DNA from: Candidatus Helarchaeota archaeon | GTDB taxonomy: Archaea; Asgardarchaeota; Lokiarchaeia; Helarchaeales; RDOG01 | DNA: 64,000 nt | Direction: 5' to 3' | Assembly: GCA_019058315.1 (NCBI GenBank) | Contig: JAHPZH010000001.1 | Location: 1,297,432 to 1,361,431 of the forward strand | Shown: positions 1 to 64,000 of the stretch, piece by piece | Position numbering within the stretch: the first letter of the stretch is position 1 | Layout: every line of letters starts with the position of its first letter | The notes under the pieces: generated by a model | The model's database searches: none | What the model saw: the letters and a program-made list of their open reading frames with translations, nothing else | What the model was told of the DNA's origin: nothing | Program-made: the position numbers and the translations under genes

Positions 1-756
1 GATGCACAATGGGCTTTAGCAACTTCTACCTTTTTTGACGGTATATGGCATTTAATTCAATCAGATAATGAGATGAATTTCTCTAAAAGGAATGAATTTT
101 TGAATATAGCAATAAATTATCTAAAGAATGCTTTACAAATCTTTGAAAAAGCGGGTTATGAACAAAAAAGGGATGAAATTCTAAATTATTTAGAAATGAT
201 TAAAGACGAAAAAGAAATTCTTGCTTCTGCACTTAATATTATAGAAAAACCTGAAATTTCGAAAAGCACCGTTGGAATTTCAGCACCATCGTGTCCCATT
301 GAAATAAGTTCATCAGTAAATATAGAAGAAATGCAAGAAACGGATATGAAAACAGAATCTGAATTAAATTGGGCGAAAAGAATTCATCATATTTATTTTC
401 TTTTACCAAATGGTGTCTGTATTTATGACCAATCCTTTAAAAAAGAAAAAGAGATTGAACCACATTTAGTTACTGGATCTTTAGCTGGTATTTCATCTTT
501 AATTCAAGAGTTAACACAAAATAAAACCAAAATAAAAATCGTTGAACAAGAAGAAATGACAATCCTCCTCGAGCATGGAGAAAATTTGAGTGTTGCTTTA
601 ATAACTGAAGAAAATCTAATCACCTTACAAAATAAATTAACACAATTAATTAATGATGTAGAAGATTTCTATCAAGAAGAATTGGTTGCATTTTCAGGAG
701 ATATAAGCGTTTTTTCAAAAATTGGGAAATTTATTCAAAAGATATTTGAAAGCTAA
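1..756 (+). CDS. TPR/SNAP-like solenoid + C-terminal longin-like domain protein, 5' part outside window (paralogue 1 of 5)
   Basis: Frame is open from base 1 (DAQWALATSTFFDGIWHLIQSDNEM...) and aligns with the C-terminal ~250 aa of the 3345, 6979, 42847 and 48208 paralogues, including the ISAPSCPIEISSS linker and terminal domain. Confidence 0.85.
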   Translation, partial: DAQWALATSTFFDGIWHLIQSDNEMNFSKRNEFLNIAINYLKNALQIFEKAGYEQKRDEILNYLEMIKDEKEILASALNIIEKPEISKSTVGISAPSCPIEISSSVNIEEMQETDMKTESELNWAKRIHHIYFLLPNGVCIYDQSFKKEKEIEPHLVTGSLAGISSLIQELTQNKTKIKIVEQEEMTILLEHGENLSVALITEENLITLQNKLTQLINDVEDFYQEELVAFSGDISVFSKIGKFIQKIFES

Positions 757-881
757 ATAGGAAGCGATTAAAAAATAATTTAATAATAAATCTATATTTA
801 GCTTTTTTTTAATAATACTTTCAGTGTACTCTCTCTGTGGATTATCTGTTTAATCAGAATACTCATTTGGGGAATACTTTT

Positions 882-897
882 TAAGTTTAAATACTAA
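882..897 (+). repeat. Left copy of 16-bp inverted repeat TAAGTTTAAATACTAA (contains TATA-like TTTAAATA)
   Basis: Exact reverse complement of 3198-3213. Confidence 0.75.
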
Positions 898-960
898 AGA
901 TATTATGAGGTAGTCTCGATAGTTCTATCAAATCCATTTGCTAATCAAAAGAAAATTAAA

Positions 961-1875
961 TTGGTCTTAGATCCACTATCTGAATCATATAATTTCCAAA
1001 GTTCCCAGTTCCTTTCTGATCCCGAAATTGAACCTAAGATGTTGGAAATGATTAATTCGGCCACCGAAGAACTTCTTTTAATTTCTCCTTGGATTTATAA
1101 AGACGTTATTTTGGAATCATTAATAATAGCTCGTAATAGAGGAATTATAGCTAAAATTATTGTCCGTAAGTTTAAGATTAATCGGGATAACATGAATCAT
1201 CTTATTTCAATTCAAAAATTGGATATGAATGGGATTCAAATTGCATTTACAGATAATATTCATGCAAAAATTTTGATAAAAGATGGGAAGGAACTCCTAC
1301 TCTCTTCTAAAAATATGATTGATTCTAATGCAATTGATATGGGAATTTGGAACAGGATTAAGAACGAAGTTAAAAAAGCTAGAGATGAGTTTTACTTGTT
1401 ATACAATCAACGATTTTATGATTCAAACTACATTGATTTTTCCAGTTTAAATCTTAACCTCGATACTTTTAATGATGATATTGTAATGGATATTTATGGA
1501 AAAAAGTTTGGGAAACTGTTTGGGAGGTTTAAAATCGTAATGTATGAGGGAAATAAAATTTTTGTTTCTAAAGAAAATATAATTTTCTGTGTTCATGCTA
1601 TAGCTAATAAGATATTGGAGAATCTTGGAATAAAATTTAAAAGAATTTCAACAGATCAGCTATGGAGGCTAAGGATTGATGGTCATTGGCACCTAATTTC
1701 TGAATATCCAGGTTCTATAAAAGAAGAACATATCATGAAAGCTAAATTATTACTAAATTATGACAGAAAATTGCATTTATTTTGGTCAAATGATGATGAT
1801 AGACAGTGTGTCGTTATTACTGATGGAAAAATAGCTTTATTTATCAATAATATTAATTATTTACACATTTTTTAA
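961..1875 (+). CDS. Phospholipase D superfamily (single HKD, Nuc-like) protein with unknown C-terminal domain
   Basis: INSA..ELLLISPW, ARNRG, HAKILIKD (HxKxxxxD) and SSKN motifs; start may be the ATG at 1039. Confidence 0.8.
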   Translation: MVLDPLSESYNFQSSQFLSDPEIEPKMLEMINSATEELLLISPWIYKDVILESLIIARNRGIIAKIIVRKFKINRDNMNHLISIQKLDMNGIQIAFTDNIHAKILIKDGKELLLSSKNMIDSNAIDMGIWNRIKNEVKKARDEFYLLYNQRFYDSNYIDFSSLNLNLDTFNDDIVMDIYGKKFGKLFGRFKIVMYEGNKIFVSKENIIFCVHAIANKILENLGIKFKRISTDQLWRLRIDGHWHLISEYPGSIKEEHIMKAKLLLNYDRKLHLFWSNDDDRQCVVITDGKIALFINNINYLHIF

Positions 1876-2038
1876 TCAGTTGATATTTATTTAAAAATTA
1901 AATTTTCGCATAAATGATGCGCATTTTTTGCCTATTATTACTTTCAGTCACCTCTCCGTCTGAAGTCATTTTAATCTGATTAATCTTTTTAAAAATCCAT
2001 TTAAAGGATATTCCTAGAAAGAAATTTGAGGAATATTT

Positions 2039-2233
2039 ATGGCAACTACTCAAATCCAAAAGGAAAAAATGACAAAGTTATGGACACCAAAATCTACGAC
2101 GCAAGAAAAAATCGATTTCTTAAAGGAATATTTTGGATCCTCATTAGATAAGGTTCCTTTCTGGAAACTCTATAAAGCAGTTAAAAGATTAAATTCACAT
2201 TTTTTTATCATAATCTTTAATGAGGAGACATAA
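2039..2233 (+). CDS. Small hypothetical protein
   Basis: GAGGA upstream of ATG; stop overlaps next start (TAATG). Confidence 0.55.
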   Translation: MATTQIQKEKMTKLWTPKSTTQEKIDFLKEYFGSSLDKVPFWKLYKAVKRLNSHFFIIIFNEET

Positions 2234-2502
2234 TGGAATTTTGTATAAAATGTGGCAATATTATCGATATAAATGATGACCCACTATTTCGAAGACATTG
2301 TAAAAAATGTACCGAGAGTTCTGGATCATTTATTGAATGTATTTTCTGTACAAATTTGGATCTATTAAAATCCCCCCCTTGTAAACTTGATTTTATCTTT
2401 TTTAAAAATGGTAAATGCCTAAATTTTACTAAAAAAACTTCTATTAATGATTTAATTTCGTTAATCAAAAAGCATCCACACATCTTTGATTTAGTAAATT
2501 AA
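2233..2502 (+). CDS. Small Cys-rich putative zinc-finger protein
   Basis: CIKC, CKKC and CIFC plus two further Cys; MEFCxKCG start resembles zinc ribbons. Confidence 0.6.
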   Translation: MEFCIKCGNIIDINDDPLFRRHCKKCTESSGSFIECIFCTNLDLLKSPPCKLDFIFFKNGKCLNFTKKTSINDLISLIKKHPHIFDLVN

Positions 2503-2521
2503 TTTAATTGAGATATCCTAG

Positions 2522-3043
2522 ATGTATGTTGGGGATTATTCAAAGAATTTTTTAAGTTTTTTTTTGAAGATAACAAAAGTTAGAAGAAAATATAAGAAGT
2601 TGGATTCACTTGGTATGGGAATAAGTGGATCTTGGATAGTCGATATAAGAAAATTGGTTGGTAAAATCCCTCAATATTACTACTTCCAAGATCAAGAAAC
2701 TTATTTCATGGTTTTAATCGATATTATTTTAATCGTAATACTAGAAGAAATTATACACAGCGAAGCAGGAGTTTATCATGATAAATTTGACTTTAATGCC
2801 CATTTTTATTACAAATTAATAAAAACCGAGGAAGAATTGAAAGAAATTGAAGAAACAGATATATTTCGGTATATATCTTTTATGAATTCGCTAATAAATT
2901 TAAGAAAATATAGGAATAAGAAATATGTATCAAGAATTAAGGGAGAAATCGATAATATAAATAACATATTAAATAATAGCTCCATATTTGAACGTGAAAA
3001 TTTAGCTCAAATTTTAAAAAGGTTAGGAATCCAGGATCTTTAA
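2522..3043 (+). CDS. Hypothetical helical protein
   Basis: 173-aa ORF co-oriented with the island genes; no recognised motif. Confidence 0.55.
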   Translation: MYVGDYSKNFLSFFLKITKVRRKYKKLDSLGMGISGSWIVDIRKLVGKIPQYYYFQDQETYFMVLIDIILIVILEEIIHSEAGVYHDKFDFNAHFYYKLIKTEEELKEIEETDIFRYISFMNSLINLRKYRNKKYVSRIKGEIDNINNILNNSSIFERENLAQILKRLGIQDL

Positions 3044-3078
3044 CTAATTTTTATCTTTATATTGATATTATTTATATT

Positions 3079-3164
3079 GGGTGAGCCCTACCCTCGCGGT
3101 AAAAGGGGAATGTAGGGAGGAGGGGGGTTAAAAAGTAAGGTGCGAGGTTTGGGCTCTTTTTTTT
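3079..3164. ncRNA. Candidate structured RNA or regulatory element (GC-rich stem with purine-rich loop, followed by T8)
   Basis: GAGCCC(3083-88)/GGGCTC(3151-56) and CCTCGC(3092-97)/GCGAGG(3142-47) pair; alternative CCCTAC(3086-91)/GTAGGG(3112-17); far more GC-rich than its flanks. Confidence 0.45.
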
Positions 3165-3197
3165 AACCTGCATCTTCCTAATTATATCTAGAAAAAA

Positions 3198-3213
3198 TTA
3201 GTATTTAAACTTA
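3198..3213 (-). repeat. Right copy of the 16-bp inverted repeat
   Basis: TTAGTATTTAAACTTA is the reverse complement of 882-897. Confidence 0.75.
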
Positions 3214-3344
3214 GTACGGAGTAGTTGATAACTAATAGCATTCTAATACTTTCTTTATCAGTTCTAATTTTTTAAAAAGAAAATACGATCCTTTTATAAT
3301 TTATTCTTACCTAATAAATAAGGAAATCTAGATGGGGAAATAAA

Positions 3345-6300
3345 TTGATGACACATCCAAATAAAAAAGAAATTTTAGAGCAAATTAATGATTTATTTCT
3401 TCAAACAGAAAATGAAATATTGAAATATAATTGGATCGGGGCAATAGAACTTTTAAAAAAAGTCGAAAAGATTATTTTAAATGAAAAATTAAGCGTAAAA
3501 GAAATTGAGTGTGAATTATATTATAAATTGGGGGAATTATACCAAGTAAATGCAAATTTCGAAAAAAAAGAAGATGATGTCTTAAAAAATTTTCAATTAT
3601 CTATTCTAAATTTTCAAAAAGCATACGATATATATGAAAAATTAGAAAATGAAGAAAAAATTAATGAACTTTCAGGTTCTATTAATTTCATAACATATTT
3701 ATTGGGATCTAATGAAGGAAACGAAGAATCTCTATTAAAAAATGCGAAGGACTATTTCAACAGAGCAAAACAAATTAATTTAAAAAAAAGTAATTTTCCT
3801 GATTTCTTAAAAATGGCTTTATTAGAAAGTAGGGCATTAAATTTGCTCCTTGGAGAAAAAATTATACGTATTGATGAAAAAACAGATTCCATAGCATTAG
3901 CTTCAGAATATGAAAATTTAATGGCAGATATTTGGGAAAAAATTAAAAAAGGGCAAAATTTTCCCGAAATTTGTCACTATCATTTTTTTACAAGCACTAT
4001 GGAGTTCTGTCAATGGGCATTATCTTATTTACCTGCTGAAAATTCAATAAATAAGCAACATATTATGAACAATTATGATAGAATAAAAGAATTTATAGAT
4101 ATCTTTGAAAAAAAATCAAATGCACCCAGTTTATTTGTAGCTTATACATTCATCGCCTGGTTTAATACGATTCTTGCTTCTTATTTTGTAGATAGTCAAT
4201 TTGAGCAAAAAAAACATTTAAAAATTGCAGAAAAATGGCTTAAAAAAGCAGACCAGCTATTAACTAAAAATAATACTAATAAAGCTTTGGTTTTATTTTA
4301 TTATACCCGCTTCGCCGTTTCTATACTACTAATTTCTCTAGGTTTTTTTGCAAAAGATTTTAAACATGTTATGGGAGATTTAGACGAATGTACTAATTTA
4401 TTATACGTTTATTTTCCTAGAATATTACTTGCCCATTCGGTATTTTATGCAGCATCAACATTTGCAGTTGGTGCTTTAAGTCTTTCAATTCCGGATGTTA
4501 ATACACGCATCAATCTTGCTAATATTGCTTTGGATTTACTTGAATCTGCAATTCCGAAGATTTCAATCATAACAAATCCAGATTATAAAATATATGATTT
4601 ATTTAGAAAGGGTGTCTTATGTGTAATCAATGCGTTATTAGGAGATTTAATTAAAGATAGAAAAGAAAGCTCTACTCATTTACAAATAGCATTAAATCTT
4701 TTCAATGAAATATCGAAATTTAGCAATCCAAAAATAGAAAACACATTTCTTCATTTTAATTATTTATTTGGTGTAGCTAGAACGGGAATTATATTTGCCA
4801 AAATTTCAGCAAATGAATCCGAAAAGGTTAGTTATTACTTAAAGGCAATAGATTTACTTTTAAAGAGCAAAAAGATATCAATTTCACTGTTCAGCATTGA
4901 AAATCTATTTTTAATAGGCGATCTTTATTATGAAGTAGGAGAACTAACAAATGATGATAAGATATTTAAAAATTCTTACTCATCGTATATAGAAGCAATA
5001 GAATATTGTAAAGATAAGGGTTATTCCAATTTGGTAGGTTCAGGTTATGTAAAACTTGCACAAATCGAGGATAGACTTGGAAATTATCTTTCAGCAGCAG
5101 AGAATTATAAAAAAGCAATTAATTCATTTAATAAAGCAATTTTTACCCTTACTTATTCTAGGGCGAGTAAAAAAATTGAGAAATTAAAAAATTATATAGA
5201 AGCTTGGGAACTTATAGAATCCGCAAAATCGTTTCATTTACAAGAGGATCATAACAAAGCACAGCTTAACTATGAACATGCAAGTCAAATATTAAAAGAT
5301 ATTCGTGAATATAATTTCGAGTCTCCTTTTTATTCCGCATGGGCACTTTTGGAAAAAGCAGAGTCATTAAGTAAAATAAATAAGCATCAGGAAGCTGCTG
5401 CAACTTATATTGTGAGTAAAGGAAATTTTGAAGATGCAGTTGAAACTTTTAATTCATACATAAGTAAAAGAAAATCTTCTAAAGAGACTGAGAGAATTTC
5501 AAAATTAATTCAAGTAGCAAAAATTAGAATAACTTATTGTTCAGCACGTTATCATATTGAAACTGCAAGAGTTGAAAGTAAGAATGGAAACCATTTAATC
5601 GCTTCTGAACTTTATAATAAAGCTGGTACTCTTTTTTATAAGATATGCCAATCATTTAGATTAAAAAGAGAAAAAGATGAATTAACTGCTATATATTACT
5701 TATGTAAAGCTTGGGAAAATATGGAACGGGCGGATCAAGATACAACACTTTATGCAATTGCTTCAGGATTATTTGAAAAAGCTAGCAACATTTTTCCAGA
5801 AAGTAGAATGAAAAAATTGTCCACTGGAAATTCTCTATATTGCTCAGCCTTACATTATGGTGCTTTATTTGATGAATCCACTGAATTAGAAAAGAAGATT
5901 AATTATTATAAAAGAATAAAAATGAATTTAAGGGAAGCAGCAAAAAATTATAAAGTAGGTGGCTTCGATCAAGATGCACAATGGGCCTTAGGAACGTCAA
6001 CATTCTTTGATGGTATCTGGCATTTAATACAAGCAGATAATGAGATAGATTTTACTAAAAAGAACCAATATTTAAATATCGCGACAAATTATATGAATAA
6101 TTCATTAACTATCTTTAAAGAAGCGGAATATGAGCAAAAGCAGGAGGAAATAAGGAATTATCTCGAAATGATTAGTGATGAGAAATCCATATTAACCTCC
6201 GCTTTGAATGTGATTGAAAAGCCAGAAATTTCTGCGAGTAGCATCGGTATATCAGCTCCTGCTAGTCCTGCTGAGATAAGCTCTTCAGTGAATATCGAGG

Positions 6301-6758
6301 AGATGCAAGAAACTGACCTAAAAACGGAGTCTGAATTAAATTGGAGAAAAAGAATACATTATTTATGTATATTTTTAAAAAATGGGATCTCTATTTATGA
6401 TTATACTTTTAAGTCAAAAAGTGAAATCCCACGACAATTAATTGCAAAGGAAGATCTTGAACCGCATCTAGTTGCTGGGGGGCTGTCAGGCATTTCTGCA
6501 TTAATTAAAGAATTGACACACAGTAATACTAAGATAAAGATAGTCGAACAAGAAGAAATGACCATCCTTCTCGAAGATGGAAAATATTTAACAGCTGCTT
6601 TAATAACAGAAGAAAACCTTATAACTTTGAGAAATAAGTTAATGCAATTAATTCTAGATGTGGAAGATTTCTTTCAAGAAGAATTAGAAGATTTTACTGG
6701 TGATTTAGATACTTTTAAGAAAATAGGTAAATTTGTTCAAAAAATATTTGAAATATGA
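3345..6758 (+). CDS. TPR/SNAP-like solenoid + C-terminal longin-like domain protein (paralogue 2)
   Basis: TPR-type helices (LAQIEDRLGNYLSAAENYKKA); C-terminal ~130 aa with longin pattern (IHYLCIFLKNGISIY...LVAGGLSGISALIKEL...GD..F). Confidence 0.85.
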   Translation: MMTHPNKKEILEQINDLFLQTENEILKYNWIGAIELLKKVEKIILNEKLSVKEIECELYYKLGELYQVNANFEKKEDDVLKNFQLSILNFQKAYDIYEKLENEEKINELSGSINFITYLLGSNEGNEESLLKNAKDYFNRAKQINLKKSNFPDFLKMALLESRALNLLLGEKIIRIDEKTDSIALASEYENLMADIWEKIKKGQNFPEICHYHFFTSTMEFCQWALSYLPAENSINKQHIMNNYDRIKEFIDIFEKKSNAPSLFVAYTFIAWFNTILASYFVDSQFEQKKHLKIAEKWLKKADQLLTKNNTNKALVLFYYTRFAVSILLISLGFFAKDFKHVMGDLDECTNLLYVYFPRILLAHSVFYAASTFAVGALSLSIPDVNTRINLANIALDLLESAIPKISIITNPDYKIYDLFRKGVLCVINALLGDLIKDRKESSTHLQIALNLFNEISKFSNPKIENTFLHFNYLFGVARTGIIFAKISANESEKVSYYLKAIDLLLKSKKISISLFSIENLFLIGDLYYEVGELTNDDKIFKNSYSSYIEAIEYCKDKGYSNLVGSGYVKLAQIEDRLGNYLSAAENYKKAINSFNKAIFTLTYSRASKKIEKLKNYIEAWELIESAKSFHLQEDHNKAQLNYEHASQILKDIREYNFESPFYSAWALLEKAESLSKINKHQEAAATYIVSKGNFEDAVETFNSYISKRKSSKETERISKLIQVAKIRITYCSARYHIETARVESKNGNHLIASELYNKAGTLFYKICQSFRLKREKDELTAIYYLCKAWENMERADQDTTLYAIASGLFEKASNIFPESRMKKLSTGNSLYCSALHYGALFDESTELEKKINYYKRIKMNLREAAKNYKVGGFDQDAQWALGTSTFFDGIWHLIQADNEIDFTKKNQYLNIATNYMNNSLTIFKEAEYEQKQEEIRNYLEMISDEKSILTSALNVIEKPEISASSIGISAPASPAEISSSVNIEEMQETDLKTESELNWRKRIHYLCIFLKNGISIYDYTFKSKSEIPRQLIAKEDLEPHLVAGGLSGISALIKELTHSNTKIKIVEQEEMTILLEDGKYLTAALITEENLITLRNKLMQLILDVEDFFQEELEDFTGDLDTFKKIGKFVQKIFEI

Positions 6759-6978
6759 TTATTTTGTAAAATCTCATTTACTTTTAGATTTTTTAATTAA
6801 AATTTATATCCACCTATTAATTAACATTTTAAAACTTCGAAAAATCGATTTATTTCCAATAAGATTAAAAGATTGTTTTTAGTTTACCTAAATTCCCTTT
6901 TTTTTAAGCCATTTGAACTATTTAAACGTGACCATTTATTTATATTATACCAAAATCAAATAAAACTAAGATAAATAA

Positions 6979-9900
6979 GTGGGATATTCATATATGTCTG
7001 ATTTATCACATAAAGATACTCTTAATCAAATTAATGAATTAATTTATGAAGCTGAAGAGGAAGAACGTAAATATAATTGGATAAAAGTTATAGATTTATT
7101 AAAGAAAGTAAGAAGAATAAGTTCGGAAAATAATATAAAAGAATTTGAGGGAGAGGCTTATTTCCGGCTAGGGGAAGTGTATCAGATTGCTGCAGACTTT
7201 GAAAAAGAAGAAATCGAGGTCTCCAATAAATTTCAACTTGCAATAACAAATTTTCAAAAAGCATTTTATATTTTCCACGATTTACAGAACGAAGAGAAGG
7301 AAAGTGCATCAATAGCCTTTCTTAATTATTTAAAATATGTATCTGAAACTGAAAAAGTAGAGGGATCAATTTTATTAGAATCAGCAAGACTTAACTTCAT
7401 TAAATCGAAAATTTTGTTTCAAATTAAGGGCAAATTAAAAGATTCACTGAAAATGGCTATTTTTGAAAGTAGGGCTTTAAATTTACTGATAGGGGAAAAA
7501 CTTGTTCGCCTTGAAAAAACTATAAATTTAGATGAAATGGTTTTAGAACATGAAAATTTAATTATGAACATATCAGAGGAAATAAAGAAACTCCCAGTTT
7601 TTTCTGAAATTTACCTCTTTCATCTTTTTGTTGGAATGACGGATTTTGCCATTTGGTCTTCAATTTTTTTACCAATTGATAATCTACGAAAAACTCAATA
7701 TGTTAAAAGTAATCTTAACATAGTTAAAGAATTAAGTAAGATTTTCGAAAAATCTGGGGGAACATTATCAACTTTTATGGTCTATGGTTTGTGTTCGTTA
7801 TTTAATTTAATTATTTCAGCATTTATTGTTGAAGATAGGTTTGAACAAAAACGACACTTGAAATTATCCGAAAGATGGCTTAAGAAAGCTGAGAAATTAC
7901 TACCAATAATAAGAGCTGGTGGGGGATCAAATTATTCATTAGAATTTTTCTTCTTCATGCGATTCACTAATGCAATATTTCTAATATATCTTGGTTTTTT
8001 TTCAAGGAGTTTTAAACTTGCGATAGCTGATCTAACTCTTATGTTTCATTTAATGTCCTCATTCTTTCCTAGAATAACAAATGCTACTGTAGCTTTTTAT
8101 ACACTTATCGTCTTTTTGCTTGGTGCACTTGTTAGAGCTATTCCTGCTGCTCAAAGGATTGATTTTAGTAAAAAGGCATTAGACTTTATTGATTTAATGA
8201 CAATTTATATTCCACTGATTAATAATCCGAGTTATAAGACTTTCTCTGTATTTAAAAATTTTCAAACATGCATAGCTAACGCTTTATTGGGAGATTTAAT
8301 TCAAGATAGAAAGGAAAGCAAAAAATATTTAGAAACAGCTACAAAAACATTTGATAATCTTTCAAACTTAAAAATTGAACAAGATAATTTTTTCAACCGC
8401 TATTTTTTAATTTTTATGGCAAATTCGGCAAATTTAATAGCTGAAAATATGGAAGAAAAATCAGAAAAAATCAAGTACTATGATCTAGCAATTACATATT
8501 TCTCAAAGAGTGTTAAATTTGGAGGTACATTTTTAGACATCGAAAACATGTTTAGCCTTGGGACTATTCAATATAAATTAGCTAGATTAATGAATGACGA
8601 CGAAATCTTTAAAAAATCCTACGAATCATATAAAAATGCAATTGAATATTGCTCAGGAAAGGGTTATTATAATCTAGTAGGATCAGGGTTTGTAAAGCTT
8701 GCTCAAATTGAAGATAGATTGGGTAACTATCTTTCAGCTGCTGAAAATTATAAGAAAGCATTAGAATCATTTGATAGGGCTCTTATAACCTTCACTTATC
8801 TTAAATTAGGTAAAAAAATTGAAAAGTTAAAGAATTATATGAATGCATGGCAATTGATAGAAATTGCTAAATCTCATCATATAAAAGAAGATCACACAAA
8901 TGCTCAATTAAATTACGAACAAGCCAGTCATATTTTGAGTGGGATTAAGGAATACAATTTTGAAGCTTCATTCTATTCGGCTTGGGCACTTTTAGAAAAA
9001 GCTGAGTTTTTAAGCAAGCACAATAAACATCAAGAAGCTGCGGCAACCTATTTAGTCTCTAAAACTAAGTTCGACGATGCGATCGAGGCTTTAAATTTGA
9101 AATTATCTAAAAAAATAGGTATAAGAATCAAAGAGAGAGTCTCAAAATTAATTCAAGTCGCAGAAGTTCGAGAAACCTATTGTTCTGCACGATATCAAAT
9201 AGAAACTGCGAGAATTGAATCTAAGAAAGGAAATCATATACTTGCTGCTGAGTTATATAACAAAGCTAGTACTTTATTTGAAAAATTATGTCAGACCTAT
9301 AGAATTAGAAGGGAAAAGGATGAATTAGAAGCAATATTTTACTTGTGCAAAGCATGGGAGAGTATGGAGCGGGCTAGTATACAACAGGATCCATCTTTAT
9401 TCACTATTGCTTCAGACTTATTTAAACAAGCAAGCCATATCTTTCCTGATAGTAGATTAAAAAAATTATCAATAGGTAATTCACTTTATTGTACTGCATT
9501 AGAATGCTCAGCCAAATTTGACAAAACACCTGAAATAACCGAAAAAATTAGTCATTATAAAAAGATCAAAATGGTTCTTCGAGAATCATCAAAAAATTAT
9601 AAATTAGGAGGTTTCGAACAAGACGCTAAGTGGGCATTAGCTACCTCGACGTTTTTTGATGCTATTTGGCATTTAATGAAATCGGATAATGAAATCGACT
9701 TTTCAAAAAAAAGAGAATATTTGAGCATAGCATCGAATTATCTTAATGAAGCTTTAAATATTTTGAAAGATACTGAATATGAACAAAAAAAGGAAGATAT
9801 TTTAAATCATTTAAAAATGATTAAGGATGAAAAAACGATTCTAACTTCAGCGTTAAATGTTATTGAAAAGCCCGAAATTTCAGAAAGTAGTATTGGAATT

Positions 9901-10383
9901 TCGGCTCCAGCTTGTCCTATTGAGATTAGCTCTTCAGTCAGTATAGGAGAAATGCAGCAATCCGATTTAAAATCAGAGTCAGAAATGAATTGGCATAAAA
10001 AAATTCATCATATTTACATGTTTTTGCCGAAAGGAATTTGTATATATGACCAATCGTTTATGCCTACTGAACAAGAAGAATTTGAACCCCAATTGGTCGC
10101 AGGAGGATTAACAGGCATCTCGGGATTAATTCAAGAGTTAACCCAAAGTAAAACTAAGGTTAAAATAGTTGAACAAGAAGAAATGACTCTACTTCTCGAA
10201 CACGGTAAATATATGACAACTGCTTTGGTTGCAGAAGAGAATCTAATTATATTACGAAATAAATTAATTCAGTTAGTTGAGGATGTAGAGGATTTATTTC
10301 AAGAAGAATTTGAGTCGTTTTATGGAAATTTAAACGTTTTTTCAAAGGTTGGTAAATTAGTTAACAAAATATTTAAGAAATAA
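6979..10383 (+). CDS. TPR/SNAP-like solenoid + C-terminal longin-like domain protein (paralogue 3); likely start ATG 6994
   Basis: Collinear with paralogue 2 over its full length. Confidence 0.85.
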   Translation: MGYSYMSDLSHKDTLNQINELIYEAEEEERKYNWIKVIDLLKKVRRISSENNIKEFEGEAYFRLGEVYQIAADFEKEEIEVSNKFQLAITNFQKAFYIFHDLQNEEKESASIAFLNYLKYVSETEKVEGSILLESARLNFIKSKILFQIKGKLKDSLKMAIFESRALNLLIGEKLVRLEKTINLDEMVLEHENLIMNISEEIKKLPVFSEIYLFHLFVGMTDFAIWSSIFLPIDNLRKTQYVKSNLNIVKELSKIFEKSGGTLSTFMVYGLCSLFNLIISAFIVEDRFEQKRHLKLSERWLKKAEKLLPIIRAGGGSNYSLEFFFFMRFTNAIFLIYLGFFSRSFKLAIADLTLMFHLMSSFFPRITNATVAFYTLIVFLLGALVRAIPAAQRIDFSKKALDFIDLMTIYIPLINNPSYKTFSVFKNFQTCIANALLGDLIQDRKESKKYLETATKTFDNLSNLKIEQDNFFNRYFLIFMANSANLIAENMEEKSEKIKYYDLAITYFSKSVKFGGTFLDIENMFSLGTIQYKLARLMNDDEIFKKSYESYKNAIEYCSGKGYYNLVGSGFVKLAQIEDRLGNYLSAAENYKKALESFDRALITFTYLKLGKKIEKLKNYMNAWQLIEIAKSHHIKEDHTNAQLNYEQASHILSGIKEYNFEASFYSAWALLEKAEFLSKHNKHQEAAATYLVSKTKFDDAIEALNLKLSKKIGIRIKERVSKLIQVAEVRETYCSARYQIETARIESKKGNHILAAELYNKASTLFEKLCQTYRIRREKDELEAIFYLCKAWESMERASIQQDPSLFTIASDLFKQASHIFPDSRLKKLSIGNSLYCTALECSAKFDKTPEITEKISHYKKIKMVLRESSKNYKLGGFEQDAKWALATSTFFDAIWHLMKSDNEIDFSKKREYLSIASNYLNEALNILKDTEYEQKKEDILNHLKMIKDEKTILTSALNVIEKPEISESSIGISAPACPIEISSSVSIGEMQQSDLKSESEMNWHKKIHHIYMFLPKGICIYDQSFMPTEQEEFEPQLVAGGLTGISGLIQELTQSKTKVKIVEQEEMTLLLEHGKYMTTALVAEENLIILRNKLIQLVEDVEDLFQEEFESFYGNLNVFSKVGKLVNKIFKK

Positions 10384-10458
10384 TTTTTTTAAACATTTTT
10401 ATTATACTTTAATTTCTTTATTCCATTTATAGATAAGACAGTTTAAGAAGGTGTTTTT

Positions 10459-13233
10459 TTGGAAGAGAATGAGTCACATATTGGAGATATAAAGCCTATC
10501 TTTTTAAAATGTGAGTATTTAATCAATCCATTAGGTATAGATATTGTTGATCCGCGTTTGAGTTGGGTATTAGAATCCGATAAACGTAATAAGAAACAAA
10601 CCGCATATCATATTTTAGTGGCGAGTAATGAGGAAATTCTAAATGAAGACAGGGGAGACTTGTGGGATAGCGGTAAAGTAATAACTGATGAATCTACCCA
10701 TATAATTTATCAGGGGAAAGAACTAAAATCACAAATATTTTGTTATTGGAAAGTTCGTGTTTGGGATGGTAATGATAAACCTTCTGATTGGAGCAAGAAT
10801 GCTAAATGGAGTATGGGTTTATTAAAGGATGATGATTGGAAAGCTAAATGGATAGGAACTTCGTCTAAAAGTATATTTTGGATTAATAAAGTCTTACCAA
10901 AAAAAGATAATCCTTGTCCATTATTACGTAAATCATTTCAATTCGCGAATAAAGCTAAACGTGCCATTGTTTATGTTACTGCTTTGGGTGAGTATGAATT
11001 ATATCTTAATGGAAAACGTGTTAGTGATCATATTTTAGCTCCAGAATGGACAGATTATGATAAAAGAGTACAATATCAAACTTATGACGTTACCGATCTG
11101 CTTGTTGAGGGAGAGAATGTAATTGGAGCTATATTAGCAGATGGATGGTATATTGGAAACCTAGGACCAGGTATGCCACCATACCTCCATCATTTTTACG
11201 GAGAAAACAGACGCTTATTATTACAAATGGAAATAGAGCAATTTGATGGAACTATAAAAGAAATTGTTAGTGATTCAGATTGGAAAATTCTTGAAGATGG
11301 ACCTATTGAAGTAGCAGATCATTTCACAGGGGAGACTTATAACGTTCAAAAAGAAATCGTAAATTGGGATAAATCCGGCTTTGATGATTCAGAGTGGTCC
11401 CATGTAACTATTGATTCTACAATAGATAATAAAATTGTTGCACAGATGAATGAGCCAATTCGAATTGTAAAAGAAATTAAACCTATTGAGGTTACAGAAC
11501 CAAATCCTGGAGAATTTGTTTTTAATTTAGGTCAAAATATTGCTGGTTGGTGTAGAATCTCGCTTGACAAATCCATATGTGACGCTAATGCTATAATAAC
11601 GCTACGTCATGGGGAAATGCTTAATCCAGATGGAACTCTTTATACAAAAAATTTAAGAAATGCAAAGGCGACTGATACATACATACTTAAAGGGATAGAA
11701 AAACGAGAGTATCAACCTCATTTTACTTATCATGGCTTTCAATATGTTGAAGTGAAAGGGTTAAAACCAGGTATTAAGCCAAATCTCGATATGATAACTG
11801 GTTGTGTAGTTGCATCAGATGCACGATTAGTAGGTGGATTTGAAAGTTCTGATCCCACGGTAAATAAGCTCTGGAACAATATATTATGGACACAACGAGA
11901 TAATATGATAAGTGTGCCTACTGATTGTCACCAACGTAATGAGCGAATGGGTTGGATGGGTGATGCACTAGTTTTTTGTCAAATGTCGATTTTTAATATG
12001 GATATGGCTGCCTTTTACACAAAATGGATTCAAGATATAAGAGATGCCCAATCCGATGAGGGAAGATATACAGATATGTCTCCTACTCCTTATAGAATAA
12101 AAGGCCTTTTTAAACTGGTTTTTCTAGGTGCTCCAGCGTGGGCTGATTGTGGTATTCATCTCCCATGGGACGTATATTTGAATTATGGTGATAAAAGATT
12201 AATTGAACAACATTTCGATTCAGCAAAAAAATATATCGATTATGTACATTCTAAAAATCAAAATTTAATTTGGATAAGGAGAAGAGGAAATAATTACGGG
12301 GATTGGCTTAATGGTAATGAAATCAAATCAGAAGATTATCCAAAAAAAGGTGGAGAAGTTCCCAAAGAAGTTCTTTCAACAGCCTTTTTCGCTCACTCTA
12401 CAGAAATCCTTTCTAAGATGGCTGAAATAATTGGTTTAAAAGATAAATTTGAATATTATGACAATTTAGCAAGACAAATAAGAGAAAAATTCACTGAACG
12501 GTTTGTTAAAAATGATGGTAAAATCAAAGGTGATACACAAGCTGGTTATGCTATTGCTCTACACTTCAATTTATTACCCGAAGAATTACGCCCTAAAGCT
12601 GTTAAACACATGTTAAATGCAATAGAAAGATATGATGGACGTATTTCGACAGGATTCCTTTGCACATTACCTATGATGTTAGAATTAACTCGTTGGGGCC
12701 ATAATGATACCGCATATCAATTACTCTTGAGTCGAAAATTCCCATCTTGGTTTTATATGATTGATCAAGGGGCAACTACCATGTGGGAAAGGTGGGACGG
12801 ATATGTAAAGGGAAGAGGCTTTCAAAATAAATCAATGAATTCTTTTTGTCATTATGCATTTGGTTCTGTAGGTGAATGGATTATTAAAGTTATTCTAGGT
12901 ATTGATTTGGACGAAAATCAGCCCGGATATAAACATATAATTGTTAGACCAAGACCTAATGGGGCTATAACATGGGCAAAAGGATACTATGATTCAATTC
13001 GAGGTAAAATAGACGTTGATTGGAGTCTTCAAGGGAAAAAATTTAATCTCGAAATAAAAATTCCCCCAAATACTACCGCAACAGTTTATTTACCTGCAAG
13101 TAATTTAGAAAATATTACAGAAAATGATAAATCAATTCATGAATCTGATGATATAGAATTAAAAAAGTATGAAGCTAATTTGGCTATTTTAAAAATTAAT
13201 TCTGGTAAATACTCTTTTATATCTTCCATGTAA
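10459..13233 (+). CDS. Alpha-L-rhamnosidase, glycoside hydrolase family 78
   Basis: CEYLINPLGID, LGQNIAGW, FTYHGFQYVE, VPTDCHQRNERMGWMGD, GATTMWERWD and SFCHYAFG motifs; no signal peptide. Confidence 0.95.
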   Translation: MEENESHIGDIKPIFLKCEYLINPLGIDIVDPRLSWVLESDKRNKKQTAYHILVASNEEILNEDRGDLWDSGKVITDESTHIIYQGKELKSQIFCYWKVRVWDGNDKPSDWSKNAKWSMGLLKDDDWKAKWIGTSSKSIFWINKVLPKKDNPCPLLRKSFQFANKAKRAIVYVTALGEYELYLNGKRVSDHILAPEWTDYDKRVQYQTYDVTDLLVEGENVIGAILADGWYIGNLGPGMPPYLHHFYGENRRLLLQMEIEQFDGTIKEIVSDSDWKILEDGPIEVADHFTGETYNVQKEIVNWDKSGFDDSEWSHVTIDSTIDNKIVAQMNEPIRIVKEIKPIEVTEPNPGEFVFNLGQNIAGWCRISLDKSICDANAIITLRHGEMLNPDGTLYTKNLRNAKATDTYILKGIEKREYQPHFTYHGFQYVEVKGLKPGIKPNLDMITGCVVASDARLVGGFESSDPTVNKLWNNILWTQRDNMISVPTDCHQRNERMGWMGDALVFCQMSIFNMDMAAFYTKWIQDIRDAQSDEGRYTDMSPTPYRIKGLFKLVFLGAPAWADCGIHLPWDVYLNYGDKRLIEQHFDSAKKYIDYVHSKNQNLIWIRRRGNNYGDWLNGNEIKSEDYPKKGGEVPKEVLSTAFFAHSTEILSKMAEIIGLKDKFEYYDNLARQIREKFTERFVKNDGKIKGDTQAGYAIALHFNLLPEELRPKAVKHMLNAIERYDGRISTGFLCTLPMMLELTRWGHNDTAYQLLLSRKFPSWFYMIDQGATTMWERWDGYVKGRGFQNKSMNSFCHYAFGSVGEWIIKVILGIDLDENQPGYKHIIVRPRPNGAITWAKGYYDSIRGKIDVDWSLQGKKFNLEIKIPPNTTATVYLPASNLENITENDKSIHESDDIELKKYEANLAILKINSGKYSFISSM

Positions 13234-13246
13234 AAAATATCGTAAT

Positions 13247-14401
13247 GTGGTAGAAGTGAACTCGAAAGACCGTGTTTTAACTACTTTTAATCATGAAGAG
13301 CCAGATCGAGTTCCCATTTTCGAACTTTCAATTGAGAGTCCAGATGTTGCGAATGGTTATGGAATAGATAGGATGTCTTCAATTTATAGCTTAGATGTAG
13401 AAAATGCGATCACACTATACCAAAGAATTGGATTAGATCTTTCCATAGTTCCTGTTTGTGGCTTCCCTATTGGAAAAGGGACGGGTTTTGGAAAGAAAAA
13501 GCCAGGTTTAAAAACCCCACGCTCAACAAATATGGTAGAGGAGTTTGGTAGAGTGATAACATACTCTATTAAAGATCTACCGACTTATGTAGGTGGTTGG
13601 TTTGATTCAGAAACTGGCGATTTAGATGAAATAATAGAAAAATATGAAAAATTTTCCCCACTAGACCCAAACGCAAAGTTAAGGTATATCCCTTTTGAAA
13701 GAGCAGTAAAAACTGCAGGAACATCAGAAACAAAAAGCCCATACATTATACCTATGATGCAAGGTTTTTTTGAGAATTCATGGCAGCCTTTTGGGTTTGA
13801 AAATTATACCCGATTATTATTTGAGCGTTCCGATTTTGTTGAAACAGTTTTGAACAATATTGATATTTTTTTAACAGAATTAATAGAAAATCTTGCTGAC
13901 CGTTATTCAATTGAACTAATATGTTACGGAGATGATCTAGGTTATAAAACGGGACCTTTAATAAATCCTAGAAATTTTCAAAAACTTATTTATCCTAAAA
14001 TGAAAAAGTTTGTAGAGTTTTGTCATAAAAAAAATATGAAAGTACTTTATCATTCTTGTGGAAATTTAAATAAAATATTAGATAAAGTGATAGAAACAGG
14101 AATTGATGGATTACATCCTCTTGAACCTAGTGCGGCGATGGATATATTCGCAACACATCGGAGTTATGGTGATAGATTAACATTGATAGGAAATGTTGAT
14201 ACAATTGATTTGTTAGCAAAGGGAACAACCGCACAAGTTAGTGAATACGTGAAAAAAGAAATTAAATATATCGCCCCTAATGGAGGATTAATCATTTCAT
14301 CATCACATTCAATTAATCCACAAATTTCATTTGAAAATTATAATGCTATGATAGAAACAACTAAAAAATATGGTAAGTATCCAATTTCGATAAATGATTA
14401 A
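13247..14401 (+). CDS. Uroporphyrinogen decarboxylase / MtaA-fold corrinoid methyltransferase
   Basis: NSKDRV...HEEPDRVP, GDDLG, HSCG, LIGNVD and GG.IISSSHSI motifs. Confidence 0.88.
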   Translation: MVEVNSKDRVLTTFNHEEPDRVPIFELSIESPDVANGYGIDRMSSIYSLDVENAITLYQRIGLDLSIVPVCGFPIGKGTGFGKKKPGLKTPRSTNMVEEFGRVITYSIKDLPTYVGGWFDSETGDLDEIIEKYEKFSPLDPNAKLRYIPFERAVKTAGTSETKSPYIIPMMQGFFENSWQPFGFENYTRLLFERSDFVETVLNNIDIFLTELIENLADRYSIELICYGDDLGYKTGPLINPRNFQKLIYPKMKKFVEFCHKKNMKVLYHSCGNLNKILDKVIETGIDGLHPLEPSAAMDIFATHRSYGDRLTLIGNVDTIDLLAKGTTAQVSEYVKKEIKYIAPNGGLIISSSHSINPQISFENYNAMIETTKKYGKYPISIND

Positions 14402-15062
14402 TATTGGTGATTTAATGGAAGATTTAAAAAAATTAGAAGATTCAATTACAAATTTAGATAAAAAAGGAGCAGTAGATACAACAAATAAAATTATTTCTGA
14501 AAAAAAAGTTACTGTAAAACAGGGGATAGATGCGGTAACTAAGGCATTACAAAATATCGGTGAACTTTATGAAAAGGAGGAATATTATCTTGCAGAACTC
14601 GTTTATGCTGGTGACATATCGAAGACTATTTTAGGTCTTTTAGAACCGCATTTACCAAAAACTGCTGATAAAGATTTTGCCAAAAGGATTGTCATAGGGA
14701 CTGTAAAAGGAGACATGCATGATTTAGGAAAGAATATTGTGCAAGCATTTGGACGCGGAGCAGGTTATGAAATAATTGATTTAGGAAATGATGTTTCAGT
14801 TGAAGCTTTTATAAAAGAACTTATGGAAAATAATATCAAAATTCTAGGTATATCATGCCTTTTAACTGCCTGTGATTCCGAGTTACCAAAAATCCTAACT
14901 GCTTTAAAAGATAAAGGGTTAATTGACGTAAAAGTTGTTATTGGTGGAGCTGCAATGACCGAAAAATTAGCGGCAGACTTAGAAAATAAATTCAATATAA
15001 CCGTTAAATTTGCTCCTGATGCAATTAATGGAATTAAAATTTTTAACGAGTTGATAGATTAA
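14394..15062 (+). CDS. Cobalamin-binding corrinoid protein (MtaC/MtbC-like); likely start ATG 14415
   Basis: Cap domain plus GTVKGDMHDLGK (DxHxxG), GISCLL and VIGGA. Confidence 0.92.
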   Translation: MINIGDLMEDLKKLEDSITNLDKKGAVDTTNKIISEKKVTVKQGIDAVTKALQNIGELYEKEEYYLAELVYAGDISKTILGLLEPHLPKTADKDFAKRIVIGTVKGDMHDLGKNIVQAFGRGAGYEIIDLGNDVSVEAFIKELMENNIKILGISCLLTACDSELPKILTALKDKGLIDVKVVIGGAAMTEKLAADLENKFNITVKFAPDAINGIKIFNELID

Positions 15063-15083
15063 AATACACAAAAGAGGATATTC

Positions 15084-16262
15084 ATGAACTCGAAAGAAAG
15101 AATATTAGCAACAATTAATCATGAAGAACCGGACAGAGTTCCAATTTTCCTTTCGGGAATAGATAGTCGAGATGTGTATGAAGGTTATTTGAAATCTAAA
15201 GGAAAAAAACCAGATAAGAGCGGAAAAATTAGAATAAGGAGTATTCTACCTGGGGGTCGGGGTTGGCTTAAATTTATGGTTGATCTCGGCATTGATTTAC
15301 AGCATGCGCCCGTATGTCTTCTACCTATAGGCAAGGGCACCGGTTTTGGCGTGAAAAAACCAGGACTAAAAACTCCGCCAGAATCTACTTGGGCAGATGA
15401 ATATGGACGTATTTTTCATAGTTATAAGGCGGAGGATTCAGATTTACGTCTATGGAATTACGTAGGCGGTATCTTTGATTCTGAGACTGGTGATTTGGAA
15501 GAGATCATGAACAGATATGAAAAATGGGATCCGTTAAATGCAGATATTAAATGGAGATATTTTATTTATGAGGAGGCCCTTAAAACGGTAAAAAATGAAG
15601 GGCCTTTTGTAGTCCCGGGCATAGGTGGTTTCTTTGAGGTAACTTGGGAATCGTTCGGTTTCGAAAATTATACGAAACTCTTATTTGAACATCCTGACTT
15701 TATTGAGCAGGTCACAAAAAATAATGAAGAATTTTCTCGGCGATTAACTGAGATTTTGATAGAGAAATACAATATTGAGATGTTATGGGTCTGGGATGAT
15801 TTGGGATATAAAACAGGAACATTCTTGAATCCAAGACAATACATGAAATTAATATATCCACGGATGAAAAATCTCGTCGCATATTGTCATAAAAATGGTG
15901 TAAAGGTAGCATTACACTCTTGTGGTAATCTAAATAAAATACTAGATAAAGTGATTGATACTGGAATTGATGCTTTAAATCCAATTGAACCTTCAGCTCA
16001 TATGGACATTTTTCAACTAAAAAAAGATTATGGAAATAAATTGACATTAATAGGAAATGTAGATACTACTGATTTATTAGCAAGAGGAACTCCGGAACAA
16101 GTTGAAACCCACGTAAAGAAATTAATCAAATTCTGTGCACCTGGTGGAGGTTATATAGTGTCATCTGGGCACTCAATCAATCCTAGTATAACCTATGAAA
16201 ATTATAATTCCATGATTCAAACGACATTGAAATATGGAAAATATCCTATTGAACTACAATGA
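15084..16262 (+). CDS. URO-D/MtaA-fold corrinoid methyltransferase
   Basis: HEEPDRVP, WDDLG, HSCG, LIGNVD and SSGHSI; paralogue of 13247. Confidence 0.88.
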   Translation: MNSKERILATINHEEPDRVPIFLSGIDSRDVYEGYLKSKGKKPDKSGKIRIRSILPGGRGWLKFMVDLGIDLQHAPVCLLPIGKGTGFGVKKPGLKTPPESTWADEYGRIFHSYKAEDSDLRLWNYVGGIFDSETGDLEEIMNRYEKWDPLNADIKWRYFIYEEALKTVKNEGPFVVPGIGGFFEVTWESFGFENYTKLLFEHPDFIEQVTKNNEEFSRRLTEILIEKYNIEMLWVWDDLGYKTGTFLNPRQYMKLIYPRMKNLVAYCHKNGVKVALHSCGNLNKILDKVIDTGIDALNPIEPSAHMDIFQLKKDYGNKLTLIGNVDTTDLLARGTPEQVETHVKKLIKFCAPGGGYIVSSGHSINPSITYENYNSMIQTTLKYGKYPIELQ

Positions 16263-17473
16263 ATGAATTTCAATTATTAATCAAGCCAAGTTCTTATGAT
16301 TGTAATTTAAACTGTGAATATTGTTTTTATAAAAGAGTAGAAAAGCTCTATCCTGAAATTAAACACCCCAGAATGAGTGATAAGACATTAGAAGTCTTAA
16401 TAAAGAAATATCTTGGACTTAGGTTACAAAATTCTGTTTTTTGCTGGCAGGGGGGAGAACCCACTTTAATGGGTTTAGATTTTTATAAAAAGGTAGTACA
16501 ATTTCAGCAGAAATATGGCATAGGAGGACAACTCGTTGGTAATGTCCTTCAGACAAATGGGATATTAATTGACGAAGATTGGGCAAAATTTTTACATGAT
16601 TATAAAGTTTTTGTGGGTTTAAGCCTTGATGGTCCTGAGAATATACACGATCATTACAGAAGGACAATCAATGGGAAGGGAACATGGAAAAAAGTAATGA
16701 AGTGTGTGAAAATCTTACAAGATAATAAAGTAGAATTTAATATATTATGCGTACTGTCTAAAGCAAATGTTAACCATGTGAAAGAGCTTTATCAATTTTT
16801 TAGTGAAAATGATCTTAATTATTTACAATTTATCCCAGCGCTTGAATGTACAAATAATAAAATGGCACCATATTCTCCAACAGCAGAAGAATATGGGAAA
16901 TTTTTATGTGAAATTTTCGATTTATGGAAAAAGAACGGGGTTGAAAATGTTCATTTTCGAACGTTTGAAGATATTTTTTCATTATATCTAGGACTTTCCA
17001 CAAATTCTTGTCCATTTGGTAAAAATTGTTCTGATTATTTGGTAATAGAATGGAATGGTGATGTTTTTCCTTGTGACTTCTTTGTGAAATCAGACCTAAA
17101 ATTAGGAAATATCATAAATGATGATTTTTCGAATATTTTAAAAAATAGACCTGCAATTTTTAGTAATCGTAAAAAGAAACTCGGAAATGAATGTTTGAAT
17201 TGTCATTGGAAAAACATATGTCATGGTGGATGTTTAAAGGATAGGGATTTTTGCGAGAATACCGATAACAATAGAAGTTACTATTGTAAGGTATATAAGT
17301 TATTTTTTACATACTCTTATGAATGGTTTCTTCAAGCACAAACAAAATTTCAACAAGATAGGGGTATTACTTTAATTCCACAAATTAATAAAATAAACCG
17401 AAATGATTACTGTCCATGTGGATCTGGATTGAAATATAAAAAATGTCACGGAAAAAAACAAATTAGAGATTAG
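16259..17473 (+). CDS. Anaerobic sulfatase maturase (radical SAM/SPASM) with C-terminal SEC-C motif
   Basis: IKP..YDCNLNCEYCFY, WQGGEPTL, QTNG, SLDG, SPASM cysteines, RNDYCPCGSGLKYKKCHG. Confidence 0.92.
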   Translation: MNEFQLLIKPSSYDCNLNCEYCFYKRVEKLYPEIKHPRMSDKTLEVLIKKYLGLRLQNSVFCWQGGEPTLMGLDFYKKVVQFQQKYGIGGQLVGNVLQTNGILIDEDWAKFLHDYKVFVGLSLDGPENIHDHYRRTINGKGTWKKVMKCVKILQDNKVEFNILCVLSKANVNHVKELYQFFSENDLNYLQFIPALECTNNKMAPYSPTAEEYGKFLCEIFDLWKKNGVENVHFRTFEDIFSLYLGLSTNSCPFGKNCSDYLVIEWNGDVFPCDFFVKSDLKLGNIINDDFSNILKNRPAIFSNRKKKLGNECLNCHWKNICHGGCLKDRDFCENTDNNRSYYCKVYKLFFTYSYEWFLQAQTKFQQDRGITLIPQINKINRNDYCPCGSGLKYKKCHGKKQIRD

Positions 17474-17620
17474 TTAATTTAATAGAAAAAAATTATTCCA
17501 TTATTAAATAATTGCCTTTATCTAAAAATATTTAAATCAAATATGCTATACCAAGAAATATAATACAGATATATACAATTATACAATTTTTTCAGTCAAC
17601 TTTAAAGGGATACTATTAAA

Positions 17621-19231
17621 ATGAAAAATAAGAAGTTATTTCTATTTTTTATTATGAATTTTATCTTAATTTCAACAATAATTATCAATAATTATTCTGC
17701 TACTTCAAATTCGTTGATATCTTGGACGAAAAACCATGAAATATGGATATCTATAAAAGAATCTTTTAAAAAATGGAATGATAATGGCATTGCGATTTGT
17801 ACATATAGTGAAGATCAAGATTATCCCCAAATTTGTAGCGATGGTGATGGCGGTGCAATTATTGTGTGGGAAGATTCTAGGAGCGGCGGTCCTAGTTATA
17901 TTTATGCACAGAATATAAATTCTGTTGGAGTCGTAGAATGGGCTTTAAATGGTACTAGAATATGTACAAATGACAGTAACCAAGATTATCCACAAATTTG
18001 TAGTGATGGTAATGGAGGTGCAATTATTACTTGGAGAGATGATAGAGTCCCAGGAAATGATATTTATGCACAGAGAATAAATTCTAGTGGAGAACTAGAA
18101 TGGAACACGAACGGTGTAGTAATTTGCAATGACTCTTCCAATCAAGATTATCCTAAGATTTGTAGTGATTTAGTTGGAGGTGCAATCATTACATGGATGG
18201 ATTATAGAAGTGGAACAAGCTATGATATCTATGCACAAAGAATAAATTCTGACGGAATCGTTCAGTGGACACCAAACGGCGAGGAGGTCTGCACAGCAAA
18301 TCGTACTCAACAACAACTTCAAATTTGTAGTGACAATGCCAGCGGAGCGATTATTACTTGGGAAGATACTAGAAATTGGCCAACTAATCGTGATATTTAC
18401 GCCCAAAGAATAAATAATAGCGGAGGGATTGAATGGCAAAACAACGGCACTGTGGTTAGTTCTCTAATCAGAAACCGATCTAATCCTCAAATTTGTAGCA
18501 GCGGTGAAGGAGGTGCGATTATCACGTGGGAAGAAACAATTACCGTGACAGAAATTGATATTTATGCACAAAAATTAAATTCTAGTGGAGATCTCGAATG
18601 GGGATTTGGTGCACACGGAGTTTGTGGAGCACCTTATCAGCAATATAATCCTCAACCTTGTAGTGACGGTGCTGGTGGCGTAATCATCACATGGAGAGAT
18701 TATAGAAATGGAACTCATTATGATATCTATGCACAAAGAATAAAATCAGGTGGAGGCTGTCAATGGACGACGAATGGCGTACCAATATGTACAGAGAGTT
18801 ATGATCAAATTTATCCTCAGATTTGTAGTGATGGTGTTGGTGGTGCAATAATCACGTGGGAAGATATTAGAAATTTTCCTGGACCTGCAGATATCTATGC
18901 ACAAATAATAAATTCAAACGGAATTTTGAAATTGACGACGAATGGTATGACAATATGTATAGAGAGTAATCAACAAGGCATTCCACAAATATGTAGTGAT
19001 AATGCTGGTGGTGCGTTCATAACTTGGGTTGATTTTAGAGGCGGGAGTAATTTTGACATATATGCACAGAGACTTATGAAATCTACTGCAATTAACTTAT
19101 TAGATTCGATCATACTCTTGTTAGCGAACCAAACAACGCCCATTAATTCGTTATTATTACCACTGATAATAGGGATAGCCGCAGTAATAGTGATTATAAT
19201 AATATTGATAATAATGAAAAAAAGAAAATAA
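17621..19231 (+). CDS. Secreted, C-terminally anchored 8-repeat beta-propeller-like surface protein
   Basis: N-terminal signal peptide; 8 x ~55-aa repeats (PQICSDGxGGAIITW...DIYAQRI); C-terminal TM + KKRK. Confidence 0.82.
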   Translation: MKNKKLFLFFIMNFILISTIIINNYSATSNSLISWTKNHEIWISIKESFKKWNDNGIAICTYSEDQDYPQICSDGDGGAIIVWEDSRSGGPSYIYAQNINSVGVVEWALNGTRICTNDSNQDYPQICSDGNGGAIITWRDDRVPGNDIYAQRINSSGELEWNTNGVVICNDSSNQDYPKICSDLVGGAIITWMDYRSGTSYDIYAQRINSDGIVQWTPNGEEVCTANRTQQQLQICSDNASGAIITWEDTRNWPTNRDIYAQRINNSGGIEWQNNGTVVSSLIRNRSNPQICSSGEGGAIITWEETITVTEIDIYAQKLNSSGDLEWGFGAHGVCGAPYQQYNPQPCSDGAGGVIITWRDYRNGTHYDIYAQRIKSGGGCQWTTNGVPICTESYDQIYPQICSDGVGGAIITWEDIRNFPGPADIYAQIINSNGILKLTTNGMTICIESNQQGIPQICSDNAGGAFITWVDFRGGSNFDIYAQRLMKSTAINLLDSIILLLANQTTPINSLLLPLIIGIAAVIVIIIILIIMKKRK

Positions 19232-19484
19232 AGAAATTCTTTATTCTTTTTTTAACAGTTGGATAGATAAAAAATCTTAAAATTTTATTAAAATATGGTG
19301 AATATGTCACTATAGCACTTATTGTAGAAGAAAATTTTAAAATCCTCTATTCAATATTATTCTACCAAAATGGAAAGGTGATATAGAGGTGTTTTTATAA
19401 GTAAAAATAATGGTTGAAAAAATTTTTACATAAATTAATTCTTATTTAAAAGCAATAATTAGATCTAATAGGTGAGATTGGATA

Positions 19485-20570
19485 ATGGTATTTGAATTTT
19501 TACCTAATGTAATTATTATATTAAACATAGGAATTAATTTTATCGAAGTTGCATTAGAATTACAGATATTTATACTTTTTATATCAAATGCCAGAAAAGG
19601 TCTGAGTGAGAAAGGTATTCATGGACCATTGAATATAAGATTCGGTTTATCATCTCTATTTCTTACTTTAGGTCGTATTTCTTTTATTATATGGGATTAT
19701 ATTATTCAAAATTCTTTAGCTCGAATAACTGCTTGGATTTTTACATTTCTTGGTATAATTTTTATAGGGTTTGTTTTCTATCGTGTTTTTGACAAATATT
19801 TACCAAAACTAAAATTATACTTAACATTATCTGTGTTAATAGGAATAGCAATATTTTTCATTTATTTTATTTTTATTTTCTTATTAAAAATGACTTTACT
19901 CATCTATTTTATATTTGCAGTATTAACCGGTCTGCTTGTTTTTCCTTTAATCTATGCTTTTACTAAATGTTTTATAGAAATTGGGAGTGAATTCAGAAAA
20001 TATATTGTTGCTATAATGATTGGATTGTTTGCTTCAGTTACAGGTTATTTGATCGCTTCAATGCATCCGTTTATCAGCGTTGAACATAGTATGATTGTAA
20101 AATTCATAGGGCATATGATATTTGTATCAGGAATTATTTTTTTTGCTGTAGGTTTTTGGAGTCTTCCTTCACTTAAAGAATTGGAATGGAGAGACAAAAT
20201 AAAACATTTATATATAATACTTGAGGGGGGAGTAAATATTTATGACCATTCTTTTATAATCGAAGATACTTTTCAAAGTGATCTGATGGCTGGAGGTATT
20301 TCAGGAATAACTACCTTAATGCAAGAATTAACAAAAAGTAAGGAAAGAGCAGAAGTTATAAGACAGAAAGATGTTCAAATTTTATTTAAATATGGAAAAT
20401 TTATCACTGCAGCATTAATTGCTGTTGAAGATTTGGAAATTCTTCACTTTAAATTAAAAAAGTTAGTAGATGAATTTGAAATATTATTTCAATATATTCT
20501 ACCCAAATGGAAAGGAGATTTAGAAATATTTTCACCAGTCAAAGTAATGGTTGAGAGGATTTTTACATAA
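19485..20570 (+). CDS. 7TM membrane domain + C-terminal longin-like domain
   Basis: Seven hydrophobic segments in aa ~9-225; tail (WRDKIKHLYI..GGVNIY...LMAGGISGI...WKGDLEIF) aligns with the TPR-longin tails. Confidence 0.8.
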   Translation: MVFEFLPNVIIILNIGINFIEVALELQIFILFISNARKGLSEKGIHGPLNIRFGLSSLFLTLGRISFIIWDYIIQNSLARITAWIFTFLGIIFIGFVFYRVFDKYLPKLKLYLTLSVLIGIAIFFIYFIFIFLLKMTLLIYFIFAVLTGLLVFPLIYAFTKCFIEIGSEFRKYIVAIMIGLFASVTGYLIASMHPFISVEHSMIVKFIGHMIFVSGIIFFAVGFWSLPSLKELEWRDKIKHLYIILEGGVNIYDHSFIIEDTFQSDLMAGGISGITTLMQELTKSKERAEVIRQKDVQILFKYGKFITAALIAVEDLEILHFKLKKLVDEFEILFQYILPKWKGDLEIFSPVKVMVERIFT

Positions 20571-20709
20571 TTATATACTTTTAAACTTCAAGCGGAGGAA
20601 GCGGTGAAACAATAGTATCTTCACATTTTTCAACTGTGGGATAATTCCATCATTCTGGAGGTATCTGAAATGTCGATGAAATATGATATCGAAACTGGCT
20701 ATGAAGATT

Positions 20710-21486
20710 TCAATCAGGCCATCCAATTCTGCGTTTAAACCAATCTGGCATAGAAAAGCAGATATAATAAATAATTGCAGATACAATATATAAGACTTGG
20801 ATGATTCTAAACTCAGCTGTAACTGATGTAATAAGAACAGGTATAGCGAAAAATAAGATGCCTGTCCCTAACCATATGGATAGGTTACTTTGAGGTCTAT
20901 TTTCTTCCCGAATTTTTACAGCAAAATAATAGAAAACCCCTATTGGAATCACCGCAGTTGTACCAACACTGAGGAAACGAACTACTTGAATTTCAAAAGA
21001 ATAAACTGTTACAAAATTAAGGACATTAGAATACGGAGGGCCTTGAATAACTGCCCAGGATTGAGTTCCTATATAAATTGCTGATATAACTAACAAAATA
21101 GCTAATACAATTTTATATCGTTTTGGAAAAGTCATACGAATTGCAAATAAATTAACACATAAGTATGTAAATTGAGCTGGAAATAGAGTAATTATTGTTA
21201 AAAGTTCGCCTAGTCCAGGTAAACCAAAGGTTGAATAACATAAAGATTGTAAGGTCAAAAGAACATTAGCTGGGATTAGCGAGATCATCCCTAGTAAAAA
21301 TAATAACGTCTCAACAGATTCTCTTTTTTTGTAATTTTTATATAATCTATAAATTATGCCAGCTACTAAAATCCCAGCTGTTAGACTTATTGAGAGCATA
21401 AAAAGTTCAAACAATTGACTAGAAAGAGAGCTCCCAACAATCATATTCGACATATACTGAAGAGAGTATTCCCAAGAAACAGCCAT
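20710..21486 (-). CDS. 7TM membrane protein without cytoplasmic domain
   Basis: Seven hydrophobic segments; ends MPDWFKRRIGW; paralogue of 30232. Confidence 0.78.
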   Translation of the reverse strand: MAVSWEYSLQYMSNMIVGSSLSSQLFELFMLSISLTAGILVAGIIYRLYKNYKKRESVETLLFLLGMISLIPANVLLTLQSLCYSTFGLPGLGELLTIITLFPAQFTYLCVNLFAIRMTFPKRYKIVLAILLVISAIYIGTQSWAVIQGPPYSNVLNFVTVYSFEIQVVRFLSVGTTAVIPIGVFYYFAVKIREENRPQSNLSIWLGTGILFFAIPVLITSVTAEFRIIQVLYIVSAIIYYICFSMPDWFKRRIGWPD

Positions 21487-21758
21487 AATTTTTTCCCTCT
21501 GTGTTTTTTAATTTTATTTTAAATGGTAATCCTATAATTCCAAAACTATCCATTACTTTTTACTAACTCATATAAATATTTTTTAGAAATGAAAAAATTG
21601 ATTTTGAGACAAATAAATAGAGATTATAGTTGATTATTGAATAAGGCTGTATATCTATGAAAAATATAAATCTTGAGGGTAAAATCTCACCCATCGTAAC
21701 AGTATATAATAGAAATAGAAACTACATCTAACTATATTTAGATTTTAATGAATGAGAC

Positions 21759-22952
21759 TTAATGTTTTAGATTTAATGGAGGTAAGGGTGGTACTTTATC
21801 ATTCCAGTTCTCTGAAACTGGATAATCCCACCATTCGGGAGGAATTTTTGAATAATCACCATATTTTTTTAGACCTCTTACAAAAGCCCTAATATTTTTT
21901 GATGGTACTTTGATATGCTCCGGCTGGGCATAAAAATAGGCACCAAATCCACCCTTTTTCGTACCAAGGTTTCTCATCATATGCCACACTTCACGTTCAC
22001 ATTCTTCTGGAGTCCCTTGGGTATATATTGATTGGATATTTACACATCCCCAGAACATAATCTTTCCACGAAACGGTTTCAAATCAGTATAACCACTCAT
22101 ACGAGGACTATCAAATTCTAATGCATCTAGCTTCCAATCAATAAAGTGTGGAACTAACTGATCGATTTTTCCACAAGAGTGTAAGTGAAATTCACAACCT
22201 AGATCATGTGCAGCTTCAAATAATGGACGGTAAAGAGGTTCATAGAACTCTTTAAACATTTTTAAGCTCATAAATGGACTATTTTGAGTTCCAAGGTCGT
22301 CAGCTATTATAAAACCATGGGGTTTTCCTCCAAGTTTTACCCACATTTTCATATTTTTTATGAACCAATCTTTTAGATAGTTAAGAAGGTATTTCACTTT
22401 ATCTGGATTAAGAATATGATCGGCCATGAAATTTTCAAATCCTCTAATATAGGTTGCAACTGAAAATGGTGCATGGGGGCCTAATAAGACCATTCGATAT
22501 TTATTTTTTCCAAATTCTTTAGTCATATTTATGAATAAGGAATATCGACTTTTATCTTCAGGATCGGGTGTATAACGTTCTAAATATTCATCCAATTTAT
22601 CCCAATTAGGAAGAGATGGTCTAGCAGGGTGTCCAATAGTTTGCATAGTTCCTTGTTGCCAAATACACCCCCATTCATCTATCTCTTCGTGTGGTAGTTT
22701 CCACCACTCTTTATATTTTGGATCCTTAGCCCATTCTGGAGGATTTTCTTGCCATTTTTTTGTTAATACTGAATAAGAAAAAGAATATGGAAACAATCCT
22801 TTTTCATCTTCGGCAAAACCCGGTCTCCAATTCTTTGATGGCATGGTCACTAGAGGCCATACATCGCTATTAGATTTTCCATAATTCATTATAGGAACTT
22901 TATCTGGACCTGAAAAATTTATAGCGGCTTTAACTCTTTCTAATGAATTCAT
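21759..22952 (-). CDS. URO-D/MtaA-fold methyltransferase family protein
   Basis: MNSLERV..GPDKVP, DEWGC.W, ADDLGTQ, HSCG and FWGCVNIQ. Confidence 0.85.
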   Translation of the reverse strand: MNSLERVKAAINFSGPDKVPIMNYGKSNSDVWPLVTMPSKNWRPGFAEDEKGLFPYSFSYSVLTKKWQENPPEWAKDPKYKEWWKLPHEEIDEWGCIWQQGTMQTIGHPARPSLPNWDKLDEYLERYTPDPEDKSRYSLFINMTKEFGKNKYRMVLLGPHAPFSVATYIRGFENFMADHILNPDKVKYLLNYLKDWFIKNMKMWVKLGGKPHGFIIADDLGTQNSPFMSLKMFKEFYEPLYRPLFEAAHDLGCEFHLHSCGKIDQLVPHFIDWKLDALEFDSPRMSGYTDLKPFRGKIMFWGCVNIQSIYTQGTPEECEREVWHMMRNLGTKKGGFGAYFYAQPEHIKVPSKNIRAFVRGLKKYGDYSKIPPEWWDYPVSENWNDKVPPLPPLNLKH

Positions 22953-22985
22953 ACAAATTCCAAATGTTTATTAATTTATTTTAAT

Positions 22986-24182
22986 CTATTCATTTTTTGG
23001 GATTAGAGGAAGTGGTGGGACAATATTATCTTTCCACACTTCAATTGTTGGTTGAACCCACCATTGAGGGGGTATTTTTGAATAATCCCCATATTTTTTA
23101 AGACCTTTTGTAAATGCTCTTACGTTTGCTGGAGGAACGCCAAGTTGTTCTGGCTCTGGATAAATATAGGCACCAAATCCGCCATCCTTGGTTCCAAGAT
23201 TTCGCATCATATGCCAGACTTCTCTTTCACAATCTTCAGGTGTCCCTTTGGGATATATTGTTTGGATATTAATACAACCCCAAAACATAATTTTTCCTCG
23301 GTATGGTTTTAAATCGGTATATCCGCTCATACGTGGGCTATCAAATTCAAAAGCATCTAGCTTCCAGTCTATAAAGTAAGGAAGTAGTTTATCTATTTTA
23401 CCACAGGTATGTTGGTGAAATTCACATCCAAGATCATGAGCAGTTTCATATAAAGTGTGGAATAATGGTTTATACAATTTTTCAAACATTTTTGGTTTAA
23501 TAAATGGACCTTGTTGGGTTCCTAAATCTTCAAATATCAAGAATCCATGGGGTTCACCACCGTATTTAACCCAACATTTCATGTTTTTAACAAACCAATC
23601 CTTAAGATAATTAAAGAGATATTCAAGCTTCTCGGGATGAATTGCATGATCAATCATAAAATTTTCAAAACCTCGCATATTAGACGCGATCCATTGTGGG
23701 GCTAAGGGTCCTAAAAGTGCCATTCTATATTGATTTTTACCAAATTGTTTACTTAATTTTAGAAAAAAAGAATATCGGCTCTTATCCTCGGGATCGGGAG
23801 TATAGCGATCTAAATATTCTTCAAGTTTAGACCAATCAGGTAGTGAAGGTCTTCCAGGGTGCCCCATGGTTTTTATAGTTCCATGTTCCCAAATGCATCC
23901 CCATTCATCTATTTCTTGGTGTGGTTTTTTCCACCAATTTTCATATTTCGGATCTTTTGCCCATTCTGGCATATTTTCATTCCATTTTTTTAAAAATTCA
24001 GGGAATGCATAATTATATGGAAAAAGGCCTTCTTCATCCTTTGCATAACCCGGTTTCCAATCTTCAGAAGGCATAGTAATGAGGGGAAACACATCACTAT
24101 TTGGCATTCCAAAATTCATTATTGGCACTTTATCGGGTCCTTCAAATTTCAATGCAGCTTTTACCCTTTCTATTGAATTCAT
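22986..24182 (-). CDS. URO-D/MtaA-fold methyltransferase family protein (tandem duplicate of 21759)
   Basis: Same motifs (HTCG); long identical stretches with 21759. Confidence 0.85.
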   Translation of the reverse strand: MNSIERVKAALKFEGPDKVPIMNFGMPNSDVFPLITMPSEDWKPGYAKDEEGLFPYNYAFPEFLKKWNENMPEWAKDPKYENWWKKPHQEIDEWGCIWEHGTIKTMGHPGRPSLPDWSKLEEYLDRYTPDPEDKSRYSFFLKLSKQFGKNQYRMALLGPLAPQWIASNMRGFENFMIDHAIHPEKLEYLFNYLKDWFVKNMKCWVKYGGEPHGFLIFEDLGTQQGPFIKPKMFEKLYKPLFHTLYETAHDLGCEFHQHTCGKIDKLLPYFIDWKLDAFEFDSPRMSGYTDLKPYRGKIMFWGCINIQTIYPKGTPEDCEREVWHMMRNLGTKDGGFGAYIYPEPEQLGVPPANVRAFTKGLKKYGDYSKIPPQWWVQPTIEVWKDNIVPPLPLIPKNE

Positions 24183-24206
24183 TCAATCTCCAACCAAGAT
24201 TTATAT

Positions 24207-25667
24207 CTAAATATACCTTTTTTTAACCCAATGGGGATTATCACTAGTATCAAGATACCACCTAAGTAATTGTTCTTTTAAATCTAATTTAATTTTCAAA
24301 AAATTATCTTCATCTATTAAGTTGAATAATTCTTGAGGATCATTTTTTAAATTATATAATTCTTCTTTAGAACCATTTCGAATAACTAGTTTCCATTTAT
24401 TAGTTCTAATCATAGCAGAACGGGTAACAGTAGATCGATCTTCAATAGGAATATTAGTTTTGTCGTAATAAATTCCTGCTAATGGTGTCTCTGGAGATTT
24501 GACAACACCTTCAAAAGCTTGTGGTTCACGTGGATTATAACCACCTTCAGAAAATACTGCTTTTCTATGGATTTCCTCTTCTCCTTTTAATAAAGGAATT
24601 ATTGATTTACCAAAATGAGTATAAGGGGTATTAACCTGAGCAATTTCTAATATTGTTGGAAAGATATCTATTGATTCAACTAATTGATTGAATATTTCAT
24701 TTTTAGGTTTAATATCAGGAATTTTACAAACAAAGGGAATATTAACAAGGCAATCTTGAAAAGCATTTGCCCATTTTTCTGTTAAGCCATAATTACCCGC
24801 ATAATCTCCATGGTCGGCAGTAAAGAATATAGCTGAATTATTAAAAGCTCCTATTTCTCTTAATTTGCTTAGAATTTGTCCAAATTGATAATCAACTCTT
24901 GATACCATCCCATAATAAGTTGCAATTATTTCTCTAAAATCACTTTCACTTAATTTATTCAATCCATACCGTTCATGCATTAAACGCATAAATTCTGGTT
25001 TATCTTCTAATTTTGATGGTATTAGAGCTGGAACTTTGGATCTATCATACATCGAAAAATAAGGCTCTTCAACGTTATACGGCGGATGTGGAAATGCTAA
25101 AGCAATATAAAGGCAAAAAGGGCTATTTGGCTTTGACTTTGAATCAAGATATTCTAATGCTTTTTTAATAACAATAGAATCAAAATCATAAGCTTGTTCT
25201 TCAGAACGTTTTCCATAATAAAATGATTTTCTCAAATGGTGGTCTATAGGATAGGGATTAGTTTTCATTTTAATTTTATATAATTCCTTAAAAATTGAAA
25301 TTCGTTTAGAAAAACTTCCTTTTATTGCATCTCTATTAATTAGATCATTTCTTCCAACCCAGACAACTTCGTAGCCGTTATTTTTCAATAATCTAAATAA
25401 ATTTTCTTCCTCTGGACGTAGTAATTGATATAAGCTCCTATGACCATTTGTGTGAGGATATAATCCAGTAAACATACAACATCTAGATGGACCACAAACG
25501 GGATTTACGGTGAAATATTGAGTAAATGCTGCACCTTCTTTTGTCAAACTATCGATATTCGGAGTTTTTATTACTTTATTATGCGTTCCTCCTAAAGAAA
25601 CAGTGTCGCCCCGCATCTCATCGGCAATAAAGATAACGATATTGGGAAGTTTTTTTATCTCTGCCAT
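24207..25667 (-). CDS. Cys-type (formylglycine-dependent) sulfatase
   Basis: PNIVIFIADE, CGPSR (CxPxR), TG.YP, PHPPY and ADHG; no signal peptide. Confidence 0.92.
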   Translation of the reverse strand: MAEIKKLPNIVIFIADEMRGDTVSLGGTHNKVIKTPNIDSLTKEGAAFTQYFTVNPVCGPSRCCMFTGLYPHTNGHRSLYQLLRPEEENLFRLLKNNGYEVVWVGRNDLINRDAIKGSFSKRISIFKELYKIKMKTNPYPIDHHLRKSFYYGKRSEEQAYDFDSIVIKKALEYLDSKSKPNSPFCLYIALAFPHPPYNVEEPYFSMYDRSKVPALIPSKLEDKPEFMRLMHERYGLNKLSESDFREIIATYYGMVSRVDYQFGQILSKLREIGAFNNSAIFFTADHGDYAGNYGLTEKWANAFQDCLVNIPFVCKIPDIKPKNEIFNQLVESIDIFPTILEIAQVNTPYTHFGKSIIPLLKGEEEIHRKAVFSEGGYNPREPQAFEGVVKSPETPLAGIYYDKTNIPIEDRSTVTRSAMIRTNKWKLVIRNGSKEELYNLKNDPQELFNLIDEDNFLKIKLDLKEQLLRWYLDTSDNPHWVKKRYI

Positions 25668-25766
25668 ATTTTTTCATTAACCAATTGATTAAATAAATTT
25701 ATTTAATAAAGAAAATGAATTAATGAGATAAAAATTTAAAATAAAAAAATAGAAAAATTAAAGATT

Positions 25767-27278
25767 TCAACTTTTCCGGGAAATGATTATAAATGCAATA
25801 AGAATTCCAACGGCTATTAATGATATTATGGCAATCACCCAAGCTACCAAATCAGGTTCAGTAGAACTTATTGGAATTGGTATGGTTTTTTCACTTGGAC
25901 CACTTGGACCACTAGGTGCAGAGTAGGATAAATAAAATACTTCTTCATCCGTTCCCCAATCACCAGTCGCTTGAACAGCAAAGACTATATGTATATTATC
26001 GTTATTGTCTGTGGTTATGCAGGGATCTTCATCGTCATTATCATTCCAATTGGTAAAATCATCTCCAATTACAGTTATTTTGGACATACCTGTTGGATTA
26101 ACCCTTCTATATAAAATTTCGTAATCAGTTCCAAATATATCTTGGTCATCTATCCAGACAACATGTGCATTACCAGCATTATCTACAGTCAACCTAGGGT
26201 ATTCACTGGAATCGGTATTCCATTCAGGAACATAATCTGAAATCACAGTTGCATTAGACCAAACTGTTGTATTATAGTATGCGTATATAATTTCTTCATC
26301 CGTTCCCCACTCACCATCGGTATTGTCAGCCCAAACCACGTGTATATTTCCATTATTATCTGTATCAATGTCAGGGCTGGAACTCGCACCATCATTCCAC
26401 CCATATACATCCGAAATACACGTTGCGTTTGACCAGCCTGCTGAAGTACAATTTGTATACAGTATTTCTGTATCAATACCCCATTCACCATCCGTACCAT
26501 CATTCCAGACCACATGTAAATTTCCGTTATCATCCGTGCAGATTCGAGGGTCTAGACTAGAACCGGTATTCCAATCATTAACCGCTGAAATCGCAGTTGC
26601 ATTGGACCAGATGCCGGCAGTATAATTCGCATACATTATTTCTGCATCACTACCCCATTCACCAACCGTCCAATCCTCCCAGACTACATGTATATATCCA
26701 TTATTATCTATTGCGATCTGGGGGTACCGGCTAATACCATCATTCCACAATGTATAATCGTCTGAAATACAAGTTGCATTCGACCAGCCTGCCGAAGTAT
26801 AATTTGCATACAATATTTCTTGATCATTTCCCCATTCGCCATCAGTATCATCATACCAAACTACATGTATATTTCCATTATTATCAATAGCAATGCTGGG
26901 GCAATAACTTGCTCCAATATTCCATAATGTATAATCGTCTGAAATACAAGTTGCGTTCGACCAAGCTAAACCATTATAGAATGCATAAAATATTTCATCA
27001 TCTGTTCCCCATTCACCATCCGTAGAATCTTTCCAGACCACATGTATATTTCCATTATTATCTGTTATGATTTCGCAATCATAACTACTGCCTATATTCC
27101 AATCATTAACGGCTGAAATCGCTGTAACATCTGACCAATCAGTAGTTTTTAAAACGACTCCGTTGTTATTATAGATTGTTATAGGAACACTGAAAGAAAA
27201 GTTGGTTATTAGAATACTGAATAACGAAAAAGATATTATTGCAGATATTAAAATGGCAAATTTTGAACTTTTTTTCAA
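25767..27278 (-). CDS. Secreted, C-terminally anchored 7-repeat beta-propeller-like acidic glycoprotein
   Basis: Signal peptide; 7 x ~58-aa repeats (DNNGNIHVVWxDxTDGEWGxDxEIxY); many NAT/NYT sequons; Pro/Ser linker + TM. Confidence 0.82.
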   Translation of the reverse strand: MKKSSKFAILISAIISFSLFSILITNFSFSVPITIYNNNGVVLKTTDWSDVTAISAVNDWNIGSSYDCEIITDNNGNIHVVWKDSTDGEWGTDDEIFYAFYNGLAWSNATCISDDYTLWNIGASYCPSIAIDNNGNIHVVWYDDTDGEWGNDQEILYANYTSAGWSNATCISDDYTLWNDGISRYPQIAIDNNGYIHVVWEDWTVGEWGSDAEIMYANYTAGIWSNATAISAVNDWNTGSSLDPRICTDDNGNLHVVWNDGTDGEWGIDTEILYTNCTSAGWSNATCISDVYGWNDGASSSPDIDTDNNGNIHVVWADNTDGEWGTDEEIIYAYYNTTVWSNATVISDYVPEWNTDSSEYPRLTVDNAGNAHVVWIDDQDIFGTDYEILYRRVNPTGMSKITVIGDDFTNWNDNDDEDPCITTDNNDNIHIVFAVQATGDWGTDEEVFYLSYSAPSGPSGPSEKTIPIPISSTEPDLVAWVIAIISLIAVGILIAFIIISRKS

Positions 27279-27394
27279 ATTAAAACTCTCCGTCTCTTTT
27301 ATATTATGATTTTTGTAGATAATTTTAATCTACAATTTTTGACTTTTGTTAGAATTTATTTAAAAAGTCTTTTTCAATTTATTTTTGCTATTTG

Positions 27395-27430
27395 TTAACT
27401 AATATTTAAAAATTAACTAATATTTAAAAA
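27395..27430. repeat. Perfect 18-bp tandem duplication TTAACTAATATTTAAAAA x2
   Basis: Read directly: 27395-27412 equals 27413-27430. Confidence 0.75.
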
Positions 27431-27450
27431 AATCAAACAATTTATTCTAC

Positions 27451-28098
27451 TTATTTATTTAATTCATTCATACGTTTTTTTACATCTTCTAAAAGTTCTA
27501 TAAGGGGTTTTATATTTGGTTTAATTTCTAATGTCTTTTCTATAAATTCAATAGCTTTCTTATAATCGCCTATTTTATAATACGCTTCCCCTAACGTCCA
27601 CAATCCATAAAGATATCGGGGATCAATTTTAACTGCTTTTTCAGCGTATTCAATTGCCTTTTGATAATTCTCCATTTCAAAATATGTATTTCCAATAAGC
27701 CACCATGCTTTTTTATTATTAGGCGCAATTTCAATCGCTTTTTCCATGCATTTAATCTTTTTTTGTGAGTTTCCTAATCCACCATAGGCTCTTCCCATGT
27801 AAATGAATGCCTCATCAATTCTAATTTCGGAAGAATCCCAAGGTCTTTCATTCCGAATTTCTGGAGGAGCTTCATCATAAATAGCTATCCCTTTTTCATA
27901 ACATTCAATTGCCTTCTCATAATTTTCCATTTGATCATAAACTAAACCAAGATTCAACCAAGGTCTGTGGTTTTCTGGTTCAATTTTAATAAGATTTTCG
28001 AAACATTTAATTGCTTCGTCGTTATTTTCCATCGCTCTATTGAAAAGTCCATCCCTTCTCCATTGGTAAGCATTTTTTCCATCAATTTTTTTTGGCAT
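27451..28098 (-). CDS. Tetratricopeptide repeat protein
   Basis: About five canonical TPRs (e.g. WLNLGLVY..MENYEKAIECYEK, AWWLIGNTY). Confidence 0.9.
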   Translation of the reverse strand: MPKKIDGKNAYQWRRDGLFNRAMENNDEAIKCFENLIKIEPENHRPWLNLGLVYDQMENYEKAIECYEKGIAIYDEAPPEIRNERPWDSSEIRIDEAFIYMGRAYGGLGNSQKKIKCMEKAIEIAPNNKKAWWLIGNTYFEMENYQKAIEYAEKAVKIDPRYLYGLWTLGEAYYKIGDYKKAIEFIEKTLEIKPNIKPLIELLEDVKKRMNELNK

Positions 28099-28173
28099 GA
28101 GAGTATATCACTTTTATGCTTTTTATTCATTAGTATTATATTATTGACTTATTTCCAATTAAGCTGAATAAAA

Positions 28174-29505
28174 ATGGTTTTTTTAGACGAAAAATGCACA
28201 AGATGTGGAACTTGTCTACACAAATGTCCAATTTTAGAATTGGATATAGAGGAAGCAAAGGCAGAAATTGAACGTGCAATCAATTGTAGCAAAGGAGACC
28301 TTTCACAAATTCCGGAAAAAATCATGTCCAAATGTTGTTCATGCTGGTCATGTTATTCGCTATGTCCTCAAGATGCCCATCCTACTGAATTATTTATCAA
28401 ATTATTTCATGATCGTTATATTAGAAATAATGGAATGAACCCATTGATGAGGATGGTCTTATCTGGTCATCCTGAAAATCTCTACAGTCTCCTTCATGAG
28501 AGCAAATATTTTACAAAATCTGAATTAGAAGCAATAAATAATTGGAAACCAGAAAATATCCCCCAAACCAAAGAAATTTTACTAATGGGTTGTGGCAGTG
28601 AATTTGTTCCATATTTATTTGAAAATTCCAAATTGCTTTCTCCTTTTATTGGAAGAATTGGGGGTAAAGATTTTTGCTGTGGTGCGATGGATATTCAAAT
28701 GGGTCTAAAGGAATCCACAGAAAGCATATTAAAAAGAAGTTATAAAAGTCTGAAATGGTTAGGGGTCGAAAAAATCATTACTTGGTGTACAGGTTGTTAT
28801 GGTCAATTTAAAGAGGTTGCATTACAATATGAACCAGGCTTCAAAGATTTTGAAATTCAGCATATCTTAGAATATTTTAAAGAAAAATTTGATAAAGGAG
28901 AATTGATAGTTACCAACCCTTTGAATAATTTAACAGTTACTCTTCATGATCCTTGTTTTTCAAAACTATTAGGTCGTACTGGATTAGACATTCAAGAATT
29001 AGCTCGGGATTTAGTTAAGATTACAGGGGCTAAGATTGTTGAAATGAAACATAATCGAAAGACGGCCATGTGTTGTGGGTTGGCAAGTATTTCAAGTAGT
29101 AATGACATATCATCAGTTCAAACAGTCTATAGAAAGCGAATTAAAGAGGCAGATCAAGCATTGAATTATAATCCAAAAGACCCCGAGACCACGAAAAATA
29201 AAGCATTAATTTTGTATTGTTCAGCTTGTACTGGGACAATGATTACGATGGCTAATATGAGTAAGAAGGATGTTAAAAATGCACCTCCAATGTGGCAACT
29301 TTTTGAATTGATAGAGAAATCAATTGGAGATGAACGAGTTTATTTAGGGGAGAAAAAAAATCTTGATGGTAAATTTCATTATATGAGAGGAGCAAGAATG
29401 AAAGATTTATTAGTTGATGCAATGCAAAGATATGATCCCACAAAATTAGATCGTTTTGACAAAGTAAAAGAATTTATTCCTCCTATCAAAATTAAAACAA
29501 AATAA
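28174..29505 (+). CDS. Fe-S oxidoreductase, HdrD/GlpC-like (2x[4Fe-4S] + two CCG domains)
   Basis: CTRCGTCLHKCP, CCSCWSCYSLCP, FCCG...CTGC and HDPC...MCCG...CSAC. Confidence 0.88.
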   Translation: MVFLDEKCTRCGTCLHKCPILELDIEEAKAEIERAINCSKGDLSQIPEKIMSKCCSCWSCYSLCPQDAHPTELFIKLFHDRYIRNNGMNPLMRMVLSGHPENLYSLLHESKYFTKSELEAINNWKPENIPQTKEILLMGCGSEFVPYLFENSKLLSPFIGRIGGKDFCCGAMDIQMGLKESTESILKRSYKSLKWLGVEKIITWCTGCYGQFKEVALQYEPGFKDFEIQHILEYFKEKFDKGELIVTNPLNNLTVTLHDPCFSKLLGRTGLDIQELARDLVKITGAKIVEMKHNRKTAMCCGLASISSSNDISSVQTVYRKRIKEADQALNYNPKDPETTKNKALILYCSACTGTMITMANMSKKDVKNAPPMWQLFELIEKSIGDERVYLGEKKNLDGKFHYMRGARMKDLLVDAMQRYDPTKLDRFDKVKEFIPPIKIKTK

Positions 29506-29571
29506 AATTATAAGCTGTTGGGCTATTTAAGCTATTGTAGGAACTAATATATGTTTTAATATAAAACTAGA

Positions 29572-30024
29572 TTAAAATTTCGACATCCAATTACTTATAT
29601 TTTTATCTATTTCCTCTTCAAAAATATCTTTTAAAACTTCATGAAATCCTTGAAATTCTTGAGTATTATACGGTAATTTTTTAACTTGATGTTCGACCAA
29701 ATAGCTACCGTATTTTATGATGAATTGTTTTTGAATTTCTTCGATTTTCTTTTTTAAATATTTTTCTTTAATTTTACCCGAGCTTCTTAAAACAATAAAA
29801 ATATGGTATTCTTCTAGACTAGAAATTAATAATTTTGAACCTCCTAACTCGATTCTTTTGATTTTCTCTCCTTTGCTAATTGTTTCTAAAAAGGTCTGAA
29901 TACTGCTTAAGAACCCTGAGAATAGAGTCTCATCTACTGTTGTTTTCCCCTCTCTTCCTATAGAATGGTTGAATAAGCAGACTCCCGAGTCCTCGATTAT
30001 GTATACCTCGTCAATTTTTTCCAA
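29572..30024 (-). CDS. Stand-alone longin-like domain protein
   Basis: VYIIEDSGVCLF...DETLFSGFLSSIQTF...IKRIELG...IQKQFI..Y...F..F pattern typical of sedlin/Mon1-type longins. Confidence 0.75.
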   Translation of the reverse strand: MEKIDEVYIIEDSGVCLFNHSIGREGKTTVDETLFSGFLSSIQTFLETISKGEKIKRIELGGSKLLISSLEEYHIFIVLRSSGKIKEKYLKKKIEEIQKQFIIKYGSYLVEHQVKKLPYNTQEFQGFHEVLKDIFEEEIDKNISNWMSKF

Positions 30025-30231
30025 TTTAGACCCATATTTTATTTTTAATTTAGAAATACCTTTTTATTGTTTATATTCATTTTTGTCTTAATTTAGCTCT
30101 AATACATTTTATAATTCTTAATTTCTTCTTTCTTTGATATAAACTTGATATGAATTATTAATTTATCCTTTGAGGTATCACAGAAAAAATTTAAATGATG
30201 GTAGTTATCTAAATTATAAAATTTCAAATTT

Positions 30232-31029
30232 GTGGGATATAAAATGTCGAGATTAACTTATGGATTTGAATTTACATGGAATAAATTAATGAATATATCT
30301 ATCTTAAATAATCCTATGGAAGTAGTTGGACTAGTATTTGTTCTGATATTGGAAGTTATAATGGTTTTATTAGTCTATCGAGCTTTTACGAGTTATAGGG
30401 AAACTAAAATGTTTGGAACTCTTTTATGGTTTTTAGCTTTTGTTACAATATTTGTCGGTGTTATTTTCTTAATTCTTGAAAAAGTTGCTTACTCGACTTT
30501 AGGTAATATGGGACTGGGAGACCTTATGACAATACTAGCATTGACCCTATCTGGTGCAGGCATTGTTTGCTTTGATATATTTTCTTTTCATACTGCATAT
30601 CCTGACTATGAAAAGGTACTATCAGTATTAGTAGCAGCACTAGCAGCAACATATATTGGTGCATTATCTTTTGCTATAGCGACTGGAAGTCCAAATTCAG
30701 AAATTATAAATAATGAACCAGTATATAGTCTAGGGTTTGATATAATTGCATACATTACACTTATTCCTCTATTGACGATAGCACCTCTGGTTTTTTTCTA
30801 TTTTTATTGGAGAAATCGTGATAAAGAAAGAGGTCAAGCACTAAGAGGTCTATGGATCGGTATCGCGTTCTCCTTTTTTGCAGTCGGGTATATTTCTGAA
30901 GCTGCCCCTTACTTTCCTGCGGGACTAGCAGCACCTCTTCGCATTTTACATCTTATTGCAGCGACAATACTATATATCTGCTTAACTATGCCAGATTGGT
31001 TCAAAAACAGAATCGGATGGATTGATTAA
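30232..31029 (+). CDS. 7TM membrane protein without cytoplasmic domain
   Basis: Seven hydrophobic segments; YSTLG..GLG and MPDWFKNRIGW shared with 20710. Confidence 0.78.
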   Translation: MGYKMSRLTYGFEFTWNKLMNISILNNPMEVVGLVFVLILEVIMVLLVYRAFTSYRETKMFGTLLWFLAFVTIFVGVIFLILEKVAYSTLGNMGLGDLMTILALTLSGAGIVCFDIFSFHTAYPDYEKVLSVLVAALAATYIGALSFAIATGSPNSEIINNEPVYSLGFDIIAYITLIPLLTIAPLVFFYFYWRNRDKERGQALRGLWIGIAFSFFAVGYISEAAPYFPAGLAAPLRILHLIAATILYICLTMPDWFKNRIGWID

Positions 31030-31171
31030 ACGAATTTTAAGATTATATCTATTTTTTCCTTTTTTTCTTTTATTTTTTAAGTTATATTAAACAATCAATT
31101 TTTAATTTAAAATAGAATTTTACATAGAATATTAATTTGAAACAGATTTTAATTAATAATGGTGGAATATC

Positions 31172-32533
31172 TTGTCTCTAGTTCTAAAAAATGGTTCGGT
31201 TTTTGTTGAAAACGAATTTAAAAAAGTGGATGTATTTATAAAAGATGGTAAAATTGAGAAATTAACAAATGCAGAACCATTACACAATTATAAAATTATT
31301 AATATTGAGGGAAAATACGTAATTCCAGCTTGTATCGATCCGCATGTTCACATTTACAAAGGGAAGGAAGATTATTTAAGTGCATCAAAAGCTGCTTTAT
31401 GTGGAGGATATACCACAATTTTTTTAATGCCATTTGGAAATGGAGATTCCGCTACTTCACCTAATTTTTACGAAAAAAAGAAAAATTTTGCAAAAGATCT
31501 TTTAATAGATTTTAGCATTCATGCGGGTGCTACAGCTGTAAATCAACCAGAAATTAAAAAATTTGCTGAAAATGGAGTTTTGACGTTTAAAATTTTTCTT
31601 CCATTCAGCTCGCATGATTTTCCTACCCCAGAAAATGAATATGAATTAATAGATGTATTTAAATCAATTTCAAGTGTTGGTGGATTAGCACTTATTCATG
31701 CTGAAAATAGGGTAGCAATTGAATCTTTTAGAAATAAATTTTTAATGGAGGGAAAAACTGACCCTTTGGATTTCATGTATTCCAGACCTGTTCTTGCTGA
31801 AGTAGAAGCGGTCACAAATTGTATTTTATTCGCTAATTTAACAAATTGTCCAATATATTTCGTTCATATTAGTACAGGAACAGCATCTGAAATTATAGAT
31901 TATGCAAAAAAGCAAAATCAAATAGTATTTGCTGAAACATGTCCCCAATATCTGATGTTAAATGAAGAAATCTATAAAGAAAAAGGATCACTTGCACGAG
32001 TTATCCCTCCAATAAGAGAGAAGGAAGAGCAAAATAAACTCTGGAATCATCTTATTAAGGGGACAATTGATACCATAGGAACCGACCACTGTCCTATGCC
32101 AATACGTGAAAAATCAAGGAATATTTTTTATTCTAATAATGGAATTCCCGGGCTAGAAACAGTATTACCCCTTTTATTGAACCAAGTAAATCAAAATAAC
32201 ATAAGTTTTGAAAGGGTTATTCAATTAATGTCCACAAATCCAGCAAAAATTTTTGGTTTATATCCCAATAAGGGTATTATAAGGGTAGGTTCTCAAGCTG
32301 ATCTTTGTGTTATTGATTTAAATAAGTCTGCAACAATTACAATAGATGAACTTTATACAAAGGGAGAATTTACTCTTTATGAAGGGTTTAAAGTAAAAGG
32401 AGTTCCTATTATGACGTTATTTAAAGGAGAAGTTATGATGGAAAACGGATTTCCAGGTGAAATTAAAATAATAAAAAATAAAGGCGAATTTCTCCAAATA
32501 AAATTTGAACATGATATGTTGGTGAAGCAATAA
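31172..32533 (+). CDS. Cyclic amidohydrolase (dihydroorotase/allantoinase/hydantoinase family)
   Basis: IDPHVH, GGYTT, FK, HAE, HIS, ETCPQY, GTDH and NPAK.FGL. Confidence 0.88.
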   Translation: MSLVLKNGSVFVENEFKKVDVFIKDGKIEKLTNAEPLHNYKIINIEGKYVIPACIDPHVHIYKGKEDYLSASKAALCGGYTTIFLMPFGNGDSATSPNFYEKKKNFAKDLLIDFSIHAGATAVNQPEIKKFAENGVLTFKIFLPFSSHDFPTPENEYELIDVFKSISSVGGLALIHAENRVAIESFRNKFLMEGKTDPLDFMYSRPVLAEVEAVTNCILFANLTNCPIYFVHISTGTASEIIDYAKKQNQIVFAETCPQYLMLNEEIYKEKGSLARVIPPIREKEEQNKLWNHLIKGTIDTIGTDHCPMPIREKSRNIFYSNNGIPGLETVLPLLLNQVNQNNISFERVIQLMSTNPAKIFGLYPNKGIIRVGSQADLCVIDLNKSATITIDELYTKGEFTLYEGFKVKGVPIMTLFKGEVMMENGFPGEIKIIKNKGEFLQIKFEHDMLVKQ

Positions 32534-33916
32534 ATGCCAGAACTAATTAAAGCAATTTGTATAGGTGCAGGTAGCAGAGGAATAGACGCATATGGTTATT
32601 ATGCGTTAAAAAATCCAAAACGGCTTAAATTTATTGGTGTAGCTGAACCTCGTAAAGAATGGCGTGAAAAGTTTATTCGATTACATAAGATTCCAAAAGA
32701 AAATGTATTTAATTCATATGAAGAACTGTTCGCAAAAGAGCAATTTGCACGTGCTGCAGTCATTTGTACTCCTGATCAAATGCATGTCGAGCCAACGATT
32801 CTAGCATTAGAGCGCGGTTATGATGTCTTACTTGAAAAACCCATGGCTAATACATTAGAAGGTTGCCTAAAATTAGTTAGAAAAGCTGAAGAAGTAAAAA
32901 AACATCTTCAAATTTGTCATGTATTGCGCTATACAAACTTTTGGTCCACAATTAAATCGTTTATCGATAGTGGACAATTGGGTGATATAATTACCATAAG
33001 CCATAGAGAAAATGTCTCATATTGGCATATGGCTCATAGTTTTGTTAGGGGAAATTGGCGAAATTCCGATATTACATCACCCATGATTCTTGCCAAATGC
33101 TGTCATGACATGGATCTATTATATTGGATAATAGGAAAAAAACCAATTTCTATTTCATCATTTGGCTCTCTCTCATTTTATAGACCAGAGAGTGCACCTC
33201 CAGGAGCTCCTTTACGTTGTACTGATGGTTGTCCTGTTGGCGATACTTGTATGTTTAACGCAATTAAAATCTACATCGATTTGGATGGCTATTATAATAT
33301 GGGAAAAAATTGTCCATCTCGTGCATTTCGCTTCTTTTCTCACCATCGTAATGCAATTCGACATATGAGCCATATAATTCGCCCTTTGAAAAGGTTAGTA
33401 GATTTTAAAGAATGGCCGGTAAATACAATAACAAGTGACCTTACTTTGGAGGGTAAAATGAAAGCTTTACGAGAAGGACCTTACGGTAGATGTGTTTTTC
33501 ATTGTGATAATAATGTAGTAGACCACCAACAAACTTTAATTGAATTTTCAAATGGTGTCACAGCGGAATTAACTATGCATGGACATTCAGCTTTAGAAGG
33601 TAGAAGTATCCGAATTGATGGGACGAAAGGTACTTTAATTGGATCATTTATGGGGTGGGATGATTTATACTTCATTGAGTCACAGAATGGAGAAAAAAGA
33701 CAACTTATAAAACCTAAAATAACAATTGAAGCCCATGGAGGAGGAGATTTAAAGCTTACAGAGGGATTTGTGAATTCACTTCAACCAGACTATAAACTTG
33801 TTCCTTTAACTGATGCTAGAGCAGCATTAGAAAGCCACTTAATGGCTTTTGCAGCAGAGAAAGCCCGTTTGGAAAAAAAGGTTATAGATATGGAAGAGTT
33901 TCATTCATTAATTTAG
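32534..33916 (+). CDS. Gfo/Idh/MocA family oxidoreductase
   Basis: IGAGSRG, EKP, AKCCHDMD and HGGGD. Confidence 0.9.
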   Translation: MPELIKAICIGAGSRGIDAYGYYALKNPKRLKFIGVAEPRKEWREKFIRLHKIPKENVFNSYEELFAKEQFARAAVICTPDQMHVEPTILALERGYDVLLEKPMANTLEGCLKLVRKAEEVKKHLQICHVLRYTNFWSTIKSFIDSGQLGDIITISHRENVSYWHMAHSFVRGNWRNSDITSPMILAKCCHDMDLLYWIIGKKPISISSFGSLSFYRPESAPPGAPLRCTDGCPVGDTCMFNAIKIYIDLDGYYNMGKNCPSRAFRFFSHHRNAIRHMSHIIRPLKRLVDFKEWPVNTITSDLTLEGKMKALREGPYGRCVFHCDNNVVDHQQTLIEFSNGVTAELTMHGHSALEGRSIRIDGTKGTLIGSFMGWDDLYFIESQNGEKRQLIKPKITIEAHGGGDLKLTEGFVNSLQPDYKLVPLTDARAALESHLMAFAAEKARLEKKVIDMEEFHSLI

Positions 33917-33940
33917 AAAATAATCGATTTTTCAATTTTA

Positions 33941-34237
33941 CTACAATTCTCTCATGGCATGAGACGCTACATAAACACAACCTACTCCAGAAACATATTG
34001 AGCCACCCTTATTGCCTCCAAGATTTCTTTTTTTGTTGCTCCAGCTTTTATTGCTGCGTTTGCCAAGGCTTGAACACCAGCTGTAGCACCATGACTAGCA
34101 TCCAATGCCATCGCAATTAGAAGTTTGATTTTTCTGGGAAGTGCACCATCTGAAAGAGCAAATTCTGATGATTCATTAACATGTTTGAGAAGCTCTGGGT
34201 CTACTTTTTCATATATTTTTAGAGGATTTATTGCCAT
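33941..34237 (-). CDS. Carboxymuconolactone decarboxylase family protein (no CxxC)
   Basis: GALPRKIKLLIAMA...AIKAGATKKEILEA. Confidence 0.85.
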   Translation of the reverse strand: MAINPLKIYEKVDPELLKHVNESSEFALSDGALPRKIKLLIAMALDASHGATAGVQALANAAIKAGATKKEILEAIRVAQYVSGVGCVYVASHAMREL

Positions 34238-34414
34238 AATTTTATCAACTCCACTATTTTTATTCTAAAACTAAAAGAATGGTTAATTTTAATTATAAAG
34301 AACCTTAATTATTTTTAAAATTTTGATATTTAAAAAAAATAAATTCTTATTACAATAAAAGAATAAGAGAAATTGGTAGATTGGCTAGAAAATTAATAAG
34401 GAGTTCCGAATTAG

Positions 34415-35632
34415 ATGAAAGTTTTAGCTTTAGGTGGAAGCGGTGATATGGGTCGAATGGCGGTAACCGTGCTTCTCCCCTCCCCCAAAATCACTTCGAT
34501 AACCGTGGCTGATAAAGATTATGAATTTACAAAAACTTTTGTAGATTTAATCGATTCCGATAAATTAAAAGCTGTAAAAATTGATGTGACTAATCAGAAA
34601 GAATTAAATGATCTCATTTTAAAACACGACATAGTGCTTAATACTGTGGGACCATATTTTAAATTTGGAAAATTAATTTTAGAAACAGTGATTAAGGCAA
34701 AAAAACCATATTTTGATATTTGTGATGATTGGAAGCCCACCTTAAATCTATTAGAAATGGATGATAGTGCAAAAAAAGTTGGCATGACAGCTATTATTGG
34801 GATAGGAGCAAGCCCTGGAGTTTTAAATCTCATGGCGGTTATGGCTAGTTCCCGTCTTGATAAAGTAGATGAGATTGTCACCGCATGGGGGATGGGTCCC
34901 GTGAAAACTGGCAGAAAACCAAAGCATTTTATCAAGAAAAAGAAAATATTTAAAAAATTAGGTAGATCTGTTGAAGAAACTGCAACAGCAAATGCAGCGA
35001 TTGTTCACCTACTTTATGAAAGTATCGGGAAAATCCCGACCTTCAAAGATGGTAAAAGAATTGAAATTGAAGCTTTAACTGAGGTGGATCCTATCCAAAT
35101 TCCTGGGTATGCTGATGCCTACGCCGTGCATATTGGTCATCCTGAGCCTATTACCTTACCAAGGACCATAAAAGCAAAATCCATTTCAAACGTAATGTTT
35201 ATCGGTAAGACCGCTACCGAGGTCGTCCGTGATTATAGGAAAAAAATAATAAATAATGAGATTTCAATTGATGATGCTGCGATTAAGTTAAATGAAGAAT
35301 TAGAAATGGCTCAAAAAGATGGTTCAATTTTGATAGAATATATTAATATGCCTCCAGAATTATGTGTAATCGCAACTGGTTTGAAAGGGGGAAAAAGAAG
35401 AAAAATTGCCATCGGTTTAAATTATAGCCCATACGGAGAAATGGCAGGCGTAACTGGTGTTCCACTAGCGGTTGCAGCATTAATGTATATCGATGGAAAG
35501 ATTCAAGAAAAGGGAGTCTTAACTCCTGAAGAAGCTATTGATCCAAATGAATTCTTCGATAGATACGCGAAATATTGCAAAAAAAATCTAAATAAGAATG
35601 ATGTTCTTATTGTTAAGGAAGTAGATTTGTAA
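34415..35632 (+). CDS. Saccharopine dehydrogenase-like NAD(P)-binding oxidoreductase
   Basis: LGGSGDMG, NTVGP, YFDICDD, GASPG, HPEPITL and GVLTPEE. Confidence 0.88.
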   Translation: MKVLALGGSGDMGRMAVTVLLPSPKITSITVADKDYEFTKTFVDLIDSDKLKAVKIDVTNQKELNDLILKHDIVLNTVGPYFKFGKLILETVIKAKKPYFDICDDWKPTLNLLEMDDSAKKVGMTAIIGIGASPGVLNLMAVMASSRLDKVDEIVTAWGMGPVKTGRKPKHFIKKKKIFKKLGRSVEETATANAAIVHLLYESIGKIPTFKDGKRIEIEALTEVDPIQIPGYADAYAVHIGHPEPITLPRTIKAKSISNVMFIGKTATEVVRDYRKKIINNEISIDDAAIKLNEELEMAQKDGSILIEYINMPPELCVIATGLKGGKRRKIAIGLNYSPYGEMAGVTGVPLAVAALMYIDGKIQEKGVLTPEEAIDPNEFFDRYAKYCKKNLNKNDVLIVKEVDL

Positions 35633-35648
35633 ATAATAGTGCTTAAAA

Positions 35649-36110
35649 ATGAAAAAAAAAGAAATTTTTGAAACAATATTGAATTTTATTCATTCTGAAA
35701 CGGGGTGGGGGGATCCTCTCAGACCACATTGCGAATTTGAAGACCTTAATATTAAAGAGACTAAAAAACAAGATGATGGAAGTCTTATTGTAACTTTTAA
35801 GTATCATTTTGATGAAGATGGGTTTTCTCAATATGATAAAACACACATAATAGAAGGCAAAGCAAAAATTGATTCTGAAGAAGAAATATTTGCATGGACA
35901 TTGGAAGAAGTTCATACAGGAGTTGACACGCATTTATACTATGGTAAGAAGAAACAAGAAGAGGATAAATTAAAGCCTTTTATCAAAAAATTAGAAAAAT
36001 TGCAAAAATTGTTGGCTGAAAAAGGTTTGAAACGAGAAGATTACGAGAGATTAAATGACGAGATTGATATAGTCATGAAACAAATTGAAAAATTAAAAGA
36101 AACCAATTAA
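35649..36110 (+). CDS. Hypothetical protein: small beta domain + C-terminal helical hairpin
   Basis: 153-aa ORF, co-oriented, 16 bp after the upstream gene. Confidence 0.65.
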   Translation: MKKKEIFETILNFIHSETGWGDPLRPHCEFEDLNIKETKKQDDGSLIVTFKYHFDEDGFSQYDKTHIIEGKAKIDSEEEIFAWTLEEVHTGVDTHLYYGKKKQEEDKLKPFIKKLEKLQKLLAEKGLKREDYERLNDEIDIVMKQIEKLKETN

Positions 36111-36291
36111 TATATTAGTTTTAAGATGTTTTAAACCAAATTACTTTTAAAATTTAAATATAATTAATAAAAAATTATCAGATTTTAACATTATTTTTAT
36201 ATTTTAATATTAAAAAAATAAATTTTTTATAGAAGAAACTTCATTTAGTAACTAATCACAGACGGTTAAGCAAACCGGAGGATGTTGTCAA

Positions 36292-37374
36292 ATTATCCCA
36301 AATTGGACCATTCAGGCTATAATTAATACATTAGCAATAATTCCTTTATCAATGGCATTAGGAATAACAATTTATAACATTCTCAAAGAAAGATATCGCC
36401 ATATATTTTTTATGATGATGGTCTGGTTATCTCTAACAATTTGGGGGATTTTTTCAAGCATGACAATTGTTTATTTAGATTTAGATTTTTCAAGGTTTAG
36501 ACATTATTTTTTTATTCCATTGGCTTTTTCTATGAGTTTACTTTTAGATTCTCTTACGAGAGAATCCTACGATCCCTTAAAATTAACTTTTGTCGCAATT
36601 TTTTCAACAGCTTTATTCATTTATTCATTAGATCCAAATATGACTAATTATTTCTTTTTTCCAAATGGAGAAGTAACTCTAGCAGCAACTGGATCTTATA
36701 GAATCGCAATTTCTATTTTGACAGGCTTTACTGGAATATTGTACTTTGCATATATGTTAAGAATTTATTTAAAATCACCTAAAAACTTAAAATTATATGC
36801 TTCAATGATTTTACTTGGGGGTATTACATTGGGAATAGGAGGTCCATTAGTTGGTATTACAGGAATAAATGTTATAATTCCAGGAATTGAAACTTTTTTT
36901 ACTGCAGGGGGTGCATTATTTGTCTCTATTTCTTTTGTTAAGCAACCAAAATTAGCTTATGTCCTCCCTTTTAAAGCTGTAAAATTGGTTGTTATTGAAA
37001 TTAAGAGAGGAATTACTCTCTTTAGTTATAATTGGATTGAAAAAGAAGAAACCGTTGAAGATATTCAATTTACTGCAATGATCAGTTCAGTTAGTAAGTT
37101 TATTGAGGAGATTGTTCAGAAGGGAGGTGTAAGGGAGTTGTATCTCGAAAAAGCAACGCTAATTTTAGATACCCACAGTGATTCCCCCGTATCAGCCGTT
37201 ATTTTAACGAATAAATCTAACAAAACTCTTAAAAATGCATTAAGTCGTTTTTCGAGAGATTTTTTTCAAGACTACTCCAAATATTTTTCTGCGTCAATAG
37301 ATACCGAACAGTATAAAAATGCGTATAAATTAGTCAAAGAACATTTTCCATTTGTTCCGGAATATAAAGACTAA
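36292..37374 (+). CDS. 7TM + longin-like domain protein; proposed start upstream of ATG 36352
   Basis: In-frame IIPNWTIQAIINTLAIIPLS precedes the ATG and matches paralogue 37466; seven TMs, then LVVIEIKRGITLFSY...QFTAMISSV...F. Confidence 0.75.
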   Translation: MIPNWTIQAIINTLAIIPLSMALGITIYNILKERYRHIFFMMMVWLSLTIWGIFSSMTIVYLDLDFSRFRHYFFIPLAFSMSLLLDSLTRESYDPLKLTFVAIFSTALFIYSLDPNMTNYFFFPNGEVTLAATGSYRIAISILTGFTGILYFAYMLRIYLKSPKNLKLYASMILLGGITLGIGGPLVGITGINVIIPGIETFFTAGGALFVSISFVKQPKLAYVLPFKAVKLVVIEIKRGITLFSYNWIEKEETVEDIQFTAMISSVSKFIEEIVQKGGVRELYLEKATLILDTHSDSPVSAVILTNKSNKTLKNALSRFSRDFFQDYSKYFSASIDTEQYKNAYKLVKEHFPFVPEYKD

Positions 37375-37465
37375 AAACTTTAGTTTTAATGGCTAGTTAA
37401 GCTTAATCTAGTCTACTTTTTATTAAAATCACTAAAAAAATGTATTATTTTAAAATTATTATGAT

Positions 37466-38632
37466 TTGATAATAAAACAACTTTTTATTGAAAGAAAAGA
37501 ATATATATATACAATCACAGTGGGAAAAAGAACACTGGAGGATTTTAAAATTATCCCAAATTGGACGATTCATGCTATAATTAATATTATAGCAATAATT
37601 CCTTTATCAATTGCTGTAGGAATTACAATATATCACATTTTCAAAGAAAAGTATCGACATATTATATTCATGATGATATGTTGGTTTTTTTTAATGTTAT
37701 GGGAGATTTCAGCAACTCTAGCTAATTTATTTTTAGATTTAAATTTTAGTAAGTTGAGTACCTATTTTTTTATTCCAATAGCTTTTTCTATGTGTTTACT
37801 TTTAGATTCGATTACAAAAGAAACATTTGATCCATTAAAATTAATTTTTTCAACCATTTTCTCGACATCTTTAATAATTTATTCTTTTAATCCAAATTTA
37901 ATAAACTATTTCTTCTTTCCAAATGGAGAAATATCGTTAGTTGTGACTGGATTATATAGATTTTCAATTTCAGTTTTAGTAGGTTTTACGGGATTTTTAT
38001 TTTTTCTATATATGACTAGAATTCATTTAAATGCACCTGCAAATTTAAAATTTTATTCATCATTAAATTTAGTTGGAGGTTTTTTGGTTGGAATAGGATC
38101 TCCATTAGTTGTTATTACAGAATTAAATTTGATAATTATAGGAATTGAAGATTATTTTAGTGCGGCTGGTGCATTATTTTGTTCTATTTCTTTTGTAAAA
38201 CAGCCAAAATTAGCTTATATTATGCCTTTTAGAGCTGTGAAATTAGTTGTTATCGAAATAAATAGAGGTATCACGCTTTTTAGCTATAATTGGATCGAAG
38301 AGGAAGAGATAATTGATAATGTTCAATTAACAGCAATGATCAGCTCTGTATGCCGATTTGTAGAGGAAGTGCTCCAGAAAGGGGGTGTAAGGGAGTTGTA
38401 TCTTGAAAAAGCTACACTCATTATGCATAAATACGATCGTTCCCCAATATCTTCCATTATAATAACTAATAAATCTAATAAAACCCTCAGAAATGCTTTA
38501 AGTAGTTTTTCAACAAGTTTTTATAGAGAATACTCAAAATATCTTTCCGCTACAATAGATATTGAACAATATAAAACTGCATCTAAATTAGTCAAAAAAC
38601 ATTTTCCTTTTGTTCCAGAATACACAAAATAA
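37466..38632 (+). CDS. 7TM + longin-like domain protein (tandem paralogue of 36292); true start probably near 37520-37550
   Basis: High identity to the upstream gene throughout. Confidence 0.78.
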   Translation: MIIKQLFIERKEYIYTITVGKRTLEDFKIIPNWTIHAIINIIAIIPLSIAVGITIYHIFKEKYRHIIFMMICWFFLMLWEISATLANLFLDLNFSKLSTYFFIPIAFSMCLLLDSITKETFDPLKLIFSTIFSTSLIIYSFNPNLINYFFFPNGEISLVVTGLYRFSISVLVGFTGFLFFLYMTRIHLNAPANLKFYSSLNLVGGFLVGIGSPLVVITELNLIIIGIEDYFSAAGALFCSISFVKQPKLAYIMPFRAVKLVVIEINRGITLFSYNWIEEEEIIDNVQLTAMISSVCRFVEEVLQKGGVRELYLEKATLIMHKYDRSPISSIIITNKSNKTLRNALSSFSTSFYREYSKYLSATIDIEQYKTASKLVKKHFPFVPEYTK

Positions 38633-38656
38633 GGTTAATGTAAAAGAAAGAAAGAA

Positions 38657-39820
38657 TTAACGCTTAAAAATTTTCATGTCCAATGTGCTTATTCTTTCAC
38701 AACCGCTTTTTGTTACTATATACTGATCTTCATTGCCTATAGTCCCATATCCTTTTAATAAAGTCCAAGCTTCCATATTCAGAACATTACCTTTCTCAAA
38801 TTTTCTTTTTAATCCACCCTTCATAGGATCAAAAAAATGATATTCTTCAGTTTTTAAGCCTAAACTATGTGCAATTATAATAAATTGATCTTTTCTACCA
38901 GCGTCTCGCCAAGTCTTTTCAGCTAAAGATAAAATCTCCTTTGGATCTGCACCAGGTTTAATAGCTTTTTGACACGCATTTTGAACTTGAATTATTGCAT
39001 CTATAGCATCTTTTAGGTCCGATGGAATTTTTTCACCAATATAGGCCATTCTATTAACATCAGAAACATAACCTTGATACATAGCTCCAACATCCAATCT
39101 TAGAGCTTGATTTTTTTGCACTTTTAATCCAATTCCAGGAGCTTCAGGATCGCTATCACCTATCGACATAGTAAAATGATCCCAACCCTCTGCACCTTCA
39201 TCAATAACCGTTTTTTTTGCAATTTTTATCAATTCGATATCTGATATACTGGGTTTAATTGCCTCAATCATATTTACTAATGCTTTTTCAGCTATGCGTG
39301 TAGATTCTGTAATTCTACGGATTTCTTCTTCAGTTTTTATCAGTTGCATATCAAGGAGTAAATCATCTGCATTGATAATTTTAGCTTGAGGAAATTTTTT
39401 AGTTATGAATTCATGAATATAAAATGGAAAAGTACTTTCCACACCAATAGCTCCTTCCCCGAGATTCTTTTTAAGAAATATTTTTAATCCCCTTAATGCA
39501 TCTTTTGGGGTTAAACACCCTTTAGCATCTTTAATCCAGCTTAATTTTTTGTCGTAAATATCCCATACAATTAAGCTTTCTTCCCCATCTCGGTAAATTA
39601 ACGCTATTGTTGGATACTGATTTTCAAGGGCAAATAATATTGGGTTCATTGCCTGATGACGAACTGCTAATCCAGAAGCATAAAATACATTGGCTGGAGA
39701 GGTTAGAATTAGAACATCAAAACCATATTTCTCCATTAATTCAGCTGCTCTTTTTTTATCATAACCTATTGGTTTAGGTCTCTTTGTTTCATCTCTTCCT
39801 ATTAATTGCATTATTTTCAC
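38657..39820 (-). CDS. M24 (Xaa-Pro peptidase/creatinase fold) family protein
   Basis: Creatinase N domain, IKTEEEI, D..G..Y.GY.SD..R, HSLGL, E and ED metal ligands. Confidence 0.85.
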   Translation of the reverse strand: MKIMQLIGRDETKRPKPIGYDKKRAAELMEKYGFDVLILTSPANVFYASGLAVRHQAMNPILFALENQYPTIALIYRDGEESLIVWDIYDKKLSWIKDAKGCLTPKDALRGLKIFLKKNLGEGAIGVESTFPFYIHEFITKKFPQAKIINADDLLLDMQLIKTEEEIRRITESTRIAEKALVNMIEAIKPSISDIELIKIAKKTVIDEGAEGWDHFTMSIGDSDPEAPGIGLKVQKNQALRLDVGAMYQGYVSDVNRMAYIGEKIPSDLKDAIDAIIQVQNACQKAIKPGADPKEILSLAEKTWRDAGRKDQFIIIAHSLGLKTEEYHFFDPMKGGLKRKFEKGNVLNMEAWTLLKGYGTIGNEDQYIVTKSGCERISTLDMKIFKR

Positions 39821-40948
39821 CTAATTTTTTAAATAATTATTCTGTACATACTTTTCCAAACCTTCTAAAATACTTTTAGTTCCCTTGGTTTGATAAATTT
39901 CCATTAAATCATTATAAGTGGCAATTTTTCCAGTTCTTGCAGATAAATAGCCCATTAAAACAGTAGCAATAGCAAATTTTGCTTGTTCAGGGGTAAATTC
40001 AGGTTCTTTATCTTCTAAAATACAATTTGTAAAATAATCATCTTCGATTCTTGCTGATATCTCATAATATTTAGGAAAAACACCATGTTCAATTTCTGGC
40101 TCATACCAAAGTCCACGTTTATCTCCCAAATCTTTATGAAAGGAATTTATTTTAACTGGTTTTTCCCAAGCATGATTTTCAAGTATTGTCCCTTTTGTTC
40201 CATAAACTTCCATTGAATTAGTTGGAGGAGTTGTAACCGTGAAACTTACAACTGTTTCAGCAATAGTTCCTTTTTTGAATTTCAACATTATCAAGGCATT
40301 ATCCTCTGCTTTTTCAGCCAAATTGGTACATTGTTTCGTTATCCAGCTGTAGGCAGATTCGACTTGATCGTTTAAAATCCAATTCATTGTGGCAAATTTA
40401 TGAGCTCCCATATCCATTAAAGATCCACCTCCAGCTTTTATTGGATCTCCTTTCCAGAAACCTTGTTTCATAAGCCCTGGAATCTCATTAACACCCTCAT
40501 AAGCTCGTATTAAGAACACATCTCCTACCAATCCTTTTTGGACTGCCTCCATAATATATTTATGAGCGGGAAGAAATCGATGGTTTTCTGCAATCATGAA
40601 TTTAACTCCGGCATTACGTGTGACTTTAATCATTTCATCACAACCTTCAAGAGTAGTTGCCATTGGTTTTTCACAGAGAACATGTTTTCCCGATTCAGCT
40701 GCGGCTAATACCATTTCCTCATGCAAAAAATGTGGGACCATTATTAATACTGCATCTATATCACTATTAAGAAATGAATTAAGATTTGAATAAGCTTCCA
40801 TTTTAAAGGATTTGGCAGTTCTACTAGCTTTTTTTTCATCTATATCATAAACAGAAACGAATTTTATTTTTGAATTATTTTTACAACCAGCTCGATGAAA
40901 TTGCCAAGCAACTCCCGTGCCAATAACACCATATTTTACAACTTTCAT
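39821..40948 (-). CDS. Gfo/Idh/MocA family oxidoreductase
   Basis: GVIGTG, HVLCEKP and GGGSLMDMGAH. Confidence 0.9.
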   Translation of the reverse strand: MKVVKYGVIGTGVAWQFHRAGCKNNSKIKFVSVYDIDEKKASRTAKSFKMEAYSNLNSFLNSDIDAVLIMVPHFLHEEMVLAAAESGKHVLCEKPMATTLEGCDEMIKVTRNAGVKFMIAENHRFLPAHKYIMEAVQKGLVGDVFLIRAYEGVNEIPGLMKQGFWKGDPIKAGGGSLMDMGAHKFATMNWILNDQVESAYSWITKQCTNLAEKAEDNALIMLKFKKGTIAETVVSFTVTTPPTNSMEVYGTKGTILENHAWEKPVKINSFHKDLGDKRGLWYEPEIEHGVFPKYYEISARIEDDYFTNCILEDKEPEFTPEQAKFAIATVLMGYLSARTGKIATYNDLMEIYQTKGTKSILEGLEKYVQNNYLKN

Positions 40949-41036
40949 GGTAGAAATTTAAAGCACAATCTTTATATTAATTTTTTTAAAAGTCATTTCA
41001 TTATATTGTAGAATCTAGAAGAAGTTACGATTAATT

Positions 41037-41717
41037 TTGGTGTTAATATTGATAACTTTTATTAGTTTAGAGGATTTAAAGGATAAGAAACATGCACTAA
41101 TATTTCTTTCAGGAATTGGAGCTATATCATTCATAATTTTAACATTTATTGCTATGCTTTTTTATCCTAGACCTTACAATTTCTTTACTGATCATTTTAG
41201 TATGCTCGGTTTAATAAACGCTAATCCTTCATTTTTTGGACGTATTCCACCGGGTCTACCTCTTCCAAATCCCATTTCGTCCATTTTATTTATGAGCGCT
41301 TTGACAATTACGGCGGTTGCAACAGTTCCATTTTGGATTATAATTACCTCATTATTTGAGGAAAATAGAAATACCAAAATCTTAAGCAGATTCGGTTCAA
41401 TTGTAGGCTTAATTTCATCACCATTATTAATTGGAATCGCTTTTCCTGCAGATGTTTATCTTGAAATACATTCAATATCCACCATGTGGTTCTTTCTACT
41501 ATTTGCAGTAGCGATAATGATATATACTATCGCCATTTTTTTAAATGAAAACTATCCAAACGAATATGCCATCTTTGGAGTAATTGTGGTTGCAGTTGCA
41601 ATTCTTTATGTGTTTATCCCATTTACTCCATTAAATGCAATGCATCAAAAAATAGCAGTTTATTTATTTATTGCTTGGCCATTGCTTCAAGCTAAAAAAA
41701 TCTGGAATGAAATATGA
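41037..41717 (+). CDS. Multi-pass membrane protein, DUF998-like
   Basis: AM.FYP..YNF...FS.LG, G..FP.D...IH and QK motifs; ~6 TMs. Confidence 0.6.
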   Translation: MVLILITFISLEDLKDKKHALIFLSGIGAISFIILTFIAMLFYPRPYNFFTDHFSMLGLINANPSFFGRIPPGLPLPNPISSILFMSALTITAVATVPFWIIITSLFEENRNTKILSRFGSIVGLISSPLLIGIAFPADVYLEIHSISTMWFFLLFAVAIMIYTIAIFLNENYPNEYAIFGVIVVAVAILYVFIPFTPLNAMHQKIAVYLFIAWPLLQAKKIWNEI

Positions 41718-41747
41718 AAAACACTGCCAAATCTGTTAAGTTATTTC

Positions 41748-42308
41748 TCATTTGTTGAAAAAATCATATAAAACATCTTCATCTAAATGTGTTAACAAAT
41801 CTACACTTATATCTTGGATATTAACTTTCTGAGTTTCCTTTAGAACTATTTCTTCTGATTCTAACCCTCCAGAATACCAATGTTTTAAGAAACCTAAATG
41901 AGATATTTTTCCCGTATTAAACATTTCTCTAATAAAATCGATCCAACGATTTGCTAATTTATTTATCATTTCAGGCCAAAGATTTTTTCTAACTTTTTTT
42001 TTCTTTTTAGCGATTTTATCTTTAGCCCAATTTTCTATTTCTTCCTCAGTCCATCCTTTTTTACGTAATTTTTTGACTTTCTTTGAATCCATTAAGGCAG
42101 CTTGTCTTTGACTGGTAGAAAGGATGCCTAAAACAGTATCACAATCACAATAAGCCTTTGTAGCTCTAAAATATTTTTCTCCATGTAGTTGGGATTTAAT
42201 ATTTGGATTGTTAATTGGAGTAAAAGCCATCTCAAATTTATTAAATATTTGCTCAAATGCTCCTTTATTAGTATTTTTTGGTAATATCGCAGTAATATAA
42301 TAACACAT
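41748..42308 (-). CDS. Hypothetical protein (N-terminal Cys, YCDC motif, Lys-rich insert)
   Basis: 186-aa ORF filling the gap between genes. Confidence 0.65.
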   Translation of the reverse strand: MCYYITAILPKNTNKGAFEQIFNKFEMAFTPINNPNIKSQLHGEKYFRATKAYCDCDTVLGILSTSQRQAALMDSKKVKKLRKKGWTEEEIENWAKDKIAKKKKKVRKNLWPEMINKLANRWIDFIREMFNTGKISHLGFLKHWYSGGLESEEIVLKETQKVNIQDISVDLLTHLDEDVLYDFFNK

Positions 42309-42423
42309 TTTTACACATTCCTAGATCAAGTATTAAAAATAAATAATAAAAGGCATAAGAATTATCGCTTAATTTTTTATATTTTTAATATAATTTGAAA
42401 TAAAAATATATTGAGATGTTAAT

Positions 42424-42840
42424 TTGACAGAAGAAATGAAAAAGTGGCATGCTCCCTGCGGGATTTATTGTAAAAGATGTCCAGGAATAAAAGTCTATAA
42501 TTGTAAAGGATGTCGAGAACAAAAAGGTCAAATTTCAAAACTGCCAATCTGTAAGACTTTTGAATGTGTAACAAGTAAAGGGTACGAATTTTGTTATGAA
42601 TGTGAAGATTTTCCTTGTGAAATGCTCCAACCAATTGTCAACTTTGAAATTTTTGTTCCTCATAATTCGAAAGTATACAATTTAGTAGAAATAAAGAAAT
42701 TAGGTTTGGAAGAATGGAATAAAATTTGTGAAGAAAAAACCACATTATATTACAAGGGAAAGAAAGTAAAGTATGGTGGCGACCCGCTGACCCTAGAGAA
42801 AAAAGATAAAAATATGTACAAAAAGAAAAAGAGAGATTAG
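42424..42840 (+). CDS. Cys-rich protein, DUF3795-like
   Basis: APCGIYCKRC, CKGC, C...C and FCYECEDFPC. Confidence 0.8.
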   Translation: MTEEMKKWHAPCGIYCKRCPGIKVYNCKGCREQKGQISKLPICKTFECVTSKGYEFCYECEDFPCEMLQPIVNFEIFVPHNSKVYNLVEIKKLGLEEWNKICEEKTTLYYKGKKVKYGGDPLTLEKKDKNMYKKKKRD

Positions 42841-42846
42841 AAATAA

Positions 42847-45800
42847 TTAATTTTCAAATAACCTCTGAATAAATTTTCCAATTTTTGAAAAAATTTCTAC
42901 ATCTCCATTAAAGGTCTCGAATTCTTCCTTATAAAAATCTTCTATATCCCGAACTAATTGAATTAATTTATTCCTTAAAGTTGCTAAATTTTCTTCAGTT
43001 ATCAATGCAGTAGTTATATAATCCCCATGTTCGAGGAGAATAGTCATTTCTTCTTGTTCTATTATTTTTATTTTTGTCCTATTTCTAGTCATTTCTTGTA
43101 TTAACATTGAAATTCCCGTTAAACCACCAGCAACTAGTTGAGGTTCAATTTCTTCTGTCGATTTAAAAGAATAATCATGGAGAAGGATGCCACTTTTTGG
43201 TAAAAACACATATAGAAAATGAATTCTTTTAGACCAACTTAATTCCGATTCAGTTTGGAGGTCTGTTTGAGACATTTCATCAATATTTACTGAGGAGCTT
43301 ATTTCAACAGGGCAAGTTGGGGCTGAAATGCCTACACTACTTGCCGAAACTTCAGGTTTTTCAATAATTTCTAATGCAGAGGCAAGGATAGACTTTTCAT
43401 TCCTAACCATTTCAAGATAATTTTGAATTTCTTTTTTCTTTTGCACATATCCCGCATTTTCAAATATTTTTAAAGCTGTATTTAAATAATTTGTGGCTAT
43501 TACCAAATATTGATTTTTTTTATTAAAATCTATTTCATTATCGGCTTGAATTAAATGCCACACACCGTCAAAATAGGTTGAAATCGCCATTGCCCAAGTA
43601 GCATCCGGTTTAAATCCACCTAATTGATAATTTTTTGCTGATTCCCTCAGATACATTTTGACTTTCTTATAATAATCAATTTTTTGCTCAAACAAGGCTT
43701 CAAGATCAAATAATACTCCGTTTTCTAGAGCCTTACAAAATAAAGAATTGCCTAAAGATAATTTTTTCATTTTACTTTCTGGAAAGATTTCGCTTGCCTT
43801 TTTAAAAAGATCGGATGCGATAGCAAAAAGATTCGATTTATGCTCTACTTCTGCCCGTTCCATATTTTCCCAAGCCTTACATAGATAAAAAACTGCTGTT
43901 AACTCATCTCTTTCCCGCTTAATCTTAAATTGCTGACAAATGTTTTCAAAGAGAGAGCTTGCTTTATTATAAAGCTCTGCTGAGTGTAGATGGTTTCCTT
44001 TTTTACTTTCTAGTCTTGAGTTTTCTATTTGCTGACGGGCTTCGCAATAAGATTCTCTAATCTTTGCGACTTCAATTAAATCTGAAATTCTTTTAATATC
44101 CTCTGGAGATTTTTTCTTTTTTAAGTATGCATTAAGAGTTTCTGTAGCAGTTATGAATTTATTTTTAGAAACTAAATACGTTGCTGCTGCTTCTTCGTGA
44201 TTATTTTGTTTACTTAAATTTTCTGCATTTTCCAATATAGCCCATGCACTATAAAAAGGTGCTTCAAATTTATATTCACGAACATTATTTAAAATTCGAC
44301 TTGCTTCCTCATAATTTAGTTGTGCGTTATTATGGTCCTCTGTTGCATGGTATGATTTAGCTTTTTCAATAATACTCCAAGCTTGTAAATAATTGTTTAA
44401 TTTCTCTATTTTTTTACCCAATTTGCTGTAAGTAAGAGTTAATATGGCTTGATTGAATGAATCAATTGCTTTTTGATAATTATCTGCAGCAGAATGAAAA
44501 TTACCAAGTCTATCTTCTATTTGGGCGAGATTTACAAATCCCGATCCTACTAAATTAAAAAATCCTCTATTTTTGCAGAATTCTATGGCATCATAATATG
44601 CTAAACTTGATTCTTTGAATAATTTATCATCTTCAGTTAAAATTGCTAGCTCATAATAAATTTCTCCAATAAAAAATAAATTTTCAATGTAAAACCTGAA
44701 GAAACCACCGATATGATCTTTCCCCTTTATACAGAGTTCCAATGCTTTTTGATAATAATTAATCTTTTCTGACTGACTCAAGGCATTTTGTGCCATTATA
44801 ATACCAGTTCTAGAGGTATGGTTTAGATGAAATATGTAAACTTGAGTTTTATCCAATTTTTGAAAATTATAAGTTGAAAGTTCATTAAATATTCTAGTAG
44901 CTATTTGCAAATAATTGAAACTTTCTGTTTTTTCTTTAATTAAATCAGCTAATATCGCATTCGACAAGCAGGAATAAATTGATTTCACTAGGTTATACAT
45001 TTTATAATCTGGGTTATTTGCTATAGAAATTTTTTTTAATAGTTCGATTGAATTTAATGTTCTTTTTGCGAAATCAATTCTTGAAATAGGTGGAGTAGAA
45101 GGATTAATGGCACCAAGTGAAAGAATAACCATAGCATAAACAATTGCAGCTATAATTGTTATCCGAGGGAAATGAATAAATAACGATTTATGATATGATT
45201 CCAAATTCGCCATTACATGTTTAAAATCACTGGCAAAATAACCAATATATATTAAAAGTATTGCATTAGTAAATCGCATAAAATAAAATAATGTTAAAGG
45301 TGTTGTTGCATTGATTTTTTCTAATAAAACTTCTGCTTTTTTAAGCCATTTTTGAGCTGCTTTTATATATTTTTTTTGATCGAATTGATCAATTTCAGTA
45401 AATGCACCAACAATTGTATTCAAAAAAGAATAAACTGAATAAGCACCAAATAATAGCAATATCTTTGATTCTTCAATAACCTCAATAATTTTTCCAACTA
45501 GGTCAATAAACTCAATAAAATATTGTTTTCTTATTGATTCTTCAATCGGTAAGGAAAATATAGACCATATACAGAATTCAGTAACACTAATTAAATAATA
45601 ATAATTATAAATTTCAGAAAATTCTGGTTGTTTTAATATATCTTCTGTTATTTCTGTCGTTAAATTTCTAAAATCTAAAGCCAGTTTCTTGAAATCTGTA
45701 TTTTCATCAATACGAATACTTTTTTCACCAATTATTAAATTCAAGGCTCTATGTTCAAAAACTGCCATTTTTAAGGAATCTATAATATTTCCAGAATTCT

Positions 45801-46233
45801 TATAGATTTGTTTTGCTTTTTCAAAATGTGATTGAGCAGAATTTAATAGAATATTTTCCTTTCCTATTTCTGATTCAGATTCTGATATATATTTTAAAAG
45901 ATTGATAAAACCTAAGGCTGCATTTACTTTTTCTTCTCTTTTTAATTCTTTGAAAACATCATGTGCTTTATTAAAATAAGAAATCGATAACTGAAAGCAA
46001 TTTAAGACTTTTTCTTCTTCTTTTTCGAAATCTGAAGCGATGTAATAGATTTCACCCATTCTATAATAGATTTTCCCTTCAATTTCTTTATTTTTTGTTT
46101 CTGAACTAATTTTTTCTGCTTCTTTCAAAATTTCAATAGCATTATACCAATTATATTTAAATTCCTCTTCTTCAGCTTTTTGGAAAAGTTCAGTAATTTG
46201 ATCTAATCCACTACTTTGTGAGGAATTTGACAT
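42847..46233 (-). CDS. TPR/SNAP-like solenoid + C-terminal longin-like domain protein (paralogue 4)
   Basis: Collinear with 3345 and 6979. Confidence 0.85.
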   Translation of the reverse strand: MSNSSQSSGLDQITELFQKAEEEEFKYNWYNAIEILKEAEKISSETKNKEIEGKIYYRMGEIYYIASDFEKEEEKVLNCFQLSISYFNKAHDVFKELKREEKVNAALGFINLLKYISESESEIGKENILLNSAQSHFEKAKQIYKNSGNIIDSLKMAVFEHRALNLIIGEKSIRIDENTDFKKLALDFRNLTTEITEDILKQPEFSEIYNYYYLISVTEFCIWSIFSLPIEESIRKQYFIEFIDLVGKIIEVIEESKILLLFGAYSVYSFLNTIVGAFTEIDQFDQKKYIKAAQKWLKKAEVLLEKINATTPLTLFYFMRFTNAILLIYIGYFASDFKHVMANLESYHKSLFIHFPRITIIAAIVYAMVILSLGAINPSTPPISRIDFAKRTLNSIELLKKISIANNPDYKMYNLVKSIYSCLSNAILADLIKEKTESFNYLQIATRIFNELSTYNFQKLDKTQVYIFHLNHTSRTGIIMAQNALSQSEKINYYQKALELCIKGKDHIGGFFRFYIENLFFIGEIYYELAILTEDDKLFKESSLAYYDAIEFCKNRGFFNLVGSGFVNLAQIEDRLGNFHSAADNYQKAIDSFNQAILTLTYSKLGKKIEKLNNYLQAWSIIEKAKSYHATEDHNNAQLNYEEASRILNNVREYKFEAPFYSAWAILENAENLSKQNNHEEAAATYLVSKNKFITATETLNAYLKKKKSPEDIKRISDLIEVAKIRESYCEARQQIENSRLESKKGNHLHSAELYNKASSLFENICQQFKIKRERDELTAVFYLCKAWENMERAEVEHKSNLFAIASDLFKKASEIFPESKMKKLSLGNSLFCKALENGVLFDLEALFEQKIDYYKKVKMYLRESAKNYQLGGFKPDATWAMAISTYFDGVWHLIQADNEIDFNKKNQYLVIATNYLNTALKIFENAGYVQKKKEIQNYLEMVRNEKSILASALEIIEKPEVSASSVGISAPTCPVEISSSVNIDEMSQTDLQTESELSWSKRIHFLYVFLPKSGILLHDYSFKSTEEIEPQLVAGGLTGISMLIQEMTRNRTKIKIIEQEEMTILLEHGDYITTALITEENLATLRNKLIQLVRDIEDFYKEEFETFNGDVEIFSKIGKFIQRLFEN

Positions 46234-46382
46234 AATTAATCAAGATAAATTTTCTGTTTATAATATTACTGTAATCAAGGATGCGAATTTAATGGAAAAA
46301 CCCGACTATCTACTACTTTTAAAATTTCTAACTGAAAATCATTAAACGAAAAGTTGATTATTAAAATAAAATAAGTTATTAT

Positions 46383-47228
46383 ATGATACTATTCTGTGAC
46401 AATCATGGCGATTTGGAAGTTTTAAAGGAAATATTAAAATTAGAGGGCGGAGAGAAGGTTTGTTTAGGGGATTTAGTGGCTTATGGTCCCAAATCGCGGG
46501 AATGTGTTGAATTAGCGAAGGAATATAAAGATGTCACTTTCCTTAAAGGAAATTGGGAAGCAATAATTACAGGGGAAACAGTTTCAAACCGGCAATTTGT
46601 GACTCTAAACACATGTGAAAATTTAGTAAGAACACTACTAGATTTTTATCCAAAGGATGGAATTTTACAATTTGTTAACCAAAATTCTCATTTTGAAATT
46701 TTACATCCCTTTATAGATGAACCAAACAAGATTCATAAAATTAAGGCAAAAATATTCATCAAGGATTTTTATTTTAATCGTTTAGAATTTCTGCCATTTC
46801 GATTAAGACCGTATTTTCCTAATAATTCTTTAATTTCTTGGTTAGATTCGCTAGAATTGAGCTACAAGTTATCGGTTGATGCTATCGCGACCCATGGGGG
46901 ATTAAGCAATAATTATGACCTATTCACTTCTACATACCACGAATTCACTGCTACGTATGAGAAAGCTCAAAAACAAATAGAATTGGCAAAAAAATATTAC
47001 AATGTTGGAAAAATTTTTCACGCACATACGCATTTCCCAACAATTATTGTGGGTAATAATTATTATAGTAATAAAAAAGTTAAATGGGATTATGATTATC
47101 CATTAAATGAAATACCTTACGCAAGTCTCCCAGCGACTGGAAATTTTATAAGAACGAAGGGAATTTTTCAAACAGGATACATCAAGATTGAAAAGGAGGA
47201 GAATTCACTAAAATTTATTAAATTATAA
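46383..47228 (+). CDS. Calcineurin-like metallophosphoesterase
   Basis: DNHG, GDLVAYGP, GNWE, HG and HTH motifs. Confidence 0.85.
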   Translation: MILFCDNHGDLEVLKEILKLEGGEKVCLGDLVAYGPKSRECVELAKEYKDVTFLKGNWEAIITGETVSNRQFVTLNTCENLVRTLLDFYPKDGILQFVNQNSHFEILHPFIDEPNKIHKIKAKIFIKDFYFNRLEFLPFRLRPYFPNNSLISWLDSLELSYKLSVDAIATHGGLSNNYDLFTSTYHEFTATYEKAQKQIELAKKYYNVGKIFHAHTHFPTIIVGNNYYSNKKVKWDYDYPLNEIPYASLPATGNFIRTKGIFQTGYIKIEKEENSLKFIKL

Positions 47229-47280
47229 ACAATTTCAATTAAATTATAAAAAAAGTAGTAAAGTAGGGAGAGATAAAATT

Positions 47281-48132
47281 CTAAACATTAAATGTTTCAA
47301 GATCTACGCCTAGAGCTGCTGCTACATCCTCCGCAAGTTTTTCAGATTGCTCACGAGGTGGACCAGTAGTTAAACCACCATCCACTAAAATAGCAGACCC
47401 ATTAACAAAGCTGGAGTCTTCACTTGCAAGCCAAACTGCAGCTTTAGCGATATCCTCTGGTAGACCAGCACGCTTAATCGGTTGAATTTGTGCTAATATC
47501 GGTTTAATTTTAGGGATCAATTCTAATGCTCTTTCTTGCGTTAATCCAAGACCTCTACCAAAAACTGCTGTTGCTATCCCCCCAGGACAAATACAATTAA
47601 CACGTATACCAAGCTCACCAACTTCCCGGGCTACTGTGCGAGTCATATGAATAATTGCTGCTTTTGCTGCACTATACGCATGAGAGGCATATCCCGCACT
47701 GATTCCTGCAACACTCCCAGTATTAATAATACATCCTGAACCTTGTTTTTGCATTAATTTAATTGCATGTTTCATTCCTAAAAATGTACCACGTAAATGA
47801 ACCGCAATTATACTATCAAATGCTTTCGTTGAAAATGTTGCAAACTCTGGTTCTAATCGATCAAAACCGGCGTTATTATACATACAATCGAGCCTATTAT
47901 ATTCTTTTTTAGCATATCGAATGACAGCTCTAACATTTTTTTCGTCAGTGACATCCGTATGAAAAAAATTCACATCTGAACCAAGATTTTTGGCTAATTT
48001 TTCACCAGAATCATCTTGAATATCCGCAATTATTACCTTGGCACCTTCTTTGGAAAAAAGTCGAACCCCGGCTTCACCAATTCCACTAACCCCACCGGTT
48101 ATAATAGCAATTTTACCATCCAGTTTACCCAA
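47281..48132 (-). CDS. Short-chain dehydrogenase/reductase
   Basis: TGGVSGIG, NNAG, YSAAK and IRVNCICPG. Confidence 0.93.
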   Translation of the reverse strand: MGKLDGKIAIITGGVSGIGEAGVRLFSKEGAKVIIADIQDDSGEKLAKNLGSDVNFFHTDVTDEKNVRAVIRYAKKEYNRLDCMYNNAGFDRLEPEFATFSTKAFDSIIAVHLRGTFLGMKHAIKLMQKQGSGCIINTGSVAGISAGYASHAYSAAKAAIIHMTRTVAREVGELGIRVNCICPGGIATAVFGRGLGLTQERALELIPKIKPILAQIQPIKRAGLPEDIAKAAVWLASEDSSFVNGSAILVDGGLTTGPPREQSEKLAEDVAAALGVDLETFNV

Positions 48133-48207
48133 TTTATCATCAACTCAAAAAGAATTTTGAAATTGAATTATGATATATGAATCTAACTAATAAAATTAAT
48201 TAAAAAA

Positions 48208-51200
48208 TTATTTTTTGAAGATTTTTTGAACGAATTTGTCAATTTTAGAAAAAGGTCTAATATCTCCTTGAAAATTTTCCAATTCTTCACTAAAAAAGTC
48301 TTCTACATCATTAATTAAATCTTTTAATTTATTCCTTAAAGTTTTAAGATTTTCTTCTGCTATTAAAGCTGCACTAACATAATTCCCGTGTTCGAGGATT
48401 ATTGACAATTCTTCTTGTTCAATTATTTTTATTTTTGTTTCGCTTTTAGTTACTTCTTTTATTAGCTCAAAAAGACCTGCTAATCCTCCAGAAACAAATT
48501 GGGCTTCAGATTCTTCGATAACACCAGATTTAAAGGGATATTGGTAAATACTCTCACCTTGAGGTAAAAATAAATAAATATGATGTAATCTTTTATACCA
48601 ATTTTTCTCAGATTCTGTTTGGAAATCGGTCAATTGCATTTCTTCAATATTTGCTGACGTACTGATTTCTATGGGGCATGAAGGTGCTGAAATCCCTATT
48701 GAACTAGCTGAAATAGCTGGTTTTTCAATGATATTAGATGCTGTTGTAAGTATCATTTTTTCTTTTTTGATCATATCTAAATATTGAGAAATTTCTTCAC
48801 TTCTTCTCTTGGATCCGACTTCACTGAAGAGATTTTGTGCTGTAGTAAGGTAATTTGTTGCAACATTTAAATCCCTATTCTTTTTAGTAAAATCGAGTTC
48901 ATTGTCAGCTTGAATTAGATGCCATAATCCATCAAAATAAGTCCCAGTTGCTAAAGCCCATTTTGCATCTTCCTTGAAACCCCCTAGTTGATAATTTTTC
49001 GATGCTTCCCTTAAAAATGTTTTAATCTTTTTGTAGAAATTAGTTTTTTCATTTAAATCAGTAGATTTATCAAATAGAATTCTATTTTCAAGCGCTGAAC
49101 AGAAAATAGAATTTCCTAAGGATAATTTCTTCATTTTAACAGTTGGAAAATTTTCACTAGCTTTATTAAATAAATAAGAAGCTATAGCAAATTGTTTTGA
49201 ATCCTGTTTTAATTCCGCTTTTTCCATGTTTTCCCAAGCCTTACATAAATAAAGAGTTGCGGTTAATTCATCTTTTTCCCGTTTTATCTTAAATTTATGA
49301 CAAATAGTTTCAAATAATGAACTGGCTTTATTGTAAAGCTCAGCAGCTAGTAAATGATTTCCATTTTTACTTTCTATTCTTGCAGTTTCAATATGATGTC
49401 GAGCGGTGCAATAATTTTTTCTGGTTTCCCCAACTTGAATTAATTTTTGAATTCTTTCAATATTTTCCGGGGATTTTTTCTTTAGAAATGAATCTAAATT
49501 TTGAATTGCATTTTCAAAACTTTTTTTTGCCTCTAGATATGTTTCTGCAGCCTCCTGATACATACCTCTTTTACTAATATCTTCTGCTTTCTCTAAAATG
49601 CTCCACGCAGAATAAAAGGGTGATTCATATTTATATTCACGAATTTTATTCAATATCTGGCTTGCTTTTACATAATTTTCTTGTGCTTTTATATGATTTT
49701 CATTCGTATGTTCATTTTTTGCGATTTCGATAATTTCCCATGCATTGACATAACTTTTTAATTTATTAATAGTTTTTCCGGCTTTAATATACGTTAGAGT
49801 CATTAAAGCTCTATCAAATGCGTCACTTGCTTTTTTATAATTATCTGCAGCGGCAGTGTAATTACATAATCGGTCTTCAATTTGTGCAAGATAAATATAT
49901 CCCGATCCGACTAAATTTGAATATCCTTGATCTTTACAAAATGTTATTGCATCATTATATGCCACGATTCCCTTATTAAACATATCACCATTTGTTAATA
50001 TTCCCAATTCATAATATGTTTCTCCAATCATAAACAAATTTTCAATGTAATACCATGTTTCCTCATAAATATGCTTTTTTAAAAAGAATTCAAGCGATTT
50101 TTTTAGATAATTTACCTTTTCTGATTTATCTTTTGAATGTTTTGCTAATAATAATCCAATTCTTGGATAACAATACCCAAAGACATGGCTATAATTATAA
50201 GATCGTTCCTTTGTAACTCCAATATAATTCGAAATCTCATTAAAATATTCAATAGCACTTTGTAAATGCTTGTTTCTTTTTATATCCTCAAATATATCTC
50301 CCAATCCTATATGACCCACACATAAAAGAGCTTTATAAAATTGATTATATAAAATATAATTTGGATCAATCATTATTGGAATTCTAAAATTTGTTAACAT
50401 ATCCAATATCCTATTAGCAAACTCCACTCGTTGAATACTTAACGTTGCACGACTCATAGCCCCGATCATGAAGGTAAATGCACTATAAAAAACCCCATGT
50501 GCTGCCATAATTTTAGGAAAATGTAATTTACTAGCATTAATACTTTTTTCTAAGTCTTGTAGAATTAAATTAACATCTTTTGCGAAAAAACCAATAGAAA
50601 TTAAGAACATTGCAGTGGAGAATCGCGAGTAATAAAAAAATATTAAACCTGAAACGGGGATGCTTTTTGATAAGAATTCATCTCCTTTCTTTGCGGCCTT
50701 TTGAGCTCTATTTAAATATTTTTTTTGTTCAAATTGACTCAGTGCAAAATACGCACTAAAAATAAAATTAAAAAATAAATTAGCAGCATATGAAAAAAAT
50801 AACCAAGGAAGTTTATTCGATTTTTTAAATTTACTAATTAATTCATCAGATAATTCTAGCCAATTGAGGACATGTTGTTTTATATTTTTTTTATCAATTG
50901 GTGAATAGACAATAAGCCATGCAGTATATTCCTCAATACTAATTAAAAAATGATAGAAGCAAATTTCAGGTACATTTTGTTCCTTTCTTAATTCATCCCA
51001 TATGTTTTCTAGAGTAATTTTAAATTCTAAAGATAAATCATCAAAATTTGCATTTTTATCATTTCTAATACATTTTTCAGCAAAAATCAATTCTTGTGTT
51101 CTGTTTTCTAGAACTGCCATTTTTAATGATTCTATTCCATTTCCTTTTTTGGTATTTAGGATTTTTGCATCATGAAAATTTTTTTTAGCAGATTCAAGTA

Positions 51201-51585
51201 ATAATTTTTCTTTTCCTTTCTCGGCTTCTGATATATATTTTAAAATATCAATAAAACCTAAAGTTCCTTTAATTTTTTCTTCTATTTGCAACTGAGTAAA
51301 TATTTTATATGCTTTCTGATAATATTCTAAAGCAAATTTAAAATCATTTAATACATTTTCTTCTGTTTTTTCGAAATCTGCGGCTATTTGATAGATCTCA
51401 CCAAGTTTATAATATGCTTCACCTATTTTCTCTTTAAAATTTTCAGGTTGAGTTTGATGAATTTTTTCTATATTTTTTAATATCTCTATAGCCTTTCCCC
51501 AATTATGATTGTGTTCTTCTATCTCTACTTTTTTTAAAAAGTCATTAATTACTTCTAAGCTTTCCTTTTTCGAGATATCTGACAT
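48208..51585 (-). CDS. TPR/SNAP-like solenoid + C-terminal longin-like domain protein (paralogue 5)
   Basis: Collinear with the other paralogues. Confidence 0.85.
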   Translation of the reverse strand: MSDISKKESLEVINDFLKKVEIEEHNHNWGKAIEILKNIEKIHQTQPENFKEKIGEAYYKLGEIYQIAADFEKTEENVLNDFKFALEYYQKAYKIFTQLQIEEKIKGTLGFIDILKYISEAEKGKEKLLLESAKKNFHDAKILNTKKGNGIESLKMAVLENRTQELIFAEKCIRNDKNANFDDLSLEFKITLENIWDELRKEQNVPEICFYHFLISIEEYTAWLIVYSPIDKKNIKQHVLNWLELSDELISKFKKSNKLPWLFFSYAANLFFNFIFSAYFALSQFEQKKYLNRAQKAAKKGDEFLSKSIPVSGLIFFYYSRFSTAMFLISIGFFAKDVNLILQDLEKSINASKLHFPKIMAAHGVFYSAFTFMIGAMSRATLSIQRVEFANRILDMLTNFRIPIMIDPNYILYNQFYKALLCVGHIGLGDIFEDIKRNKHLQSAIEYFNEISNYIGVTKERSYNYSHVFGYCYPRIGLLLAKHSKDKSEKVNYLKKSLEFFLKKHIYEETWYYIENLFMIGETYYELGILTNGDMFNKGIVAYNDAITFCKDQGYSNLVGSGYIYLAQIEDRLCNYTAAADNYKKASDAFDRALMTLTYIKAGKTINKLKSYVNAWEIIEIAKNEHTNENHIKAQENYVKASQILNKIREYKYESPFYSAWSILEKAEDISKRGMYQEAAETYLEAKKSFENAIQNLDSFLKKKSPENIERIQKLIQVGETRKNYCTARHHIETARIESKNGNHLLAAELYNKASSLFETICHKFKIKREKDELTATLYLCKAWENMEKAELKQDSKQFAIASYLFNKASENFPTVKMKKLSLGNSIFCSALENRILFDKSTDLNEKTNFYKKIKTFLREASKNYQLGGFKEDAKWALATGTYFDGLWHLIQADNELDFTKKNRDLNVATNYLTTAQNLFSEVGSKRRSEEISQYLDMIKKEKMILTTASNIIEKPAISASSIGISAPSCPIEISTSANIEEMQLTDFQTESEKNWYKRLHHIYLFLPQGESIYQYPFKSGVIEESEAQFVSGGLAGLFELIKEVTKSETKIKIIEQEELSIILEHGNYVSAALIAEENLKTLRNKLKDLINDVEDFFSEELENFQGDIRPFSKIDKFVQKIFKK

Positions 51586-51735
51586 AATAATATCCCCATG
51601 TAATCTTCCGTTGAGATGTTAAATAATAATAGAAAAGACAATAAAAAATTTATTAAAAATTCAAATAGATAGTAATTTATACTATTTCAAATAAAATTGA
51701 AGAATAAATTATCTAAAAATTAGCGAGAACAAAAA

Positions 51736-52236
51736 ATGGCTGAAATTCTCATTATTCGACAACCTAAAACTGAAAAAGAATTTGAATTAATGTATAATTT
51801 GAGATGGCGAGTTTTAAGGAAGCCTTGGGATCGACCTCGGGGTTCTGAAAAAGATGAAGATGAATCTATCTCGAGTCATTTTATTGCAATAGCGGATAAT
51901 AAAATTATTGGGACCGCACGATACCATAAGATAAATGAAAAGGTTGGTAGGGTTAGGTATCTAGCTGTAGCTGAAGAATATCGTGGAAGAGGTGTTGCTC
52001 GTTCTATAATGGAAGCAATTGATCTAACAGCATGCAATCAGAATTTAAAATACTTGATTCTGAGTGCACGACATACAGCTGCGGAATTTTTTAAAAAGAT
52101 GGGTTATAAAATAATGGGAGAAGGAAAAACACTTTTTGGAGAAATCAAACATTATAAAATGGTAAAAAAATTTAAAGAAAATATTTCTAGAATGCAAGAA
52201 ATAATTGATAATTTAAGAAAAACGCTAGATTCTTGA
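51736..52236 (+). CDS. GNAT family N-acetyltransferase
   Basis: LRWRVLRKPW, YLAV..EYRGRGVA and FFKKMGY. Confidence 0.9.
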   Translation: MAEILIIRQPKTEKEFELMYNLRWRVLRKPWDRPRGSEKDEDESISSHFIAIADNKIIGTARYHKINEKVGRVRYLAVAEEYRGRGVARSIMEAIDLTACNQNLKYLILSARHTAAEFFKKMGYKIMGEGKTLFGEIKHYKMVKKFKENISRMQEIIDNLRKTLDS

Positions 52237-52294
52237 ATTAAATTCAAAAATCAGCATTATAAAGTAATATTATTTAAATGGAGATAGGATATAA

Positions 52295-52939
52295 ATGATC
52301 TATTTAGAAGAAACGTTTAATATTGTTCCAGCCAGTCCTGAAGGCTTGGATATATTTGTTAGATTTGTGCAAGAGAAATTAATGCCAATAGGTCAAAAAC
52401 TAGGGTTGAATTTGATAACGGCTTGGTTTAGCAATGTTGATTTATTTAGCCAAGTTACACATATAACGGAATTTGATGACTTGGAAGCATTAAAGGTGTT
52501 CCGGATTAAATCCAGCGAAGAGAAAGCATGGGGAGAATATTTAGCAGGTTTGGAAGAATTAGCTCCAGAACGGCACTCTCGATTATTAGAACCATTAGAA
52601 AGTGTTCCGCCTAAAGCTTTACATAAAGCAATTAAAAGAAGCCAACGAAAGCCATTAGATGTTTATAGCCTAGCAGTACTCGAAGTGGCCCCTGGTAAGA
52701 TGCAAGATTTTATTTCATCGCTAAAGGATGCGGCCAAAGGGTTCCCAATTATAGCTAGTTGGCGTCCTGTTACGGGAAGCCCAAATGAGGTGATTGATTT
52801 ATGGAAGGGATCAATAACACAACAAAGTTACAAACCAGCTGACGACTTTATGAAAGAATTTTTTAGACAAGTCCGAGACTTAGCACCAAAAGAACGTTTG
52901 AGAACTGTATATGCACTACCATACTCACAATTGAGATGA
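52295..52939 (+). CDS. NIPSNAP-like two-domain protein
   Basis: Two ferredoxin-like repeats (YLEETF.IVP...W....QVTHI; VYSLAVLEVAPGKM...G.PNEVIDLW); ends P.SQLR. Confidence 0.65.
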   Translation: MIYLEETFNIVPASPEGLDIFVRFVQEKLMPIGQKLGLNLITAWFSNVDLFSQVTHITEFDDLEALKVFRIKSSEEKAWGEYLAGLEELAPERHSRLLEPLESVPPKALHKAIKRSQRKPLDVYSLAVLEVAPGKMQDFISSLKDAAKGFPIIASWRPVTGSPNEVIDLWKGSITQQSYKPADDFMKEFFRQVRDLAPKERLRTVYALPYSQLR

Positions 52940-54231
52940 AGGTTATGTCTGAAAAATCAGGTAAATCTATGAGAAAAAGAAGTGATAAACTCAAAGGGTT
53001 ACAAGTAATTACAAGTCAGGGTATTAAATTTCGTCATCCTATGAAAGATGTTCATACAGCCAGTATGATCATTTCTGGATGTGGTTGGGTCGACACGGAC
53101 GATGGCATTGTGTTAATTGACACTTTGATCAATAAAAAAGCTGCTAAAACGACTTATGATAAGATCCATGAGGTAAGTAAAGGTAGGATTAAATATATAA
53201 TTTATACACATGGTCATGGAGATCATATCGGTGGATGTGAAGTTTTTATGGCTGACAAACCAGAAGTCATAGCTAGCAAATATTTACCCGCCCGACTTGA
53301 TAAATATAGAATGTTGGCTCAACATAGAAACCGAATTTCAGCTCAACAGTTTGACTTGCCAGAAATAAAAATGCCTGAAAAACAAATCGCTAGAATATAT
53401 TCCAGTGTTATCTATCCAACTAAAACGTTTTTAGGAGAGATGACTTTTAAATTAGGAGATAAAACCTTTGAACTCCATACAACACGTGCAGAAACTGATG
53501 ATGCGTGTTGGGTATGGATACCTGAGATAAATGCAGCATTTGTTGGAGATTTGATTATTGGAAGTTTCCCAAACATTGGCAATCCATGGAAACCAACTCG
53601 TTTCGCCTTGGATTGGGTAAAAGCATTAGAAGAGGTTCGAGCCAAAGAGCCTGAAATCATTTTTGCTAGTGGAGCAGGCATAATGTATAGAGATGATGAT
53701 GTCTCAGCCGTTTTAGATGCAAATATCGAAGCAATCCGTAATATGCATGATCAAGTCATTGACTGTATTAATAAGGATATCCATATAACGGAGATGATTC
53801 ATAAAATTCAGCTACCAGATCATCTCAAAAATAATCCACATCTTGCTTTCTTATACTCTCGACCAGAATTTTTTGTATACAATGTATATCGGTGGTATCA
53901 TGGTTATTTTGATGGTAATCCAGCAAATCTATTACCCCGACCAGAGAAAGAAGTTATGGATGAGATTTATAAAATTATAGGTGATCCAGAAAAAATCTTG
54001 AATAGCGCCAAAGATCTCTTCGATCAGAATCAGGTGCAACTAGGTCTTCAAATATTGGATATTTTGATTCAGGCAGATCCAGAAAATATTAATGCACGAA
54101 AATTACGGATAAGAATGCTTAAAAAATTAGGTTCAAGGGATTATTGTTTAATGTCCCGTAACGCTTGGGTTTATTTTATTAAAAAGGATAAGAAATTTAT
54201 TCGCTCAAGAGAAAAAGCTAAGACTAATTAA
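52936..54231 (+). CDS. Metallo-beta-lactamase-fold alkyl sulfatase (SdsA1-like) with dimerisation domain
   Basis: THGHGDHIGG, ETDD, GD...FPN.GNP and YHGYFDGNPANL. Confidence 0.82.
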   Translation: MKVMSEKSGKSMRKRSDKLKGLQVITSQGIKFRHPMKDVHTASMIISGCGWVDTDDGIVLIDTLINKKAAKTTYDKIHEVSKGRIKYIIYTHGHGDHIGGCEVFMADKPEVIASKYLPARLDKYRMLAQHRNRISAQQFDLPEIKMPEKQIARIYSSVIYPTKTFLGEMTFKLGDKTFELHTTRAETDDACWVWIPEINAAFVGDLIIGSFPNIGNPWKPTRFALDWVKALEEVRAKEPEIIFASGAGIMYRDDDVSAVLDANIEAIRNMHDQVIDCINKDIHITEMIHKIQLPDHLKNNPHLAFLYSRPEFFVYNVYRWYHGYFDGNPANLLPRPEKEVMDEIYKIIGDPEKILNSAKDLFDQNQVQLGLQILDILIQADPENINARKLRIRMLKKLGSRDYCLMSRNAWVYFIKKDKKFIRSREKAKTN

Positions 54232-54259
54232 AATAAATCCATTAAGATGGAAACCTAAC

Positions 54260-55792
54260 TTATGCATCAAAATCTTTCAATTTATCAATTAATTCTTGAG
54301 CTCTTTCTTCCAAAATTTTTAAATCTGCCAATTTAATTCCAGACTTCTTCATTTGTGCTTTAATTGATTCTAATTCCTTAAATATATTCTTCTTTTTCTC
54401 TTTATAGCTTTTACAATATTTCACTACTGCCTTTGCATCATTAATATTCAAACCCTCTATTTTTTCGATCTGATTATTAGATAGATCTAAGGTTTGTAAT
54501 TGGGAGAGGGGTTCCAACCCCTGTATTTTATCGATCCGATTATTAGATAGTAATAGTGATAGTAATTGGGAGAGATTTTCCAATCCCTCTATCTTAGCAA
54601 TCTTATTATTATTGAGAGATAATGTTTGTAACTGGTTCAGGTTTTCCAATCGCTCTATCTTTGTGATTTGATTATTTGCAAGAAATAATTCTATCAAATG
54701 GGAGGGAGTTTCCATTCCCTCTAATTTGACGATCTGGTTATTGCTGATAGATAATAATTGTAACTGGTTAAGCTTTTCTAATCCCTGTATCTTTGTGATC
54801 TGATTTTCTGTAAACTCTAAATGTTCTAATTGGAGGAGGGTTTCCAATCCCTCTATCTTTTTGATCTGGTTTTTAAATAGAACTAATATTTTTAATTTGG
54901 TGAGGTTTTCTAATCCTTCTATCTTTGAGATTTGATTATTCGAAAGATATAATGTTAGTAAATTGGAGAGAGTTTTCATACCTTCTATCTTCGCAATCTG
55001 ATTATTAACGAGAGATAAAGTTTGTAATTGGTTAAGATTTTCTAAGCCCTCTATTTTTGTGATCTGATTATCTACAAGCTGTAAATCTTGTAATTGGGAT
55101 AGAGTTTCCAATCCTTCTATCTTCTTGATCTTATTACGTTCAAGATATAAATTTTTTAATTGAAGGAGGGTTTCTAACCCTTCTATCTTGGTAATCTGAT
55201 TATTAAATAGAGCTAATGTTTGTAATTTGGTGACTTTTTTTAATCCCTCAATTTTTGTGATCTGATTCAACCCAAGATTTAATAGTTTTAATTGGAAGAG
55301 GGTTTCCAATCCCTCCATCTCTTTGATCTGATTATTTTCAATCCATAATTCCTGTAATTGGGAGAGTGGTTTCAAGCCCTGTATCTTATCTATCTGATTA
55401 TAATTAAAATCTAAAATTAGTAATTGGGAAAGATTTTCCAATCCCTCTATCTTTGTAATTTGATTTTTAGTGAGAAATAATTTTTGTAATTGAGTAAGAT
55501 TTTCTAATCCCTCTATCTTTGTGATCTGATTGTCCCCAAGACTTAATACTTGTAATTTGGAGAGTTTGTCCAACCCCTCTATCCTTTTGATCCGATTTTG
55601 TGCTAGATATAATGTTTCTAAATGAGAGAGTCCCTCCAACCCCTCTATTTTAGTGACCCCTTTATTAGATATGTTAATGGAATAAACGTGCCAGTCTTTA
55701 TTTACCAATATATCAAATTTACTAAGTTTATATTTCTTTGTTAGTCTTTCAATTGCTTCTTCTTCTTCTGGCTGAAATTCAATATTTGCCAT
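54260..55792 (-). CDS. SDS22-like leucine-rich repeat protein (~18 x 22-aa repeats) with C-terminal helical hairpin
   Basis: LxxLxLxxNQIxKIEGLExLxQ repeats. Confidence 0.92.
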   Translation of the reverse strand: MANIEFQPEEEEAIERLTKKYKLSKFDILVNKDWHVYSINISNKGVTKIEGLEGLSHLETLYLAQNRIKRIEGLDKLSKLQVLSLGDNQITKIEGLENLTQLQKLFLTKNQITKIEGLENLSQLLILDFNYNQIDKIQGLKPLSQLQELWIENNQIKEMEGLETLFQLKLLNLGLNQITKIEGLKKVTKLQTLALFNNQITKIEGLETLLQLKNLYLERNKIKKIEGLETLSQLQDLQLVDNQITKIEGLENLNQLQTLSLVNNQIAKIEGMKTLSNLLTLYLSNNQISKIEGLENLTKLKILVLFKNQIKKIEGLETLLQLEHLEFTENQITKIQGLEKLNQLQLLSISNNQIVKLEGMETPSHLIELFLANNQITKIERLENLNQLQTLSLNNNKIAKIEGLENLSQLLSLLLSNNRIDKIQGLEPLSQLQTLDLSNNQIEKIEGLNINDAKAVVKYCKSYKEKKKNIFKELESIKAQMKKSGIKLADLKILEERAQELIDKLKDFDA

Positions 55793-55859
55793 ATTTTAAC
55801 ACGAAATTGATATTTACTTTATTTACTACAACATGCTTATTGCCTTTTCTATTAGATTT

Positions 55860-56879
55860 TCATTTATTAATTGCATTCAATTTATCAATTAATTGTTGAG
55901 CCCTTTTTTCTAAATTTTCTAAATCTACCAACTTAATGCCTGGCATGTTCATTTGTTCTTTTATTGATTCTAATTTCTCTAATAGATTTTGTTTGTATAA
56001 GTTTTTAGAATATTTTACTATTGCTTGTGCATCATTCATATCCAAACCGTCCACTTTAGCGATTTGATTATTTTCAAGGTATAATGATTCTAATTGTGAG
56101 AGGTGTTCCAATCCCCCTAATGTCTCTATCTGATTACCAGAAAGATCTAATTTATTTAATTGGGAGAGGTTATCCAGTCCCTCTATTTTGGTGATTTGAT
56201 TATATCCAAGACGTAATTCTAGTAATTGGGATAGGGCTTCTAATCCTTCTATCTTTTTGATCTGATTGTTGAAAAGGTGCAATGTTTTTATTTTGGTGAG
56301 GTTATCCAGCCCCTCTATCTTTTTGATCTGATTATTGTGAAGAGTTAAAGCTTGTAATTGGGAAAGGTTTTCTAACCTCTCTATCTTCGTGATCTGATTA
56401 CTTCCAAGCCATAAATATTGTAATTTGGAGAGTGTCTCTATGCCCTCTATCTTTTTGATCTGATTGTCTTCAAGTTGTAATAATTTTAATTGAGAGAGAT
56501 TTTCTAATCCTTGAATATTCGTAATCTCATTACTATAGACTTCCAATGTTTCTAATTGAGAGAGATTTTCTAACCCTTCTATCTTTTTGATTTGATTATT
56601 ACCTAGATATAATATTTTTAATTGAGATAGCATGTCCAACCCCTCCATCTTAACAATCTTATTACCATAAAGTTCTAATTGTCGTAATTGGGAGAGAGTT
56701 TCCAACCCTTCTATCCTCGTGAACCCTTTAAGTGATAGACCAAGAGAATAAACGTGTCCTTCATTATTAACATCGAAATCTTGCTCCTCAAGTCCATAGT
56801 TCTTTATTAAGAAATCAATTGTTTCTCTTTCTTCTTGAAATTTAATTTTTTCCATGTTCAACCACGAAGTCGATGTCAT
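55860..56879 (-). CDS. SDS22-like LRR protein (~10 repeats), tandem paralogue
   Basis: Same repeat and caps as 54260; probable start at MEKIKFQEE. Confidence 0.92.
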   Translation of the reverse strand: MTSTSWLNMEKIKFQEERETIDFLIKNYGLEEQDFDVNNEGHVYSLGLSLKGFTRIEGLETLSQLRQLELYGNKIVKMEGLDMLSQLKILYLGNNQIKKIEGLENLSQLETLEVYSNEITNIQGLENLSQLKLLQLEDNQIKKIEGIETLSKLQYLWLGSNQITKIERLENLSQLQALTLHNNQIKKIEGLDNLTKIKTLHLFNNQIKKIEGLEALSQLLELRLGYNQITKIEGLDNLSQLNKLDLSGNQIETLGGLEHLSQLESLYLENNQIAKVDGLDMNDAQAIVKYSKNLYKQNLLEKLESIKEQMNMPGIKLVDLENLEKRAQQLIDKLNAINK

Positions 56880-56989
56880 GATGATGTATTTACAACAGGT
56901 CTATTGAGTTTTCTTTTTTATTTAATCTCAATTTAAATTAATAGCAGCTATAGTGTTATTATAAAAAATTTTTTTTTAATTCTTACTAT

Positions 56990-57619
56990 TTATAATAATT
57001 CTTCACATTTTTTTACAGCATCTTGGGGATCTTTACCGAAGGCAACACCTAATTTATCTGCAATAGCTTTAGTGAATGCAGACCCTCCAACAATTATTTT
57101 AATTTTATCTCTAAGATTCTCCTTTTCCAATAAATTAGTAATTTCTTTTACAGATTCAATTGCCATTGTGAGAAGAGCTGACAATGCCAAAATATCAGCA
57201 TTCATTTTTTTAATAAATTCTATAAATTTTTCAGCAGGAACATCAACTCCTAGATCTTCGACATAGAATCCTGCTGCTCTTAATATTGTAATTACGATAT
57301 TTTTTCCAATATCATGAATATCACCTTTGACAGTTCCAAATACAATTTTTCCTTTCGCTTTTGTTTTAATATCTTCCTTTAATATAGGTTTTAATTCTTC
57401 GAACGCATCCTGGAAGATGTCTCCACCTGTTATTAGCTCCGCTAAAAAATATTCTTTTTTCTCAAATAAATCACCTACAATTTTTACACCTTGAGAAAGC
57501 CATTCTATTATTTTTAAAGGTTTTGTACCTTTTTCAATTTCTTTTTTCACGAGCTCCATAACTTTGGCTCTTTTTAAATCGCCCATTGCATTAATTAATT
57601 CATTATTCATATTAATCAC
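56990..57619 (-). CDS. Cobalamin-binding corrinoid protein
   Basis: GTVKGDIHDIGKNIV, LSALLT and VGG. Confidence 0.93.
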   Translation of the reverse strand: MINMNNELINAMGDLKRAKVMELVKKEIEKGTKPLKIIEWLSQGVKIVGDLFEKKEYFLAELITGGDIFQDAFEELKPILKEDIKTKAKGKIVFGTVKGDIHDIGKNIVITILRAAGFYVEDLGVDVPAEKFIEFIKKMNADILALSALLTMAIESVKEITNLLEKENLRDKIKIIVGGSAFTKAIADKLGVAFGKDPQDAVKKCEELL

Positions 57620-57623
57620 TTAT

Positions 57624-58766
57624 TTAAGCTTTATATAAACCATATTTCATTACAGAATCTCTCATTGCTTTTAAATTAGCAAGCGAAACGTTGTCAGGTA
57701 GAACGCAAGCAGAACATAGCATATATCCTCCACCTTCTTTGCATCCTTCAATTTGTTTCCTACAGTATTTTTCGACTTCCTTTGGGGACCCCAAACCGGT
57801 AATTTGAGGTGGTAAATTCCCCATTATACAGGCTCTATCTCCCAAAATTTCCTTAGCTTTGAAAATATCGGTTAGGTCTAAATGAAACATAATCTTACCC
57901 TTAGGAAATTCCGTAAAATACTCTAATACATCTGTATAGTCATTATCTAGATGATATTGAACAATACAACCTTTTTTAATAATGAAATCAGAAATTTTTT
58001 TAATATGTGGCCAAAATAACTCAAATTTTTTAGGAGAAATTAAATTAGTTGCTATACGACTGAATCCGAAAAGGACCATTTTTGGACCTTTATGACCTCC
58101 AAGAGTAAGGATTTGTAATTGCCCATCAAGAGTTTTCAGCATTTCATCAGTAGTAGCATCACAGGCTTCTACTAATTTTTCTGGAATTTCCACTACATCT
58201 GTTAAATATTTGTTAAAGGACCTCAGAAAAGAAATAATATCCACAGGTGGTTCAATATACCCATGTGCAAGCGCCATAAGTCCCTTTTCTTTATGCCAAC
58301 GACCAATATCTAGTGCCACATAGTCATTTAATATTTTGGACAGCTCTTTCTGTAACTTTCTATCCTTTCTTTTAAAGAGAGAATAACCCTTTTCTATTAA
58401 TAGATCATAATCCTCACGCTTCATTATTTCACGTTCATTCATCTGCTCTGAAACATTACCTTTTGGGAGCGTCCAGTCGAAATAAAACATACTATGACTG
58501 TTGGGAAAAGGTGCATAATAGCCCAATATGGGAGATGTTCCTGATAAAATATCAAACCCGCCAGTCATATTCCACAATTTTTTACTTGCTTCAAATGATT
58601 TAGATATGTCAAAAAAAAACTCTTCAATCGTTATTCCTGTTAATAATGCAGGAGCACAATGGAAGGCTGCTACTACTGGCACCCTATCCGGTTCCTTAAT
58701 GGATAAAACTGTCTCTACACGCTCTTTTGGAAGCATGGTGTCCTTATCGTGTAATTTAAAACTCAA
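57624..58766 (-). CDS. URO-D-fold methyltransferase, O-demethylase methyltransferase-I-like
   Basis: KEPDRVPV, ISPKKFE.FWP, HLDN (no HxC), DIFKAKEILGD..CIMGN and GGGYML.SAC. Confidence 0.8.
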   Translation of the reverse strand: MSFKLHDKDTMLPKERVETVLSIKEPDRVPVVAAFHCAPALLTGITIEEFFFDISKSFEASKKLWNMTGGFDILSGTSPILGYYAPFPNSHSMFYFDWTLPKGNVSEQMNEREIMKREDYDLLIEKGYSLFKRKDRKLQKELSKILNDYVALDIGRWHKEKGLMALAHGYIEPPVDIISFLRSFNKYLTDVVEIPEKLVEACDATTDEMLKTLDGQLQILTLGGHKGPKMVLFGFSRIATNLISPKKFELFWPHIKKISDFIIKKGCIVQYHLDNDYTDVLEYFTEFPKGKIMFHLDLTDIFKAKEILGDRACIMGNLPPQITGLGSPKEVEKYCRKQIEGCKEGGGYMLCSACVLPDNVSLANLKAMRDSVMKYGLYKA

Positions 58767-58831
58767 ATGAACACTTCTGTCAAATATTTTAGGTTAAACA
58801 TTAAAAAATAAGAAATTTAATTTTAATATAA

Positions 58832-59689
58832 TTATTTTACTGGTTTCAAAGATTCTCTAAACACAAAGGGCATCATTTTATTATATTTTTTGATATTGCG
58901 AAGAATTTTTTCATTTAATTGGGGTTTAATATCTTTAAAGAGTGTTTTCCAATCGGGATAAGTACGTCCTTGAATTAATGGTGTAATTGTGGCTTTCATA
59001 TTGTCCAATTGAATACGCTTAACCACCGTTCCAGAAGGCAATTTATTTTCATTAGAAGCGAGGTAACTCGCGATTGGTCCTATAATTTCAGGGGGGTCCT
59101 TTCTACCAGGAGAAGCTCCAGCTAATCTTGTATCAATTAATCCGGGATTAATTGTATATACTTTAACATGTTTTTCCTCCTTTGCAAGGACATCTGCAAA
59201 AAGTAGTAATCCTGCTTTAGAAACTCCATAGGCACTTAAATAAAGCTGACCTTCAATACCAAAACCTGACGATATATTAATAATGCAACCAGATTTTTGC
59301 TTTTTCATAATATTTAAGCTTTCCCTTGTTGCAATAAATGCACCTCTAAGGTTAACATTCATAATCAAATCCCATTCGCTTGTTTTCATTTTAGCAATAG
59401 GTGATCCTCCAGAAACACCTGCATTATTTACCAAAATATCAATTTTATTAAATTCTTCAAATGTCTTGGAAATTAAAGCCTTAATATCTTCTTCTTTAGT
59501 CATATCTGTGCGTATGGATAATGATTTACGTCCCAATTTATGAATTTCATCTCTAACATTCTCAATTTCGCTTACAGTTCTTGCGGCAACGACAACATCA
59601 GAGCTATTTCTTGCAAAATCTAATGCAATAGCCTTCCCAATGCCGCGTCCGCCACCAGTAACAATTGCTACTTTTCCTTCTAAACTCAT
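58832..59689 (-). CDS. Short-chain dehydrogenase/reductase with C-terminal extension
   Basis: TGGGRGIG, NNAG, YGVSK and NPG. Confidence 0.92.
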   Translation of the reverse strand: MSLEGKVAIVTGGGRGIGKAIALDFARNSSDVVVAARTVSEIENVRDEIHKLGRKSLSIRTDMTKEEDIKALISKTFEEFNKIDILVNNAGVSGGSPIAKMKTSEWDLIMNVNLRGAFIATRESLNIMKKQKSGCIINISSGFGIEGQLYLSAYGVSKAGLLLFADVLAKEEKHVKVYTINPGLIDTRLAGASPGRKDPPEIIGPIASYLASNENKLPSGTVVKRIQLDNMKATITPLIQGRTYPDWKTLFKDIKPQLNEKILRNIKKYNKMMPFVFRESLKPVK

Positions 59690-59824
59690 TAAGGTTCCCT
59701 CATGTTTTAATTAAAATTTTTAATATTGATTCATGAAATAAATTACAATTGGTTAATAAATTATTATTATTTCTGACTCACTATTATCTTACTAAAACTT
59801 GAAATATTATGGTTTGGGAATAAA

Positions 59825-60952
59825 ATGGATGTAAATAAATTAAGTATTGGGACCGAAGCGTCTTTTTTTCCACCATTTGAAAAGGGAATAAATACAATTA
59901 AGAAGCTTGAAGAATCGGGTTATGATTCTATTTGGTTAGCAGATCACCTGATGGCTTGGGTTCCAGAATCAATTTGGACACCAGAAATTACAGGATTAGC
60001 GGCTAAAGGAGTCAATACTCCACACATTTATTTTGATGCCCTTTGTACACTTTCAATTGCAGCGTGGAATACCGAAAAAATTCAAATAGGAACTGCCGTT
60101 ACTGAAACCTTCCGTCGTCATCCGGCTATGTTAGCGCAAGCATTTCTGACTTTAGATCATCTATCAAAAGGAAGAGCAATTCTAGGACTTGGTGCAGGTG
60201 AAGGGGAAAATATTACCCCTTATGGTATTAAATGGAATAGACCTGCAAGCAGACTAGAAGAAGCTATTAAAATAATTAAGTTGTTATGGAAAAGCGAAAA
60301 GAAGGTTGATTTTGAGGGGAAATTTTGGAAATTAAAAGATGCAGTATTAGGTTTGCCACCTTATAAAAAAGGGCAATATCCTCCAATTTGGATTGCAGCC
60401 ATGGGACCAAAAATGCTCGATATTACTGGTAAACTAGGAGATGGATGGCTGCCTGTAAATCTAGATATAAATTCATACGAAAAGGGGTTTAAAATTATAA
60501 AATCTTCAGCAAAAAAAGTAGGGCGGAATCCTGCTGAAATAACTCCATCACTATATAGTTATATAATTATTGATGAGGATTATGATGAATGCCTCCGTTT
60601 GCTTGAAACTCCAATGTCTAAGAACTTTATTCTAATAGCATCAAATGAAACATTTAGGCGATATGGTTGTACACATCCCCTTGGTGAAAATTTCTATGGA
60701 CTTCGAGACTATATACCAAGTCGATATGATCGGGAAGCTGCTCTTGATGCCATTGAAAAAGTCCCTACAGAATTATGTTCTGACAGTTATTTAATTGGAA
60801 CTCCTGAGGATATAATAGATAAGATAGAAAAATATATGGAAATTGGTCTACAACATATAGTTTTATTTAATATAACTTACTACTGTGACTCTAATAAAAT
60901 AAAAAGCTCATTTGGGGGAATAAAAAAAGTATTAGAACATTTTAAAGGTTAA
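59825..60952 (+). CDS. Luciferase-like (LLM) flavin/F420-dependent oxidoreductase
   Basis: GYDSIWLADH, GTAVT...RHP, LDHLSKGRAILGLGAGE and PPIWIAA.GP...GDGW. Confidence 0.9.
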   Translation: MDVNKLSIGTEASFFPPFEKGINTIKKLEESGYDSIWLADHLMAWVPESIWTPEITGLAAKGVNTPHIYFDALCTLSIAAWNTEKIQIGTAVTETFRRHPAMLAQAFLTLDHLSKGRAILGLGAGEGENITPYGIKWNRPASRLEEAIKIIKLLWKSEKKVDFEGKFWKLKDAVLGLPPYKKGQYPPIWIAAMGPKMLDITGKLGDGWLPVNLDINSYEKGFKIIKSSAKKVGRNPAEITPSLYSYIIIDEDYDECLRLLETPMSKNFILIASNETFRRYGCTHPLGENFYGLRDYIPSRYDREAALDAIEKVPTELCSDSYLIGTPEDIIDKIEKYMEIGLQHIVLFNITYYCDSNKIKSSFGGIKKVLEHFKG

Positions 60953-61015
60953 AAAGAATTAATATTTGAAAAATCCTAATACTTATTGAAATTAAAAAAA
61001 ATGGGATAATTAACT

Positions 61016-62080
61016 ATGATTTTAGATCCTCTAGAATTTACTTCCTTATTAATGCGATTTGCCTTTGCAATTGCCTCTATTCTTAATGCTGGGGTTTTCT
61101 TTTTGAAAGTAAAACGTGCAAAAGGATCTATGTTTGATTTTTCATCTTTTTTTGGATTAGGAATCTTTGCCCTCCTTGGTGGAATAGCAGAAATTTATTT
61201 CACCTATTACTACTACTATATTTTTGTATTTAATCAAGAATTATTTGATATTTACACATACGCAACATATGTAGGTTACTTGGGGGTAATTGGGATAATT
61301 TTTTTATCAGAAAAGATGTTTGGTAAAACAAAATATGTTTTTACCATTTCTTGTATTATTAGTTTCATTTGTGCTATTTTTTTTGTAAATTCAATTGAAG
61401 AATTACGGGTTTATACCACCATAATGCTCCCAACATCGGGGTTAATTGTTTTCATCAATTTTGGTTATTCAATGGTGTTTAAAACGACGGGCGAAATCCG
61501 GAAAAAAATGAGAAATGTATTTATTGGCTTTTTAACATTCATGATATTCTATATGCTAGATTCTGAGCTTGTAAAAAATTCTTTTCCTATTCACCCACAA
61601 ATTACAACCATTATTGCAATGCTTGGACTTATAGTAATCATTAGTTGGTGGGCATACATATTTCTCAGCTTTGAAACCTTTACTGAATTTGGGTGGAGGG
61701 AAAAATTAAAAGAACTTTATATCATTGCACCAAATGGGGGAACCTTATTCCATTATTCTTTTGAAAAAGGCACACCAGAAAAAACACCTGATCTAGTAAG
61801 TGCTGGTTTAACGGGATTTAAAGATGTTATAGCAGAAATAATACAAAGTAGGCAGAATTTAAAAGTCATGGATCATCAGGATGTAAAAATTATTTTTGAA
61901 TATGGAAATTATTCAACTTTAGCTTTAATAGCATATGAAAATTTAAAGATATATCAGTCTAAATTAGATTCCTTAATAAAGCAGTTCGAAAATTTATTCC
62001 AAGATGTTCTTTCAGACTGGAAAGGAGAGACTGAGGTCTTCCTACCTTCTAAAAGATTAATAGAAGAAATTTTTGGATGA
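61016..62080 (+). CDS. 7TM + longin-like domain protein
   Basis: Seven TMs, then WREKLKELYIIAPNGGTLFHY...LVSAGLTG...WKGE...F; same tail family as 19485. Confidence 0.8.
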   Translation: MILDPLEFTSLLMRFAFAIASILNAGVFFLKVKRAKGSMFDFSSFFGLGIFALLGGIAEIYFTYYYYYIFVFNQELFDIYTYATYVGYLGVIGIIFLSEKMFGKTKYVFTISCIISFICAIFFVNSIEELRVYTTIMLPTSGLIVFINFGYSMVFKTTGEIRKKMRNVFIGFLTFMIFYMLDSELVKNSFPIHPQITTIIAMLGLIVIISWWAYIFLSFETFTEFGWREKLKELYIIAPNGGTLFHYSFEKGTPEKTPDLVSAGLTGFKDVIAEIIQSRQNLKVMDHQDVKIIFEYGNYSTLALIAYENLKIYQSKLDSLIKQFENLFQDVLSDWKGETEVFLPSKRLIEEIFG

Positions 62081-62091
62081 ATTTGAATAAT

Positions 62092-63024
62092 TTAATCTTT
62101 TGTTGTTGCAGTAAGGACTGGTCTTTTTTTCTTCATAACTTCATCGTAACCAACTTTTGAAAATGGACAGACTTTAATACAGATAGAACATCCAAAGTGT
62201 TTAAAGAAATGAGGAAAACATTTATCCCCATCAATGTTTTGAAGATATTTTCCATTAGGTGATTGCTTTTTTTTATCATGCGGAAATATTGCTCCTCCAG
62301 GACAGGCTTTAACACATAGTTCACATGTTTTACAATATTCTCTTATCCCTAAATTTGGTTTCTTTGTTTCTGGTAGTGAAGCATCAGTTGCAATCATGGA
62401 TAATCTTTGTCTAGGTCCAAATTTACGGGATATTAAAACTCCATTAACTCCAATTTCTCCTAATCCTGCTTTTTCTGCCATAGGTGGATAAAGAACTGGA
62501 CCTCCAAATGGATGAAATGCTTGTGCCTGAAATCCACGGTCTCGAAGATATTGCGCTAATTTAACAGTGGCTTCACCTAGATCTGCATATATTTTCATTG
62601 CTTCGGCTCCAGCTGGTGGTTTTGGAGCTTGTTCAATCCTGCCTTTATCCATTTCCATACCTAAAACAATTGCATTATCTAACACATTATCTTTAACGCG
62701 ATAATCAGTCATCTCTTCTTCAAAAATAAAATATTCATCGACTTCGGTGAAACCAATTAAATCAATTCCAATGGATTTTGCATATTCAACCAATTCGTCC
62801 CAAAATTTTTCGTCAGCCTTAGGTCTTTTTGATTGATCTACTTGTTTATTATATTTTTTTGATCTTTTAGCTTTACTTAAACCCTTAAAAGTTCGACCAA
62901 TATGGGAAAATACTTCATCTAATAATTCTTTATTTGATTCATTTCCGAAACGTTCTGTACGAACTCTGTCCATATCAATATATCTTTGTTTTAATCCACC
63001 TTTAGCTTTTTTAATTCTGAACAA
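62092..63024 (-). CDS. Reductive dehalogenase / epoxyqueuosine reductase-like cobalamin 2x[4Fe-4S] protein
   Basis: AEKAGLGEIG.NG.LI...FGPRQRL..I.TD, CKTCELCVKACP and C...CSICIKVCPF; no Tat signal. Confidence 0.82.
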   Translation of the reverse strand: MFRIKKAKGGLKQRYIDMDRVRTERFGNESNKELLDEVFSHIGRTFKGLSKAKRSKKYNKQVDQSKRPKADEKFWDELVEYAKSIGIDLIGFTEVDEYFIFEEEMTDYRVKDNVLDNAIVLGMEMDKGRIEQAPKPPAGAEAMKIYADLGEATVKLAQYLRDRGFQAQAFHPFGGPVLYPPMAEKAGLGEIGVNGVLISRKFGPRQRLSMIATDASLPETKKPNLGIREYCKTCELCVKACPGGAIFPHDKKKQSPNGKYLQNIDGDKCFPHFFKHFGCSICIKVCPFSKVGYDEVMKKKRPVLTATTKD

Positions 63025-63118
63025 CTCCGTGATTTAGTAAATAAAATTCAACAATTAATCCAACAGTCTTTTAATTATTTTTAAAAATATTTATAATTGA
63101 CTCATTCAATACCAATTT

Positions 63119-63670
63119 ATGAATAATTCAGATTTCTCTCTTGATAAAAAAGGATTTTTAATACAAATATTAATAGCAATCATTATTTCTGTGCTTCTTC
63201 AAATAATTGTTGTTCCTCTGATTATTGATCCTCTCACCAGCAGATTTCCCACCATATTTGAAAGAAGGGCTACAATTTTAATAACTACTTTGAGTTTCTG
63301 GTTTTTTTCTTTTTCAGTTGCTTTCTTTTTCTATCCCGAAAATGAACTTATTAACTCATATTTATTGTGTTCATTTATTCCATTGTTAGTGATTATTATT
63401 CAAGAATTTATGGGGTTATTCTTCTTTGACATATTACATATGCTTCCAATTATCGTAGTAATTTATATAGTTTGGAAATTGCCAGATACAATCAATTTGA
63501 AATACACAACCATTGCTTCACCAATATTATTAATCTGGTTTTTGATAGTTCGATTACTTGGAATAAATTATCCAGATTTTGAATTATCTTTTCTTGGAAT
63601 AAGTTACTTAATTATTTGGGGAATATCAAATATCATCATAGCATATATAATAACAAAAAAAAGGGACTAG
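63119..63670 (+). CDS. Hypothetical multi-pass membrane protein
   Basis: About six hydrophobic segments. Confidence 0.7.
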   Translation: MNNSDFSLDKKGFLIQILIAIIISVLLQIIVVPLIIDPLTSRFPTIFERRATILITTLSFWFFSFSVAFFFYPENELINSYLLCSFIPLLVIIIQEFMGLFFFDILHMLPIIVVIYIVWKLPDTINLKYTTIASPILLIWFLIVRLLGINYPDFELSFLGISYLIIWGISNIIIAYIITKKRD

Positions 63671-63677
63671 TTAGAAT

Positions 63678-64000
63678 ATGAGTGGGGATGAAGAAATTGA
63701 AATTGGGGTTAAAGAATGGAATAAATACCATACATATTTAATAATTTTCTTTTCTATTATGAATTTTTTTGGTTTATTCAATATCGTTTTTGGAGGTTTT
63801 GTTTTAAATGAAGTTGCACAATCATTTGGAGTCAGCGTTGTAATAATCCCCATTATTTCTTCAATTGCAGGTATTGGGCTATTTTTTTCAATTATTACTA
63901 GAACCTTACCAGACCATTTTGGCCGTAAGAGAACATTATTTGTTTTGACGATTTTAGCGTATACAAACCTATTTATTACTGTATTAGCCCCCAATGTTAT
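63678..64000 (+). CDS. MFS transporter, N-terminal part (runs off window; absent from the ORF track)
   Basis: Manual translation MSGDEEIEIGVKEWNKYHTYLIIFFSIMNFFGLF...LPDHFGRKRTLF; motif A (D..GRK) after TM2. Confidence 0.8.
   Translation, partial: MSGDEEIEIGVKEWNKYHTYLIIFFSIMNFFGLFNIVFGGFVLNEVAQSFGVSVVIIPIISSIAGIGLFFSIITRTLPDHFGRKRTLFVLTILAYTNLFITVLAPNV

Follow-up and report, generated by a model that had tools for sequence, protein, structure and literature searches.

The ten longin genes analyzed here, located in a 64-kb stretch of the Candidatus Helarchaeota archaeon genome (the window), belong to one strongly expanded, Asgard-wide longin family. Their shared C-terminal domain is predicted to have a longin fold similar to that of TRAPPC1 and TRAPPC4 (sybindin). 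This domain is a portable module, which is carried by two types of seven-helix (7TM) membrane bundles and by TPR/α-solenoid proteins of ~990 aa, or stands alone. Fusions to GTPases, the adjacency of genes and a cluster conserved between genomes support a tie between the family as a whole and small GTPases, and we lean toward the view that the module is a docking or regulatory platform, probably dimeric, for the Rab/Arf-like small GTPases of the genome.

Longin domains of the window genes

All ten genes counted in the initial annotation were recovered as open frames, each of which ends in or consists of one homologous domain of ~130 aa. The window also contains a decayed copy. The features, referred to below by their first coordinate, are as follows.

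1..756, + strand: 3' end of a TPR-longin gene; full gene of 1122 aa, with its start upstream of the window; longin tail 349-753
3345..6758, + strand: TPR/α-solenoid protein with a C-terminal longin, 1137 aa; longin 6321-6755
6979..10383, + strand: TPR-longin paralogue, 1134 aa; tail 9970-10380; tail profile E 2.1e-66
19270..19427, + strand: degraded remnant of a 19485-type longin tail, in 2 frames with 1 stop codon
19485..20570, + strand: 7TM-longin, 361 aa; seven helices at aa 9-225, a short linker helix, longin at aa 239-360 (DNA 20163-20567)
29572..30024, - strand: stand-alone longin, 150 aa; Pfam Sybindin 24.1 bits (cut-off 25), Intu_longin_1 E 0.019
36352..37374, + strand: multi-TM-longin of subfamily B; tail homologous to profile A2 (hhalign)
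37466..38632, + strand: 7TM-longin of subfamily B, tandem partner of 36352; seven hydrophobic helices; the two tails 72% identical
42847..46233, - strand: TPR-longin paralogue, 1128 aa; tail 42850-43254; TPR_12 36.4 bits, over the cut-off
48208..51585, - strand: TPR-longin paralogue, 1125 aa; tail 48211-48621; TPR_12 33.6 bits, MIT 29.7 bits
61016..62080, + strand: 7TM-longin, 354 aa; tail 61673-62077, profile E 1.7e-58; seven hydrophobic helices by hydropathy

The five TPR-type tails share 55-69% identity with one another (for instance, 69% between 1 and 3345, and 66% between 42847 and the reference tail) and 29-39% identity with the tails of 19485 and 61016. The consensus common to these seven tails was reproduced, and a profile built from them finds each of them in the genome with E-values of 1e-58 to 1e-66, including the complete reading frame of the gene at the window edge (C3_1294819_1298187, E 3.6e-64). 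The degraded copy matches positions 69-97 and 108-134 of the tail profile. The three divergent members (29572, 36352, and 37466) have pairwise identities of only 13-23% with the others. Comparison of two of them with profile A2, which comprises 74 sequences, shows both to be homologous, with hhalign probabilities of 97.4% for the stand-alone 29572 (E 1.2e-11) and 95.8% for the tail of 36352 (E 7e-9); over TM6-TM7 and the tail, 37466 aligns with profile A3, built from full-length 7TM-longins (hhalign, 97.6%). The reading frame of 36352 is open upstream and encodes a homologue of TM1, with no ATG, GTG or TTG codon ahead of the first membrane helix.

The AF2 model of the tail, computed from the 74-sequence alignment (pLDDT 90.3, pTM 0.83), has the longin topology β1-β2-α1-β3-β4-β5-α2-α3, in which a five-stranded sheet is placed between α1 and α2/α3. 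All strong Foldseek matches belong to the longin/roadblock superfamily, and the top structural matches are TRAPPC4/synbindin, Sec22b, and Fuzzy. Thus, the longin-like character assigned to the tails in the initial annotation agrees with the predicted fold. At the sequence level, no match to the longin-family Pfam models (Sybindin, Longin, Sedlin_N, and Intu_longin_1) was detected in the tails of the nine fused genes at E-values up to 1, and the top PDB sequence-profile matches, Trs23 and TRAPPC1, are non-significant (E 0.11-0.16). The Roadblock/LC7 domain of the MglB type, in which a long N-terminal helix precedes the first hairpin and a second C-terminal helix is missing, does not describe the predicted tail; the likeness to MglA-MglB and conservon systems is that of the common core of roadblock and longin.

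Eukaryotes employ the longin fold as a docking platform for small GTPases, as in the TRAPP core, where the longin heterodimer of Bet5/TRAPPC1 and Trs23/TRAPPC4 (Pfam Sybindin, PF04099) forms the GEF platform for Rab1/Ypt1. Longin folds also have roles unrelated to GTPases, in SNARE longins, the AP sigma and mu subunits, and SRX, and these non-GTPase longins score nearly level with the TRAPP longins in our structural comparison. The tails might accordingly be general protein-interaction or self-regulation modules that do not act on GTPases, like the longins of SNAREs (Sec22b, Ykt6, and VAMP7), sigma/mu adaptor subunits and SRX, with the 7TM and TPR proteins as sorting, tethering or assembly components. 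We regard this explanation as rather unlikely, and the gene-context evidence that bears on it is given below. It agrees with published Asgard fusions of longins to Vps28-C, adaptin appendage and TPR domains (PMC11188069); against it, the longins of Loki are reported to lack SNARE or coiled-coil motifs (PMC4917890).

Seven-helix and TPR modules and their exchange

In the full-length AF2 model of 19485 (pLDDT 90.2, pTM 0.83), a bundle of seven membrane helices precedes a cytoplasmic longin, in agreement with the domain structure proposed in the initial annotation. ESM Atlas clusters of like architecture match it with TM scores of 0.84 and 0.76, and the 7TM-longin architecture recurs in Atlas clusters of Promethearchaeota (313 members) and of Thorarchaeota (65 members). 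The 7TM bundles that bear a longin come in two types, and conservation is roughly twofold higher in their tails than in the membrane parts (34% vs 18%); between 61016 and 19485, for instance, identity is 40% in the tail and 18% in the 7TM part. GPCRs and microbial rhodopsins are likewise seven-helix bundles, and the bundle is no closer to GPCRs than to microbial rhodopsin pumps and the adiponectin receptor. An assignment to microbial rhodopsins was rejected, as there is no conserved lysine in the middle of helix 7; K206 is located at the start of that helix, and K or R occupies this position in only 23 of 49 sequences. HisKA_7TM (PF16927) was a weak Atlas lead only (0.81-0.83), with no hmmscan match, and its sole match genome-wide (E 0.036) lies elsewhere. 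The 7TM-only gene 30232..31029 was considered as a split-receptor partner of the fused family; it has no detectable kinship to the fused 7TM part (hhalign, only 43%), and hence the split-receptor idea lacks sequence support.

The orthologues of 19485 (57-72% identity) keep URO-D methyltransferases, a radical-SAM/SPASM maturase and a sulfatase as neighbors, and not a GTPase. This conserved catabolic neighborhood would fit a substrate transporter or a local regulator, and thus a reading in which the tail, as a ligand-binding or regulatory domain in the cytoplasm comparable to PAS/GAF-like domains, would gate a seven-helix transporter, channel or enzyme, the membrane part being the effector rather than the sensor. 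The comparable similarity of the bundle to rhodopsin pumps, the adiponectin receptor and GPCRs, as well as the grouping of longins with PAS/GAF-like folds (PMC4917890), are compatible with it. However, the same tail also occurs alone and on TPR proteins, which share no consistent membrane part, no transporter family was detected in the 7TM parts by Pfam search, and the GTPase fusions and gene clusters described below are left unexplained. We consider a gating role improbable.

In the TPR-type proteins, two genes exceed the TPR_12 cut-off of 30.1 bits (36.4 and 33.6 bits) and two others fall below it (25.2 and 28.1 bits). The nearest Atlas clusters by features are TPR families (0.90-0.91). Behind the TPR label of the initial annotation there are only one or two recognizable repeats, near aa 530-600. 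The description of these proteins as soluble is not secure: three of the 11 paralogues have no hydrophobic 19-mer (48208 among the genes with none), whereas the other eight carry one to three of them at varying positions within aa 210-390. The N-terminal half of the TPR proteins is variable in comparison with the conserved tail.

The 5.8-Mb genome encodes 102-111 copies of the family, among them 42 of the 7TM type, 11 of the TPR type and 17 stand-alone longins. The family is present in 119 of the 121 sampled genomes of the phylum, with 2511 cluster representatives at 50% identity. Modules have been exchanged between longin proteins, and at least one swap is demonstrable by sequence comparison. 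In the chimera C3_812858, which lies elsewhere in the genome than the window, a 7TM part of the 36352/37466 type (35% identity to 37466) is fused to a tail of the TPR type (62% identity). Together with the common consensus, this chimera bears out the proposal that one tail subfamily is carried by unrelated input modules. The intermixing of TPR- and 7TM-linked tails, anticipated in the initial annotation as a sign of domain shuffling, was partly recovered. TPR-type tails are nested in an otherwise 7TM-linked clade in a quick tree (SH-aLRT 98), and a single clade of all 7TM-linked tails is rejected by the AU test (p 0.002); however, a single clade of TPR-type tails is not rejected (p 0.17), nor is the separation of 7TM-linked tails when C3_812858 is left out, a choice made post hoc with the tree already known (p 0.09). 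Given these AU outcomes, the case for intermixing comes from one clear chimera and the quick-tree nesting.

The ~110 copies, tandem arrays, decayed copy 19270..19427 and chimera could also reflect a fast-evolving, lineage-specific expansion of paralogues that recognize other cells, viruses or surfaces through variable N-terminal parts on a constant C-terminal adaptor, with GTPase neighbors being incidental. The variable 7TM parts and TPR N-terminal halves, set against the conserved tail, agree with such a scheme. On the other hand, no defense-type domain was detected, GTPase fusions exist, a gene cluster is kept across genomes, and the enrichment of GTPase neighbors persists in permutation tests that allow for the abundance of GTPase genes. 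We deem a recognition function highly unlikely.

Association with small GTPases

The genome encodes about 115 Ras-like GTPases (2% of genes), four of which have an N-terminal longin of the same profile (E 2e-11 to 1e-6). In addition, the tail superposes on an Atlas cluster (rmsd 1.6 Å over 122 residues), in which Arf, Ras or Roc domains are present in ~45% of the members. Of the 111 family genes, 17 are immediate neighbors of a GTPase gene; the expectation is 4.7, and none of 1000 permutations gave more than 11. For the 7TM type, the numbers are 6 of 42 genes (P 0.007), or 5 of 31 when gene runs are counted (P 0.0085). Moreover, a Rab-like GTPase gene with 7TM-longin genes at its sides, mostly paired, is found in this genome at L001, where two 7TM-longin genes lie downstream of the GTPase gene, and on four contigs of other metagenome-assembled genomes, labeled Helarchaeota (two), Hodarchaeota, and Promethearchaeota. 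The fusions, the enrichment and this cluster, which holds part of the family, argue against a general interaction module; in its favor, ~85% of the family members, including all those in the window, have no adjacent GTPase gene. There are no Ras-family GTPase genes inside the window, and none neighbors any of the ten genes; among the TPR-type copies of the genome, 0 of 11 adjoin one, and two TPR-type relatives in other genomes are flanked by metabolic genes, with no GTPase neighbor. Thus, the link between longins and small GTPases put forward in the initial annotation is supported for the family as a whole, but not for the window genes, the TPR type or the 19485 orthologues.

The occurrence of distinct 7TM-longin genes in tandem pairs is no more than suggestive of dimerization. 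In complex predictions, two 7TM-longin tails of L001 with the Rab-like GTPase gave a median score of 0.50, compared with 0.00-0.01 for two controls in which the GTPase was replaced and 0.73 for the control in which tail A was replaced; since an unrelated protein in place of tail A still scores 0.73, the complex score is not specific and speaks neither in favor of binding nor against it. The Rab-like GTPase of the cluster ends without any cysteine and thus has no prenylation site.

We propose that the longin module would dock or regulate Rab/Arf-like small GTPases, probably as a dimer. The 7TM proteins would fix this platform on the cytoplasmic face of the membrane, where it could recruit GTPases lacking a lipid anchor or switch their state, and the TPR proteins would carry the same platform on a large scaffold. 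More tentatively, the 7TM-longins may be receptor-type regulators, in which the bundle senses a ligand or the membrane state and a longin homo- or heterodimer recruits and switches unanchored Rab-like GTPases, with the TPR-longins as scaffold versions with the same output; we hold this extension to be possible but doubtful. No kinase, HTH or cyclase domains were detected by Pfam in the window longin proteins, in line with the initial annotation.

Comparison with known systems and implications

The proposed platform differs from the known longin systems in its architecture. In comparison with TRAPP, the tails fall short of every Pfam longin model, there is no TRAPPC3/Bet3 partner in the window, and the longin is covalently attached to a 7TM bundle or TPR protein, as in no TRAPP subunit. 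The tri-longin Rab GEFs (Mon1-Ccz1, Fuzzy-Inturned/CPLANE, and HPS1-HPS4) and the longin GAP complexes (NPRL2-NPRL3, FLCN-FNIP, and C9orf72-SMCR8) are soluble and contain several longin/DENN modules, whereas a single longin is joined here to a membrane or TPR module. The actinobacterial conservon (CvnA-D) G protein system combines a histidine-kinase-like sensor with a separate roadblock polypeptide; here, the longin is fused to the membrane module and no kinase is involved.

Taken together, the papers on the Asgard repertoire (Klinger, 2016, as cited in PMC4917890 and PMC10933270; Liu et al., preprint 10.1101/2020.10.19.343400; Makarova et al., PMC11188069) report a longin expansion in Loki with 41 predicted domains, longin-GTPase fusions, fusions of longins to TPR, Vps28-C and two-component domains, and 130 asCOGs of the roadblock/longin superfamily. 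In strain MK-D1, small GTPase genes are generally located outside operons with longin genes (PMC10933270), whereas part of the longin family described here adjoins GTPase genes. In the searchable non-subscription literature, we found no description of a longin fused to a seven-helix bundle, of a 1100-aa TPR-longin family, or of a Rab-like GTPase cluster with paired 7TM-longin genes.

Should the link to GTPases not hold, the family would still be a large, uncharacterized set of Asgard-wide membrane and scaffold proteins that share a eukaryote-like fold. Each Asgard genome encodes some hundred GTPases of the Ras superfamily, without prenylation sites; to our knowledge, their regulators, membrane targeting and functions are largely unknown. 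Our analysis names candidate membrane partners for these GTPases. A longin platform in a membrane protein encoded beside a Rab-like GTPase provides concrete candidate protein sets, the clearest of which is the conserved gene cluster in L001, L004, and L007. The results further show how one module with a putative GTPase-platform role came to be distributed across different scaffolds before the emergence of eukaryotes. Were the receptor-type reading true, archaea would have a pathway leading from a receptor to a small G protein, and the paired cluster genes would represent the first matched sets of receptor and GTPase from the archaea most closely related to eukaryotes.

Longin-tailed genes of the window and the predicted fold of the tail

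All ten genes that the initial annotation had listed as ending in, or consisting of, a longin-like domain (the tail) are present as open frames in the window, which has a G+C content of about 30%. Genes are named here by their start positions, and their products fall into three types.

Genes with a longin-like tail in the window
Large TPR-type proteins: five; four complete (1125-1137 aa), the fifth truncated by the window start (1122 aa in the genome)
Multi-TM proteins (19485, 36352, 37466, 61016): four, 340-388 aa
Stand-alone protein (29572..30024, -): one, 150 aa

The last ~130 aa of the five large proteins are mutually 55-69% identical, and the tails of 19485 and 61016 share 29-39% identity with them; alignment of these TPR-type and multi-TM tails reproduces the consensus previously quoted. 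Identity is 72% between the 36352 and 37466 tails; these two tails and the stand-alone protein share just 13-23% pairwise identity with the remaining tails. In hhalign comparisons, the stand-alone protein and the 36352 tail match the 74-sequence family alignment (97.4%, E 1.2e-11 and 95.8%, E 7e-9, respectively), and 37466 aligns with the full-length 7TM-longin profile across TM6-TM7 and the tail (97.6%). By profile comparison, the divergent members are shown to be homologous to the rest of the family despite their low pairwise identity. A decayed 3'-end copy of a 19485-type tail lies immediately upstream of 19485 (19270-19427, +), in two frames and with one stop codon.

In a Pfam search of the ten proteins, no model recognized the fused tails, and the sole near-match to a longin model was that of Sybindin on the stand-alone protein (24.1 bits vs a cut-off of 25). 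A profile of seven tails searched against 1.8 billion cluster representatives retrieved 2511 relatives, with E 1e-10 or better for 860. The AlphaFold2 model of the tail of one TPR-type gene (3345..6758), computed with 73 relatives, has a pLDDT of 90.3 and a pTM of 0.83, with the predicted order beta-beta-alpha-beta-beta-beta-alpha-alpha. Based on this model, the tails are predicted to be longin domains of the TRAPPC1/C4 kind; a non-longin fold, which the initial annotation had named as a refutation of its proposal, is thus not what the prediction shows.

Proposed input modules and reuse of the tail

The AlphaFold2 model of full-length 19485 (48 relatives, pLDDT 90.2) contains seven helices (residues 9-38, 48-73, 77-105, 108-132, 138-166, 168-191, and 199-225), followed by a short linker helix and the longin domain. 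Its whole shape recurs in ESM Atlas clusters that are annotated as 'hypothetical' throughout, with a TM of 0.84 for the cluster of 313 members from Promethearchaeota and of 0.76 for that of 65 members from Thorarchaeota. Seven helices each are also indicated by hydropathy for 61016 and 37466. In 36352, the frame is open further upstream (36250-36352, +) and encodes a match to helix 1 of its paralogue 37466, with no ATG, GTG or TTG before this helix-1-like stretch; this gene would have either a non-canonical start or a loss of helix 1 with inverted topology.

The large proteins carry one or two recognizable TPR units near aa 530-600, with two Pfam TPR scores above the cut-off and two below; by features, they lie closest to Atlas clusters of TPR families, and their C-terminal halves are better conserved than the N-terminal ones. 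Hydrophobic 19-mers occur at shifting positions within aa 210-390 in 8 of the 11 TPR-type paralogues (none in the other three), so that these proteins, initially described as soluble, are only likely to be so.

Other membrane and repeat proteins were noted at the following positions.

20710-21486 (-) and 30232-31029 (+): paralogous 7TM proteins without a longin domain, sharing a C-terminal MPDWFK(R/N)RIGW motif, with no Pfam match and no detectable kinship with the fused 7TM family
54260-56879 (-): adjacent paralogues of 510 and 339 aa with leucine-rich-repeat periodicity and a common C-terminal coiled segment, as seen in translation
L008, another examined locus: two 7TM proteins of 255-258 aa near GTPase genes

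In a tree of 80 excised domains, the TPR-type tails are nested within a clade of good support whose other tails are 7TM-linked. AU tests on a careful tree of 44 domains rejected a single clade of all 7TM-linked tails (p 0.002) and did not reject a single clade of TPR-type tails (p 0.17). The rejection is owed mainly to one chimera encoded outside the window, C3_812858_813919 (G000:C3:812858-813919, -). The 7TM part of this protein shares 35 and 32% identity with those of 37466 and 36352, respectively, while its tail is distant from theirs and 62% identical to a TPR-type tail; the chimera directly exemplifies the exchange of a tail between module types. In a set of 49 7TM-longin proteins, conservation is about twofold higher in the tail than in the membrane part (34% vs 18%). 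One and the same tail has indeed been reused, as a module, on both 7TM and TPR proteins.

Family range and association with small GTPases

The genome carrying the window (5.8 Mb, 12 contigs), whose closest protein relatives carry Helarchaeota and Promethearchaeota labels, encodes 102-111 genes matching the tail profile and 103-116 Ras-like GTPases. Of 121 genomes sampled from the phylum, 119 contain the tail family, and many families within the phylum have proteins of 7TM-type length. One tandem array of seven 7TM-longin genes (G000:C5:1284350-1292965) terminates at a convergent pair of small GTPase genes.

Family classes in this genome and their direct GTPase-gene neighbours
7TM type (~350-390 aa): 42 genes; 6/42 with a GTPase neighbour (P 0.007)
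TPR type: 11 genes; 0/11
Stand-alone: 17 genes; 4/17 (P 0.003)
Others, including proteins of 500-2600 aa and 11 proteins with the longin domain at the N-terminus: 41 genes; 7/41 (P 0.0005)

Overall, 17 of 111 family genes directly adjoin a GTPase gene, whereas 4.7 were expected and none of 1000 permutations gave more than 11; about 85% of the members have no such neighbour. Four GTPases of this genome carry an N-terminal longin of the same profile (E 2e-11, 9e-11, 1e-8, and 1e-6), and the 19485 tail superposes (rmsd 1.6 A) on an Atlas cluster, ~45% of whose members have Arf, Ras or Roc domains. At locus L001 of the same genome, two 7TM-longin genes (tails at 4972-5388 and 6047-6463) lie downstream of a Rab-like GTPase gene (3626-4168), and next to them are another GTPase gene and a further 7TM-longin pair. 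On four contigs of other genomes, 7TM-longin genes, mostly paired, flank orthologous GTPases (59-86% identical), as verified by profile and TM counts. Upstream of the orthologous Rab-like GTPase in two genomes (L004, 1687-3237; L006, 3416-4571), small genes encoding 115-142 aa form a conserved row; one of them has four TM segments, and they have no Pfam or tail-profile match. The G motifs of the L001 Rab-like GTPase are complete and include the catalytic glutamine; it has no C-terminal cysteine and hence no prenyl anchor, and a membrane-fixed longin platform would provide its localization. The tie of the family to small GTPases is well supported by indirect evidence, namely fusions, adjacency, the conserved gene cluster, and the missing lipid anchor.

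A GTPase link for the window's own ten genes is not supported. No Ras-superfamily gene was found within the 64-kb window, as initially reported, and two TPR-type relatives in other genomes have metabolic genes as neighbours. Gene 19485 (window 13247-25667) and its orthologues (57-72% identical; loci L009 and L010) have the same neighbours in three genomes, namely URO-D-type methyltransferases, a radical-SAM/SPASM/SEC-C protein, and a sulfatase, which suggests a link of 19485 with that catabolic locus and not with a GTPase.

Comparison with known systems

Two publications report 41 predicted longin and 38 roadblock domains in Lokiarchaeum, some of them fused to GTPases (PMC4917890, PMC10933270). 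The roadblock/longin superfamily comprises 130 asCOGs, with NPRL2-like longins fused to two-component domains (10.1101/2020.10.19.343400), and longins occur with Vps28-C, adaptin appendage, and TPR domains (PMC11188069). Crystal structures in the PDB cover MK-D1 roadblocks and a Loki longin domain. In the open full-text literature, we found no description of a seven-helix bundle carrying a fused longin, of a 1100-aa TPR-longin family, or of a GTPase gene cluster with paired 7TM-longin genes. The closest prokaryotic functional analogue is the actinobacterial conservon, which combines a sensor kinase in the membrane with a roadblock on its own polypeptide and a Ras-like GTPase. The 7TM-longin and TPR-longin proteins vary a known Asgard theme in architecture, and the value of the finding lies in the matched proteins that it offers for experiment.

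Follow-up and report, generated by a model that had tools for sequence, protein, structure and literature searches.

Why would an operon in an Asgard archaeon join a predicted rhamnose-cleaving enzyme to two vitamin-B12-type methyltransferase candidates, their B12 carrier and a sulfatase maturase? We analysed a window of 64,000 nucleotides from Candidatus Helarchaeota archaeon (assembly GCA_019058315.1, contig JAHPZH010000001.1, positions 1,297,432 to 1,361,431, forward strand). The original prediction described five co-oriented genes separated by 21 bp or less, or overlapping, with no MtaB/MttB-type gene present. We first examined the ORFs of the region and found this description to be correct. 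The five genes all lie on the + strand, and their junctions are +13 nt, -8 nt (overlap), +21 nt and -4 nt (overlap). The features of the locus and its surroundings are as follows.

10459..13233 (+), predicted GH78 alpha-L-rhamnosidase, 924 aa, cytoplasmic (no signal peptide), with a TTG start preceded by a GGTG ribosome-binding site and a 75-nt AT-rich spacer; the only GH78 in the genome.
13247..14401 (+), URO-D-fold methyltransferase 1 (UROD1), 384 aa, a candidate substrate:corrinoid methyltransferase (MT-I) with the motifs HEEPDRVP, DDLGYKTGP, HSCGN, LEP and SSHSINP.
14394..15062 (+), corrinoid (B12) carrier protein (CP), 222 aa, with a DMHDLG His-on motif; its start overlaps the end of UROD1 by 8 nt.
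15084..16262 (+), URO-D-fold methyltransferase 2 (UROD2), 392 aa, a 55-56% identical paralogue of UROD1.
16259..17473 (+), anaerobic sulfatase-maturating radical SAM/SPASM enzyme (anSME) with a C-terminal SEC-C zinc motif; its start overlaps UROD2 by 4 nt.
17621..19231 (+), membrane-anchored surface beta-propeller repeat protein with a signal/TM helix at the N terminus and a TM anchor at the C terminus; its membership of the system is uncertain, and it is absent from the closest relative's locus.
21759..24182 (-), two further URO-D paralogues, UROD3 at 21759-22952 and UROD4 at 22986-24182, 71% identical to each other and read as co-transcribed with the sulfatase.
24207..25667 (-), cytoplasmic (no signal peptide) Cys-type (C-x-P-S-R) S1 sulfatase, 24 nt upstream of UROD4, the nearest client of the anSME.
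25767..27278 (-), second beta-propeller repeat protein, upstream of the sulfatase; a 1119-aa paralogue lies beside two sulfatases at C5:82528-89372, another locus of the same genome.

To identify the proteins, we performed profile searches and comparisons with solved structures. The GH78 protein carries all five Pfam domains of the family architecture (N-terminal Ig, Bac_rhamnosid_N, concanavalin-like domain, (alpha/alpha)6 catalytic domain and C-terminal domain), with E values from 1e-111 (the 6-hairpin domain) to 3e-24, and its best solved relative is SaRha78A (3w5m, 755 bits). The corrinoid protein has both the B12-binding_2 and the B12-binding domains, and its DMHDLG matches the DxHxxG motif of MtaC/MtbC-type proteins, although TIGR02370 scored 108.6 bits, below its subfamily cut-off of 215. 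The anSME scored 401.1 bits against the TIGR03942 cut-off of 349.45 and contains the radical SAM motif CNLNCEYC and the SPASM cysteines, CLNCHWKNICHGGC. The sulfatase matched PF00884 at E 2e-46, and its CGPSR maturation motif aligned to the solved sulfatase 6pt4. No MtaB- or MttB-type gene was found among the window ORFs scanned, and Rfam and tRNA scans of the window were empty.

We then asked what kind of URO-D proteins UROD1 and UROD2 are. Both matched PF01208 (E 2e-29 and 1e-30). The AF2 model of UROD1 (pLDDT 92.4) matched MtaA of M. mazei (methylcobamide:CoM methyltransferase, 4ay7) best, with a TM of 0.70 and ahead of UroD. MtaA also partners with a corrinoid protein. The His-x-Cys and Glu zinc ligands of the published MtaA structure (4ay7) are conserved, whereas the third Cys is replaced by His354, giving a His-x-Cys…Glu…His metal site. 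However, identity to MtaA is only 17%, an extra beta subdomain of about 45 residues lies in the N-terminal half, and no methanogenesis context was seen in the window. Scores were 71-77 bits against cut-offs of 235-400 for the NCBIfam MtaA models (235-600 over the MtaA/MtbA equivalogs), and 19 and 30 bits against the HemE cut-off of 303 (TIGR01464), so that MtaA and HemE orthology were both rejected. The best solved relative of UROD2 by sequence is CdmB, the chloromethane:corrinoid methyltransferase of Acetobacterium dehalogenans (9rui; PMC13222342), an MT-I of the UroD superfamily that also has insertions in the N-terminal half and has homologues reported in Asgard archaea. This match is weak (41 bits, E 1e-9), covering only the C-terminal roughly 140 residues, and UROD1 did not match CdmB at E <= 0.01; CdmB was the only member of the MtvB/OdmB/VdmB/MtoB/CdmB clade compared. 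CdmB lacks the His-x-Cys site, binds no zinc and has a hydrophobic cavity suited to haloalkanes; it did not appear among the Foldseek PDB matches listed for the model. A prediction of a complex of UROD1 with UROD2 gave no verdict on whether the paralogues form a heterodimer.

To determine whether the arrangement is more than chance, we examined related genomes; uniqueness of the linkage to this genome had been named beforehand as a refuting outcome, and it was not observed. A 91%-identical relative keeps all five genes, and a 77%-identical one keeps GH78, URO-D, CP and URO-D. The arrangement is more than chance: the same order of five genes, with translationally coupled junctions, occurs at locus L140, and the GH78/URO-D/CP/URO-D core occurs at loci L001 and L058. 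In three further genera of the same class (genomes G151, G171/G173 and G280), GH78 orthologues of 49-64% identity have URO-D neighbours, so that the pairing recurs in at least four genera with polyphyletic URO-Ds, which fall in at least four distant clades. From URO-D copy numbers, chance adjacency is about 1.5-4% per genome. Locus L038 is an isolated divergent GH78/URO-D pair among CoA-metabolism genes, and locus L037 is a URO-D/GH29 fucosidase/GH78/carboxylesterase operon; the clade of UROD3 and UROD4 sits in L037 and is convergent to the anSME in L140. On the other hand, eight of the 14 GH78 orthologue loci examined and all seven loci of the 32-36% identity GH78 group lack a URO-D neighbour, including G128 of the same family, and none of the 80 loci of the wider URO-D family holds a GH78.

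Other glycoside contexts were also found. The same URO-D clade sits with GH1 and GPH/MFS transporters in a Hodarchaeales locus, and with a sulfatase in a Promethearchaeota locus. A cassette of GH94, CP-URO-D and MFS recurs in four Asgard lineages, and MFS/MFS_2 is the commonest neighbour family. Bacterial relatives sit among sugar ABC transporters, FGGY/PfkB kinases and sugar dehydrogenases, but many have no corrinoid protein nearby, so the family may not be uniformly B12-dependent.

We next took an inventory of the genome. It holds 26 URO-Ds, about 17 small corrinoid proteins, 2 MttB, no MtaB, one RamA, one MtrH and ACS, which points to URO-D-type MT-I enzymes. The anSME is the only one for 16 sulfatases, so it is not specific to this pathway, and it is kept in the operon only in the closest relative. 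A matching cytoplasmic Cys-type sulfatase, with UROD3 and UROD4, lies 6.7 kb away in a convergent operon. Its best solved relatives are carbohydrate sulfatases: the exo-2S iota-carrageenan sulfatase (6pt4) and, at 137 bits, the sulfatase domain of P36, the ulvan PUL protein of Formosa agariphila (GH78 fused to an S1_25 sulfatase, 6hr5). P36 likewise ties GH78 functionally to a formylglycine sulfatase for sulfated rhamnose, but it is bacterial, secreted and fused and involves no methyltransferase, while here the two enzymes are cytoplasmic and lie in convergent operons. A general sulfatase/URO-D association in this genome was not supported: only this locus has direct adjacency, and one other (C5) has two sulfatases 7-12 kb from URO-D genes.

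Taken together, our preferred reading (probability about 0.5) is a cytoplasmic module that trims imported rhamnose-containing oligosaccharides or glycosides carrying methyl-ether and sulfate decorations. In this view, GH78 would remove terminal alpha-L-rhamnose, and UROD1 and UROD2, as paralogous zinc-type MT-I enzymes, would move an O-methyl group from the substrate onto the Co(I) corrinoid protein encoded between them. The methyl-corrinoid would be unloaded in trans, by a short MtaA-like URO-D or by the single MtrH homologue encoded elsewhere, the methyl group would enter the Wood-Ljungdahl pathway, and the single RamA would re-reduce the carrier. The anSME, co-transcribed in this view, would make the formylglycine of the Cys-type sulfatases, first of all the cytoplasmic sulfatase of the convergent operon. 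Gene order, domains, motifs, fold, operon conservation, the recurrence of the GH78/URO-D pairing and the genome inventory are demonstrated by our analysis, the fold resting on a predicted model; methyl transfer itself and its direction, the identity of MT-II and the substrate are inferred. We tentatively favour sugar methyl ethers such as O-methyl-rhamnose or O-methyl-fucose, at somewhat less than even odds, over methoxylated aglycones, which we consider less likely. Several points weigh against this reading. No biochemical data exist for any member of this URO-D clade, every characterised URO-D-fold MT-I acts on aryl methyl ethers, halomethanes or methylthiols rather than on sugars (PMC13222342), an alkoxide is a poorer leaving group than a phenolate, and the operon contains no MT-II and no transporter.

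The original prediction had inferred a cytoplasmic B12-dependent route for demethylating and desulfating sugars or glycosides, and this interpretation is partly supported. The tight, conserved unit and the reading of the URO-D proteins as substrate-side methyltransferases are supported, but a sugar rather than an aglycone as methyl donor is not shown. Its remark that such a route was not known to be described in archaea needs correction, since B12-dependent O-demethylation of aromatic substrates is described in archaea, namely for MtoABCD of Methermicoccus (PMC8630106), for Archaeoglobus (PMC8359953) and for Bathyarchaeia (PMC10989822). Literature searches for corrinoid-dependent sugar demethylation or a GH/URO-D linkage found nothing, subscription journals lying outside their coverage, and the Mlp gene-cluster preprint (PMC10418091), checked as a possible prior description, does not mention sugars, glycosides or sulfatases.

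The closest known systems are the three- or four-component corrinoid O-demethylases of anaerobes (Moorella MtvABC; Acetobacterium OdmABCD/Vdm; MtoABCD of Methermicoccus shengliensis and Archaeoglobus fulgidus). As in these systems, a URO-D-superfamily methyltransferase is encoded beside a small MtaC-type corrinoid protein, a RamA-type activator is present in the genome, and the methyl group is presumably fed to a pterin and the Wood-Ljungdahl pathway. Here, however, two paralogous MT-I candidates flank the carrier, neither an MT-II nor an activator lies in the operon, the unit is joined in an operon with GH78 and an anSME, sequence similarity to the characterised clade is marginal, and the substrate is probably a glycoside or sugar rather than a free lignin-type aromatic.

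The rival that survives best, though we consider it unlikely, is an aromatic O-demethylase for aglycones, in which GH78 (and GH1 elsewhere) would release a methoxylated, possibly sulfated phenolic such as a flavonoid rhamnoside, the URO-D enzymes would demethylate the aryl methyl ether as MtvB, OdmB, VdmB and MtoB do, and the sulfatase would remove aryl sulfate. All characterised URO-D-fold O-demethylases use aryl methyl ethers, and CdmB, the best solved relative of UROD2, belongs to that clade (PMC13222342). GH78 and GH1 enzymes commonly act on flavonoid glycosides, and the cytoplasmic location of all the enzymes suits small glycosides. An arylsulfotransferase lies near a close homologue at locus L004, and carboxylesterases with weak feruloyl-esterase-type (BD-FAE) matches flank the C5 URO-D cluster. 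Against this, the GH29 fucosidase of L037 is unusual for phenolic glycosides, the nearest solved relatives of the sulfatase are carbohydrate sulfatases, bacterial family members lie among sugar genes, the similarity to CdmB is weak, and no aromatic-ring catabolic genes were seen in the window.

Less likely still, the URO-D/CP/URO-D unit could serve another small methyl donor, such as a methylthiol, a halomethane or a methylated cyclitol like pinitol, its place beside GH78 and anSME reflecting shared regulation or gene shuffling in a paralogue-rich genome, not a shared substrate. The 26 URO-D paralogues are spread over many contexts, close homologues also lie in loci with no glycoside hydrolase (L003, L004), Asgard CdmB-like genes have been linked to haloalkanes (PMC13222342), and inositol-monophosphatase and GFO/IDH/MocA neighbours occur. 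However, URO-D adjacency to GH78 recurs independently in four genera with different URO-D clades, the coupled junctions are kept in L140, and L037 and L038 show the pairing without other context. The weakest alternative, that the URO-D paralogues are metal-dependent TIM-barrel enzymes acting on the released deoxy-sugar (for example as a decarboxylase or isomerase) or add methyl groups biosynthetically, draws on the bacterial relatives in sugar catabolic operons without a nearby corrinoid protein and on the low MtaA and HemE scores, but is very unlikely given the corrinoid protein with an intact DxHxxG motif wedged between the two genes with an 8-nt overlap in four genomes, the corrinoid protein in 30 of the 80 family loci, the neighbouring RACo activases in bacteria and the fold and metal site that match MtaA best.

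Methylated sugars such as O-methyl-rhamnose, O-methyl-fucose, O-methyl-galactose and 4-O-methyl-glucuronate are widespread in algal, cyanobacterial and plant glycans and in marine dissolved organic matter, and they block ordinary sugar catabolism. The only described removal route we found is the cytochrome P450/ferredoxin O-demethylase of marine Bacteroidetes, which acts on 6-O-methyl-galactose of porphyran (PMC6292453, PMC10033563). It would have the same proposed role and is likewise encoded with sulfatases inside a glycan-degradation locus, but it is oxygen-dependent, has an unrelated fold and releases formaldehyde, whereas the system proposed here would be anaerobic and would conserve the methyl group on B12. 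The locus and its relatives name concrete, expressible candidates for the unknown oxygen-free route: two URO-D proteins and their own corrinoid carrier, with a natural partner glycosidase. They also show a link between glycan trimming and C1 metabolism in Asgard archaea, whose many URO-D paralogues are currently unexplained or assigned to haloalkanes. If the substrate is a methoxylated aglycone, the result is a more modest extension of known O-demethylases to glycoside catabolism in archaea. It remains possible, although less likely than not, that UROD1, UROD2 and their relatives are the first oxygen-independent carbohydrate O-demethylases, zinc- and B12-dependent enzymes that take methyl ethers off 6-deoxyhexoses (O-methyl-rhamnose, O-methyl-fucose) released from methylated, sulfated and acetylated glycans and pass the methyl group to the Wood-Ljungdahl pathway. 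This would give Asgard archaea, and many anaerobic bacteria with related genes, both access to otherwise blocked sugars and a methyl-derived energy or carbon source.

We first examined whether the operon described in the original prediction was present. The results showed that the five ORFs lay exactly where they had been placed, all on the + strand, with junctions of +13, -8, +21 and -4 nt, confirming the observation. Searches with Pfam and NCBIfam models assigned a complete five-domain GH78, two URO-D proteins (UROD1 and UROD2), an MtaC-type corrinoid protein (CP) between them, and an anSME that scored above its equivalog cut-off. The carrier contained the DxHxxG motif in the form DMHDLG, while the anSME contained the CxxxCxxC and SPASM cysteines and, at its C-terminus (17399-17473), a SEC-C zinc motif (CPCGSGLKYKKCHGK) that was conserved in the orthologue at L140, the locus of the closest relative. 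GH78 starts at a TTG preceded by GGTG, after a 75-nt AT-rich spacer, and has no signal peptide. The window is about 30% GC and belongs to a 5.79-Mb assembly of this Asgard archaeon, whose nearest public relatives are labelled Hel-, Hod- or Promethearchaeota.

We then examined the surroundings of the operon. A second operon was found convergent to it on the minus strand, comprising a beta-propeller protein, a sulfatase and two further URO-D paralogues, UROD4 and UROD3, with gaps of 24 and 33 nt within the sulfatase/UROD4/UROD3 run. The sulfatase carries C-G-P-S-R and aligns from its first residue to the mature part of solved enzymes, indicating that it is Cys-type and cytoplasmic. Its best solved relatives are carbohydrate sulfatases, namely the exo-2S iota-carrageenan sulfatase 6pt4 and, at 137 bits, the sulfatase domain of the ulvan GH78/sulfatase protein 6hr5. 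Three genes separate the two operons here, encoding a surface propeller, a 7TM-longin protein and an unknown protein, whereas in L140 a UROD3-like gene lies convergent only about 400 nt after the anSME. We therefore read the two operons as one locus. The propeller proteins and the other features observed in the window are the following:

3345-10383, 42847-46233 and 48208-51585: four paralogous TPR-containing proteins of about 1130 aa.
17621-19231 (+): repeat-rich beta-propeller protein with about nine 'DIYAQRINS...QICSDG.GGAIITW' blades, an N-terminal signal/TM helix and a C-terminal TM anchor with a KKRK tail.
25767-27278 (-): second repeat-rich beta-propeller protein; a paralogue of these propeller proteins flanks sulfatases elsewhere in the genome.
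28174-29505 (+): CCG/Fer4 (HdrD-like) protein of 443 aa; a protein with the same length and domains follows the URO-D/CP cluster in L058, a related locus, and weaker relatives lie near URO-D genes in several other loci.
52936-54231 (+): metallo-beta-lactamase plus alkyl-sulfatase dimerisation domain protein (type III, SdsA1-like sulfatase), a second kind of sulfate-ester hydrolase in the window, which does not depend on the anSME.
56990-58766 (-): another corrinoid protein (56990-57619) and URO-D (57624-58766) pair, from a different URO-D clade that lacks the His-x-Cys motif, with an SDR at 58832-59689.

To assess the methyl-transfer capacity encoded in the genome, we counted the relevant families.

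Families counted in the genome
URO-D paralogues: 26
B12-binding matches: 36, of which about 17 are small (about 210-230 aa) carriers
Sulfatases: 16 clear
anSME: 1 (the one in this operon)
GH78: 1
RamA/RACo: 1 (C3:876475)
MtrH homologue: 1
Pterin-binding proteins: 2
CdhC/ACS matches: 4
MttB: 2
MtaB: 0

Each of the two MttB-family matches, at positions 106589-108031 of contig C11 and 325026-326429 of contig C3, contains one in-frame stop (TAA and TGA, respectively, not the TAG of pyrrolysine), and they may be broken genes, recoding or two ORFs.

To further characterize the URO-D proteins, we compared UROD1 and UROD2 with solved relatives. They are paralogues with 55-56% identity and score far below the MtaA and HemE equivalog cut-offs. 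UROD1 was modelled confidently (pLDDT 92.4) as a URO-D barrel with an extra beta subdomain in the N-terminal half, and its best structural match was M. mazei MtaA, followed by UroD. By sequence, the best solved relative of UROD2 was the MT-I CdmB. The clade conserves HEEPDRVP, DDLGYKTGP, H-S-C-G-N, L-E-P and S-H-S-I-N-P. In the alignment to MtaA, the His-x-Cys motif of MtaA was matched, a His replaced the later Cys of MtaA, and LEP lay opposite the VEE stretch. These MtaA positions are reported to be the zinc ligands in the 4ay7 structure, suggesting that a His/Cys/Glu/His zinc site is likely, and we infer that such a site could polarise an ether oxygen.

To determine whether the linkage is unique to this genome, which would have spoken against the original prediction, we examined related loci. 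The results showed that L140 (91% identity) keeps GH78, URO-D, CP, URO-D, a 49-aa ORF and the anSME with its SEC-C tail. A second related locus, L001 (77-88% identity), keeps GH78, a TPR giant related to the four TPR paralogues of the window and inserted between GH78 and the first URO-D, then URO-D, CP and URO-D, followed by a 161-aa protein and a short canonical URO-D in place of the anSME, while L058 keeps URO-D, CP and three further URO-Ds. GH78 occurred in 55 of 400 Asgard genomes, and we examined 21 neighbourhoods. URO-D genes flanked the GH78 orthologues of 49-64% identity in the genomes G151, G171, G173 and G280 (on both sides in G280), but flanked none of the seven loci of the 32-36% identity GH78 group. 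These URO-Ds belong to at least four distant clades, indicating that the pairing is not merely inherited synteny. From URO-D copy numbers (7-40 per genome), a chance neighbour is expected in about 1.5-4% of cases. In G171 the divergent GH78/URO-D pair stands alone among CoA-metabolism genes, and in G151 the operon reads URO-D, GH29 fucosidase, GH78, carboxylesterase, with gaps of 36 nt or less.

We next examined the wider context of the URO-D family. A Hodarchaeales locus joins three URO-Ds and a CP to a GPH-type MFS transporter, GH1, another URO-D, a second MFS transporter and GH94, and a Promethearchaeota locus joins URO-D/CP to a sulfatase. A conserved cassette of a divergent GH94-family protein, a corrinoid protein with a URO-D, and an MFS transporter recurred in Hel-, Thor-, Hermod- and Promethearchaeota MAGs (loci L065, L073, L076, L077, L087, L089 and L113). 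Among 148 neighbours of Asgard family members, MFS_1 (11) and MFS_2 (8) were among the commonest families, alongside Pur_DNA_glyco (10). A second island in this genome, on contig C5 (60-100 kb; 62760-96874), holds three tandem type-B carboxylesterases, five URO-Ds with one corrinoid protein (UROD2-like and UROD3-like genes alternating), a DUF2961 (GH172-type) protein, a large propeller paralogue of 1119 aa with a weak CBM56 match, two sulfatases, an MBL, a GFO/IDH/MocA oxidoreductase and a further URO-D. Bacterial relatives (Chloroflexota, Planctomycetota, Clostridia, Aerophobetes and others) sit among sugar ABC transporters, Zn-ADH/glucose-dehydrogenase-like enzymes, SDRs, PfkB and FGGY kinases, DHDPS-type aldolases, FAH hydrolases and RACo activases.

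These findings partly support the interpretation in the original prediction, which had proposed a cytoplasmic B12-dependent route for demethylating and desulfating sugars or glycosides. The gene order, domains, motifs and counts, and the recurrence of the GH78/URO-D pairing, come directly from the analysis, whereas methyl transfer, zinc binding, the source of MT-II and the substrate are inferred. The reading of UROD1, CP and UROD2 as a corrinoid methyltransferase system is well supported (probability about 0.85), and its functional coupling to GH78 is likely, being supported by independent recurrence. As to the substrate, the fucosidase/rhamnosidase/esterase operon, the carbohydrate-type sulfatase and the sugar-catabolic neighbours of bacterial relatives favour methyl ethers on sugars. 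Rhamnose and fucose are the sugars most often O-methylated in algal, cyanobacterial and plant glycans, and calcium spirulan is a sulfated rhamnan containing 3-O-methyl-rhamnose. Against this, every characterised URO-D MT-I uses aryl methyl ethers, halomethanes or thiols (PMC13222342), GH78 and GH1 enzymes often act on flavonoid glycosides, all enzymes here are cytoplasmic, and the esterases and an arylsulfotransferase near homologues would also fit phenolics. The anSME is best seen as the genome-wide maturase that happens to be co-expressed with this locus, not as a pathway-specific part.

We also compared these findings with published work. Literature searches found no paper on corrinoid-dependent carbohydrate O-demethylation or on GH/URO-D operons, and the described sugar demethylase is an aerobic P450 (PMC6292453). 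The original prediction was not aware of a described B12-dependent route for demethylating and desulfating sugars or glycosides in archaea; on that point it needs correction, since archaeal B12 O-demethylases for aromatics are already known (PMC8630106, PMC8359953, PMC10989822). Among the differences from these known systems are the linkage to a glycoside hydrolase and the possible sugar substrate.

The missing MT-II is probably supplied in trans. Relatives carry a short MtaA-like URO-D in the locus, and this genome has two sister genes, each beside a carrier (C5:1257397 and C3:445380), plus MtrH (C5:772075). With so many carriers and almost no MttB- or MtaB-type enzymes in the genome, URO-D proteins must supply most of the substrate-side methyltransferases, and a few shared enzymes could unload and re-activate the carriers.

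Follow-up and report, generated by a model that had tools for sequence, protein, structure and literature searches.

Asgard archaea encode a widespread and unannotated class of membrane proteins in which a bundle of seven transmembrane helices (7TM) is directly followed by a C-terminal longin domain. Four of these 7TM-longin genes lie in the 64,000-nucleotide stretch of DNA analysed here (the window), whose source genome is Asgard archaeal and 5.8 Mb in size and whose best matches are MAGs labelled Hel-, Hod- and Promethearchaeota.

Four 7TM-longin genes of two subfamilies

An earlier note on this DNA had reported seven TM helices with a directly attached longin-like domain at 19485, 36292, 37466 and 61016, and ORFs were found at all four places, standing among metabolic genes. 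P0001 (19485..20570, + strand, 361 aa) comprises a 7TM domain (~19509-20162) and a longin domain (~20199-20564), as delimited from the ORF, the AF2 model, fold matches and topology. P0002 (61016..62080, + strand, 354 aa) has a 7TM domain, which belongs to an 8-member paralogue cluster, and then a longin domain (~61685-62077). P0003 (36292..37374, + strand) is the upstream member of a tandem pair and has 360 aa when read from ATT 36292, its first canonical ATG being at 36352; its 7TM domain is followed by a longin domain at ~36976-37344. P0004 (37466..38632, + strand) has 388 aa from TTG 37466 or 370 aa from GTG 37520, with the family's Met position at ATT 37550, a 7TM domain at ~37568-38200 and a longin domain at ~38234-38602. 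AF2 models of P0001 and P0004 bore out the reported architecture, which was extended by homology to P0003, because it is 67% identical to the modelled P0004, and to P0002, because its membrane-domain family aligns in register with that of P0001 over ~205 columns.

The division into two subfamilies (P0001/P0002 and P0003/P0004) also held, the tails of the two being homologous (HHalign 99.5%, E 1.5e-22; reversed control 0.2%) and the P0004-type membrane domain reaching 2% or less in HHalign against the P0001 and P0002 types. P0001 and P0002 share 33% identity overall, falling to 20.8% for the TM part and rising to 39.1% for the tail, in line with the claim that their TM parts are more divergent than their tails.

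The codon at 36292, assumed by the earlier note to be the start of P0003, is ATT. It is probably the true, non-canonical start, because a Met aligns exactly at this position in 90% of 89 homologues and because, in the orthologous contig of a related MAG, the in-frame codon directly before the ATT is TAA. A start at ATG 36352 would halve TM1. ATT occupies the family's start-Met position in both window paralogues (36292 and 37550) and in the related MAG, with GGAGGA 8-11 nt upstream in all three genes, and AUU is probably the start codon at 37550 and in the related MAG as well. Gene callers start 20 codons downstream of the ATT and truncate helix 1.

The C-terminal longin domain

Profile comparisons and structure models place the tails in the longin domain superfamily (SNARE-like clan). 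In the AF2 models of P0001 and P0004, the tail has the secondary-structure order bb-a-bbb-aa, as in longins. By exhaustive structural comparison over the range from residue 238 to about 361-368, the tails matched solved longins (TRAPP Bet5/Trs23, Sec22, VAMP7, AP sigma and Fuzzy) at Z ~12 and rmsd 2.6-3.1 Å, the longin matches (Z 12.0-12.7, rmsd 2.6-3.2 Å over 112-126 residues) covering both C-terminal helices. P0001 238-361 matched TRAPP Trs23/Bet5 (3cue_A; Z 12.7, rmsd 2.8 Å, 122 aa) and also synbindin (Z 12.3), Fuzzy (Z 12.1), AP2 sigma (Z 12.0) and the VAMP7 longin (Z 11.7), while the P0004 tail matched Sec22 (3egd_C; Z 12.7, rmsd 3.1 Å, 122 aa), VAMP7 (4afi_B; Z 12.2, rmsd 2.6 Å, 117 aa), Bet5 (Z 12.3) and Mon1/Ccz1 (Z 11.2-11.6).

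Pfam and NCBIfam searches with the four proteins gave nothing above cut-off, a PDB sequence search with the family profiles gave only Trs23 (E 0.012), and Foldseek of the whole P0001 model against the PDB gave nothing at E 0.001 or better, its weak list holding longin/roadblock chains together with one GPCR and one rhodopsin. Fuz_longin_1 was weakly matched by 5 of the 89 P0004-family members (best E 4.9e-4). HMMs built solely from the 7TM tails directly matched three paralogues (E 1e-7 to 1e-16): one that passes Pfam Fuz_longin_1 at 40.8 bits vs a cut-off of 26.1 (tail-HMM E 7.8e-10 and 1.4e-14), the Sybindin-like stand-alone gene at 29572-30024 of the window (E 8e-15 and 7e-16) and a longin-Ras fusion. 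The tail profile aligned with the soluble longin profile at 98.9-99.6% in HHalign.

A roadblock/LC7 identity was rejected: Robl_LC7 (PF03259) had no match on the four proteins at E up to 1, strand 1 of the tail is preceded by just a 9-residue linker helix and no long roadblock-type N-terminal helix, and roadblock structures (MglB and MK-D1 roadblock3) align to the tail core alone (235-343). The longins of TRAPP Bet5/Trs23 (Sybindin family), Mon1-Ccz1 and Fuzzy-Inturned share the fold and the strand/helix order of the tails (Z 11.2-12.7), but they are soluble and form heterodimers within larger complexes, whereas the tails are C-terminal on a polytopic membrane protein. In the prokaryotic MglB-MglA pair, a roadblock GAP with a related alpha/beta fold (Z ~11.6 over the core) forms a dimer on a Ras-like small GTPase; MglB is soluble, however, and the roadblock matches leave out the two C-terminal helices of the tails.

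Predicted structure and topology

The AF2 model of P0001, built on 16 relatives (pLDDT 74.7), places TM helices at residues 9-39, 46-74, 77-105, 107-133, 138-166, 168-192 and 199-226, followed by the tail (b239-246, b251-256, a265-282, b291-294, b297-303, b307-313, a318-341 and a346-360). That of P0004, built on 89 relatives and from residue 19, has the same 7TM plus longin plan at pLDDT 94.6 and pTM 0.90, with TM loops of 2-9 residues except for a 21-residue beta-hairpin in the second outer loop. Its single confident arrangement of both domains suggests that the two are coupled.

With the model helix limits laid on the family alignments, the positive-inside rule predicts that the N-terminus is outside and the longin domain in the cytoplasm, since K+R in the cytoplasmic-side loops was 8.5 vs 1.4 on the opposite side in the P0004 family (89/89 sequences) and 8.2 vs 1.7 in the P0001 family (16/16 sequences). 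This agrees with the N-out, C-in orientation expected at the outset; the reverse, with the longin outside, had been named as contrary to the proposal and was predicted for neither family.

Conservation, scored by region in the 89-sequence P0004 family, was 0.74 in the linker between helix 7 and the longin domain, which carries a conserved Pro-x5-Leu-Pro-Phe, and then 0.49 in the longin domain, 0.42 in the inner TM halves, 0.35 in the outer TM halves and 0.34 in the outer hairpin loop. The conserved residues are D96, E101, D104, K107, K177, P173 and the linker, with all conserved charged residues of this family on cytoplasmic loops. Variation outside combined with conservation inside and in the coupling region is what one would expect of a receptor whose output is fixed.

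Relations of the membrane domains

The membrane domains of the P0001 orthologues, the P0002 cluster and a 10-member cluster form one related group (HHalign 98% and 80%), the P0001 and P0002 families aligning at 80% directly and at 98% through a third family, with ~205 columns in register. Searched by itself with phmmer, the P0001 membrane domain had no paralogue, its link to the other clusters being seen by profile-profile comparison. The P0004 cluster and a 5-member cluster showed no link to this group.

Against 14 Asgard HisKA_7TM domains, the P0004-type profile (89 sequences) aligned at 87.7% in HHalign (E 3.4e-6, 210 columns in register), compared with 0.7% for the reversed control and at most 1.3% for other 7TM clusters. 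The membrane domain of P0003 and P0004 is probably related, distantly, to the HisKA_7TM sensor domain. The nearest named language-model clusters of the P0004 type carry HisKA_7TM (scores 0.87-0.88; leads only), and Pfam HisKA_7TM (PF16927) matched 1 of the 89 members at E 4.9e-4 and none above cut-off, along with a single sub-threshold 7TMR-DISM match. HHalign gave no link between the P0001/P0002 membrane domains and HisKA_7TM. Judged by these alignments, the P0003/P0004 subfamily looks like a prokaryotic 7TM sensor with the kinase replaced by a longin domain; no HisKA or HATPase match was found in the proteins, whose C-terminal domain is the longin. In HisKA_7TM (PF16927) and 7TMR-DISM, sensor modules of histidine kinases and cyclases, an N-terminal seven-helix module is likewise followed by a cytoplasmic output domain, but HisKA_7TM proteins have a kinase as output and the 7TM-longin proteins a longin.

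In structure searches, the membrane domain matched microbial rhodopsins, several GPCR classes and designed GPCR-like bundles at Z 12-14.6 over ~200-230 residues, and no enzyme or transporter fold, either of which the earlier note had named as telling against it, was matched specifically. GPCR- and rhodopsin-type bundles, two of the folds that the proposed check had named beside HisKA_7TM, are thus matched, but because unrelated helical bundles reach such Z values with the same structural comparison, we limit the likeness of the modelled domain to a GPCR/rhodopsin-like arrangement and no more. As for membership of the eukaryotic GPCRs, there was no 7tm family match in Pfam and no conserved GPCR motif. 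Like eukaryotic GPCRs (class C, adhesion and taste) and microbial rhodopsins, the 7TM-longin proteins have seven helices, an N-terminus that is predicted to be outside and a similar helix arrangement, to which the P0004 model adds the hairpin of its second outer loop; unlike them, they have no retinal Lys, no GPCR motif and no heterotrimeric G protein, and the two sides have no sequence relation. Of the 'GPCR-analogous' claim, shape and predicted topology stand, whereas the motif is lacking, the fold scores stay within the range of unrelated bundles and the best sequence lead, which concerns one subfamily, is HisKA_7TM and not a GPCR.

Several specific identities were rejected. Microbial rhodopsins require a retinal-binding Lys in helix 7, and none is conserved here: the highest Lys frequency in helix 7 is 0.31 (P0001 family), and the sole frequent Lys of the P0004 family (0.63) lies beyond the helix end. 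A PAQR/alkaline ceramidase 7TM hydrolase was dismissed on the missing His/Asp metal site, the opposite predicted topology and an rmsd of 5.8 Å for the ACER3 match, and a transporter on its missing defining residues. The membrane domain has no His above 0.45 frequency and no conserved charge within the membrane, and the inside of the bundle showed no conserved polar pocket.

Size and spread of the longin family

Whichever of the two tails a profile was started from, it ended with the same 145-147 ORFs of the genome, or ~2.8% of its ORFs of 100 aa or more. About 45 of these are 7TM proteins, in at least five membrane-domain clusters. Other front ends include one 11-TM MFS-like protein, 3-4 TM forms, wHTH fusions and single-pass proteins of 700-2600 aa with large ectodomains; there are also eleven longin-tailed proteins of 1112-1137 aa, ~25 stand-alone longin domains and seven ORFs that combine a longin with a Ras-like GTPase.

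Beyond this genome, a metagenome library clustered at 50% has 568 representatives of the P0004 type. The type has matches in 143/201 Asgard-phylum genomes at E 1e-10 or better, and the P0001/P0002 type has matches in 94/121 genomes at E 1e-15 or better, some of these matches being tail-only. Many families of the phylum have full-length matches, and the suggested census across Asgard genomes came out positive for both subfamilies. In the ESM Atlas, three Promethearchaeota clusters share the overall fold, and all are labelled 'hypothetical'. Proteins of ~720-790 aa ending in the same longin occur even in the smallest genomes searched (1.3-1.4 Mb), and this class may be the most conserved architecture of the longin tail. 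Three metagenomic relatives of P0004 (P0095, P0157 and P0076) carry a CxxC...CxxC zinc-ribbon-like motif after the longin, and two of them add a domain of ~150 aa; the extension of the longer P0004-type relatives (459-608 aa) had no Pfam match and no homologue in the genome.

The window itself holds ten longin-family members, six besides the four 7TM-longin genes; the occurrence of the tail on these six ORFs, as on many non-7TM proteins elsewhere in the genome, was absent from the earlier note. One is a stand-alone longin of 150 aa (29572..30024, - strand), matched by the tail-only HMMs and by Pfam Sybindin at E 4.1e-5 (24.1 bits vs a cut-off of 25). The other five belong to the genome's eleven proteins of 1112-1137 aa, with a TPR/MIT-like middle and a C-terminal longin: 3345..6758 (+ strand, 1137 aa), 6979..10383 (+ strand, 1134 aa), 42847..46233 (- strand, 1128 aa), 48208..51585 (- strand, 1125 aa) and 1..756 (+ strand), which is the 3' end of a 1122-aa ORF.

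Two further window genes encode tail-less 7TM proteins of a family of 28 paralogues (~258 aa) for which Pfam gave no match. One (30232..31029, + strand, 265 aa) is the divergent partner of the stand-alone longin gene at 29572..30024, and the other (P0005, 20710..21486, - strand, 258 aa) is convergent with P0001 at a distance of 140 bp. In the genome, 5 of the 28 tail-less genes have a longin-family gene no more than 500 bp away, where 1.5 would be expected, and three are divergent to stand-alone longin genes, the window pair being one of these. Such a pair of tail-less 7TM and stand-alone longin may be a split form of the fusion.

Near P0001 are two URO-D family genes (21759-24182, - strand), which also flank the P0001 orthologue in a Helarchaeota MAG; this is gene order conserved between close relatives, with no evident functional link. 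Just upstream of P0003 is a 153-aa ORF (35649..36110, + strand), and a related MAG has the same order (68% identity). The ORF product ends in a helix of ~48 aa with an ..EDY.. motif, which is similar to the C-terminal tail of a GTPase (G000:C5:986646-987305) encoded directly upstream of a paralogous 7TM-longin gene, and also to the C-termini of about ten coiled-coil proteins.

A possible association with small GTPases

Longin domains elsewhere are dimeric platforms for small GTPases, and in SNAREs and the small subunits of AP and COPI they also serve in roles that involve no GTPase. The genome encodes ~103-115 small GTPases, and 6 of the 45 7TM-longin genes lie within 500 bp of one, against 1.8 expected and a maximum of 6 in 300 random draws. 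At three of the six, which represent three different membrane-domain clusters, the GTPase gene is directly upstream on the same strand. No GTPase is encoded near the four window genes, the nearest being 25-66 kb away, and homologues in other contigs have housekeeping neighbours and no conserved operon. Among 17 loci in ten other genomes, a GTPase lies within 1.5 kb at three, perhaps one orthologous locus, while about ten have a tandem pair of unlike 7TM-longin genes (~385 aa and ~365 aa). By analogy, such pairs would fit the heterodimers usual for longins. Elsewhere in the source genome, an island (G000:C5:1284350-1298550) holds seven tandem 7TM-longin genes, two opposite-strand Ras-like GTPase genes and five tandem tail-less 7TM genes.

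For two tails together with the GTPase whose gene lies 95 bp upstream of a P0002 paralogue, a complex was weakly predicted, with a score of 0.35 compared with 0.00 for the best of three controls; runs agreed in at least 92% of contacts and the partner pLDDT was at least 80. The mark for this score is reached by 58/80 solved complexes and 2/110 mismatched pairs, scores of 0.60 or less taking in only seven of the 80 solved complexes and both passing mismatches, and these calibration counts hold only roughly for a job with custom alignments and three chains. The pass may reflect memory of MglA-MglB or TRAPP-Ypt1, which are solved roadblock/longin-GTPase complexes. Of the 'built-in GTPase-regulator fold' proposed earlier, the longin fold itself stands, and a possible action on a GTPase draws on that fold, the paralogous fusions, the modest excess of GTPase neighbours and the weak complex prediction.

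A candidate route from membrane sensor to GTPase

These Asgard-specific proteins may be read as an N-out seven-helix bundle of the prokaryotic 7TM-sensor type, rigidly joined through the Pro-x5-Leu-Pro-Phe linker to a cytoplasmic longin. Because the same tail stands behind many unrelated front ends, we regard the longin as a common output: it would be a module shared by many different sensor or anchor modules, at the end of roughly a hundred proteins of the genome. As a homo- or heterodimeric platform, it would recruit or regulate a Ras-superfamily small GTPase at the membrane, and the state of the 7TM bundle would be passed on to the GTPase switch. We set this coupling slightly below an even chance, because the window genes lie far from GTPases and no conserved operon surrounds the homologues; the parts that we infer are a sensing role, dimerisation, a GTPase partner and the kind of effect, be it exchange, hydrolysis or anchoring. 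A wider scheme, which we consider doubtful, would be an Asgard receptor-to-small-GTPase system in which several 7TM families, MFS-like proteins and single-pass sensors signal through the fused longin as common transmitter, pairing and switching Ras/Rab/Arf-like GTPases; in two-component systems, the role proposed here for the longin is that of the kinase domain.

The 7TM domain could instead be a passive landmark that merely anchors a longin platform at the membrane and senses nothing, much as LAMTOR1 anchors Ragulator and SR-beta holds the SRX domain of SR-alpha. That the same tail follows very different membrane domains, including MFS-like and 3-4 TM forms, and that the bundle lacks a conserved polar pocket would suit such an anchor, but one helix would then suffice, yet seven-helix bundles of ~220 residues are kept across the phylum, conservation is highest in their linker and cytoplasmic loops and the P0004 model, in one confident two-domain arrangement, suggests coupling. 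On balance we think a mere anchor unlikely.

Two other readings dispense with the GTPase or turn the direction of signalling around. The tails might pair with longin/roadblock proteins or bind helical peptides, and so build membrane complexes or mark cargo. Sec22, VAMP7 and AP sigma match the tails as well as the GTPase platforms do, 7TM-longin genes often stand in tandem pairs or arrays, and tail-less 7TM and stand-alone longin genes form divergent pairs, all in keeping with assembly or sorting; however, no SNARE or coat partner is evident and this genome has direct fusions of the same longin family to Ras-like GTPases, which makes this reading quite unlikely in our estimate. Still harder to credit, and in our judgement very unlikely, is a longin that acts as an input domain, binding a metabolite or protein and gating transport or channel activity of the 7TM bundle. 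The membrane domain is as similar to rhodopsin-type pumps and channels as to receptors and there is an MFS-like relative with the same tail, but TM7 has no conserved Lys, no His or charge is conserved within the membrane, and the tail also ends many soluble proteins, which offer nothing to gate.

Around a hundred small GTPases are encoded in Asgard genomes, together with many longin and roadblock proteins, and to our knowledge these genomes are without prenylation machinery. How Asgard small GTPases meet membranes and what controls them have been named as open questions (PMC4917890). Asgard expansions of longin and roadblock proteins, longin-GTPase fusions and an NPRL2-like longin fused to two-component signalling domains have been described (Tran et al. 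2024, PMC10933270; Liu et al., preprint, 10.1101/2020.10.19.343400), and the present proteins belong to the same superfamily and the same lineage-specific expansion as the soluble longin/roadblock proteins and GTPase fusions of those studies. A transmembrane or 7TM fusion is not mentioned in the texts of the two papers (supplementary tables aside; the asCOG table might list it), and we found no published description of the 7TM-longin architecture. '7TM proteins' and 'a class C GPCR' appear among the Asgard-eukaryote structural clusters of a 2026 preprint (10.64898/2026.10.28.762692), which leaves the longin unmentioned. New here are the census within the genome, the several unrelated membrane domains, the link to HisKA_7TM, the conservation gradient and the start-codon observation.

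A large family, found phylum-wide, that carries a GTPase-platform fold on the cytoplasmic face of sensor-shaped proteins is a testable candidate for the missing link between GTPases and membranes. It would represent a prokaryotic 7TM sensor module with its usual kinase output exchanged for a eukaryote-type domain. Even if the GTPase link fails, this family ranks among the largest in Asgard genomes of those membrane protein families that lack annotation. If the receptor-longin-GTPase reading is true, it would answer how Asgard GTPases that lack a lipid anchor reach membranes, and the family would stand as a forerunner, or an analogue, of receptor-GEF-GTPase signalling in prokaryotes.
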